A program made the position numbers and the translations under genes. Below are positions 1 through 36,271 of a stretch of DNA of 36,271 bases, piece after piece; position 1 is the stretch's first letter, and each line of letters opens with the position of its first letter. The stretch comes from an uncultured Gammaproteobacteria bacterium (GTDB lineage: Bacteria; Patescibacteriota; Microgenomatia; PFEM01; CAYIUX01). The stretch is from NCBI GenBank assembly GCA_964366795.1, contig CAYIUX010000002.1, positions 1 to 36,271 on the forward strand, written 5' to 3'. A model generated the notes under the pieces. That model saw only the letters and a list, made by a program, of their open reading frames with translations, was not told where the DNA came from and did no database searches.

Positions 1-480
1 AAACAAAACGGCTAAAACAGAAAAAGTCAATCCTGCTCCGACTTCATGACCCAGCCTGGAAAGATAGATATGCCAGGGAGAAATGGCTAGTAGAAAACTA
101 GTAATTAGTGAATAGTAAACAGTGAATCGTGAATTTTTGAAAAGTTCTTTGACCAAAAAATAAGCCCCTAGAATCGTGGTTAAAGACAAAAGGACCGCTG
201 GTAAGCGAACCGAGGTGGTGGATAAACCGAGAACTTTTAGAAAAGGAATCGTCAAATAAACATAAAGCGCTGGTCGCCAATCATCATAGGCTCGGAGGAG
301 TACCGGAAACCGATAGCCATATTCATCCTTGCCGGTTTTCAAAATTGAATAGGCATTCCAACCAATAGAAACCTCGTCTAAAGAAGGGCTAGGTGGTACC
401 TCATTTAAACGATAAAGCCGAAAAAAAGCGCCCAATAGAAGAATAAGAAATAAAAGAATAAGAAAAAGAATTTTTTTCAT
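1..480 (-). CDS. GT39 (ArnT/PMT-like) GT-C membrane glycosyltransferase, 5' partial (first 160 codons; the rest lies beyond the left edge)
   Basis: Absent from the ORF track because no stop lies in the window; the frame is open from 480 down to 1. ATG at 480..478 overlaps the TGA (479..477) of the upstream gene (ATGA). My translation MKKILFLILLFLILLLGAFFRLYRLNEVPPSPSLDEVSIGWNAYSILKTGKDEYGYRFP...LLAISPWHIYLSRLGHE aligns position for position with the two adjacent GT39 paralogues. Confidence 0.8.
   Translation of the reverse strand, partial: MKKILFLILLFLILLLGAFFRLYRLNEVPPSPSLDEVSIGWNAYSILKTGKDEYGYRFPVLLRAYDDWRPALYVYLTIPFLKVLGLSTTSVRLPAVLLSLTTILGAYFLVKELFKNSRFTVYYSLITSFLLAISPWHIYLSRLGHEVGAGLTFSVLAVLF
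99..133. repeat. Imperfect heptanucleotide tandem tract, 5 units (TAGTAAT TAGTGAA TAGTAAA CAGTGAA TCGTGAA)
   Basis: Read directly. Lies in frame inside the partial GT39 and encodes SRFTVYYSLITS. Confidence 0.7.
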
Positions 481-2132
481 TCTCCTTTTACGATTACGAT
501 TGCCGGCTTGCCGTCAAGAAAATTAATTGTTTTATGAACTGAAGCGCCCACGGAAAAATCGTCCGCTCGGCCTACATACAAAATGTGTTTACTTTTTTCT
601 TCCTCTGACCATTTTATTGGCCGAAAAACGTATTTATCAAAAGAATTCCTGTCTTCGGCAAATCCTCCAGAAACAGTCCCACCAGTTCTCTGGTAGGCAG
701 CTGGATCATATTTAAGGTAAAATAGGAAAAACATATATGACTGGTCTAAATAGGGTTGATTGGAAACAATGACTTTCTCGTAATTACCCTCAATTTTCTT
801 TACTTCTTTTACTGCTTGTTCATACCCATATTGCCAAGCCTGGGAGGTAAAGTAATTAAGCTGAACGAAATATTGATTAAAAAAGTAGCCGAAGTTAAAA
901 ATAAAAAAACCCAAGACGGCAAAGAAAACCGGAAATTTTTTCCAAGAAGGAAACTTTTCAATTTTCTGCCAAAAATTCATTAACCCAAGAGCGGTAAAAA
1001 CTTGAACTACCGGTAAAAACCTTAAAGCCCTTACCGCATGGGGAACTCCACTGGTAAAAGCTGCCGGGAGAGGCGCCAGCAAGAACCAAATAAAAAGCAA
1101 AAACTTTGCCTGACGATGTTTCTGATTAAAAATCAACCAGTAAATCCCGTAGACAAAAAAGGGCAATTCGGCTAAATAAAGCAAGCCCATTCCCGGAGCA
1201 TGATGTCGAGCATCGTCACCGGCAATAAACAACCAATTAAAATTAAAATGAGAAAGATAACCGCTTAGGAATGATTGAAGATAAGTAATCCGGCGATTAT
1301 CTAAGATCAATCCTAGATAATCGTTATTGTTTATATCTCTTATTAGTTTCTGGGCCGTCCTTGAGAGAAAGACAGTTTGGTCGGAGGCAAAACTTGTTCC
1401 TTTAGCCCGCAAAAATATTTCTGGATTGGATAAAGTCATCTTAATAAAAGGTAGAACCAAAATCGCTCCCGTTAATAAGGCTACTGCCAAATATTTCTTT
1501 GGTAACTTTAGCCAATCTTTCCTCCAGATTATCAACAGAGCCAAAACCAAAAAGGGGGTAAAAATTTTCTCCGCCTGATAAACATAGATATTTAAACCAG
1601 CAAAAAGAGCACACAAAATAAAAAACCAAGGCTTTTTTAAACCCTTAAGAAAAAGGAGGGCAATTAAGATGTTAAGGGTCATTCCTACCCCCGACTCAAA
1701 AGCTGCCCGGGAGAACTGAAGATGCCAGGGAGAAATGGCAAGTAAAAAGGCGCTGAGTAGTGCCCAACGAGTGGCCGATAGTGAATTTCTAAACAACTCT
1801 TTAACCAAAAGATAAACTAAAAAAACAGCTAAAACTCCAAATATGGCCGAAGGTAAACGAACCGCCCAAAGATTAAGACCGAAAAATTTAATCGGCAAAG
1901 TAGCCAAGTAAGCATAAACGGCTGGCTTATAATCATCAAAAGACCTCAAAATTAACGGTAAAAACTGACCATATTCATCCTTACCCGTCTTTAAAATCGA
2001 ATAGGCGTTATAACCTAAAGCCGCTTCATCCCAGTCCGGCGAGGCTGGCACCTTACCTAGCTGCCAGAATCGCAAAAAGATCGCCAGGATTAAGATAATA
2101 AACAAGGCGAGGATTTCTTTTTGTTTAGTCAT
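477..2132 (-). CDS. GT39 (ArnT/PMT-like) GT-C membrane glycosyltransferase, paralogue 2 of the left-end triplet
   Basis: ORF 477..2177. Preferred start is ATG 2132 (MTKQKEILALFIILILAIFLRFWQLG), which matches the N-terminal layout of the paralogues and gives an ATGACTAA 8-nt overlap with the upstream stop at 2125. First-loop DE motif PDWDEAALGYNAYSILKTGKDEYG, AISPWHLQFSRAAFE, many hydrophobic segments, C-terminal soluble domain WQYGY...FLFYLKYDP. Alternative starts at 2153 and 2177. Confidence 0.85.
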   Translation of the reverse strand: MTKQKEILALFIILILAIFLRFWQLGKVPASPDWDEAALGYNAYSILKTGKDEYGQFLPLILRSFDDYKPAVYAYLATLPIKFFGLNLWAVRLPSAIFGVLAVFLVYLLVKELFRNSLSATRWALLSAFLLAISPWHLQFSRAAFESGVGMTLNILIALLFLKGLKKPWFFILCALFAGLNIYVYQAEKIFTPFLVLALLIIWRKDWLKLPKKYLAVALLTGAILVLPFIKMTLSNPEIFLRAKGTSFASDQTVFLSRTAQKLIRDINNNDYLGLILDNRRITYLQSFLSGYLSHFNFNWLFIAGDDARHHAPGMGLLYLAELPFFVYGIYWLIFNQKHRQAKFLLFIWFLLAPLPAAFTSGVPHAVRALRFLPVVQVFTALGLMNFWQKIEKFPSWKKFPVFFAVLGFFIFNFGYFFNQYFVQLNYFTSQAWQYGYEQAVKEVKKIEGNYEKVIVSNQPYLDQSYMFFLFYLKYDPAAYQRTGGTVSGGFAEDRNSFDKYVFRPIKWSEEEKSKHILYVGRADDFSVGASVHKTINFLDGKPAIVIVKGE

Positions 2133-3768
2133 TCTGTTGAGTAACTCTTTCATAGACCACCAGTATTTCGCTGTCATTCAAAAGGTTAAAAGTTTTAATC
2201 CTGCTGGCATGGTCTGGCACCCTGGTGGGAGCATCAACATATAAAGCTCCCTCAACTGTACGCGGGCCCTCGGCGCCAAAAAAATGATATTTGTCGAATC
2301 CCCTCACGTGCACAAACCCAAACGGATCACGCTCAACTTGTGCTTTTTGCCAAAAAGATTTAGGTGAATATTTAAGATAAAAAAGAAAATAAATATATGG
2401 TCGACCAAGATTATCTGTGAACCAAATCTGGTCGTATTTATTTTCGACTGATTTAAGATAATCGATCACTGGTTTATAGCCATATTGCCATTCACCAGAG
2501 TATTCTACTGGATAGTGACGCCAGTAGCCATGCTGAAAATAAACGACACTCATCGTTACTAACCCCCAACAGGCAACCAGCAACCCGTAACCGATAAACC
2601 GTTTTTGTTTGTCTAAAAAATTCCAAAATTCAACTACCCCTAACGCCGTTAGAATTTGCCAGGTTGGTAAGGTGGTTTCAATTCTTAAAGCATGGGGTGT
2701 TTCTCGGGCGGTGGCCGCCGGGATAATTCCCACCAGCAGCCAAAAAGGGACTAACCACCAGTAGCCCGGTTTTTTCTTGATTAATATCAAAATTCCAGCA
2801 ACTAGAAAAGGCAATTCCCAAAGATAAAATTCACCAACATCCTGGGTGGAAAATTTTGGATTGCCATCACCTTTAAAAAACAAAAAGTAGGGATTAAAAT
2901 GGTCAAAGTAATGGCGCAAAAACAACCGCAGGTAGCCCCAACGCCGGTTGTGAATAATTCTCGACCACCAGACCCAGTTATCATTGGTCATTTCTTGATT
3001 GGCAGTTTCCACCACACTGGCTTCGGTAAAAATATTAACTTCTTTAAAGCGTAATTTGGCTTGGGGCGTCAAATAAAAACGCAAGGCTGGCAAAAGTAAA
3101 AGTAGCCCAAGTATGGCTGACACCAGCAACCAATTTCTTTTCTGCCAAAGTCTTTGGCGAAAAGCAACCACCAAACCGAAAACCAAAAGAGGGGTTACTA
3201 CCCGAGCCGTATTGAAAGTCTGCAAACTTAAAGCAAAACTTAAAGCCGCTAAAGGCAGAAATCGTCCGTCTTGATTAATCGCTCTTAAAAAACAAAAAAT
3301 ACCAGCAATGATAAAAAAAGTTGCCACATTCGCCTCAAATGCTGCTCGGGAAAGCATAATATGCCAAGGCGAAATTGCCAACAAAAAGCTCGCAATTAAA
3401 GGAAGCGTCAAAGAAGTAGAAGGGAACATTTCTTTCACCAAAAAATAGGTCAGCAAAACAGTTAAAACACCAAAAAATGCCGAGGGAAAACGAACTGCAA
3501 ACTCATTTAAGCCAAAAATTTTAACCGGCAAAATTGTCAGATAAGCGTAAACAGGTGGCTTGAAATCGCCGAATGACTCAAGATAATTTAAAGGCAGAAA
3601 GCGACCGAATTCATCCCGCCCAGTCTGCCCCAAACTATAGGCGTTATACCCCCAAGCGGCTTCATCCCAATTCAAAGCCGGCGGGTTTATTCCCAATCCC
3701 CAAAACCGCAAAGCCGCCGCCAAAATCAAAACTAATATTAAGGGTAAAGATTTTTTATACTTTTCCAT
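2125..3768 (-). CDS. GT39 (ArnT/PMT-like) GT-C membrane glycosyltransferase, paralogue 3 of the left-end triplet
   Basis: ORF 2125..3789. Preferred start is ATG 3768 (MEKYKKSLPLILVLILAAALRFWGLG), a 14-nt overlap with the upstream stop at 3755. Motifs NWDEAAWGYNAYSLGQTGRDEFG, AISPWHIMLSRAAFE, C-terminal EWQYGY...FLFYLKYSP. Confidence 0.85.
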   Translation of the reverse strand: MEKYKKSLPLILVLILAAALRFWGLGINPPALNWDEAAWGYNAYSLGQTGRDEFGRFLPLNYLESFGDFKPPVYAYLTILPVKIFGLNEFAVRFPSAFFGVLTVLLTYFLVKEMFPSTSLTLPLIASFLLAISPWHIMLSRAAFEANVATFFIIAGIFCFLRAINQDGRFLPLAALSFALSLQTFNTARVVTPLLVFGLVVAFRQRLWQKRNWLLVSAILGLLLLLPALRFYLTPQAKLRFKEVNIFTEASVVETANQEMTNDNWVWWSRIIHNRRWGYLRLFLRHYFDHFNPYFLFFKGDGNPKFSTQDVGEFYLWELPFLVAGILILIKKKPGYWWLVPFWLLVGIIPAATARETPHALRIETTLPTWQILTALGVVEFWNFLDKQKRFIGYGLLVACWGLVTMSVVYFQHGYWRHYPVEYSGEWQYGYKPVIDYLKSVENKYDQIWFTDNLGRPYIYFLFYLKYSPKSFWQKAQVERDPFGFVHVRGFDKYHFFGAEGPRTVEGALYVDAPTRVPDHASRIKTFNLLNDSEILVVYERVTQQND

Positions 3769-4960
3769 TTTTCGGCCAAAAGTAAGCACTAATAAAAACC
3801 ATTGATAAATAACCTAAATGGCTATTATTAAAATAGCGAGAAAAATACCAAAACGCCATGGTTAAAAAACCGTAAGCCACAATCAATTTATCAACGCTTG
3901 GTTTTTTGACCAACCAACGAATTAAAACCACCAACAATGGAACACCAAAAATCGCCTGCCACAACCAAAAAGGGTAATAATTATGAAGATCCTTGATAAA
4001 TCCCAATTGGTGTAGCACCATTCCCCATCCATAGCCGGCTACCGGATAGCTGTGCCCGGCGCTACCGTTCAAGTAAAAAACGGTACTTTCTAAAAAAGCC
4101 CTCGGCTGCCAGAAAAAGAAGGGCAAAACCACTATCCCAAAAGTCAAAAATAGTGGCAATACTAACCTGACTGTTTCCCTCCAATTTTTCCTTGCTTTGA
4201 GCCAAACAAAAACCAAATAAAGCGGCAGAATCGGCCAAGTCGATTGTTTAGTCGCTAAGGCTAAAGCTAAAGGAACGCTAGCTAAAGCATAACGTTCAGC
4301 GGTTAACCAATACCAACTTAAAAATAAAAAGGTAAATGCAAAAACATCAGATCGACCCTCAAGAAAATAACCAAGAGTGGCGGGATTAAAAGCTAGTAGC
4401 GTCAAAAATAACCGGCGTTGTTCAGAATCTTTTTTAAGTAATCGCCAGGCCAAAATCAACAAAACGGCAAAAAGAAAAACCAAAGGCAACCGAGCGTCGA
4501 AAAAACCAAAAATACTCAGATTTAGAAAGTAAAAAGGTAAAGCAAACAATAAATACCAAGGCATCATTACAAAATGAAACAGGGCGGGGTTAACTTCGGT
4601 GTCTGAATAATGCCAGCTCTCCAGGGGAGTGTTGAAATAAGTAACGGCATATGGGTTTCTTCCCTGCAATAAAAACCGAATCGCTGCCTCCTGCTGGAGA
4701 ATGATATCATGAACTTGATAAACGGGGGCGGTCCGATGGCGCACTAAAATCGCCGAATAGTTAGCACTACCAATAACCAAAACCACGATTAGCCACCATA
4801 TTATCGACTTTAATTTTTCGGTTGCTAAAAAGCTAAAAAGAAGTCCAAAAATGATTCCAAAAAGCCAATAAGGAGTCTCGCCTGGTCCAATTCGATAAGT
4901 CATAATAAAAGGAACTACGAGGGCAAAAAGCAAAACCGCAGACAAGGAAATTTTTTTCAT
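3755..4960 (-). CDS. Polytopic membrane protein, GT-C-like (NPY-loop, DUF2029/GT87-like); activity unassigned
   Basis: 401-aa ORF, almost entirely hydrophobic segments. Loop AAIRFLLQGRNPYAVTYFNTPLESWHY after the first helices resembles the G.NPY loop of DUF2029/GT87-type mannosyltransferase-like proteins (from memory, weak). Sits directly downstream of a Dpm1-like GT2. Confidence 0.5.
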   Translation of the reverse strand: MKKISLSAVLLFALVVPFIMTYRIGPGETPYWLFGIIFGLLFSFLATEKLKSIIWWLIVVLVIGSANYSAILVRHRTAPVYQVHDIILQQEAAIRFLLQGRNPYAVTYFNTPLESWHYSDTEVNPALFHFVMMPWYLLFALPFYFLNLSIFGFFDARLPLVFLFAVLLILAWRLLKKDSEQRRLFLTLLAFNPATLGYFLEGRSDVFAFTFLFLSWYWLTAERYALASVPLALALATKQSTWPILPLYLVFVWLKARKNWRETVRLVLPLFLTFGIVVLPFFFWQPRAFLESTVFYLNGSAGHSYPVAGYGWGMVLHQLGFIKDLHNYYPFWLWQAIFGVPLLVVLIRWLVKKPSVDKLIVAYGFLTMAFWYFSRYFNNSHLGYLSMVFISAYFWPKNGKV

Positions 4961-4978
4961 TATCTATATTTTAAATCA

Positions 4979-5671
4979 CTAATCAAGAAAACGATACTTT
5001 AAAAGCACCCAAAGAATTCGAAATGAATCTTTCCAGCTGATTTTTTTGCCCTGCCAAAATTCTCGGCCCGCATAACTGATAGGCACCTCATAAATCCGCA
5101 CTCCCTGTTTAAGTAGTTTAACCGTAATTTCTGGATCCCATCCCCAACCATTTTCTTTAAGGGTAATTTTTTTAAAAAACCGCCGAGGGAAAAGCTTATA
5201 ACAAACTTCCATATCTGAAAGGGTAGTGTTATACAAAACATTAGTCACAAAACTCAAAAACTTATTCCCCATCATGTGCCAGAAAAACATATTCCGATGC
5301 TCTCCGGTAAACCTTGAACCATAAACAACCTCAGCCTTGCCCTCATGGATTGGTTTGAGTAGCCGAGGAATATCTTGAGGGTCGTACTCCAAATCAGCGT
5401 CCTGAATGATAATATAGTCTCCCGTGGTTTGTCCAAAGCTGCTCCTTATCGCTGCGCCTTTTCCACCTTGTTGAGAACGAAAAATCAATTTTAAATCGGG
5501 ATGCTCTCGTTTAAGTTTCTCCATTATTTTCCGACTACCATCAATTGATTTATCATCAATTATAACAATTTCCTTTTTTACTCCGGTTAGTTTCACTCTC
5601 AATACTCGTCCAACTAACTCTTCTAAGGTTCTTTCTTCGTTAAAAACCGGAATTACAATTGAAAGTTTCAT
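4979..5671 (-). CDS. GT2 glycosyltransferase, Dpm1/GtrB-like polyprenyl-phosphate sugar synthase candidate
   Basis: ORF 4979..5758. Preferred start is ATG 5671 (MKLSIVIPVFNEERT), which forms an ATGA overlap with the upstream stop at 5668. GT-A motifs VIPVFNEE, IIDDKSIDGS, IIQDADLEYDP, MEVCYKLF. Confidence 0.85.
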   Translation of the reverse strand: MKLSIVIPVFNEERTLEELVGRVLRVKLTGVKKEIVIIDDKSIDGSRKIMEKLKREHPDLKLIFRSQQGGKGAAIRSSFGQTTGDYIIIQDADLEYDPQDIPRLLKPIHEGKAEVVYGSRFTGEHRNMFFWHMMGNKFLSFVTNVLYNTTLSDMEVCYKLFPRRFFKKITLKENGWGWDPEITVKLLKQGVRIYEVPISYAGREFWQGKKISWKDSFRILWVLLKYRFLD

Positions 5672-6546
5672 AACAACTGGACCAAAGCTTTCAGTAATCC
5701 TTGCCAAAATAGCCAATCTCCGGAAAAAGAGGCCTTCAATAAATGATATGGTAGCCAAAAAATATGTTGGAGTAACATTTTAAAATCACCATTTTTCCAA
5801 ACAAACAAAAACTGATTTTTATAAGCAAAAACTTTCATTTGTTTTTTGCCAAAAGTAGGGATATTAGTCGTTTCGTGATGGTGGATAACAATTGACCTCG
5901 GTTCGAAAAGAATCTGCCAGCCCACCTTTTTTGCTCTCCAGGATAAATCAATGTCCTCCCAATAAGCCGGTCGAAAAATAGTGTCCATTCCTCCGAGCTT
6001 TAACCATTTTTCTTTATCCACAGCCATACTTCCCGCTGTCGCCCAGAGAGTATCAGTTTTGTCCTGATTTTCAGCTCGCCAATGAATCAAAAATCCTCGT
6101 TTGAATTCTCCCAATCCCCGACCGCTATAAACTATTTTTCCATCTTTAACATCTTTTTCTTTACAACCAACGGCGAAAACCATGGGGTCCTCAAAATGTT
6201 TCACCAGCGGGTTTAAAAAATTAGGCTCTGGGATAACATCATTGTTCAATAAAACCACTATCTCACCTTTTGCCGTCTTCACTCCGCTATTACAAGCGGC
6301 GGCGAAACGCTGATTTTTTTGATGGACAACCACTTTTATTTGAGGATAATTCTTTTTTAAAAAACTAACGCTCTCGTCAGTCGAAGCATCATCAACAACA
6401 ATTACCTCCCAATCCGCCGGCCGGCGGACAGGCCCGCTTTTCTCCCACTTTTGACAGGCTACCAGTACCATTGGCAGGTTCTTTTCCAAAAGCCGCCGAC
6501 CGTTGTAATTAGGAATAACAATGCTGACTTTAAGGTTCATATTCAA
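5668..6546 (-). CDS. GT2 glycosyltransferase (WbbL/rhamnosyltransferase-like subgroup)
   Basis: 292-aa ORF. Motifs VSIVIPNYNG, VIVVDDASTDES, AAACNSGV, VVLLNNDV. No TM segments. Start 6546 or 6540; either overlaps the upstream stop at 6530. Confidence 0.85.
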   Translation of the reverse strand: MNMNLKVSIVIPNYNGRRLLEKNLPMVLVACQKWEKSGPVRRPADWEVIVVDDASTDESVSFLKKNYPQIKVVVHQKNQRFAAACNSGVKTAKGEIVVLLNNDVIPEPNFLNPLVKHFEDPMVFAVGCKEKDVKDGKIVYSGRGLGEFKRGFLIHWRAENQDKTDTLWATAGSMAVDKEKWLKLGGMDTIFRPAYWEDIDLSWRAKKVGWQILFEPRSIVIHHHETTNIPTFGKKQMKVFAYKNQFLFVWKNGDFKMLLQHIFWLPYHLLKASFSGDWLFWQGLLKALVQLL

Positions 6547-8809
6547 AAACTACTTTATGTTTTCCTGAAGGAACAATAACTGCTCGAAAATTATAATCAG
6601 CCAGATAAATTTTGGTTTCTTTACCATCTACGGTAGCTTTCCAGCCAGGATAATAAGAATCAGTTAAAACCAAAATTCCCTTTTTGGCGGTGTCAACACT
6701 AACAATAACCTTATTCTCTTCATATGTCTCTATCGCTACCTTATTATCAACCTCCTCGTTGGTCAGTTTAATTAATTCCGCTGGTAAAATTTCCTCTAAA
6801 ACTACTTTTTTGTGAAGATTTATACTTTCATCCATTAGTAAATCAATGGCTTTTTGTTTGTTTTCCGCAAATTGGAAGTTATAAACCATGAATGCCCGAG
6901 GAAAATAATCCTTATTATAATAAACCCGAGTTTCCCCCTCTTGAAAGACCAAGCCGAGTTTTGGCGAACTTAAATCGGCAAGGGCTAACACATATTTAAC
7001 ATTTAATAAATCGACAATTCTGGAGTTGAAATTTTGAGGCGTAATGATTCGATTAAAACCAAAAGGCGGAGAAATATCAGGCTTTCCCCTTTCCGAAGCG
7101 GCAATTAATTCACCGTAACGAAGAAGATATAAAGGGTCATAACCATCGATGGTGGGGAGGCGGTAAGCAATCGAAAAGTTGGGCGGGAATATTCTTCTGT
7201 CGGTGCTCATAAAACGAAAGGGGAGGTTATCACTTTTTAAAAATTCAATCGTTTTGGTTGAAGGAAAAATCCATTCTTGTTTAGTAAATGGAATAAATTT
7301 CCAGCCAAAGCGAACCAAATCAAAACAAACAAAAATCAGTATTAATCCTAAGGTAACTTTCTTGGGAAACCACCGAATAAAAAGTAAAACTATTAATCCT
7401 ACGCCAACAACTAACATTCCTGTGGGTAAAATTAGATTTCTCTTACTTACGGCTAAATTGACAATCCAGGAAGCATTTGGCCAAACTTTCGGAGCCAAAA
7501 AAATAAAACTCCACAAAAATCCCCAGACTAAGGCTGGAAAAACGAGCGGAGTAAGTTTTTCTTTTTTCTTTAAAATCGTATCTAACCCAAAGGCCGCTAA
7601 AATCGCTAGACAAAAATCAACTATCACCAAAAGTCGAGTTGGCTGGCTACTAGAAAGAAGGGGAATTCCTATTTTAAAGGGTAATTTTGCCCAGGGAGTG
7701 GGCAAGGCAAAGCTTAAAGCCAATAAGCCCAGAATAGCAAAAAATTTAGTTTTCCTGTTTCGACCCCAAAAGATTGCCAAAAAAGCAAAAACTAAGGGAA
7801 TTACTCCAATATAACCAACAAATTCCCCGTAATTAAAAACCCCCCAATAATTTAAAGTCGTCGGATTGCCAAAAAAATCTGGAACAAAAAATTGAACCAA
7901 GTTTTGCCAAGGAATAAACCATCCCGGTTGTTGCCAGTTAATCTGGTCAATGTCTCGAGCGCTCAGTCGAATAAACTCCAGTGTGGGTCGCCATTGAGGG
8001 TAAGTTAGAATTAAGAATAAAGAATAAAGAATTAAGAATAAAAAAATCAGTTTAATACGTCCCTCCTTTATCGCCAAAAATCGCCAACCCAAATAAATAA
8101 AACTAAACAAGAAAACATAAAAAAATGTCTGTAAATGTCCAGCAAAAAAAGATTGGGTTAAAGAAAAAACGAAAACTCCACTCCAAAAATATTTTTTAAC
8201 TCGTAACTCGTAACTCGTTAACTTTTCAACTGTCAACAATATTAAAGGTAGCCACAGTGCCGCATGCAATACCGTTCCCCATTCTAACCAGGCAATAAAA
8301 AATCCAGAAAAGGAAAAGCTTAAAGCTCCAATTAAACAAGCAATTTTATTTAATCTCAGATGACTAAGGTAAAGATAAAGAAAAATGCCTGCCAAAAGCG
8401 GTTGAAGAAAAATTAATATTCCCCAGGCAATTTTAGTATCAAGAATAAAGAATAAAGAATTAAGAAAATAAAAGGGGGCTGATTGAAAGTTTGCTAAAAG
8501 TGGCGTTCCAGCAAAGGAATAAGGATTCCACAAAGGCCATTGACCGCGCTTAAAAAGATTAACAAGTAGTTGTCTCCAGGGATATAACTGACGAACCGGG
8601 TCGGTAATCAAAAAATTTTTAAAAGGAACGCCGGCAGTAAAATTATCCCAAATTACATCCCGCCAAGGATGATACATGCCAACAATAGTATCTGCGGGAA
8701 TAGGAATCTTGCCAGATACCAAAAATTGTTTAAAAAACAAACCAACAACAAAAATCAGCAAAATAATTGCCAAAAGATTGGTAATGTATTTAAATTTTAA
8801 TGATTTCAT
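6530..8809 (-). CDS. YfhO-like GT-C membrane glycosyltransferase (paralogue 1 of 3)
   Basis: 759-aa polytopic ORF. N-terminal loop IPADTIVGMYHPWRD, FKRGQWPLWNPYSFAGTPLLANFQSA, FFGNP, C-terminal DSYYPGWKATVDGKETKIYLADYNFRAVIVPSGKHKVVFEY, typical of YfhO-family proteins. Confidence 0.85.
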   Translation of the reverse strand: MKSLKFKYITNLLAIILLIFVVGLFFKQFLVSGKIPIPADTIVGMYHPWRDVIWDNFTAGVPFKNFLITDPVRQLYPWRQLLVNLFKRGQWPLWNPYSFAGTPLLANFQSAPFYFLNSLFFILDTKIAWGILIFLQPLLAGIFLYLYLSHLRLNKIACLIGALSFSFSGFFIAWLEWGTVLHAALWLPLILLTVEKLTSYELRVKKYFWSGVFVFSLTQSFFAGHLQTFFYVFLFSFIYLGWRFLAIKEGRIKLIFLFLILYSLFLILTYPQWRPTLEFIRLSARDIDQINWQQPGWFIPWQNLVQFFVPDFFGNPTTLNYWGVFNYGEFVGYIGVIPLVFAFLAIFWGRNRKTKFFAILGLLALSFALPTPWAKLPFKIGIPLLSSSQPTRLLVIVDFCLAILAAFGLDTILKKKEKLTPLVFPALVWGFLWSFIFLAPKVWPNASWIVNLAVSKRNLILPTGMLVVGVGLIVLLFIRWFPKKVTLGLILIFVCFDLVRFGWKFIPFTKQEWIFPSTKTIEFLKSDNLPFRFMSTDRRIFPPNFSIAYRLPTIDGYDPLYLLRYGELIAASERGKPDISPPFGFNRIITPQNFNSRIVDLLNVKYVLALADLSSPKLGLVFQEGETRVYYNKDYFPRAFMVYNFQFAENKQKAIDLLMDESINLHKKVVLEEILPAELIKLTNEEVDNKVAIETYEENKVIVSVDTAKKGILVLTDSYYPGWKATVDGKETKIYLADYNFRAVIVPSGKHKVVFEYEP
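8008..8042. repeat. Heptanucleotide tandem tract GAATWAA x5 (GAATTAA GAATAAA GAATAAA GAATTAA GAATAAA)
   Basis: Read directly; position checked against the ORF frame. Encodes FLFLILYSLFLIL in YfhO-like 1. Confidence 0.8.
8197..8217. repeat. Perfect heptanucleotide tandem tract TAACTCG x3
   Basis: Read directly. Encodes TSYELRV in YfhO-like 1, in a loop that is 4 residues longer than in the two paralogues. Confidence 0.8.
8443..8470. repeat. Heptanucleotide tandem tract GAATAAA GAATAAA GAATTAA (+ degenerate GAAAATA)
   Basis: Read directly. Encodes FLNSLFFIL in YfhO-like 1. Confidence 0.75.
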
Positions 8810-9874
8810 TTATTGCACAGCAACAAGCTTGCTTATTTTTTGACAAAAAATTTTTTCACTAAACCCTTGACTGTCTTTAATTGCTTGACCGGCTAGTTTT
8901 TGACGTAAATTTTCGGATTTAATTAATTGAAGGGAGAGTTCTTTTAATTGGTCTTTAGTTTTCCAGAGAAACCCATTAATTTTATCAGTCACTATCTCTG
9001 GAATTCCTCCCTGACTGATAACAATTGGCACGCAGCCGGCTGCCATCGCTTCAACCACGGTAATGCCAAAATGTTCCATTTTTTCAGGATGTTTTATTTC
9101 ATCTTCACCAAATCCGGTTGCGTGCCAATAAATCTTTGATTCACCGTAATATTTTCTTAATCTCTCATAACTAATATTAGTTAATATTTTAATGGGGTAG
9201 CCGGTGATTTTCTCTCTTAACTTACTAACATAATCATTTTTTTCTTCTACCCCACCGATAAGAATCAGCTCCCAATTCTTTAAATCTCCTTTAACCACTC
9301 TTTGAAAGGTTTCAATCAAGATATCCTGTCTTTTGTTATGAAGGGCTTTGGTAAACCTGCCGACTGAAAGGATAATATTTTTCTTTTTTAGGGACTTGAA
9401 ATCTTCTATTGAAACTGGCGGGTAAATAATTTCACTTTCCACCCCATATTCTTTATCAATAAGCTTCTTAGTAAATTTGGAGATAGAAATAACTCGATTA
9501 ATTTTTATAAGTTTAACTCTATTTAACAAACCGTGTCCTTGAACATTAATGAAAGGAACCAAAAACAGAAGATAATTTCTTTTCCCAAACAAAAACGGAA
9601 TACTACCATCAGATAAATAAAATATTACATCGTATTTTCGAGTAATTTTCCATCTTTCGAGTAAATTTCTTCTTGGGTAAAAAATGTCCTCAACAAAATT
9701 TACTCGATTAAGACTAATGCCTAATTGTTTTTCTATCTTCGACTTTATTGCTTTATCATTCCAAAAAATATCTACTTCGTAACCTTTCTGGCTCAAATAC
9801 TTAGCCAGAGTCATCACGTATCGCTCGCCTCCACCAAGAATATTAAGATATGGGTCGTAAATGCCGGCTTTCAT
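8810..9874 (-). CDS. GT4 (GT-B, retaining) glycosyltransferase
   Basis: 354-aa soluble ORF. C-terminal E-x7-E region EHFGITVVEAMAAGCVPIV, GGIPEIV. ATGA overlap with the upstream stop at 9871; abuts the next gene with zero spacer. Confidence 0.85.
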   Translation of the reverse strand: MKAGIYDPYLNILGGGERYVMTLAKYLSQKGYEVDIFWNDKAIKSKIEKQLGISLNRVNFVEDIFYPRRNLLERWKITRKYDVIFYLSDGSIPFLFGKRNYLLFLVPFINVQGHGLLNRVKLIKINRVISISKFTKKLIDKEYGVESEIIYPPVSIEDFKSLKKKNIILSVGRFTKALHNKRQDILIETFQRVVKGDLKNWELILIGGVEEKNDYVSKLREKITGYPIKILTNISYERLRKYYGESKIYWHATGFGEDEIKHPEKMEHFGITVVEAMAAGCVPIVISQGGIPEIVTDKINGFLWKTKDQLKELSLQLIKSENLRQKLAGQAIKDSQGFSEKIFCQKISKLVAVQ

Positions 9875-12198
9875 TTGTTTTTCAGTTTTGGGATTAAAAA
9901 AGCCAACAGTCCAATTAATGCTAAAGACACAATACTAATCATCAAGCCTATTTTAAAAGAAGGTGAGTTATAGAAAAACCTAATCTTATGTTCCCCGGTG
10001 GGAACCGAAACTGCCCGGAAAGTATAATTCGCTCGGTAAATTTCCTGAGGTTTATTATCAACTGATGCTTTCCAGCCGGGATAGAAATTATCCGAAAGAA
10101 ATAAAAATCCAGGCTCGGAAGTCTTAACATCAATGTCTATTATGGTTGGACTATAATTAATAATATTCACCTCTCCTTGTTCTCTCCCGGCCTGTTTCGA
10201 TGATGTAATTCCTGGCTGTTCTTCCAAAACAACAGTTTTGCCTAAATCGAAATCGGAAGCTAACATTTGATTCATAATTGCCTGGTCCTCTTTAATCACT
10301 TTAAAATCATAAACCAAAAATGCTCTAGATAAAGCTTTGTTATTTTGATAAACCTCATGCTTTTCATCCCTATAAATTAATTCAAACTGATTGGGATATT
10401 GCCAAAAGGGAAAAGCCCAAATATTTCTTCCGTCGCTTATGGTGTGAAGAATATATTTTACTCCCAAAAGGTTTAAAATTTTTTCGGTATAAAAACCATT
10501 TTTATTAAGATAAACGGTCGAGCGGGCCAGCTCACCAATCTTTCTATCTCCGGCAGTGGTAATAAATTCACCATAGCGTTTAATATATAGCGGATCATAT
10601 CCTTCAACACTGGGAATATGAAAATAAGTTTGGGTCTCGGTCCCAAAATTGCCAAAAACCCGATCGACACCGGCAGTTTTTTCTTCCAAAAACTTAATTA
10701 GCGAAGTTTCAGGATATACATAATTGCGGGAATCAAATGGCATCCATTTTTTGGCAAAACGCAAAAGATCAAGAACCGTAAGAAGCAAGAGAATAACCAT
10801 CAACACTACCCGCCATTTCTTTTTAAACCAAAATCCCAAAACAGTAATTCCAGCAAAGGCAATAAAAATTCCAGTTGGTAAAATAAGATTTCTTTTAGCA
10901 ACCAGGAGCTTTTCCACTGGTAAGGGGTGAAAAAAGAGCAAAACACCCCACGTTCCTAAAAAGAAAATAGTAAATATACTCAAAAAAACAAAAGTTTTTT
11001 TGAAAATCTTTTTGTTCTGCCAATCTTTTATTAACTGGTCCAAACCAAATCCAGCTAGTATTGCTCCGGAAAAACTAAAAAGACTAATAATTCTTGAGGC
11101 AGCGCTTGTAGAAAGAACTGGAATTTTCAATTTGATAATTAAATCTAGAAGTGGGGTTGGCAAAGCCAAGCTTAGGGAAAATATTCCCAATAAAGAAAAA
11201 AACCAAATATGTGAGCTTTGTTTTCTAATAACCGCATAAAAAGCTAAAAGCAGGGGTATTACTCCAATAAATCCTGCCCATTCAGCATAATGACCAAACC
11301 AATCATTTCTAGTGACTGGATTTCCATAAAAATCAGGAGAAAAAAGAGTAATTAGATATTTCCAGGGAATAATCTCGCCTTTAGTAAAAATCCCACTTCT
11401 GGCTGCCTGCTGATAAAATTCCAAAGAGGGTAAAACTTGGAACATCGCCAGAGCTATTCCCAATCCCCAAAAGGCAAACAAAATCCAAGCCTTCCGGAAA
11501 ACAATATAGGCAAAGGTAGCTAGTATTACATAAATGCTAGTTTGAAAATGACCAGAGAAAACAGAAAACGCCACCGAAATACTGATTAAGATAAAGGTCC
11601 ACGTCGATGGCTTATGAACTCCCTTCTCTATCGCATAAAGGGCTAAAGGCAACCATAAAAGAGCATACCCCAAAGTTCCATAAGCCATCCAGACAACAAT
11701 AAAACCACAAAATCCAAAAGCAATGGCACTGGTTAAAGAGCCAATTTTCCCAATTCCCAATTCCCGACAGAAAAGATAGGTAAATAATCCAGCCAAAAAC
11801 GGTTGGAGAAGAACAATCATGCTCCAGGCATCGATTTGAGGCAAAAAGAAAAACAAAAAATTCAAAGGGTGAAATACTCCAGATTGAAAATTAGCTAAAT
11901 GGGGATTGCCAGAAAAATTGTAAGGATTCCATAAAGGCCATTGCCCAAGTTTAAAGGTTTCAATCGTTAAACTTCGCCAAGGATAAATTTGACTAATAAC
12001 ATCTGGCATGGCGGCATTTTTGACCGGCATACCAAAATAAGCATTCCATGGGGCAAACCAAGTCACCAAATAAGTAGAGGCAAAGGGAACCAAACCCTTA
12101 GCCCAATAAGGATAGGCAAAAATCGCTGCCAGGAAAAAAATCACAAGAACTGGCCAAAATTTAACAATTAACTTTTGCGCTTTTGTTGTAATTCCCAT
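9871..12198 (-). CDS. YfhO-like GT-C membrane glycosyltransferase (paralogue 2 of 3)
   Basis: ORF 9871..12336. The first 46 codons overlap the upstream GT2 and look non-coding, so the preferred start is ATG 12198 (MGITTKAQKLIVKFWPVLVIFF). Motifs MPDVISQIYPWRS, FKLGQWPLWNPYNFSGNPHLANFQSG, FYGNP, DNFYPGWKASVDNKPQEIYRANYTFRAVSVPTGEHKIRFFY. Confidence 0.85.
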   Translation of the reverse strand: MGITTKAQKLIVKFWPVLVIFFLAAIFAYPYWAKGLVPFASTYLVTWFAPWNAYFGMPVKNAAMPDVISQIYPWRSLTIETFKLGQWPLWNPYNFSGNPHLANFQSGVFHPLNFLFFFLPQIDAWSMIVLLQPFLAGLFTYLFCRELGIGKIGSLTSAIAFGFCGFIVVWMAYGTLGYALLWLPLALYAIEKGVHKPSTWTFILISISVAFSVFSGHFQTSIYVILATFAYIVFRKAWILFAFWGLGIALAMFQVLPSLEFYQQAARSGIFTKGEIIPWKYLITLFSPDFYGNPVTRNDWFGHYAEWAGFIGVIPLLLAFYAVIRKQSSHIWFFSLLGIFSLSLALPTPLLDLIIKLKIPVLSTSAASRIISLFSFSGAILAGFGLDQLIKDWQNKKIFKKTFVFLSIFTIFFLGTWGVLLFFHPLPVEKLLVAKRNLILPTGIFIAFAGITVLGFWFKKKWRVVLMVILLLLTVLDLLRFAKKWMPFDSRNYVYPETSLIKFLEEKTAGVDRVFGNFGTETQTYFHIPSVEGYDPLYIKRYGEFITTAGDRKIGELARSTVYLNKNGFYTEKILNLLGVKYILHTISDGRNIWAFPFWQYPNQFELIYRDEKHEVYQNNKALSRAFLVYDFKVIKEDQAIMNQMLASDFDLGKTVVLEEQPGITSSKQAGREQGEVNIINYSPTIIDIDVKTSEPGFLFLSDNFYPGWKASVDNKPQEIYRANYTFRAVSVPTGEHKIRFFYNSPSFKIGLMISIVSLALIGLLAFLIPKLKNK

Positions 12199-12935
12199 AG
12201 GCGTCCATAAGTAACAAACCGAGAAAACATTTGAAAAATAATTTCTATCCAACCAACCGTCCCGTCCCGCCAACCCTGAAGCTTCACTCCTCTTAGCCAA
12301 AATTCGTCTAGCATAATTCTCAAGATTCTCCACCAAGTCACTGGAGGATGTCCAGACTTGTATAAAAGTTCTGCTTCAATTTTTGACCATTCTCGTGTTT
12401 TTTCAACCATCGAAGATAAATCACGATGGGCAATATGGACAATCGGATTCTTAAGCTTCCCCATTTCTCCCTCAAAAACTGGGTCCTCATGAAGTTCACC
12501 GACCCATCTCTTAAGTTTTTCTTTCAGGAAAAGCCTTTTGACATAGTCCGGCCAGGCACCGCCATAGTGCATTTCTTTACCAAGATAAAAATTCCTCCTG
12601 GGAATCTTATAGGCAGTAAGATGCTTATTAATACTTTCTTTTATCTCTTTGTGTAATTCTGGCGTCACCCTTTCATCGGCATCTAAATAGAAAACCCAAA
12701 TTCCTTTTGCTTCTTTTAATCCAGCATTTCTCCATTTGGCAAATTCTAGTTTTTCGCTAGGGAGATTAATTATTTTGGCACCGTATTCCTTGGCAATATC
12801 AACCGTTTTATCGGTGGAGCCTGAATCCACTAAAATAATTTCATCCGCCAACTGACGGACTGATTTTAAACAATCCCCAATCATCTGCTCTTCATTTCGA
12901 GCGATGATGATTACTGATAATTTATTATTTTTCAT
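12168..12935 (-). CDS. GT2 glycosyltransferase (WaaE/KdtX-like subgroup), paralogue of 13894..14802
   Basis: 255-aa ORF. Motifs LSVIIIARNEE, ILVDSGSTDKT, FYLDADERV, C-terminal Trp-rich helical tail. Lies directly upstream of a YfhO-like gene. Confidence 0.8.
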   Translation of the reverse strand: MKNNKLSVIIIARNEEQMIGDCLKSVRQLADEIILVDSGSTDKTVDIAKEYGAKIINLPSEKLEFAKWRNAGLKEAKGIWVFYLDADERVTPELHKEIKESINKHLTAYKIPRRNFYLGKEMHYGGAWPDYVKRLFLKEKLKRWVGELHEDPVFEGEMGKLKNPIVHIAHRDLSSMVEKTREWSKIEAELLYKSGHPPVTWWRILRIMLDEFWLRGVKLQGWRDGTVGWIEIIFQMFSRFVTYGRLWELQQKRKS

Positions 12936-12988
12936 TTTTAATCAAAGCGAGAAACAAGCTCTGCTTATTTTTAGCAATAACAATAACG

Positions 12989-13897
12989 CTAATCTTCATA
13001 ACTACCTTTACCAAATTTTCTTAAGTAAAAATCTCTAATTCCTGCTTTCTGCCATTGACGACCAGTAAAAAATAATTTGATGCTCTCCTTGAATAAAGCA
13101 AGTTTTGTTCGCCAAGGAGCATATCCCATCCCAAAGAGCATCCGGTTTCTAGTGAGGTAATAATCCTGAAGCGAGCCACCAACAACGCTGGACCCAGCGT
13201 TAGCATGCCAAAGTTTAGCTTTTGGGGTATAAATAACTCCAAATCTAGCTTTTTTTGCTCTTTGACAAAATTCAACATCCTCAAGATATAAAAAATACCG
13301 CTTATCAAATAAACCAATCTTTTCAAAAACTTCCCGCCTGACAAATATCGCGCACCCTGAAGCAAAATCTGTTTCTGTCTCCTTGTTATATTGTCCACCA
13401 TCCACCTCATCCGCTCCCCGGTGAGACACTAAAACATTATGCCAGTCAATTATTCCTCCAGCATACCAAAAAACTTTTCCTCGTTCATTCTCTTTATAGC
13501 GTTCTTTATGGTATTCATAACCCGGAGCAAAATAAATTTTAGGAGCCAAAATGCCACTTTCATTATTTAAACTGGCCACTTTAAATAATTGGACTACCAG
13601 ATTTTTATCCAAAACCGTGTCGTTATTGACCACAAAAACATAATCAGCACCATCCTGGAGAGCTTTTCTGATACCAACATTATTCCCTTCAGCAAAACCA
13701 AGATTGATGCCAGTGTCCAGAAAGACAAATCCACTAAATCTTTTTTTAAGACTTTCCAAATTTTCTTTAGGATTATTATTAACCACAATTGTTTGTAGTT
13801 TGAAGCTTGCCGTTTGAAGTTTTTTGACCGATTCAAGACAACCTAAGGTCAATTTTTGGTTAATAAAATGGAGAATGACAATGGCAACTTTTTTCAT
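12989..13897 (-). CDS. GT2 glycosyltransferase (WbbL/rhamnosyltransferase-like subgroup)
   Basis: 302-aa ORF. Motifs VAIVILHFIN, GFAEGNNVG, VFVVNNDT, LEDVEFCQRA. ATGA overlap with the upstream stop at 13894. Confidence 0.85.
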   Translation of the reverse strand: MKKVAIVILHFINQKLTLGCLESVKKLQTASFKLQTIVVNNNPKENLESLKKRFSGFVFLDTGINLGFAEGNNVGIRKALQDGADYVFVVNNDTVLDKNLVVQLFKVASLNNESGILAPKIYFAPGYEYHKERYKENERGKVFWYAGGIIDWHNVLVSHRGADEVDGGQYNKETETDFASGCAIFVRREVFEKIGLFDKRYFLYLEDVEFCQRAKKARFGVIYTPKAKLWHANAGSSVVGGSLQDYYLTRNRMLFGMGYAPWRTKLALFKESIKLFFTGRQWQKAGIRDFYLRKFGKGSYED

Positions 13898-14802
13898 TTC
13901 ATCAGGCGGCGTTTAATCTTAAAGATTATCTTTTTGAAAGGATTCCTTTCCTCGTTTATTCGGCTGGTTAAAAACCAATACTGCAGTTCCTGCCCTACCT
14001 TAAAAAATTCCTTCTCCGTCTTTTCCAAAAATTTTTCTTCTTTAATCTCTTTAAATCCTTGAATTTCCCAAACCTTGGCAAAAGTAACGAAAATAGAAAA
14101 AGCCTGAAGCATACTCAAAACCAAACCATGTAAACCATCTTTATAACCCCCTTCACGGAAAAACCTTTTTAGAAATTCATTGACTGGAAAACGAATCGCA
14201 TCATGCCATTCCACTTTTTTTCCTTCAGCTAAAAAGACATTTTTATCATTTTCGCTATAAAGGTCATTTAATCTTTTAACAAATTGTAAAATGGTTTGAT
14301 AATTATAATGAATTAGGGGATTTTTTAAGTGGCCTGCCTTGCCTGAAAGCTTTGGTTGTTCATGAACGCTCTCGCAGGGAAGATGGGCTTTCCCCCGCTT
14401 GAATAATCGCAGTTGATAATCTGGATGCCAGCCGGCGTGTTGAATCCATTTACCAAAAATAATATTTTTCCTGGGAATCCAATACCCAGCGTATAGCGTA
14501 GAGCGTATAGCGTCTAGTATTTCTTTTTTCAGTTTCGGCGTTACCCGTTCATCAGCGTCAAGATATAAAATCCAATCGCTGGTGGCTGCCTCAAAGGCTT
14601 TTTGCTTGTTGATATGAAACATTAAAGGATTCTCTCTGACAATGATTTTTGAGGCGTACTTTTTAGCAATCTCAACCGTTTTGTCACTACTTGTGCCATC
14701 AACAATGACAATCTCATCCGCTAGCTGGCGGACTGATTCCAGACAATCCTTAATGTTTTTCTCCTCGTTAAAGGTTGCCAAACAAACCGAGATTTTACTC
14801 AT
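13894..14802 (-). CDS. GT2 glycosyltransferase (WaaE/KdtX-like subgroup)
   Basis: 302-aa ORF. Motifs ISVCLATFNEE, VIVDGTSSDKT, LYLDADERV. ATGAGTAA 8-nt overlap with the flippase stop at 14795. Confidence 0.85.
   Translation of the reverse strand: MSKISVCLATFNEEKNIKDCLESVRQLADEIVIVDGTSSDKTVEIAKKYASKIIVRENPLMFHINKQKAFEAATSDWILYLDADERVTPKLKKEILDAIRSTLYAGYWIPRKNIIFGKWIQHAGWHPDYQLRLFKRGKAHLPCESVHEQPKLSGKAGHLKNPLIHYNYQTILQFVKRLNDLYSENDKNVFLAEGKKVEWHDAIRFPVNEFLKRFFREGGYKDGLHGLVLSMLQAFSIFVTFAKVWEIQGFKEIKEEKFLEKTEKEFFKVGQELQYWFLTSRINEERNPFKKIIFKIKRRLMK
14488..14515. repeat. Imperfect heptanucleotide tandem tract, 4 units (AGCGTAT AGCGTAG AGCGTAT AGCGTCT)
   Basis: Read directly. Encodes DAIRSTLYA inside the soluble GT2 13894..14802. 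Confidence 0.75.
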
Positions 14803-16264
14803 TTTTTATCACCCCCAAAACCAAGTTTTTGGCTTCAAAAATCTTTTTTCTAGCTAAAAGCAACATAATTGCCAAATAAATTATAGCACCCAAAAGAACC
14901 GCTAGAGCTATTCCCCAAAGATTTCTAACCACTAAGGGGGCAATCAACCAAAGCATCCCCCCCATAATTAGGGCACCCAAAAGAGGCTTGCCAACATTAT
15001 CCCACAAAGAAAAATCAATAATTCTTTTAACCAACCAGATTGGCAAAACCACAGTCGCGGCCACTAGAACCGCCGCTGGAGCAACGCCGTTGAAACCCCA
15101 AAAATAAATGAAAATTGGGGTAAAAATCCAGGTTAAAATTGTCCAAAAAATCATTAATTTAAGAGTTGTTTTAATTCGCCCGGTAGCATTCAAAACATTT
15201 GTCAGAATAGTGGAAACACAAGCAAATGAAGCCTGAAGACAGAAAAAGTAAAGCGCCATTAAAGCTGGCTGCCATTTTATATAGCGCGGTAAGAATTCTA
15301 CCAATGAGGAAGCTAAAACAGCTAGACCAAATAAAGCAGGAAAAGTTAAAAAGCAAACGGCAAAAAGAGCTTTTTCAATTCCTGCCCGGAGAGCGGATAA
15401 GTTATCCTGAAGTCGGGCATAAGCCGGAAAAGTAACTTTAATGACATTGTCCATGATAAAACGGAGGGGCATGTTTGCCCATTTCTGAGCCCAGCCTATA
15501 AATCCAACCTGACTAAAGGGTAAAATCTTACCTAAAAAAACAGTTAAAAGATCGTCTTTCGCTAAAGCCAAAAGACTATTGGCTTGAAAAGGAACCCCAA
15601 ACGAGAGAAGCCTTTTGGCGCTCGATTTGTCAAGAGCAAACCCTGGTACCCAAGGAGAAACAACATACATCAGAATAAGCCCGACTATTCCCCGAGCTAA
15701 AACTGCCCAGGTAAAACTAGCCACTCCAGTTCCTTTCCAGGCAAGAAAAACAGCGACGATATTAAAAATTATGGTTTCTCCAATTTGAGGAACAATTAGA
15801 CGACCAAAATCCAATCTTCGTTCTAAAATAACTGAAGGAATAGTTTTTAAAGAAGACAAGAAAAAGGATACAACCAGAGCCCGAAAAAGCCAAAGTCCAG
15901 CTGGGCTTAATTTATAAAAAATCGCCAATCGAGTTGAACCTAAAAGAGCAACAATAACCAAAAAAACAACCAATATCTGTTGAATTGTAAAGGTTGTTTT
16001 TAAATCAGAATCAGTCAATTTTTCTTTTTTTTGAATCAGAGCGGCGGCTAGACCAATATCAGAAAAATAATTTAAAAAATTAACAACGGCAGTAACAACA
16101 AAAAAGACTCCAAAAACCTCGGGGACCAAAAATACCGTCAAAAGAAACATCGAGAAAAAATTTACCAATTGAAGAAAAAATGTCCGCGAGGTCAAAGCAA
16201 CTACCCCAACTACCGAGCGTTTTTTAATCATTTCTAGCCCTATTTCTTCCATGGCTATGCTCAT
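14795..16264 (-). CDS. Wzx/MOP-superfamily flippase (polysaccharide biosynthesis protein family)
   Basis: 489-aa ORF with roughly 12-14 hydrophobic segments. The length and N-terminal layout (KKRSVVGVVALTSRTFFLQLVNFFSMFLLTVFLVPEVFG) are typical of Polysacc_synt-type lipid-linked-glycan flippases. It is the first gene of the 16264->1 minus-strand run. Start 16264, 16252 or 16231. Confidence 0.7.
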   Translation of the reverse strand: MSIAMEEIGLEMIKKRSVVGVVALTSRTFFLQLVNFFSMFLLTVFLVPEVFGVFFVVTAVVNFLNYFSDIGLAAALIQKKEKLTDSDLKTTFTIQQILVVFLVIVALLGSTRLAIFYKLSPAGLWLFRALVVSFFLSSLKTIPSVILERRLDFGRLIVPQIGETIIFNIVAVFLAWKGTGVASFTWAVLARGIVGLILMYVVSPWVPGFALDKSSAKRLLSFGVPFQANSLLALAKDDLLTVFLGKILPFSQVGFIGWAQKWANMPLRFIMDNVIKVTFPAYARLQDNLSALRAGIEKALFAVCFLTFPALFGLAVLASSLVEFLPRYIKWQPALMALYFFCLQASFACVSTILTNVLNATGRIKTTLKLMIFWTILTWIFTPIFIYFWGFNGVAPAAVLVAATVVLPIWLVKRIIDFSLWDNVGKPLLGALIMGGMLWLIAPLVVRNLWGIALAVLLGAIIYLAIMLLLARKKIFEAKNLVLGVIKNE

Positions 16265-16298
16265 TATATGCTAAACTAGGGATAAAAGTAAAAAAATC
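16265..16298. promoter_or_regulatory. 34-bp divergent spacer between the flippase-led minus-strand run and the plus-strand DUF2079-like gene
   Basis: This is one of only two places in the window where divergent transcription must start. A TAAACT -10-like hexamer lies at 16272..16277. No convincing -35 was seen; promoter elements probably extend into the flanking coding sequence. Confidence 0.25.
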
Positions 16299-17762
16299 AT
16301 GAAACAAAAACTATTTGATTTCGCTTCTGTTTTCGCCTGTCTTTTTTACGGAATAAGCTTTAGTCTGATTAACATTGCCCGTTTCCGCCAGTTTCAAAGT
16401 TTTTATTATGATTTTGGTATTTTCGCTAGGGTAATTTATCAACTTTCCAGGTTCAAAGCGCCAATAATTGACCATTATACTTTCGGGTTAATCAATGCGT
16501 TTGCCGACCATTTTAATCCTGGGATTGTGATTTTTTCTCCTCTTTTTTGGTTCACCAATAATCCAGAGATATTACTCGTTGTTCAGGTAATTTTTGTCGC
16601 CCTTTCTGGCTATATGCTTTATTTGACCAGTAAAGTTTTAACTAAAAATAGTTTTTTCTCTTTCGGCGTCACCCTTCCTTATCTTCTTTTTCTAGGTCTA
16701 CAAAATGCCTTAATTGCTGATTTTCATCCTGAAGTCGCTGCCCTGTTACCTATCTCTCTTTCTTTATATTTTTTAGCAAAAAAGAAAATTTTTCTCTATT
16801 TTCTATTTCTAATCATCAGTTTCACTTTTAAAGAAAGCATCGCTCTATTCGCCCTTTATCTTGGTATTTTTCTTATCCTTACTCGTCAATATAAAATTGG
16901 GGTTTTAACTCTTTTTAGTGGAATTACGTGGTTGGGGATAACCACCAAATTTCTTATTCCTTTATTTTCTCCAGAAAACCGCTACTTTTATGCTCCTCAT
17001 TATCCTCTTAATCCTTTAAAATTAATTATAAATGTAGCCGATGAAGCGATGGAAAGAAAAACTTTGCTCACTTCCCTTGCCTCTTTCTCCTTCCTTCCTC
17101 TTTTTGCTCCCCAGGCGTGGATTCTAGCCTTTGGTGATTTTATTGCCAGATTTGCCCCTGAATCTTCGGTTTTTGGCAATAAAGACCTAACCATGCATTA
17201 TAGTGCCATTGCCGCCATTGGTTTAGCCTTTGCCACCATTGGGGCTTATCCTATTCTTAAACGCCTTGGGCAAAAGATAGTTTCATTCTTTTGTCTGACT
17301 TTAATTTTCGTTCCTCTAATTTTATCTAGCCGACCAGTTTTAAATGGGCCACTCAATTTAATTTACAATCCGGATTTTTTCCGCTCAATTAAAAATCACC
17401 AAAAGACTGAATTGTTTCTTACTCAGATACCAAAAGAAGGAATAATTATGACTCATAATTCCTTAGCAGTTCGCTTTCCAGATCGAGACTTATTGCTTTT
17501 GCGTCAAGAATATCCCTGTTATCAGCCGGATTTAATTCTCATCAACGCCGAAGCAGGTCAAAATCCCAACAATTTCTGGGAATTAAATTACGATAACGTT
17601 GGGCAAATAATCCAAAAACTTAAAGGAGACACTGACTATAAACTTAGCTATCAGCAAAACAACAAATATATCTTTTCAAGAATCACTGAGCACAGGGGAG
17701 ACTTCAGTCGTCAAGGAATTCTAAGGTGCACCGCCGAATTTAAATCTTCTCCGGTTAAGTAA
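16299..17762 (+). CDS. DUF2079-like polytopic membrane protein (GT-C-like); activity unassigned
   Basis: 487-aa ORF. N-terminal RFRQFQSFYYDFGIFARVIYQ...ADHFNPGIVIFSPLFW resembles the DLGIF...HF.P signature I recall for DUF2079. About 10 hydrophobic segments plus a C-terminal soluble domain. One of only two plus-strand genes. Confidence 0.55.
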   Translation: MKQKLFDFASVFACLFYGISFSLINIARFRQFQSFYYDFGIFARVIYQLSRFKAPIIDHYTFGLINAFADHFNPGIVIFSPLFWFTNNPEILLVVQVIFVALSGYMLYLTSKVLTKNSFFSFGVTLPYLLFLGLQNALIADFHPEVAALLPISLSLYFLAKKKIFLYFLFLIISFTFKESIALFALYLGIFLILTRQYKIGVLTLFSGITWLGITTKFLIPLFSPENRYFYAPHYPLNPLKLIINVADEAMERKTLLTSLASFSFLPLFAPQAWILAFGDFIARFAPESSVFGNKDLTMHYSAIAAIGLAFATIGAYPILKRLGQKIVSFFCLTLIFVPLILSSRPVLNGPLNLIYNPDFFRSIKNHQKTELFLTQIPKEGIIMTHNSLAVRFPDRDLLLLRQEYPCYQPDLILINAEAGQNPNNFWELNYDNVGQIIQKLKGDTDYKLSYQQNNKYIFSRITEHRGDFSRQGILRCTAEFKSSPVK

Positions 17763-19406
17763 AATCAACCCTGCCAAACCAGACCAGGAAATTAAAGAAA
17801 TCAGATTGGAAACCGTTCTTATTGGGGTGTTGGTAAAACGAGCTAAAACCTGGTAATCCCCTGCGGGGAGAGAAAATTTTATTTTGCCGTTATTTAAAGT
17901 GAAGTCTTTTTCCTTCCCGTTCACCCATACCTTCCACCCAGGAAAATAAGCGGTATTTACTAAAACTTCGCTCTCGTTTTGGGCAACTACATTAAAAGTA
18001 TATCGATGGGATTTTAAGATAAGGTCTTTAGTTTCGGCTTCACCTGTCATTACCGCCACTTTCTCCCAAGCAACTTCATTTCTGTTTTGGGGTGTAGGAA
18101 AATCCCTTGGCAAATATTCATCGGAAATCTTAGAAGTCTTCCATTTAATATTTTCTTCGCTGGTGTAATCTTTGGCGGAAACATTAAGATACATTTGGGG
18201 ATTAAAATACTTACTATTTAAAACTATCAGGGCAAGGACAATTATTCCCCCTCCAATCCATAATAATCTTGATTTCTTCTGAAACCACAAAATTGCTGCT
18301 CCAGCCATAAATGAGGCCGCCAGAGCAGTAAAAACCAAAAACCGCCAGGGATATTGGATAAAAGCCATTGGGGGAATTACATCCCAGAGGAGGAAAGATA
18401 GCTGATTGGTGAGAAAGACAGAAAACAGAAAACAGAAAACAGAAAGGAAAATGGCAAAGCTCTGTTTTCTATATTTTTTCCAGAGGAAAAGACCTGTAAA
18501 AACTGAAAAAGCAGTAAAAATAATATGAAGCTTGCCAATCATAAAAGATATTCCATCAAGCCGACCCGGAGCTGAACCACCAAATCCCCAGGGACTTGCC
18601 CAAAGTTGGTCAAGAAAAACAAAGTGGTCGCGAAAATCCGCCCCACCACCAAGTTGACCAAAAACTTTAGTTAAATTCATCTCAAATAGCGCTGGTAGCC
18701 AGTAGAAAGCGCTCAGTCCAAGACTGAGAATTAAGAATTTAGAATTAAGAATTAAGAATTGCTTTTTGCTTTTCGAGAAAACAAACAAAATTAATGCGAC
18801 CAAAAGAATAAATGGCGTGGTCATCAACACAGTGAGATTATGAGAAAGAATAATGCCAGCAAAACCCAAAGCGCCAACAATTACTCCCCACCATTTCTTC
18901 CTGAATAGTTTATAAATCCCTAAAAATACCAAGGGTAAAAATGCCATTGCCCAAAATTCCCCAACCGCTCCCCGAACGTAAACGTCAATCGCATGATAAG
19001 GAGCATAAGCATAAAATAACCCAGAAATCACTCCTCCAAATTCTCCCCAAAACTCCCGAGCCAAAAAATACATAAATACTCCAGAAAGGATAATGCCAAA
19101 ACCAAACATTAACTTGGTCGCCATCAAAACATTAAAGCCCATCAAATTAAAAACTGCTCCCACATAATAAGCCAAGGGAGCATAAAAATTAAAAATTGGA
19201 TAACCGAAACCATAGCCTAAATCCCCAACCCAACGGACTGGAAATTGACCATCTTTTAGGGCTTGAGCCATTTGTTGAACCCTAACCACTTGAGTATTAT
19301 CATGCATCGGGAAAAAACCAGGATGGAAAAGCGGTTTAATCGCCCACCAAGAGCCCAAAAGAATAAAGAATAGAGAATAAAGAATAAAGAATTTATTGCT
19401 TTTCAT
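17721..19406 (-). CDS. HD-loop polytopic membrane protein, GT-C-like (PTPS-related membrane protein family-like), paralogue 1
   Basis: ORF 17721..19436. Preferred start is ATG 19406 (MKSNKFFILYSLFFILLGSWW), a 14-nt overlap with the upstream stop at 19393. Loop FFPMHDNTQVVRVQQMAQALKDGQFPVRWVGDLGYGFGYPIFNFYAPLAYY. C-terminal YFPGWKVWVNGKEK module followed by a final TM helix. Family name from memory, uncertain. Confidence 0.6.
   Translation of the reverse strand: MKSNKFFILYSLFFILLGSWWAIKPLFHPGFFPMHDNTQVVRVQQMAQALKDGQFPVRWVGDLGYGFGYPIFNFYAPLAYYVGAVFNLMGFNVLMATKLMFGFGIILSGVFMYFLAREFWGEFGGVISGLFYAYAPYHAIDVYVRGAVGEFWAMAFLPLVFLGIYKLFRKKWWGVIVGALGFAGIILSHNLTVLMTTPFILLVALILFVFSKSKKQFLILNSKFLILSLGLSAFYWLPALFEMNLTKVFGQLGGGADFRDHFVFLDQLWASPWGFGGSAPGRLDGISFMIGKLHIIFTAFSVFTGLFLWKKYRKQSFAIFLSVFCFLFSVFLTNQLSFLLWDVIPPMAFIQYPWRFLVFTALAASFMAGAAILWFQKKSRLLWIGGGIIVLALIVLNSKYFNPQMYLNVSAKDYTSEENIKWKTSKISDEYLPRDFPTPQNRNEVAWEKVAVMTGEAETKDLILKSHRYTFNVVAQNESEVLVNTAYFPGWKVWVNGKEKDFTLNNGKIKFSLPAGDYQVLARFTNTPIRTVSNLISLISWSGLAGLILLNRRRFKFGGAP
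18419..18446. repeat. Heptanucleotide tandem tract CAGAAAA x3 + CAGAAAG
   Basis: Read directly. Encodes LSVFCFLFSV in HD-loop protein 1. Confidence 0.8.
18728..18762. repeat. Heptanucleotide tandem tract GAATTAA GAATTTA GAATTAA GAATTAA (+ GAATTGC)
   Basis: Read directly. Encodes QFLILNSKFLIL in HD-loop protein 1. Confidence 0.8.
19361..19395. repeat. Heptanucleotide tandem tract GAATAAA GAATAGA GAATAAA GAATAAA GAATTTA
   Basis: Read directly. Covers codons 5-15 of HD-loop protein 1 (KFFILYSLFFIL). Its last unit contains the TAA stop (19393..19395) of HD-loop protein 2. Confidence 0.8.
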
Positions 19407-21045
19407 TCTTATATTTCCTGATAAATATCCCTCCAACTACTAATAAACTTCCTAAGGAAATTATATCAGCTAAAAGACGAACTGGCGTTTCTCCAAATTC
19501 AACTAAAACATGGTGTTTGCCAGGCATTATTTCTAGTCTTATCAGTCCTTGTTTGTTATCGTACCGCAGGGGAATTCTCTGACCATCTACTTTTGCCTGC
19601 CAGCCAGGAAAATAAACAGTATTTACTTGAATTTCTGATTCAGCTTCGGCCTCAGCGGCAAACTGAATTTGTTTGGCGTTTTCAAAAACCGGTCCGAGTT
19701 TTACCTCACCAGCGACAACTTCCAGACGACTAGCCGGTCTAGCAGTTGGTTTTTCTTTAACCCAAATCGGCATTAGCTCATCATGAGAAGTGGTTGTTGC
19801 CTCGTTAGTCAAATAATAATCATCCGGTCTGTCAATTAAAGAAATTGGCCGAGCATATTGAAGGTTAAATAAAACTGCTAGCACCAGCAAAAGAATCGCC
19901 AGATAAACAGACCGTCTAGCCTTACTTAAATATCCCAAACCTAAGGCCAAAAAAAACGCCGCCGGTCCTAAAAGCCGCCAGGGAAAATCAATTTCCGAAA
20001 AAAGCGGCATTTTTTGCCAAAACGGCAAAGATAAAGGAGTCATCAAAAAGACCAAAATTGACAAAGAAACTAAACAAAATTTAAAAACTAACTCAGCAAA
20101 ACCGCCAGCCTTCGGACGGTCTTTCCGCCAAAAAATCAAAGCCACCAACAATCCCAGTAAATGAACCCATCCCAGTTGAAATGAAAAAGCATCTTCGGTA
20201 CTGGGCGAGCCGTACCCCCAACCAGGCAAGATCAGTTGTTTTAAACCGACAAAATGCTTGGTAATATCTGCCAGGGGCTCTTGGGAAAGAGCAATCAGAT
20301 TTTTTTCTATTAAAGCTGGCAACAGAAAAAAAGCCGACAAACCAAAACCCAAGGTCAACAGCAGCCCGAAGCGAAACCGGCGCCGGCGAAAAAACAGGCA
20401 GAAAACGATTAAAAAGGGAGTAAAAAGTAAAGCGGCAACATTATGAGTCAAAATTAAGCCGGCAAAAAGTAAAGCTCCCCAACTAACCCACAAATTGTTA
20501 CCGCGGGCGATTTTGATTAAAGCCAAAAAAAGCAGAGGGAAAAAAACAAAAGCCAGCGATTCACCTAAAGAACCGCGAACATATAAATCAACCAGCCGGA
20601 ATGGGGCATATAAATAAAAAATCGCCGCGATTAAACCGCCCAAAGCCCCAAAAATTTCTTTCCCCAGCCAAAACATCGCCAAACCAGAAAAAATAACGCT
20701 CAAGATAAAAAGAATTTTAATTGACCCAACCAAACCAAAACCAACTAAGTTAAACGCTTCACCTAAATAATAAGGCAGGGGGTAGGTAAACAAAAACAGA
20801 GGGTAACCATAGGAAAAATTCAGATTTCCTGCCCAGCGAACCGGGAAATGGCCGCTTAAAAACGCCCGGTGCATCGCTCCTAACCTAACCACTGCCCATT
20901 CGCCGTCATGAGTGGGAAAATAGCCAAGATGAAAAAAGGGTAAAATCAATGGCAAAGATAAAATAAAAATCAGAAGAACAAGAAAAAGATTAATTACTTT
21001 TTTATAATTCTTTTTCTTCCAAATACTTGGCTTCCTCGTTAACAT
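19393..21045 (-). CDS. HD-loop polytopic membrane protein, GT-C-like (PTPS-related membrane protein family-like), paralogue 2
   Basis: 550-aa ORF. Loop YFPTHDGEWAVVRLGAMHRAFLSGHFPVRWAGNLNFSYGYPLFLFTYPLPYY. C-terminal YFPGWQAKVDGQRI module plus a terminal TM helix. The only ATG (21045) gives a 44-nt overlap with the upstream gene. Confidence 0.6.
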   Translation of the reverse strand: MLTRKPSIWKKKNYKKVINLFLVLLIFILSLPLILPFFHLGYFPTHDGEWAVVRLGAMHRAFLSGHFPVRWAGNLNFSYGYPLFLFTYPLPYYLGEAFNLVGFGLVGSIKILFILSVIFSGLAMFWLGKEIFGALGGLIAAIFYLYAPFRLVDLYVRGSLGESLAFVFFPLLFLALIKIARGNNLWVSWGALLFAGLILTHNVAALLFTPFLIVFCLFFRRRRFRFGLLLTLGFGLSAFFLLPALIEKNLIALSQEPLADITKHFVGLKQLILPGWGYGSPSTEDAFSFQLGWVHLLGLLVALIFWRKDRPKAGGFAELVFKFCLVSLSILVFLMTPLSLPFWQKMPLFSEIDFPWRLLGPAAFFLALGLGYLSKARRSVYLAILLLVLAVLFNLQYARPISLIDRPDDYYLTNEATTTSHDELMPIWVKEKPTARPASRLEVVAGEVKLGPVFENAKQIQFAAEAEAESEIQVNTVYFPGWQAKVDGQRIPLRYDNKQGLIRLEIMPGKHHVLVEFGETPVRLLADIISLGSLLVVGGIFIRKYKNEKQ

Positions 21046-22432
21046 TTTCTATATTATAAATCATTTTCCCAACCAAAATATTTCTCGCCGCTAGCAAACC
21101 AGTGTAAACCGCATGGTCCATGTTGTTATAGCGGAACATCCCGTTCCGGCCAATCAGTTGTAAATTGGGAAAGTTTTCTTTCAGGAATTTTTTAATTTCC
21201 CCCAAAGGCTCACGGTACTGTAAATCATATTTCGGGTAGGCTTTGTTAACTTTAAACACATACCCCTTGATGATATCTGCCTTTTTAGTTTGGGGCGAGA
21301 AATATTTAATAAAATCAGAAATCGTCAGGTCAATTAATCCTTTATCACTTATTTTTTCTAAATCATCCCCTTTTTGATAAGGATATTCAAAAGCTAATGA
21401 AGTTTTTCCTTTTGGTGACATCGCTGGTGACCAATTGTTGGTTTCTAAAAATCGAAAAAACTTAATCTTTGGCGGATGAACGTAAACCCAAGTAAAATGA
21501 GTTAAGCGCGGTTTGTTTGCCAACAAAACAACGATTTTTTGGTGAATATAATTCAGTTTTTCGGTCGCCTGAAGAATTTTTTGAGGTGCCTTTGGCTCAA
21601 TCATTTTAACCAGTTCATCTATCGGAATACTGGAGACCAAGAGGTCTGCCCCAAAATCTCCCTGATTGGTAATAACGTTGCAACCAAATTTGGTTTTCTT
21701 GATTTTGTTAATTACAACTTCGTTTTTAATTTTGCCCCCATTTTTTTGAATTCTAGCTGCCAAATTCTGGGCAATCCGACCAATTCCAAGTTTAGGAAAG
21801 TGGAAGTGGGGTGTAAGCGAAACTACTTTTCCGCCAAAACCTAGAGTATTTCTAATGATTGTGGTTACCGAAAGGTCTCGGGTTCTTTGCTGAACAAAAT
21901 CGGCTGACATCGTCTCGCAGCCCCCTTTTCCCCATAATTTTTCGTTGAATTCCTCGTTGAACCATTTATATAAAGCATAGCCGAAGCGGTTTATATAAGC
22001 ATCTTTCATATTAACAATCTTTCTAGGAAAGAGTTTGTTGGCAATTCTTGTCCAACCGTAAGTTCCAAGCATGGCGATCATTTTTAGCGGGTCAATTTTT
22101 TTGACAATATCACTTATTTCAAACGGATATTTATAAAATTTCCCAAATTGGTACATGGGAGTATTTTTTTCCACCCAAATCATCTCTTTACTCATCAGCT
22201 CGTCCATCCACTCGTTTAGCTCATCGTTTTTAGTAAACCAGCGGTGAGGAGCTAAATCAAAAAGAAAACCGTCTTTTTTAAAAGTAGTTGCCAAACCACC
22301 AATGAAAGGATTTTTTTCCAAAATCACCATTTCAAGCTTGTTCTTTCCTTTTCTTAAAATTTCATCAGCACAAGCCAAACCCGACAAACCTGCCCCCAAA
22401 ATCACCACCTTTTGCTTCTTTGTTTTATTCAT
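21002..22432 (-). CDS. FAD-dependent oxidoreductase, amine-oxidase / UDP-galactopyranose-mutase-like fold
   Basis: ORF 21002..22480. Preferred start is ATG 22432 (MNKTKKQKVVILGAGLSGLACA), giving an ATGAATAA 8-nt overlap with the upstream stop at 22425. Has a GxGxxG dinucleotide fold, VILEKNPFIGGLA, and C-terminal LIGRNGMFRYNNMDHAVYTGLLAA, reminiscent of the GR..Y.Y.DM tail of Glf. It is the only soluble non-transferase enzyme in the window. Confidence 0.65.
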   Translation of the reverse strand: MNKTKKQKVVILGAGLSGLACADEILRKGKNKLEMVILEKNPFIGGLATTFKKDGFLFDLAPHRWFTKNDELNEWMDELMSKEMIWVEKNTPMYQFGKFYKYPFEISDIVKKIDPLKMIAMLGTYGWTRIANKLFPRKIVNMKDAYINRFGYALYKWFNEEFNEKLWGKGGCETMSADFVQQRTRDLSVTTIIRNTLGFGGKVVSLTPHFHFPKLGIGRIAQNLAARIQKNGGKIKNEVVINKIKKTKFGCNVITNQGDFGADLLVSSIPIDELVKMIEPKAPQKILQATEKLNYIHQKIVVLLANKPRLTHFTWVYVHPPKIKFFRFLETNNWSPAMSPKGKTSLAFEYPYQKGDDLEKISDKGLIDLTISDFIKYFSPQTKKADIIKGYVFKVNKAYPKYDLQYREPLGEIKKFLKENFPNLQLIGRNGMFRYNNMDHAVYTGLLAARNILVGKMIYNIENVNEEAKYLEEKEL

Positions 22433-24017
22433 TTTTTCCTTCCCCTGGATAAATTCGGAAGGCAACCGTGCCATCTTCACGATAAATTAGCAAAGCATCT
22501 TGGCTAGTAAACGGCTCTTCTCCACAGACACCACTGGCAACGCTTAAAAACTTAACCCCTTGGTTGTCAAAAACATATTGAGGACAATCTTGGGGCAAAA
22601 ATATCAGTTTTCCAAAGCCGCCATAATCTTTGTCTTTCGGCGAACCTTGATCCTGATACCAACGCGGGTCAATTTTTTGAAAAAAGAGAAAATGCATATA
22701 AGTTCCTCCTTGAGTTTTGGAAACAAGAATTTTATCGTAATTTAAAGCTAATTTATCAACCGCTAAAACCATTTCCTTAAACCCATTAAACCGATACCAG
22801 GGTCGATGAAAGCGACTGTGGACAAAATATTGGTGCAAAAAATAACCAAAATTCCAAATAAACATGAGAGACAAGACTGAAGCTAATAAACAACAAGTTT
22901 TCAATTTCAAACCATGTTTTGCCAGAACAACACATTGCCATAAACCATAACTAGTAATTGTTATCAATGCCGGCAACATCACTAAAGAGCGTTGAACATT
23001 AGGGACATCATCCCGTGTTATCGCCGCCACTGTCGGTCCCAATATTAGCCAGATTAGCGGTAACCAAAAAAGTCGATTCTTGAATCCATTTTTAATCAAT
23101 AAGTATGTTCCAATAAGTAAAAATGGCAATTCAATCAAATACATCAAACCCATATTGGGAATCCGGTACCAAGCAGGCAATCCCCCTTCTAAAAAAAGAA
23201 AATTCAAAGAAAAATAACTAAAATATTCTTTCAAATATCCCAACCCATAGTTAATCACTTTATTGTGAAATAGGCGAACTAACAAAATGGGTAATTTAGT
23301 CGCTCCGTCTTCGCGCAACTGTTCTTCTAAAACCAGACGAATTTCTGGGAAATGGAAAATGCTAATCTGCTGAAACCGACTTGTCCCTACTCCGGTTCCA
23401 AATACTAAAAATAACGAAAGAAAAATAATAATTAGAACCGGAAAATAAGAACGCTTGCGCTGCAAAAAACTAAGAACAATGACCAACAACGGGACAAAAA
23501 TTCTTGAGGAATGGTAGAAAAACAAACTGGCAGCAAAAAATAAAGTCGCCCAAAAAAGCTGTCGTCGATGAATACCGTTACTCCTAATATAAAAGGCTGT
23601 CCCCAAAATAATAAAAAATAAAGCCACAATCGTTTCCGCACTAGCCCGAGAAATCACTAAATGCCAGGGAGAAATCGTTAGTAAACCAGCGGCAATTAAA
23701 GCTGGCAAGTTTTTATTAAAAATCGCTTTCAATAACAAGAATATCGCCACTGGAGTTAAAGCACCCAATAAAGCCGAGGGAAAACGGGTAGCAAATTCAT
23801 TTAAACCAAAAATTTTAATTGGGAGAATATCCAAATATTGATATCCGGCAGGACGATTATCCCCAAACATATCAATATGTAAAGGCAAGAACTGACCGTT
23901 TTCATCCCTAGCCGTTTTGAGCAAAGAATAAGCATTATAACCTAAAGAAGCTTCATCGATATGGAAACCAACCGGATATTGATCCAATTGCCAAAACCGC
24001 AAAACTATTGCTAACAA
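22425..24017 (-). CDS. GT39 (ArnT/PMT-like) GT-C membrane glycosyltransferase; minimum extent (TTG 24017), probably initiating further upstream at 24050
   Basis: 530-aa ORF from TTG. Motifs FHIDEASLGYNAYSLLKTARDENG, TISPWHLVISRASAE, C-terminal RFNGFKEMV...FLFFQKIDP. The frame stays open upstream (..IKHKFILFLILLLAIVLRFW) without any ATG. See the finding on the non-canonical start. Confidence 0.8.
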   Translation of the reverse strand: MLAIVLRFWQLDQYPVGFHIDEASLGYNAYSLLKTARDENGQFLPLHIDMFGDNRPAGYQYLDILPIKIFGLNEFATRFPSALLGALTPVAIFLLLKAIFNKNLPALIAAGLLTISPWHLVISRASAETIVALFFIILGTAFYIRSNGIHRRQLFWATLFFAASLFFYHSSRIFVPLLVIVLSFLQRKRSYFPVLIIIFLSLFLVFGTGVGTSRFQQISIFHFPEIRLVLEEQLREDGATKLPILLVRLFHNKVINYGLGYLKEYFSYFSLNFLFLEGGLPAWYRIPNMGLMYLIELPFLLIGTYLLIKNGFKNRLFWLPLIWLILGPTVAAITRDDVPNVQRSLVMLPALITITSYGLWQCVVLAKHGLKLKTCCLLASVLSLMFIWNFGYFLHQYFVHSRFHRPWYRFNGFKEMVLAVDKLALNYDKILVSKTQGGTYMHFLFFQKIDPRWYQDQGSPKDKDYGGFGKLIFLPQDCPQYVFDNQGVKFLSVASGVCGEEPFTSQDALLIYREDGTVAFRIYPGEGKNE

Positions 24018-24045
24018 TAAGATAAGAAATAAAATGAATTTATGT

Positions 24046-25689
24046 TTAATATTGCTCCTTCCTATATACTACACGGAAAGCTTCTGTACCATCTTCCCTT
24101 AAAATAACAGTTTCCCTATATCTGGTGTCACTTTTACAGCTTCCCCTGTTAACATAGATAATCCGGTCTGCTTCCGGTAATTTCTTGCTTTTTTCCAAAG
24201 AAGGACAATCGAAAGATACAAAGAAAAACTTTCCAAATCCCATATATTCTCTGTCTTTCGGTGAACCTTCTTCTTGATATACCCCTGGATCATACTGCAT
24301 ATAGAATTGTATCAATGGGTATATTCCTCCCATAGATTTTGTGATAACTATCTTGTCATAGGTATCATAGGATTTTTTTACTGTAAGTATCATCTCCTTA
24401 AATCCATTGTATCGATACCATGGTCGATATACTTTTGCATGGATAAAATATTGATGAAGAAAGTAAACAGTATTAAGGAGTAATAGTAATGTCGTAAAAC
24501 CCATTATGATTAATCTTCTCTGTTTTATAATATTGGAAAATACATATACTAATCCGAAAGCGGCGATTATTTCAAGGATTGGAAACATCACTAAGGCTCT
24601 CTGCAAATTATTTACATCTATGCCAATTGCGGCTGTCGTCGGGGCAAGAATAAGCCATATCAACGGGATTTTATACAGCCTGTTCTTATGAAACGCAAGC
24701 AAAAGCACTCCGAAGACAACAAATGGAAGTTCAATAAGATACATTACCCCCATGCCTGGAACAAAATACCATGGCGGTAGTCCTTTCATGAATAAAAAAT
24801 TCCAGGAAAAGTATTCAAGATAATTAGACAGGTATGCAAGGGAATAATTGACCACTTTATTGTGAAAAAAACGAGTAGCGAGAACGGATGTCCCGCTTAT
24901 ACCATCTTCTTTTATTTGTTCTTCGATTACTAGTTTTGTTTCAGGATAGTTAAAAATATTTACTTGAGTGAACCTTCCAGTTCCGCCCGAGACTAGGAAA
25001 ACTAATACAAAATCAAGGAGTGAAAGTAAAAGAAATGAACAGATAAAGGCTTTCTTATAATGACTATGTACCTTTATTTTCCAAACCAGGAAAAAGAAAA
25101 CACCAACAGCTAAAAATAGTAAAGGAACAAATACCCGGGGAGTTTGATAAAAGAAAAAGCTTATAGAAAGGAGGATTGTTCCAAAAATAAGATGTCTGAC
25201 AGTTCGTTTTTTGAGACTCCAGAACAACAAGGAAAATCCCAGAATAATAAAAAATAAAGCAATAAGTGCTTCACTACTTGCTCTTGAAAGGTTTATATGC
25301 CAAGGGGAAATAGCAAGAAGCAATGCGCTCAATAAACTTATTTTTCTATCTTCAAAGATTGTATAGGCAAAAAAGTAACAAGCGAAAATCGAAAGAGCTC
25401 CGAAGAGTGCTCCCGGAAAACGAACAGCAAATTCAGTTAAACCAAGCAGGGCAATTGGTATTATTGTGATATAGTGATACCCTGCTGGGCTATTATCCCC
25501 AAATATGTCAATATATAAAGGAAAGGGATTATTATTGTCATCTCTTCCTGTCTTTAGTAATGAATAGGCACTGTATCCCTTAGAAGCCTCATCCATATGG
25601 AAACCAACCGGATATTCAGCCAGTTTATAAAAACGCAAAAAAAGAGCCAGAAATAAAATTAGAATCAAAATTGCCAAAGTTTTTTTCAT
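24046..25689 (-). CDS. GT39 (ArnT/PMT-like) GT-C membrane glycosyltransferase, tandem paralogue of 22425..24017
   Basis: 547-aa ORF. N-terminus MKKTLAILILILFLALFLRFYKLAEYPVGFHMDEASKGYSAYSLLKTGRDDNN, AISPWHINLSRASSE, C-terminal RYNGFKEMI...IQFYMQYDP. ATGA overlap with the upstream stop at 25686. Confidence 0.85.
   Translation of the reverse strand: MKKTLAILILILFLALFLRFYKLAEYPVGFHMDEASKGYSAYSLLKTGRDDNNNPFPLYIDIFGDNSPAGYHYITIIPIALLGLTEFAVRFPGALFGALSIFACYFFAYTIFEDRKISLLSALLLAISPWHINLSRASSEALIALFFIILGFSLLFWSLKKRTVRHLIFGTILLSISFFFYQTPRVFVPLLFLAVGVFFFLVWKIKVHSHYKKAFICSFLLLSLLDFVLVFLVSGGTGRFTQVNIFNYPETKLVIEEQIKEDGISGTSVLATRFFHNKVVNYSLAYLSNYLEYFSWNFLFMKGLPPWYFVPGMGVMYLIELPFVVFGVLLLAFHKNRLYKIPLIWLILAPTTAAIGIDVNNLQRALVMFPILEIIAAFGLVYVFSNIIKQRRLIIMGFTTLLLLLNTVYFLHQYFIHAKVYRPWYRYNGFKEMILTVKKSYDTYDKIVITKSMGGIYPLIQFYMQYDPGVYQEEGSPKDREYMGFGKFFFVSFDCPSLEKSKKLPEADRIIYVNRGSCKSDTRYRETVILREDGTEAFRVVYRKEQY
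24055..24060 (-). promoter_or_regulatory. AAGGAG Shine-Dalgarno-like hexamer upstream of the start-less GT39 paralogue
   Basis: The minus strand reads AAGGAGCAATATTAAACAT. The hexamer lies in the last codons (KEQY*) of 24046..25689, 4 nt upstream of the in-frame ATT at 24050..24048. Confidence 0.4.
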
Positions 25690-28001
25690 TGCTTATAAGA
25701 AAAAACAAGTTGATGTTCTCCTTTGGGTACGGCCACGGCTCGAAAAGAGTAGTTTGCCCGATAAATTTTAGCTTTCTGGCCATCTATTTCAGCCTGCCAG
25801 TTGGGATAAAAGTTATCCGAAAGAAAGAGAAGTTGATTCCCAGTAGAGCTGGTTTTAATTTCAATTTTATTTGGCTGATAATCCACAAGCTTTATTTCCC
25901 AAACCGTCTGAAAGTCTAAAACAAAATTGTTGGCAAGCTCCTCTTCCAAAATTAATTTCTTTTCTAAGGGGAATTTAGGGTCAAAGATTAAATCGGCAAT
26001 CTTTTGCTTATCTTTCTCAACCTGATAATCTCCGACCAAAAATATTCTCGGTAAAGCAGTTTTATTTTCGTAAACCTGCCATTTTCCTTTTTGCCAAATA
26101 AGCTGATAAATTTCCGAAGGGAAAGTCTGGTAATCTGGTTGCCAAACTTCGGTCAAGCCTTCGTCTTTCTGAAGAACATATTTTACTCCTAAAAGGTCTA
26201 AAAGCCGCTGACGATAAGGATTTTCCCGAAGTGCTTCTTTACCAAAACCTCTGGTCAAAACCACATCCGCCCTAGGGATAGTTTCTTTTATTTTGCCATT
26301 ATCAGAAGCAGAAATTAACTCCCCATAGCGCCGGATAAACAAGGCATCCCAACCATCAATAGAATAAGTCCCCGTGAATGTCGAAAAATTACTATCAATA
26401 TAGCCTATGCCATAACCCCAAAAGCGATTAATGCCGGTGTTATCCTGAAGATATTTCATTATTTCTGTTTGCGGATAGACAAATTCTTTAGGCGAAAATG
26501 GGGTAATCTTCCGAAAGTAAAAGAAAAGATCAAAAATAGTGATAAGAATAACCCCGAAAAAAACAAATTTCTTGCTTTTCAATAAAGAAGAAAAAACAAT
26601 AATCGTTATTCCTAAAAAAGCGAATACTGTCGGTAACACAAGATTGCGTCTGGTAATGCTAAGATAGGAAATCCACCAGCTGGTGGGGAAAATTAAGGGA
26701 GCTAAGAAAGTAAAGAGCCACAAACACCCATAAACTCCGATAAAAATAACCCCTCCAGTTAATATTTTTCTCGTCTTTTTGCTCTTAAGACACCAGTCAA
26801 CCCCAAAACCAGCCAAAATAGCCATTGAAAAGGAAAAAACCGATAAAAGACGGGTATAAACCGTAGTTGAGATAATGGGAATTTTTAACCCGTAGAAAAA
26901 ACGAATGGGTAAAAGATTTAAACTGAAAATTAAAGAAAAAATTGCTAGTCCGGCAAAAAAAAGGACTATTTTTTCTTTTCGTTGCCAAAAAATTGCCAAA
27001 AGGGCAAAAAATAATGGCAAAACCCCAATATAAGAGACTCTTTCGATATAAGTCCCAGGATACCAATAATTCCGACTGGCAGGGTTGCCAAAAAAATCAG
27101 AAACAAATATGGTTAGCGGATAAAACCAAGGCAACAAAAGTTCGGGAATTTTTTCTAGGGGATAAGCCTGACGGGCAGATTTTAAAAATATTTCTATGGT
27201 GGGAAAAATTTGAACAGAAGAAAGCAAAAGCGCCAAGATAGCCGAGGTCAGGAAACTAATTGTTTTAAGGAGACTATCTTTCGGTTTTTCGATTAGAATC
27301 CGAAAGAAAAAGTAAGCAAATACAACTCCGAAAAGGTAAATTGTTACCTGAATAAAACCGGCTAAGATGGAAAAAGTTAAGGTTAAAACCAGAAGAACAA
27401 TCCACCGCCACTCTAATTCCTTGACAATTTTCTCAACCAAAAGAAGGGCTAAAGGAAGCCATAAGAGCGAATGGCCGATATTGCCATACTCTATCCAAAC
27501 AGTAAAATAAAGACCAAAAGTGAAAGCAAGACTCGCCAGAACAGCTCCCACTCGGCTTACTTTAATTTCTCGCAAAAATAAATAAGTAAACAAGCAGGCT
27601 AAAAATGGTTGAAGAAGAATAAAAATTGTCCAGGAAAAATTGAAAGGAAAAAGAAAAAAAATAAAATTAAGGGGATAAAAAATGCCAGTTTGGAAATTAG
27701 CCATATGAGGATTACCAGAAAAATAATGAGGATTCCAGAAAGGAATCTCCCCTTTTTTAAACATCTCCACCGAGAAGTGTTTCCAGGGGAAAAATTGACG
27801 AACAACATCAATTCCTTGAGCTTTATGGGGAACACCACCGGGAGGATAACCCAAAAAAGAATAGGAATTCCAAGGGGCATAATTACCAACCAGCAAGTCT
27901 CCGGGAAATGGCAACCAACCTTTTAGAAAAACTGGATTGAAAAAAATAACCAGCAAGCCAAGAAAGAAAAAAAATACTAAAAGGTCTTTTTTCTGTTTCA
28001 T
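25686..28001 (-). CDS. YfhO-like GT-C membrane glycosyltransferase (paralogue 3 of 3)
   Basis: 771-aa polytopic ORF. Motifs FPGDLLVGNYAPWNS, FKKGEIPFWNPHYFSGNPHMANFQTG, FFGNP, DNFYPNWQAEIDGQKAKIYRANYSFRAVAVPKGEHQLVFSY. ATGA overlaps at both ends. Confidence 0.85.
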   Translation of the reverse strand: MKQKKDLLVFFFFLGLLVIFFNPVFLKGWLPFPGDLLVGNYAPWNSYSFLGYPPGGVPHKAQGIDVVRQFFPWKHFSVEMFKKGEIPFWNPHYFSGNPHMANFQTGIFYPLNFIFFLFPFNFSWTIFILLQPFLACLFTYLFLREIKVSRVGAVLASLAFTFGLYFTVWIEYGNIGHSLLWLPLALLLVEKIVKELEWRWIVLLVLTLTFSILAGFIQVTIYLFGVVFAYFFFRILIEKPKDSLLKTISFLTSAILALLLSSVQIFPTIEIFLKSARQAYPLEKIPELLLPWFYPLTIFVSDFFGNPASRNYWYPGTYIERVSYIGVLPLFFALLAIFWQRKEKIVLFFAGLAIFSLIFSLNLLPIRFFYGLKIPIISTTVYTRLLSVFSFSMAILAGFGVDWCLKSKKTRKILTGGVIFIGVYGCLWLFTFLAPLIFPTSWWISYLSITRRNLVLPTVFAFLGITIIVFSSLLKSKKFVFFGVILITIFDLFFYFRKITPFSPKEFVYPQTEIMKYLQDNTGINRFWGYGIGYIDSNFSTFTGTYSIDGWDALFIRRYGELISASDNGKIKETIPRADVVLTRGFGKEALRENPYRQRLLDLLGVKYVLQKDEGLTEVWQPDYQTFPSEIYQLIWQKGKWQVYENKTALPRIFLVGDYQVEKDKQKIADLIFDPKFPLEKKLILEEELANNFVLDFQTVWEIKLVDYQPNKIEIKTSSTGNQLLFLSDNFYPNWQAEIDGQKAKIYRANYSFRAVAVPKGEHQLVFSYKQ

Positions 28002-29545
28002 TGATTTGAATCAAGAATTACTTGGTAAAGCCTCATTGAGTAGCGACGGTGAGGTCGCTGATATTCGGCGGCTAACTTAAGGGGCCAATTGCCAGGGACC
28101 TGAATAGTTTCATTAAAAACGAAGTAAGTCGGCATAATCTTGGCTTTTTCCAAAACTTCCACGGGGATTTTTTCAACTGGGAAAAAGCCTTTAATCTCCA
28201 CGTTGGGGTTATCCCAAAGATATAATTCGAGTGAGGCTGGCATTAAACCAAAGGTACCTTCAGTGGCAATAAAAATTTTGCCATCTTTGGCTTTTTCCTT
28301 AGCGAAAGCCGCAATCTCTTTTATTCCATAACCGGCTGGCCACGAAAGAATATATTGATCACGATCACTTATAGCAATTGGCGCTGTTTGAGGATTAAGA
28401 AGAAGTTTTAAATCAACCGATAAAGACATTGCTGTGGTTAAAATTAACACCGCCACAAAAATCAATTTGCTTTTTACCCGCTTCGCGATTTCTTCTAATG
28501 ATAAGGCCGCTAAAACAAATAAATATAAACTCATAGAAAATATAAAACGGGGATATAGAATATTGCCAAAAACAGCCAAACCCAGGAAAGGAATGGCAAA
28601 CCAGCCAAATAAAAGCAATTTTTCGCGAAATTGATTCCGAAGATTTAATAAAGAAAATAGAACCAAAAGCCCTAATGGCCAAGTTAAGTATGTCAAGAGC
28701 CAATTCAATAACCCACTAAGGTGACTTTTTAAATAGTAGAAGGGGTGTTTAATCCATTCTTCAAATGGAAAAACAAAAAGGGTGTTTTTTTGGGCAATGA
28801 TGTGGAAAAAAGGAGAAAGCCGCAAAATATTATAAAAAAATTGAGAAATAAGCACTGCCAACAAAATTAAACCCGCCCATTTAAAGAGATTTTCCCGCCA
28901 TTTTTTTGCCCGCCAATCAAAAAGAAGCAAAGTCGAAGGAAGCAAATAAATACTCAAAAAACCCGATGTTTTGGTCAAAACTCCTCCACCTAAAACCGCA
29001 CCCAAGATGAGGGCAACATCTAATCGAAGAGTTTTAACGAGTAAAACGGCGAAAAAGAAGCTTAAAACGCTAAAAGTTCCCACCATGGCATCCATTAAAG
29101 CCATCCGGTCGTAAACTAAAGCAAAAGGGGAAACAAGATAAAGAAACGAAGCCAGGAAAGCGATTCGCCGGTTTTTAAAGAGTAAATAGGTTGAAACCCA
29201 AATGGCAGCCATTGAAACCAAACCCGTAAAGGTAGAAACCAACCGTCCAGCCGCAATCGGATCTTGGATAAAATGCATCATAATCATCGTCACCCAGACA
29301 TACAAAGGCTGCTTGCCATCGGTTAGGGAAATAAATCGCCAGTTAGCATCGTTTTTGGCAATTTGAGCCCAACGCAGATAAATTGCCTCATCGACAAAAA
29401 TTGGTAAAGCGGTAAGTTTAATCAATCGGAATAGTAGGAAAAAAGTAATCAAAAGGAAAGCAATGATAATTTCCACCCGATACTTTTTCAATAAGTCAAG
29501 AAACATATACTCAAAATTATACAACAGGAGCCAAAAATAGTACAC
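27998..29545 (-). CDS. GT39/ArnT-like GT-C membrane glycosyltransferase (divergent member)
   Basis: 515-aa ORF from GTG 29545. ATG 29506 (MFLDLLKKYRVEIIIAFLL) is an equally plausible start. First loop LPIFVDEAIYLRWAQIA (DE motif), about 11 hydrophobic segments, C-terminal soluble domain. Confidence 0.75.
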   Translation of the reverse strand: MYYFWLLLYNFEYMFLDLLKKYRVEIIIAFLLITFFLLFRLIKLTALPIFVDEAIYLRWAQIAKNDANWRFISLTDGKQPLYVWVTMIMMHFIQDPIAAGRLVSTFTGLVSMAAIWVSTYLLFKNRRIAFLASFLYLVSPFALVYDRMALMDAMVGTFSVLSFFFAVLLVKTLRLDVALILGAVLGGGVLTKTSGFLSIYLLPSTLLLFDWRAKKWRENLFKWAGLILLAVLISQFFYNILRLSPFFHIIAQKNTLFVFPFEEWIKHPFYYLKSHLSGLLNWLLTYLTWPLGLLVLFSLLNLRNQFREKLLLFGWFAIPFLGLAVFGNILYPRFIFSMSLYLFVLAALSLEEIAKRVKSKLIFVAVLILTTAMSLSVDLKLLLNPQTAPIAISDRDQYILSWPAGYGIKEIAAFAKEKAKDGKIFIATEGTFGLMPASLELYLWDNPNVEIKGFFPVEKIPVEVLEKAKIMPTYFVFNETIQVPGNWPLKLAAEYQRPHRRYSMRLYQVILDSNQ

Positions 29546-29555
29546 TTAAAAAGCA
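29507..29555. promoter_or_regulatory. Divergent spacer between GT39 27998..29545 (-) and GT39-like 29556..31094 (+)
   Basis: The spacer is only 10 bp if GTG 29545 is the start, and 49 bp if ATG 29506 is used. AT-rich with TATACT/TATACA-like hexamers. The position is forced by the divergent gene arrangement, not by a recognised consensus. Confidence 0.2.
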
Positions 29556-31094
29556 ATGAAAATAAAAAACAAATTACTTTTAATTAGTTTTATTCTCCTA
29601 GTAGCAACCTTTCTTCGTTTCTGGCATCTGCCTGAAAGGGCAATTTTTTTAGGTGACCAGGGTCGAGATTTACTTCTAATAAGAGAAAGTCTTTTGGCTG
29701 GTAAAATCCCTCTCGTTGGTCCACCCACTAGTCAGAGAATCAACAGTGGGCCAGCCTATTTTTATCTTATTATCCCCCCTCTTTTATTGACTAATTTCCA
29801 TCCTCTTGGCCCAATATATTTTTTTACCTTTTTTGGGGTATTAAGCTGCTTTCTCATTTTTAGACTTTGCCTAAACCTTTTTGGTTTGGTCCCTGCCCTG
29901 ATAAGCACTTTGCTCTATGCCATCTCACCCTTAGTAGTTCAGCGTACTTTGGGTTTTTGGAACCCTGTCCTTGTTCCCTTTTTTACTTTTTTAATTTTCT
30001 TTTCTCTATACCAAATAGACAAAAAGCTCTTTTTTTGGTTTCCTTTATTGGGTCTTTTTTTAGGTATCGCTGTCCAATTTCATCCTTCGGTCTATGTCAT
30101 TTTTTTTCTTGTTCTAGGCTGGTGGTTTTATTTTATTTTCCAAAAGAAAAGAGAAAATAACCGTAAAAAAATTCTAAAATGGTCGGCCCTTGGTGGTTTT
30201 TGTTTTTTGATAACTCTTTTACCTTATTTAATTTTCCAATTCCAAAATGATTTTACCGATTTAAGAAAAATCATATTTATTTTGCTGGAGAAATTTTTGA
30301 TTAATCAACCTCAAGGGGAAACTGGAGAGTCCTTTTTTAACCAATTTAGCAATTTTTTTAGCCAACAATTTCAGCCGCTAAGTTTGTCAAACTCACTTCA
30401 CTTTAACTTCATTTTAGGTTTAATTTTAGTTGTTTTTCCTTTTATTTTTAGAAAAAAGAGGGGTATCTTCTGGCATGTTCTTTTCTCTATCTGGCTTTTG
30501 AGCGGATTGGTTATTCTTAGTCTCTACCCAGGCGTAGTTTTCCCTCATTATGCGAGTTTTATTTGGCCGCTGTCTTTTCTAATCTTGGCTTCCTTTTTGA
30601 AAACTCTTTGTGATTACTTCCCCAGAAAGGCAGTTTTAATTTTGGGACTTTTTTGGGTGGCTATCCAAACCCCAAAGTATTTTTCTAATTTCTCTTATAC
30701 TTACGACCTAAAACGAACCCAAGAAGCGATCCAGGTAGTCACCAAAGAAGCCAAAAACCAACCTTTCTCTCTCGTTCTCCTTTCGCCTCATTCTCCTTCA
30801 GATGCTCATTTTCAATATTTTTTAACCTTAAAAGGTGCCCCTCTTAAAAAAATCAATAGCTCCTTAGCTAAATTCTTATTTTTAATTTGCGAAGTAAATT
30901 GTCCTCACCTAAAATCTTTAGAAGATTTGAAAATTGTCGATAGTGACTGTCTCCCAGATTGCCCGCCAATGGAGCAACAGAAAATTGTTGATTTGAAAAA
31001 ATGGTCCTTTTTAAGACGAACTGATTTTCCCTGGGGAGCGGTTTATATCTATCAACGCCCCCAAAATTCCCAAACCAAGAAAAACTATCGTTAA
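29556..31094 (+). CDS. GT39-like GT-C membrane glycosyltransferase, GD(Q/E)GRD-loop subfamily (paralogue of 33008..34519)
   Basis: 512-aa ORF. N-terminus LRFWHLPERAIFLGDQGRDLLLIRESLLAGKIPLVGPPTS, AISPLVVQRTLGFWNP, C-terminal soluble domain with DAHFQYFL. The second of the two plus-strand genes. Confidence 0.75.
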   Translation: MKIKNKLLLISFILLVATFLRFWHLPERAIFLGDQGRDLLLIRESLLAGKIPLVGPPTSQRINSGPAYFYLIIPPLLLTNFHPLGPIYFFTFFGVLSCFLIFRLCLNLFGLVPALISTLLYAISPLVVQRTLGFWNPVLVPFFTFLIFFSLYQIDKKLFFWFPLLGLFLGIAVQFHPSVYVIFFLVLGWWFYFIFQKKRENNRKKILKWSALGGFCFLITLLPYLIFQFQNDFTDLRKIIFILLEKFLINQPQGETGESFFNQFSNFFSQQFQPLSLSNSLHFNFILGLILVVFPFIFRKKRGIFWHVLFSIWLLSGLVILSLYPGVVFPHYASFIWPLSFLILASFLKTLCDYFPRKAVLILGLFWVAIQTPKYFSNFSYTYDLKRTQEAIQVVTKEAKNQPFSLVLLSPHSPSDAHFQYFLTLKGAPLKKINSSLAKFLFLICEVNCPHLKSLEDLKIVDSDCLPDCPPMEQQKIVDLKKWSFLRRTDFPWGAVYIYQRPQNSQTKKNYR

Positions 31095-32177
31095 GCCAAG
31101 ATTAATCATTGTTATTGGCGGATTCCAGTGACCATAATATAAAAACGGGGCATAGCGTAAAAGACTCCCCATGGAAAAACTAATCATAAACCAGACAAGA
31201 AATCTGTTTTTACTTATAAAAGCAACAAATGGCAAAACCCATAAAAGATACCAGGGTTGAAACCCCAAATACCAATGAGTAACAACAATTATCGCTAAAG
31301 ACATTAAAATAACTGCCAGCTTAATCAGGTATTGTTCCTTAATTTTTTTCATTAAACCCAGAATTAAAACCGGCAATAACACCGCCGAAACATACTTAAG
31401 ACCAATTGAGAAAAACCAAGACAAAAATGAATTGAAATATTTCTTTTTTAACAAGAGGTAAAAGGCTAATAATGTAAAAAAAACCATTACCCCATCATAA
31501 TGACCACTAACTAAACTTTCTATCAAAACTAAGGGGTTAAAAGCATAAAAAGCGAGATTAAATATTATATTTTTTCCATTTAAAGCCTTTGAAATTTTAT
31601 ATATTAGCCAAATTGTTCCCAAATAGAAAACCGCCATTATCGCTTTAAACCAAAAAAGTTGCAGGATAAACTTTCCCAACCCCAAAACAAAAGGGAAAAC
31701 TGAAAGACCTATCCAAAAAGGAGGAAAGACGCTTGGGCGATGAGTCCAGTGCATAAATCCTAACATTGGATCTCCGGGAAAATCCAAAGGTTTAACCTGA
31801 TAAGGATTTTGGTGGTAAAAAGCAACTATCTTGGCATCAAAAATATAATTAAAAATGTCATGAGAAAAAGCCGGATAAGAAAAAAGCAAAACTAAAGCAG
31901 TTAAACCAATCAACCACCAAAGATTCTTAGGAAGTAACTTATCTTTTTTAGCCAACCATAAAAGTAAAACGTAAAAAACGAAAAGCAGCAATAATATTCC
32001 TAAGTAAAAACCCGTAGATAAAGGGCGATTAAAATAACCAATCAACTGAAAATTTCTTTGGATTGTCTGCCACCAAGAGAGACGAGTTAAAGTTAGACCA
32101 AGGTCAATTTGAGTAAAGGAGTAAAGAAAAAGCAATAGTATACTTACAATCCAGCCAAAACTAATCAACTTAGTCAT
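31011..32177 (-). CDS. Polytopic membrane protein, GT-C-like (NPY-loop, DUF2029/GT87-like); activity unassigned
   Basis: 388-aa ORF, almost all hydrophobic segments. Loop FSHDIFNYIFDAKIVAFYHQNPYQVKPLDFPGDPMLGFMHWTHRP. ATGACTAA 8-nt overlap with the upstream Alg5-like GT2. Family assignment weak. Confidence 0.5.
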   Translation of the reverse strand: MTKLISFGWIVSILLLFLYSFTQIDLGLTLTRLSWWQTIQRNFQLIGYFNRPLSTGFYLGILLLLFVFYVLLLWLAKKDKLLPKNLWWLIGLTALVLLFSYPAFSHDIFNYIFDAKIVAFYHQNPYQVKPLDFPGDPMLGFMHWTHRPSVFPPFWIGLSVFPFVLGLGKFILQLFWFKAIMAVFYLGTIWLIYKISKALNGKNIIFNLAFYAFNPLVLIESLVSGHYDGVMVFFTLLAFYLLLKKKYFNSFLSWFFSIGLKYVSAVLLPVLILGLMKKIKEQYLIKLAVILMSLAIIVVTHWYLGFQPWYLLWVLPFVAFISKNRFLVWFMISFSMGSLLRYAPFLYYGHWNPPITMINLGLTIVFLGLGILGALIDINRSPGKISSS

Positions 32178-33015
32178 AGTAACCCCTTAAATCACTTAAT
32201 TTAACCCTTAAAATTTCTTTTAACATTTCCCAGGATTCCTTAAAAAATTTTCTTTGTTTCCCCTGGGCAATATCCTTATCCTGCCATTCTACTAGAACTT
32301 CAGCAATCCGACGACCTTGTTTTTGAGCAATAAATAAAAGCTCAACATCAAAAGCACCCACTCGCCAACCCCTAGTTTCTTTGGTTTCTTTAAAAATCTG
32401 CAACCGAGAAAACAAATCCTTAGCGACTTCATTTTTGAAAGCTTTAAAACCACATTGAGTATCAACAATATTTTTTAAAAGGATTGCTTGTCTGATAAGA
32501 CGAAAGCTAGCCGAGGCTAATTGGCGGAACAAAGAAAAGCCCATCCGTTGCTTCCCTCGCGAGCCAATTACTAAATCAAAGCTTTGTTTAAAATAAGAAC
32601 CTTGCTTCGCAAGAACCTTGTTTCTAGCGAAATTAGGCAAAATTTTTTCTATCTGATTTAAAGGGGTTGATTGGTCCATGTCAGTAAATAAAACAATTTC
32701 TCCCCTGGCTTTTTTTATTCCTGCTCCAACCGCAAATGGCTTTCCGGTGTGTTTATTTTTAAGAAGTTTAAAACGGGGGTGATTTTTGGCAAATTCTTCT
32801 ACTATCTGAAGGCTTTCATCATTTGAACCATCATCAGAAATGATTACCTCGCTTTGATAATCTTGTTTTTTTAAATAATCGTCGACTTCGTTTAGAGTCC
32901 CCCTTTTAAGATTAGTTTCTTCGTTATAACAGGGAATAATAACTGATAGAAAGGGTTGCTTATTGCGAAGCAACAAGCTCTTCTTATTGCGAAGCAACAA
33001 ACTTTGTTTATTCAT
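32170..33015 (-). CDS. GT2 glycosyltransferase, Alg5/Dpm1-like polyprenyl-phosphate sugar synthase candidate
   Basis: 281-aa ORF. Motifs LSVIIPCYNEE, ISDDGSNDES, LFTDMDQSTP, VDTQCGFKAF (Alg5-type TQCGFK). N-terminal duplicated SLLLRNK(K/Q) extension. ATGAATAA overlap with the upstream stop at 33008. Confidence 0.85.
   Translation of the reverse strand: MNKQSLLLRNKKSLLLRNKQPFLSVIIPCYNEETNLKRGTLNEVDDYLKKQDYQSEVIISDDGSNDESLQIVEEFAKNHPRFKLLKNKHTGKPFAVGAGIKKARGEIVLFTDMDQSTPLNQIEKILPNFARNKVLAKQGSYFKQSFDLVIGSRGKQRMGFSLFRQLASASFRLIRQAILLKNIVDTQCGFKAFKNEVAKDLFSRLQIFKETKETRGWRVGAFDVELLFIAQKQGRRIAEVLVEWQDKDIAQGKQRKFFKESWEMLKEILRVKLSDLRGYYD
32956..33003. repeat. 24-nt direct tandem duplication (21/24 identical); each copy contains an 8-bp stem hairpin
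   Basis: On the minus strand: AGTTTGTTGCTTCGCAATAAGAAG / AGCTTGTTGCTTCGCAATAAGCAA, codons 5-20 (SLLLRNKK SLLLRNKQ) of GT2 32170..33015. In each copy (C/T)TTGTTGC-TTC-GCAATAAG can fold. Confidence 0.8.
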
Positions 33016-34519
33016 TACCTTGATAGTGTACTAACTTCATAACCGCAATTCCACCTGGCGCTGGCCAACTGCCAACAATTTCTGCCCTTCCGAAACCAGC
33101 AATCTCCCAAAGAGAATGACCCAAGGGTTTACAGTCAGCAATCTCACAGACTACTAAGAGTTGGTCTGTAACAGTTTTTCTTTCCGGATCAATTTGGGGA
33201 TTTTCAATTGTAATTGGTTTGCGTCCCCAAATTTCCAAAAAATAACGATAAGCATGGTCGGAATTTTGGCCAGTGATTAGGGCAAAGTTAAATGGTTTAC
33301 CTTCGGTTTTTTCTAGAATAATTTTGGCAATTTGTTTTGTTTGCTCAAGTTGGCGGTTTGCTGGATAACGAAAAGAGATGCCCCGAAGGTTAACAAAAAT
33401 AATAGAGCAATAGAGCAATAGAGCAAGAGAGCAAGAGATTTTATTAATTCTGGCGATTCTAGTTAAGGCAAAAGCGGTAAGCAGAAATGGTAAAGGAAAC
33501 ATAAAGCCAAAATAATAATCATAAATAGGCTTTTGATAAAAAATAAACAGACCAACACCAACAATCAACCAAAGTCCCAAAAGAGAGCATCTCTGAAAAA
33601 CTTTCTCCTGCTTTCTTTTTTTAAACCAGAAAAAGAAAAAAGTTACTAAGGAACCAAAAATGAGAAAATACCCTAAAGTTGTTTGATTATTAGTGACTAA
33701 GCGATTAAAAAGCCGAAAGCTAACATCGGTAATGATAGGGAAAAATTTTCGCCAAACAAAACCTGTTTCTTCCCCAAATAAAATAAATCGGTAAAGAGTT
33801 TGAAAATTGGGGAAGTTATGTCTTAATTCGAATAACAAGAATGGTAACCAACCTAAAAGAAATCCCCCAATTGCCCCAAAATAATACTTTAAATATTTAA
33901 ACTGACGAAAAAACCTTAAAAGATAAACCGCGACGACAACCATCAAAAACACAGCCAAATAATGAAGCTGAATCAAAATGCCAAATAAAAATCCTATTAA
34001 TAATAGAAACTTTGGTTTGCCCTCCACCACCATTTTCCAAGTTACCCAAATAATCAAAAGTGAGAAAAATGGCATCAAATTCGGATTCCAAGAAGAACGA
34101 GAATAAGCAACAACTAAAGGCGAAATAGCGTAAAGTCCAGCGGCTAACAATCCAACCCTATTATTAAAAAAATCTTTTCCTGCTTTATAGACCAAAAATA
34201 CTGTGGCAATGCCGAAAAGAGCCACCATCACTGCCGGACCAACCGGATCTAAACGAAAAGCCCATAAAAATGGAATCATAAAATAGTAGTAAATTGGTCC
34301 CAGGAAAAAACCACCCACACTGGCGGTCGGACCTAATAAAGTAAATTTATGGTCAACGATTATTCTTTTTACCACTAAAACATCTCGACCCTCGTCACCT
34401 AAAAACGTTATATAATCAGCAATCCTATAAAGCCGCAAAAAAGCCCCAAGCAAGATAACAAAAACAAGAAGAATAAACTCAATTTTGTTTTCCTTAATCC
34501 AATTGATTAACCTTTTCAT
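33008..34519 (-). CDS. GT39-like GT-C membrane glycosyltransferase, GD(Q/E)GRD-loop subfamily
   Basis: ORF 33008..34534. Preferred start is ATG 34519 (MKRLINWIKENKIEFILLVFV), forming an ATGA overlap with the upstream stop at 34516. Motifs LRLYRIADYITFLGDEGRDVLVVKRII, AISPLVVAYSRSSWNP, DHAYRYFL. Confidence 0.8.
   Translation of the reverse strand: MKRLINWIKENKIEFILLVFVILLGAFLRLYRIADYITFLGDEGRDVLVVKRIIVDHKFTLLGPTASVGGFFLGPIYYYFMIPFLWAFRLDPVGPAVMVALFGIATVFLVYKAGKDFFNNRVGLLAAGLYAISPLVVAYSRSSWNPNLMPFFSLLIIWVTWKMVVEGKPKFLLLIGFLFGILIQLHYLAVFLMVVVAVYLLRFFRQFKYLKYYFGAIGGFLLGWLPFLLFELRHNFPNFQTLYRFILFGEETGFVWRKFFPIITDVSFRLFNRLVTNNQTTLGYFLIFGSLVTFFFFWFKKRKQEKVFQRCSLLGLWLIVGVGLFIFYQKPIYDYYFGFMFPLPFLLTAFALTRIARINKISCSLALLLYCSIIFVNLRGISFRYPANRQLEQTKQIAKIILEKTEGKPFNFALITGQNSDHAYRYFLEIWGRKPITIENPQIDPERKTVTDQLLVVCEIADCKPLGHSLWEIAGFGRAEIVGSWPAPGGIAVMKLVHYQGNE
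33401..33440. repeat. Octanucleotide tandem tract AATAGAGC x3 + AAGAGAGC + AAGAGATT
   Basis: Read directly; frame checked. Encodes ISCSLALLLYCSI in GT39-like 33008..34519. Confidence 0.8.
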
Positions 34520-35211
34520 CGAAGCTTTCTCCAAAGTTTAAAAAGATTAATAAGACTTCCAATGACAACCTTAATATTCGCACCAGTCTGCTTGCCTTGC
34601 CTTCTTGGATAATGACCAACTCCAATTTCGGCGAATCTAAATCCTAAACGCTTGGCTTTTACTAAAAATTCAATCTGGGTCACTTTTTCTTCGGCTTCAA
34701 GAGGCTGAACTTCCTCAAAAACCTTTCTTTTTATAAGTTTAAAACCACAAGAATAATCTTTAACATCAAGACCAAATAAAATTTTAGCAATTAAGTTCCA
34801 GATAAAGCCGTAAAAGCGCCTAAGGGCTGAATCAGCTCTTTTTATGCGGTATCCTAAAATCAAGTCAGCTTCTTTTGTAAAAGGTAAAAATTTTTTTATA
34901 TCCGAAAAATCAAATTGACCATCGGCGTCGGTAAAAGCCACCCAGGAATATTTACTGGCGGCAAAACCAGACTTTAAAGCCGCCCCATAACCACGATTAG
35001 GAGCGTGAGTAATCATCCGAACCTGGGGATTTTTCTTAATTAAGCCCTCAACAATTTCACCGGTTTTATCAGTTGAACCATCATCAACAACGATAATTTC
35101 CCATTTTTTGGTAATTTGAGGAAGAATCTTAGCCGCTTTAGTAATCGTCGCCTTAATATTCGTCTCTTCGTTGTAAGCAGGGAAAAAAACCGAGAGTTCT
35201 TTAACTTTCAT
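34516..35211 (-). CDS. GT2 glycosyltransferase, Dpm1/GtrB-like polyprenyl-phosphate sugar synthase candidate
   Basis: ORF 34516..35226. Preferred start is ATG 35211 (MKVKELSVFFPAYNEE), forming an ATGA overlap with the upstream stop at 35208. Motifs VVDDGSTDKT, AFTDADGQFD, YSCGFKLIKRKVF. Confidence 0.85.
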   Translation of the reverse strand: MKVKELSVFFPAYNEETNIKATITKAAKILPQITKKWEIIVVDDGSTDKTGEIVEGLIKKNPQVRMITHAPNRGYGAALKSGFAASKYSWVAFTDADGQFDFSDIKKFLPFTKEADLILGYRIKRADSALRRFYGFIWNLIAKILFGLDVKDYSCGFKLIKRKVFEEVQPLEAEEKVTQIEFLVKAKRLGFRFAEIGVGHYPRRQGKQTGANIKVVIGSLINLFKLWRKLR

Positions 35212-36271
35212 TTTTTGCTTTTCCAAATGACACGGGTATACATGAAGTAGTTGTAGGGAACAACAAGGAAAACAATAATAAAGGGTAAAAGAATTTGGCG
35301 ATATTGCGGACCGAGAATTTTTACCCCCAACGTCCCGGCAACAATCATAATCAAAAGCGCTCCGGCGGAAGTAAGATTAAAATGAAAGAATTTTTTCAGA
35401 ATTTGGGTTACCCCGCGAATTTGTTTGGCTTTAAAAGTCCAAAGATTATTAAAGGTGAAATTGGAAATTATTGATAATTCGGTCGAAAGTGCCCAAGCCA
35501 ATGACTCTGGCCAGTACCAAATAGCAGCAAAAAGCTGAAGAGTAGTCGCATTAACTACATAACCAATAAAACCAACGACGCAAAATTTAAAAAACTGTTG
35601 TGAGCGTTCAAGGCGGATTTTGGTCGTCTGAATTACCGTTTCAATAATGTCTTTAATAAATTGTTTGTTAAAACCGACTTTCGCCTTACCAGCTCGTCTA
35701 TCCTCATAAATAGCTGGAATTTCGATAAATTTTGCTCCTGTTTTGGAAAGTTCATAAATCATCGTTGATTGAATCACAAATCCCTTAACGTTTAACCGAC
35801 CAAGATTAACTTTATCCAAAACTCCTTTTACCCGAATCGCCTTAAAACTACCGGCTAAGTCCTTTACTTCCCTAATTCCTCCCCACCAATAATTAATTAA
35901 GTCGTTTGAAATAAAATGGGTCAATTTTCTAGACCAATTGAAATTGTTTTTGCCCCCCTTAACATGGCGAGAGGGAACTACCACGTCATAGCCTTCTTCA
36001 ATTTTTTTAAGCATTTCGGGAATATATTTGGGATTCCACTGAAAATCAACATCATTAGGAATCACCACATCAGCTTTTAGCTTCTCCATCGCGTATAAAT
36101 AAGCCTGAATCATGGAAATTCCCAAACCCCTGGGTGTTTCTAAAAGATAAAGGTTTTTTCTGGTTTTTGCCATTTCTCTAACTATCTCGCCCGTGCCGTC
36201 AGGAGAATGACTATCAACAATCAAGGTAAAAAAATCATATTTAGGATTTTCCTTAGCAATTTTATCTAAGG
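35208..36271 (-). CDS. GT2 (Dpm1-like) fused to a C-terminal GtrA-like 4-TM domain; 5' end lies beyond the right edge
   Basis: The ORF-track start at 36224 is only an internal TTG. The frame stays open to the window edge (..LDKIAKENPKYDFFTLIVDSHSPDGTGEIV). GT-A motifs VDSHSPDGT and VIPNDVDFQ. The C-terminal segment FFKFCVVGFIGYVVNATTLQLF...ELSIISNFTFNNLWTFK...four hydrophobic helices is GtrA-like. Confidence 0.8.
   Translation of the reverse strand, partial: LDKIAKENPKYDFFTLIVDSHSPDGTGEIVREMAKTRKNLYLLETPRGLGISMIQAYLYAMEKLKADVVIPNDVDFQWNPKYIPEMLKKIEEGYDVVVPSRHVKGGKNNFNWSRKLTHFISNDLINYWWGGIREVKDLAGSFKAIRVKGVLDKVNLGRLNVKGFVIQSTMIYELSKTGAKFIEIPAIYEDRRAGKAKVGFNKQFIKDIIETVIQTTKIRLERSQQFFKFCVVGFIGYVVNATTLQLFAAIWYWPESLAWALSTELSIISNFTFNNLWTFKAKQIRGVTQILKKFFHFNLTSAGALLIMIVAGTLGVKILGPQYRQILLPFIIVFLVVPYNYFMYTRVIWKSKK

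Follow-up and report, generated by a model that had tools for sequence, protein, structure and literature searches.

A predicted two-arm envelope-glycan assembly locus with 16 GT-C glycosyltransferases in a Microgenomates-group bacterium

The window analysed here, a complete contig of 36,271 bp from Hainich groundwater, may well be a chromosomal envelope-glycan assembly locus with two arms that is conserved in its lineage, a reading drawn from sequence to which we give a probability of roughly 0.55. It would most likely serve to assemble and branch an envelope glycan at the outer face of the membrane, using lipid-linked donors. The 27 CDS lie back-to-back, 25 of them on the minus strand, and their longest open reading frames span 99.6% of the bases. 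A preliminary description had counted 27 contiguous glycosylation-related CDS, 16 of them polytopic and 8 GT2, and our tally agrees (16 + 8 + 3 = 27): 16 GT-C proteins (8 PMT_2, 3 YfhO, 2 PTPS_related, 1 DUF2079, 1 GT87/DUF2029-like and 1 MptA/B-like), 8 GT2, 1 GT4, 1 Wzx flippase and 1 flavoenzyme. GT-C proteins account for 70.5% of encoded residues, and the chance of finding 16 among 27 genes is P ~1e-25 with the background frequency taken as high as 1%. Because the contig is without a marker gene, host taxonomy follows best protein matches, by which the host is a Microgenomates-group (CPR/Patescibacteria) bacterium near Levybacteria/Shapirobacteria; it is described as an ultra-small groundwater bacterium with a tiny genome.

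1..480, minus: group I PMT_2 GT-C, partial (Pfam PMT_2 1.2e-5; 48% identity to PMT2_a); ATG overlaps the upstream gene's stop (ATGA)
477..2177, minus: PMT2_a, group I PMT_2/PMT GT-C, motif WDEAALGYNAYS (Pfam PMT_2 1.6e-14)
2125..3789, minus: PMT2_b, group I PMT_2/PMT GT-C (Pfam PMT 4.1e-14, PMT_2 6.9e-14); likely start ATG at 3768 (gene call in L008, 547 aa)
3755..4960, minus: GT87/DUF2029-like GT-C, B-class fold, 401 aa (homologue annotation, AF2/Foldseek)
4979..5758, minus: GT2_a, polyprenyl-phosphate hexose synthase class, AglJ/ArnC/PgfS-like (Pfam GT2 2.1e-33); likely start ATG at 5671
5668..6546, minus: GT2_b, soluble cytoplasmic-type GT2, MftF/EpsD-like (Pfam, NCBIfam)
6530..8809, minus: YfhO_a, GT-C (Pfam YfhO 3.1e-28)
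8810..9874, minus: GT4 (GT-B fold) cytoplasmic glycosyltransferase (Pfam Glycos_transf_1 1.5e-27)
9871..12336, minus: YfhO_b, GT-C (Pfam YfhO 3e-24; YfhO alignment); likely start ATG at 12198
12168..12935, minus: GT2_c, cytoplasmic GT2 with C-terminal helical region (40% identity to paralogue GT2_e)
12989..13897, minus: GT2_d, rhamnosyltransferase/GlfT1-like GT2 (NCBIfam TIGR01556 1.8e-19, GlfT1 1.7e-8)
13894..14802, minus: GT2_e, cytoplasmic GT2 (Pfam, NCBIfam)
14795..16264, minus: Wzx-type MOP flippase, ~11 TM segments by hydropathy (Pfam Polysacc_synt_3 4.4e-50; NCBIfam MOP flippase 8.7e-37)
16299..17762, plus: DUF2079 polytopic protein, motif YYDFGIF, D38 (Pfam DUF2079 3.3e-32)
17721..19436, minus: PTPS_a, PTPS_related GT-C (Pfam PTPS_related 5.2e-10); start ATG at 19406
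19393..21045, minus: PTPS_b, PTPS_related GT-C (Pfam PTPS_related 4.1e-7; 35% identity to PTPS_a)
21002..22480, minus: FAD enzyme, UDP-galactopyranose mutase (UGM) homologue (NCBIfam PRK07208.1-4, 375.8 bits); likely start ATG at 22432
22425..24050, minus: PMT2_c, group I PMT_2 GT-C (Pfam PMT 1.1e-11); the canonical-start ORF (22425-24017) starts inside TM1, and full TM1 requires an ATT start at 24050, with AAGGAG upstream
24046..25689, minus: PMT2_d, group I PMT_2 GT-C (Pfam PMT_2 8.1e-7; 48% identity to PMT2_c)
25686..28001, minus: YfhO_c, GT-C (Pfam YfhO 6e-26)
27998..29545, minus: PMT2_e, lone-clade PMT_2 GT-C, motif VDEAIYLRW (Pfam PMT_2 2.8e-11); likely start ATG at 29506
29556..31094, plus: PMT2_f, group II PMT_2 GT-C, motif GDQGRD (Pfam PMT_2 8.8e-9)
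31011..32177, minus: MptA/B-like (GT87-related) GT-C, 388 aa, motif SHDIFNY (PF26314, NCBIfam MptA)
32170..33015, minus: GT2_f, polyprenyl-phosphate sugar synthase class, PgfS/ArnC-like (Pfam, NCBIfam); translationally coupled to the MptA/B-like gene and also called in two other assemblies
33008..34534, minus: PMT2_g, group II PMT_2 GT-C, motif GDEGRD (Pfam PMT_2 3.3e-11, weak STT3 match 1.2e-3); likely start ATG at 34519
34516..35226, minus: GT2_g, polyprenyl-phosphate sugar synthase class, ArnC/DPM-like (Pfam GT2 1.4e-32; NCBIfam ArnC 3e-21); start ATG at 35211, confirmed by gene call
35208..36271, minus: DPMS-type polyprenyl-phosphate glycosyl synthase, a GT2 domain joined to a GtrA/DPMS transmembrane domain (Pfam GT2 1.8e-17, GtrA_DPMS_TM 6.6e-15)

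The large membrane proteins had been taken for GT-C enzymes, and profile searches (Pfam, NCBIfam) together with two AF2 models searched with Foldseek place them there. Pfam matches above the gathering score assign eight proteins to PMT_2/PMT, three to YfhO, two to PTPS_related and one to DUF2079, and by these matches the three YfhO proteins are classed as GT-C. So is the DUF2079 protein (4,284 homologues at E<=1e-3), whose family we take to be a member of the GT-C clan, Pfam CL0111. PTPS_a, which has a C-terminal beta-sandwich and, after it, one last TM helix, gave a model of pLDDT 93 with matches to AglB, AftA, STT3, PglB, AftD and ArnT at probability 1.0. The two polytopic proteins left unmatched in the Pfam scan were placed by other evidence. 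That at 3755-4960 has 864 homologues, many with PF09594/PF26314 and named GT87/DUF2029, the close ones carrying PF09594 (GT87) and named "glycosyltransferase 87 family" or "DUF2029", and its model (pLDDT 84) matches GPI mannosyltransferase I (9wno, TM 0.57), ALG3, ALG6 and PimE. That at 31011-32177 has a precomputed PF26314 MptA_B_family match, an NCBIfam MptA match (4.9e-9) and an hhalign match to the GT87-like profile (E 6e-4).

In alignments, all eight GT-C clades keep an invariant or nearly invariant acid in the first outward loop: D35/E36 is conserved in PMT2_a, DEAIY.RWA is invariant across five orthologues of PMT2_e, D-x-G-R-D across 10 group II sequences, H35/D36 in PTPS_a, and D85 of the HDI motif in the GT87-like protein; [HY]D is conserved in the MptA/B-like protein, and among 47 diverse DUF2079 homologues E179 is present throughout and D38 in 90% or more. 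The acidic residue proposed earlier for every first loop thus holds for each clade, but the wrong Asp had been chosen in two YfhO proteins: the "PADT/PGDL" position reads S-T-Y in YfhO_b and two orthologues, and conservation falls instead on D70 of YfhO_a (FLITDPVRQLYPW), which is invariant with K64 and P77 and found as MPDV in YfhO_b. Hydropathy analysis finds short, K/R-rich N-termini before TM1, so the first loop is placed outside; this crude positive-inside analysis and homology to solved GT-C folds suggest that the acidic loops face outward.

Lipid-phosphate-sugar synthases make up half of the GT2 set, the other four being non-Dpm1-type. GT2_a matches AglJ at 2e-33 over almost its full length (ArnC, 5e-19), and the GT2-GtrA fusion matches the P. 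furiosus DPMS structure 5mlz at 8.8e-26 over catalytic and TM domains; with the Wzx match, these searches bear out the expectation of Dpm1/GtrB-class GT2 and GtrA/Wzx-type flippase modules. Three donor-synthase genes adjoin GT-C genes (GT2_g/PMT2_g and GT2_f/MptA/B-like overlap; GT2_a lies 18 nt from the GT87-like gene). As noted previously, no initiator of the WecA/WbaP type, no Wzy or Wzz and no ABC exporter is found among the 27 products (Pfam, NCBIfam), nor in the stretches read past the locus border in four relatives. The claim that nucleotide-sugar synthesis is missing does not survive: the flavoenzyme matches eukaryote-type UDP-galactopyranose mutases (4u8l, 3ute, 4dsg; ~2e-15) over its full length and has residues identical to AfUGM H63, R182, W315, Y317, R327, Y419, R447, Y453 and N457, which we take to be substrate-binding, and a nucleotide-sugar step is therefore present. 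In relatives, ugd or rmlA/rmlB lies directly outside the locus.

Judged by gene order, the locus is collinear, vertically conserved and chromosomal rather than a mobile insertion, the sense in which "island" might be read. At least four other Levybacteria-like genomes have it, with 10-19 GT-C apiece, and three CPR genomes at a greater distance keep a smaller core. PMT2_a has orthologues in L011, L013 and L014 (57-70% identity) and PMT2_g in L005, L006, L007 and L015 (37-67%). Since paralogues are 28-48% identical and orthologues in other genomes 45-70%, the paralogues are old and individually maintained; the locus contains no recent DNA duplicates. One relative carries undecaprenol-kinase-like DAGK_prokar and PAP2 phosphatase genes within its locus, consistent with heavy use of polyprenyl-phosphate carriers. 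That the locus exceeds the window probably holds on the left, where the contig end leaves just the N-terminal 160 aa of the first gene, an independent assembly (L008) ends at the same base, and relatives have 1-5 further GT-C genes, but not on the right. There the contig end is very likely a natural border because trmD directly follows the GT2-GtrA gene in three relatives, probably with ~20-40 codons missing, the N-terminal part of a protein whose orthologues have 373-393 aa.

In the mechanism we propose, four Dpm1/GtrB/ArnC/AglJ-class synthases (the GT2-GtrA fusion, GT2_g, GT2_f and GT2_a), assigned by homology, would load polyprenyl phosphate, on the inner side of the membrane, with single sugars taken from nucleotide sugars, and the lipid-P-sugars would be flipped by the GtrA-type four-helix domain of the fusion and/or Wzx. 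The 16 GT-C proteins, in eight sequence clades, are assigned to the GT-C fold, keep the catalytic first-loop Asp and are predicted to use these donors at the outer face, each probably forming one linkage or serving one acceptor. A decoration system, as suggested before, would describe this arm, GT-C with donor synthases, but not a second. The window, L015 and L016 share the collinear block PTPS-PTPS-(GT2)-Wzx-GT2-GT2-GT2-YfhO-GT4-YfhO, with the PTPS-Wzx adjacency also in L007 and the GT4 between two YfhO genes also in L011; because four non-Dpm1 GT2, the GT4 and Wzx sit in this conserved block beside the PTPS_related pair, a lipid-linked-oligosaccharide arm is implied. The UGM-like flavoenzyme, these GT2 (one rhamnosyl-/GlfT1-like) and the GT4 would build a short oligosaccharide in the cytoplasm, possibly with a furanose. 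This arm is incomplete as seen because the window and examined flanks hold no initiating phosphoglycosyltransferase, which would be encoded elsewhere. Wzx would flip the oligosaccharide primer, which the adjoining PTPS_related pair, going by gene order, probably handles, and outer-face GT-Cs would extend and branch the glycan and perhaps modify other surface acceptors.

Wzx could instead flip lipid-P-monosaccharides, the role proposed for GacK (PMC8035078), and the acceptor of the cytoplasmic glycosyltransferases might be a soluble molecule or a protein.

The differing GT-C content of related genomes would yield lineage-specific surface glycans. The parts of the locus are known enzyme families, and multi-component transmembrane glycosylation is an established framework (PMC8035078, PMC5836110); what is unusual is that a tiny genome carries 16 outward-facing transferases in a single conserved locus, and we found no description of such a 16-transferase CPR locus in the searchable literature. 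In its logic the locus resembles the assembly of arabinogalactan and LAM in mycobacteria as well as the multi-component transmembrane glycosylation systems found in Gram-positive bacteria.

The preliminary description had counted 16 GT-C glycosyltransferases, 8 GT2 proteins, and 3 others among the 27 products of the window, a tally that Pfam and NCBIfam bear out. Of the 16 large polytopic proteins, 14 pass the gathering threshold of Pfam (8 as PMT_2/PMT, 3 as YfhO, 2 as PTPS_related, and 1 as DUF2079), and the remaining 2 were placed through the PF09594/PF26314 matches of their homologs and through NCBIfam MptA. One of these, a 401-aa GT87-like protein (3755-4960), returned no match in the Pfam scan itself; it has 864 database homologs, many of the closest of which carry PF09594 (GT87/DUF2029) and/or PF26314, under the NCBI names "glycosyltransferase 87 family protein" or "DUF2029 domain-containing protein" in Candidatus Levybacteria. 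The other, a 388-aa MptA/B-like protein (31011-32177), has a precomputed match to PF26314 (MptA_B_family) and matches NCBIfam MptA at 4.9e-9. By hhalign the MptA/B-like protein hits the GT87-like profile weakly (E 6e-4, probability 28%) and the alignment of the GT87-like profile to DUF2079 is uninformative (E 0.065); BLASTP matches of the two small GT-Cs are nonsignificant, yet their HD motif is aligned. We take YfhO and DUF2079 to be members of the Pfam GT-C clan CL0111. PMT, PMT_2, STT3, PTPS_related, and GT87 are among the GT-C clan families in a published partial list (PMC7801869). In total, GT-C proteins make up 70.5% of the encoded residues, and the probability of this content is about 1e-25 at a generous background of 1%, which excludes a chance origin. 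All-against-all BLASTP divides the GT-Cs into eight clades.

GT-C clades of the window, with identity within the clade and the conserved acidic residue or motif of the first loop (minus strand unless marked plus)
PMT_2 group I: PMT2_edge (1-480, partial), PMT2_a, b, c, and d; 31-48% identity; D35/E36
PMT_2 group II: PMT2_f (plus) and PMT2_g; 28% identity; D-x-G-R-D
PMT2_e: clade of one; DEAIY.RWA
YfhO_a, b, and c (6530-8809, 9871-12336, 25686-28001): 36-38% identity; D70
PTPS_a and PTPS_b (PTPS_related): 35% identity; H35/D36
DUF2079 (plus): clade of one; D38, in at least 90% of 47 diverse homologs
GT87-like (3755-4960): clade of one; D85
MptA/B-like (31011-32177): clade of one; [HY]D

An acidic residue in the first outward loop had been proposed as the hallmark of these proteins, and in clade alignments that include orthologs from related genomes it is conserved in all eight clades, being invariant or present in at least 90% of sequences. 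For YfhO, however, the wrong aspartate had been quoted. The "PADT/PGDL" Asp is not conserved, its place being taken by S-T-Y in YfhO_b and two orthologs, and the invariant residue is instead D70 in K-N-x(5)-D-x(3)-Q-x-Y-P-W, the same Asp as that of "MPDV" in YfhO_b; in the YfhO alignment (A4), loop 1 has K64, D70, and P77 of YfhO_a as its invariant positions, and the Asp closer to TM1 is not among them. From hydropathy, each GT-C is predicted to have 5-13 TM segments, with a short, K/R-rich N-terminus before TM1, so by the positive-inside rule loop 1 would lie outside. The C-terminal TM helix is absent from YfhO_a and YfhO_c and present in YfhO_b and most orthologs.

Folds were predicted by AlphaFold from deep alignments for two representatives, and in both clades the models agree with the GT-C fold that had been anticipated. 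The PTPS_a model (pLDDT 93) matches AglB, AftA, STT3, PglB, AftD, and ArnT with probability 1.0 and TM scores of 0.41-0.47, and the GT87-like model (pLDDT 84) matches GPI mannosyltransferase I, ALG3, ALG6, and PimE with TM scores of 0.50-0.57. PDB searches with the single sequences of PMT2_b and YfhO_a found no match. In the PTPS_related protein at 17721-19406 (model m598fc1581ef0), a predicted extracytoplasmic beta-sandwich at about residues 450-524, followed by a final TM helix at residues 528-556, weakly resembles the side domains of GH30 glycosidases and may be an acceptor-binding module. A canonical oligosaccharyltransferase of the STT3/PglB/AglB type was rejected because the WWD[YWF]G motif is absent from all 27 products, among which the STT3 Pfam family has only a subthreshold match, of 18.9 bits in PMT2_g.

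Donor synthesis and flipping had been attributed to Dpm1/GtrB-like GT2 and GtrA/Wzx-type modules, and both families are present by sequence. The genes concerned with these steps and with primer synthesis include the following:

35208-36271, minus: GT2-GtrA fusion
14795-16264, minus: Wzx
21002-22480, minus: FAD-dependent, UGM-like enzyme
8810-9874, minus: GT4

The GT2-GtrA fusion matches the dolichyl-phosphate mannose synthase of P. furiosus (5mlz) over both domains at 8.8e-26, with its GtrA_DPMS_TM domain scoring 6.6e-15. GT2_a has AglJ as its best match (2e-33), GT2_g has ArnC (3e-21), and GT2_f matches PgfS and ArnC in NCBIfam. We assign these four GT2 proteins, from matches that span most of their length, to the polyprenyl-phosphate sugar-synthase class (Dpm1/GtrB/CsbB/ArnC), and to the class rather than to a sugar specificity because all four scores fall below the equivalog cutoffs. 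Three synthase genes lie directly beside a GT-C gene, as GT2_g/PMT2_g, GT2_f/MptAB-like, and GT2_a/GT87-like. The other four GT2 proteins look like cytoplasmic transferases: GT2_b is MftF/EpsD-like, GT2_c and GT2_e are a paralogous pair, and GT2_d matches a rhamnosyltransferase (1.8e-19) and GlfT1 (1.7e-8). Wzx matches Polysacc_synt_3 at 4.4e-50 and is of the MOP flippase type.

The claim that the window holds no nucleotide-sugar synthesis has to be withdrawn. The best solved relatives of the FAD protein are UDP-galactopyranose mutases of the eukaryote type, matched over the full length at about 2e-15, and it is identical to A. fumigatus UGM at H63, R182, W315, Y317, R327, Y419, R447, Y453, and N457, that is, at all of the residues which we take to be the flavin-site His and the UDP-Galp-binding Arg, Tyr, Asn, and Trp. 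Its score against the bacterial Glf equivalog model is 44 bits versus a cutoff of 304, and we therefore call it a UGM-like mutase, its substrate unproven; it probably catalyzes a nucleotide-sugar step as a pyranose-to-furanose mutase. The same protein falls just below the cutoff of the NCBIfam "hypothetical protein" model PRK07208.1-4 (375.8 versus 389 bits), an uncharacterized family that may consist of sugar-nucleotide mutases.

The longest ORFs account for 99.6% of the bases, 25 of the 27 ORFs are on the minus strand, and starts and stops of many genes overlap by 4-8 nt. G+C is uniform at 33-41%, and tRNA genes, Rfam matches, and recent DNA-level duplications are all absent from the window. 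Its left end truncates a PMT_2 gene to 160 codons and its right end removes the first ~20-40 codons of the GT2-GtrA gene. Replicate assemblies of Hainich groundwater (ENA ERZ1292626/29/32; well H43, 0.1-um fraction, "Hain_H43_01um"; L003, L008) stop at the identical two positions, and the window's own PTPS_related protein is recorded on a contig of 36,271 bp (P0121); the window is therefore an entire contig, which the assemblies of this population do not extend. The breaks at 1 and 36271 fall inside genes, although no repeat in the contig exceeds ~276 nt (71% identity); their coincidence could reflect low coverage or variation among strains. The two plus-strand genes, DUF2079 and PMT2_f, are separated from their divergent neighbors by gaps of ~34 nt (16264-16299) and 10-49 nt (29506-29556) and overlap their convergent neighbors by 42 nt (17721-17762) and 84 nt (31011-31094), so their promoters and terminators must sit within adjacent coding sequence. 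PMT2_c (24017-24071, minus) lacks a canonical start from which all of TM1 would be translated. The 12 in-frame codons upstream (ATT AAA CAT AAA TTC ATT TTA TTT CTT ATC TTA TTG) read IKHKFILFLILL, which mirrors the N-terminus of its paralog PMT2_d, and their first codon, the ATT at 24050, shares bases with the stop codon of PMT2_d and is preceded by AAGGAG 6 nt upstream. PMT2_c probably uses a noncanonical AUU start, or else carries an ATG>ATT error.

A GTDB scan with the GT2-GtrA protein yielded three informative relatives:

L005: Candidatus Shapirobacteria CG10, GT2-GtrA 74% identical
L006: Microgenomates bin, with ugd in the flank
L007: Paceibacterota bin, with rmlA/rmlB in the flank

Common to all three is a core of GT2-GtrA, GT2_g, PMT2_g, (PTPS), GT2_f, and PMT2_e, and in all three trmD lies directly past the GT2-GtrA gene, so the right end of the window is very probably a natural border. 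The statement that the island is larger than the window thus appears not to apply on this side and probably stands on the other, where L013, one of the loci found through the context of GT87-like and PTPS homologs (L011, L013-L016), carries three more GT-C genes past the ortholog of the cut edge gene, and then a ComB-like phosphatase as the left border. The most complete counterpart, on a 73.7-kb ENA contig (L014/L015), spans at least 44 kb with ~19 GT-Cs and is collinear with the window, in the order GT2-GtrA, GT2_g, PMT2_g, GT2_f, MptAB, PMT2_e, YfhO_c, PTPS_b, PTPS_a, Wzx, GT2_e, GT2_d, GT2_c, YfhO_b, GT4, YfhO_a ... GT2_b ... GT2_a, GT87, PMT2_b, PMT2_a. A 253-kb Levybacteria contig (L011, GCA_030651475.1) packs 10 GT-Cs into 21 kb, ordered as in the window, and L016 (GCA_900218045.1) shares the central block and is bordered by DsbA/DsbD/HMA genes. 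Orthologs are 45-70% identical versus at most 48% for paralogs within the window; the duplications therefore predate these lineages, and each copy was retained. The related loci differ by gain or loss of single GT-C genes; among the loci examined, DUF2079, the UGM-like gene, and PMT2_c/d occur in the window alone, and an ortholog of PMT2_f in L005 only. The window is placed taxonomically by its best hits only.

A mobile or viral origin was considered and rejected, the same gene order occurring on chromosomal contigs of 54-253 kb, next to trmD, with no tRNA, Rfam match, or recent repeats in the window. Related loci also contain genes that the window does not, of the DAGK_prokar (undecaprenol/diacylglycerol-kinase type), PAP2 phosphatase, and DUF5652 families (L015 15580-16633; L011 3181-3420), and DAGK_prokar and PAP2 in L015 are candidates for lipid-carrier recycling. 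Membrane proteins with no Pfam match, which may be additional unrecognized components, lie between GT2-GtrA and GT2_g (369-386 aa; L006 11082-12191 and L007 11062-12222, both minus), between GT2_e and GT2_d (215-221 aa; L015 14027-14674, L016 14802-15467), and in L013 (576 aa; 10095-11825). A 2,485-bp contig binned as "Nevskiaceae bacterium" (L004, DATLBE010000027.1) encodes a GT2-GtrA protein 77% identical to that of the window; it probably belongs to a CPR bacterium and was mis-binned into a gammaproteobacterial MAG.

The best-supported interpretation is a two-armed, polyprenyl-phosphate-based envelope-glycan locus. In one arm, the four synthases would make lipid-phosphate-linked monosaccharides for GT-Cs on the outer face; in the other, the UGM-like mutase, five cytoplasmic GTs, and Wzx would make and flip a lipid-linked primer. 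Because its adjacency to Wzx is conserved, the PTPS_related pair is the best candidate for handling the flipped primer, and the many GT-Cs would then extend and branch the product, possibly decorating other acceptors too. Genes for the synthesis of an acceptor, such as the LTA, WTA, rhamnan, O-antigen, or lipid A of multi-component systems (PMC8035078), were not recognized in the window or its flanks. Microgenomates-type CPR genomes are about 1 Mb in size. In its full form, to which we give a probability of roughly 0.3, the proposal is that ~3-5% of the DNA of Microgenomates-group bacteria is given over to one GT-C "factory," by which a complex envelope heteroglycan, possibly with furanose, is polymerized and branched wholly on the outer face. 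If this is the case, then the logic of mycobacterial arabinogalactan and LAM is paralleled in an unrelated bacterial lineage, and gain and loss of GT-C cassettes among lineages would diversify the surface glycans that control attachment to hosts or recognition by phages.

The preliminary description had favored pure decoration, in which independent GT-A/flippase/GT-C modules transfer single sugars onto acceptors synthesized elsewhere (for example, surface proteins, pilins, S-layer, or teichoic-acid-like polymers) and no backbone is built here, a possibility that we take seriously while thinking it doubtful. The pairing of three donor-synthase genes with a GT-C gene each is what such modules would look like, GT2_a, GT2_f, and GT2_g match PgfS, the streptococcal protein-glycosylation synthase, a polymerase and an initiator are absent from the window by Pfam, and PMT/PMT_2 and YfhO include known enzymes that decorate proteins or teichoic acids (PMC8035078, PMC5836110). 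Yet there are only 4 donor synthases for 16 GT-Cs, and the conserved block of five cytoplasmic GTs, UGM-like gene, and Wzx is typical of lipid-linked oligosaccharide assembly. GT87/MptA-like enzymes, where characterized, elongate polymers or act on lipoglycans, which also argues against single-sugar decoration. A narrower version, dedicated protein O-mannosylation with the eight PMT_2/PMT proteins as PMT orthologs using polyprenyl-phosphate-mannose from the DPMS-like fusion, would fit the synthase, the conserved loop 1 DE motif, and PF02366 PMT matches of 20-53 bits, but we find it improbable: a 13-sequence group I profile retrieved no PMT structure from the PDB and only weak matches to STT3 (7.7e-4) and ArnT (0.095), Pfam detects neither MIR nor another accessory domain of PMTs, PMT_2 is wide enough to take in ArnT-type transferases acting on lipids and polysaccharides, and eight of the 16 GT-Cs are not PMT_2/PMT proteins.

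If the locus were instead a conventional Wzx/Wzy O-antigen or capsule locus, with initiator, polymerase, and chain-length genes just off the contig, then Wzx, GT4, and the several soluble GT2 would be accounted for, as would the subthreshold Wzy_C match of PTPS_b (0.0073; 16.6 versus 31.7 bits). We consider this very unlikely. Apart from that match, Pfam and NCBIfam find no WecA/MraY- or WbaP-type initiator, Wzy, or Wzz/PCP among the 27 products, as the preliminary description had it, and the stretches read of the related loci and borders (L005-L007, L011, L013-L016) contain no initiator, Wzy, PCP/Wzz, or ABC exporter; PF00953- and PF02397-type initiators, Wzz, and Wza are absent from ~130 kb of related loci, whose borders are formed by trmD on the right in three relatives and elsewhere by ComB-like or DsbA/DsbD/HMA genes, and about 70% of the coding capacity is GT-C. 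It is scarcely credible that the array arose through misassembly or consists of decaying pseudogenes. Coverage in the replicate assemblies is only 2-4x, both contig ends are intragenic, and PMT2_c has its anomalous start, but independent assemblies and a Logan assembly give exactly identical segments, all 25 internal ORFs are intact (25/25) with conserved catalytic residues, and the gene order is repeated on contigs of up to 253 kb from other samples.

The component families of the proposed two-armed envelope-glycan locus are all known, and nothing in it is categorically new; what is new is the assembly of 16-19 GT-Cs from eight clades with four donor synthases and a cytoplasmic arm in one conserved locus of a small-genome organism. 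To our knowledge, it is among the densest concentrations of GT-Cs. Full-text searches of the literature, in which subscription papers are largely uncovered, found none linking CPR/Patescibacteria with GT-C, YfhO, PMT_2, GT39, or GT83. What comes closest is a Microgenomates genome described as having "29 genes of glycosyl transferases" (PMC7143001); a second genome paper from this group refers solely to group 1 glycosyl transferases carried by prophages, and glycosyltransferases are not discussed in a Hainich study or in an overview of the Patescibacteria. Little is known of the CPR/Patescibacteria envelope or of how these ultra-small, probably host-dependent cells face partners and phages, and a concrete, conserved set of four lipid-sugar synthases, 16-19 putative outward transferases, a UGM-like mutase, and Wzx predicts a complex surface glycan. 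The locus also provides dozens of diverged, intact members of poorly characterized GT-C families (PTPS_related, DUF2079, YfhO, and two PMT_2 subgroups), and the candidate donor synthases adjoining GT-C genes may help in assigning functions to these families generally.

Several characterized systems share parts of this organization. In the three-component systems (CsbB/GtcA/YfhO, GtlA/GtlB, GacI/GacK/GacL, and phage GtrA/B/C; PMC8035078, PMC5836110), a GT2 synthase, a GtrA/Wzx flippase, and an outer GT-C work together as would be the case here, with YfhO members and adjacent GT-A/GT-C genes in common. These occur, however, as one to a few scattered pairs per organism (three in B. subtilis, three in L. 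lactis), whereas the window combines 16 GT-Cs of eight clades with four synthases in one locus, fuses the GtrA module to the synthase, and adds a cytoplasmic oligosaccharide arm. The P. furiosus DPMS (5mlz) with PMT/ArnT-type GT-Cs is matched in both the GT2 domain and the four-helix GtrA-like TM domain of the fusion, and the window's downstream transferases are likewise of the PMT_2 type with the loop 1 DE motif, but they reach solved PMT/ArnT structures by weak profile hits at most. The streptococcal Pgf system (the GT2 PgfS with the GT-Cs PgfM1/PgfM2, for Ser/Thr-rich O-glycosylation; bioRxiv 10.1101/2024.05.05.592596) is similar in that window GT2 proteins match the PgfS model, at 46-69 bits versus an equivalog cutoff of 500 and hence far under it, and by analogy their GT-C partners may act on extracytoplasmic acceptors.

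Mycobacterial and corynebacterial arabinogalactan and LM/LAM are made by WbbL, Glf, and GlfT1/2 and then by the GT-Cs MptA/B/C, PimE, AftA-D, and EmbA-C. Sequence similarity to these pathways is remote (35.6 bits against the MptA model versus a cutoff of 439), the window has no DprE1/E2 or UbiA-type decaprenyl-phosphate-arabinose genes, and the mycobacterial genes are scattered over a 4-Mb genome, whereas those of the window form one locus in a CPR host with a different envelope. The likeness is in the logic: a cytoplasmic lipid-linked primer made by GT2 enzymes (rhamnosyl-/galactofuranosyl-type GT2 together with a UGM) which, after flipping, would be elaborated by many GT-C paralogs using polyprenyl-phosphate-sugars. 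GT87/MptA-like members are present in both, the PTPS_a model resembles AftA/AftD and the GT87-like model PimE, and the window also resembles arabinogalactan/LAM assembly in scale and in its mix of GT87, PMT_2, and Aft-like folds.
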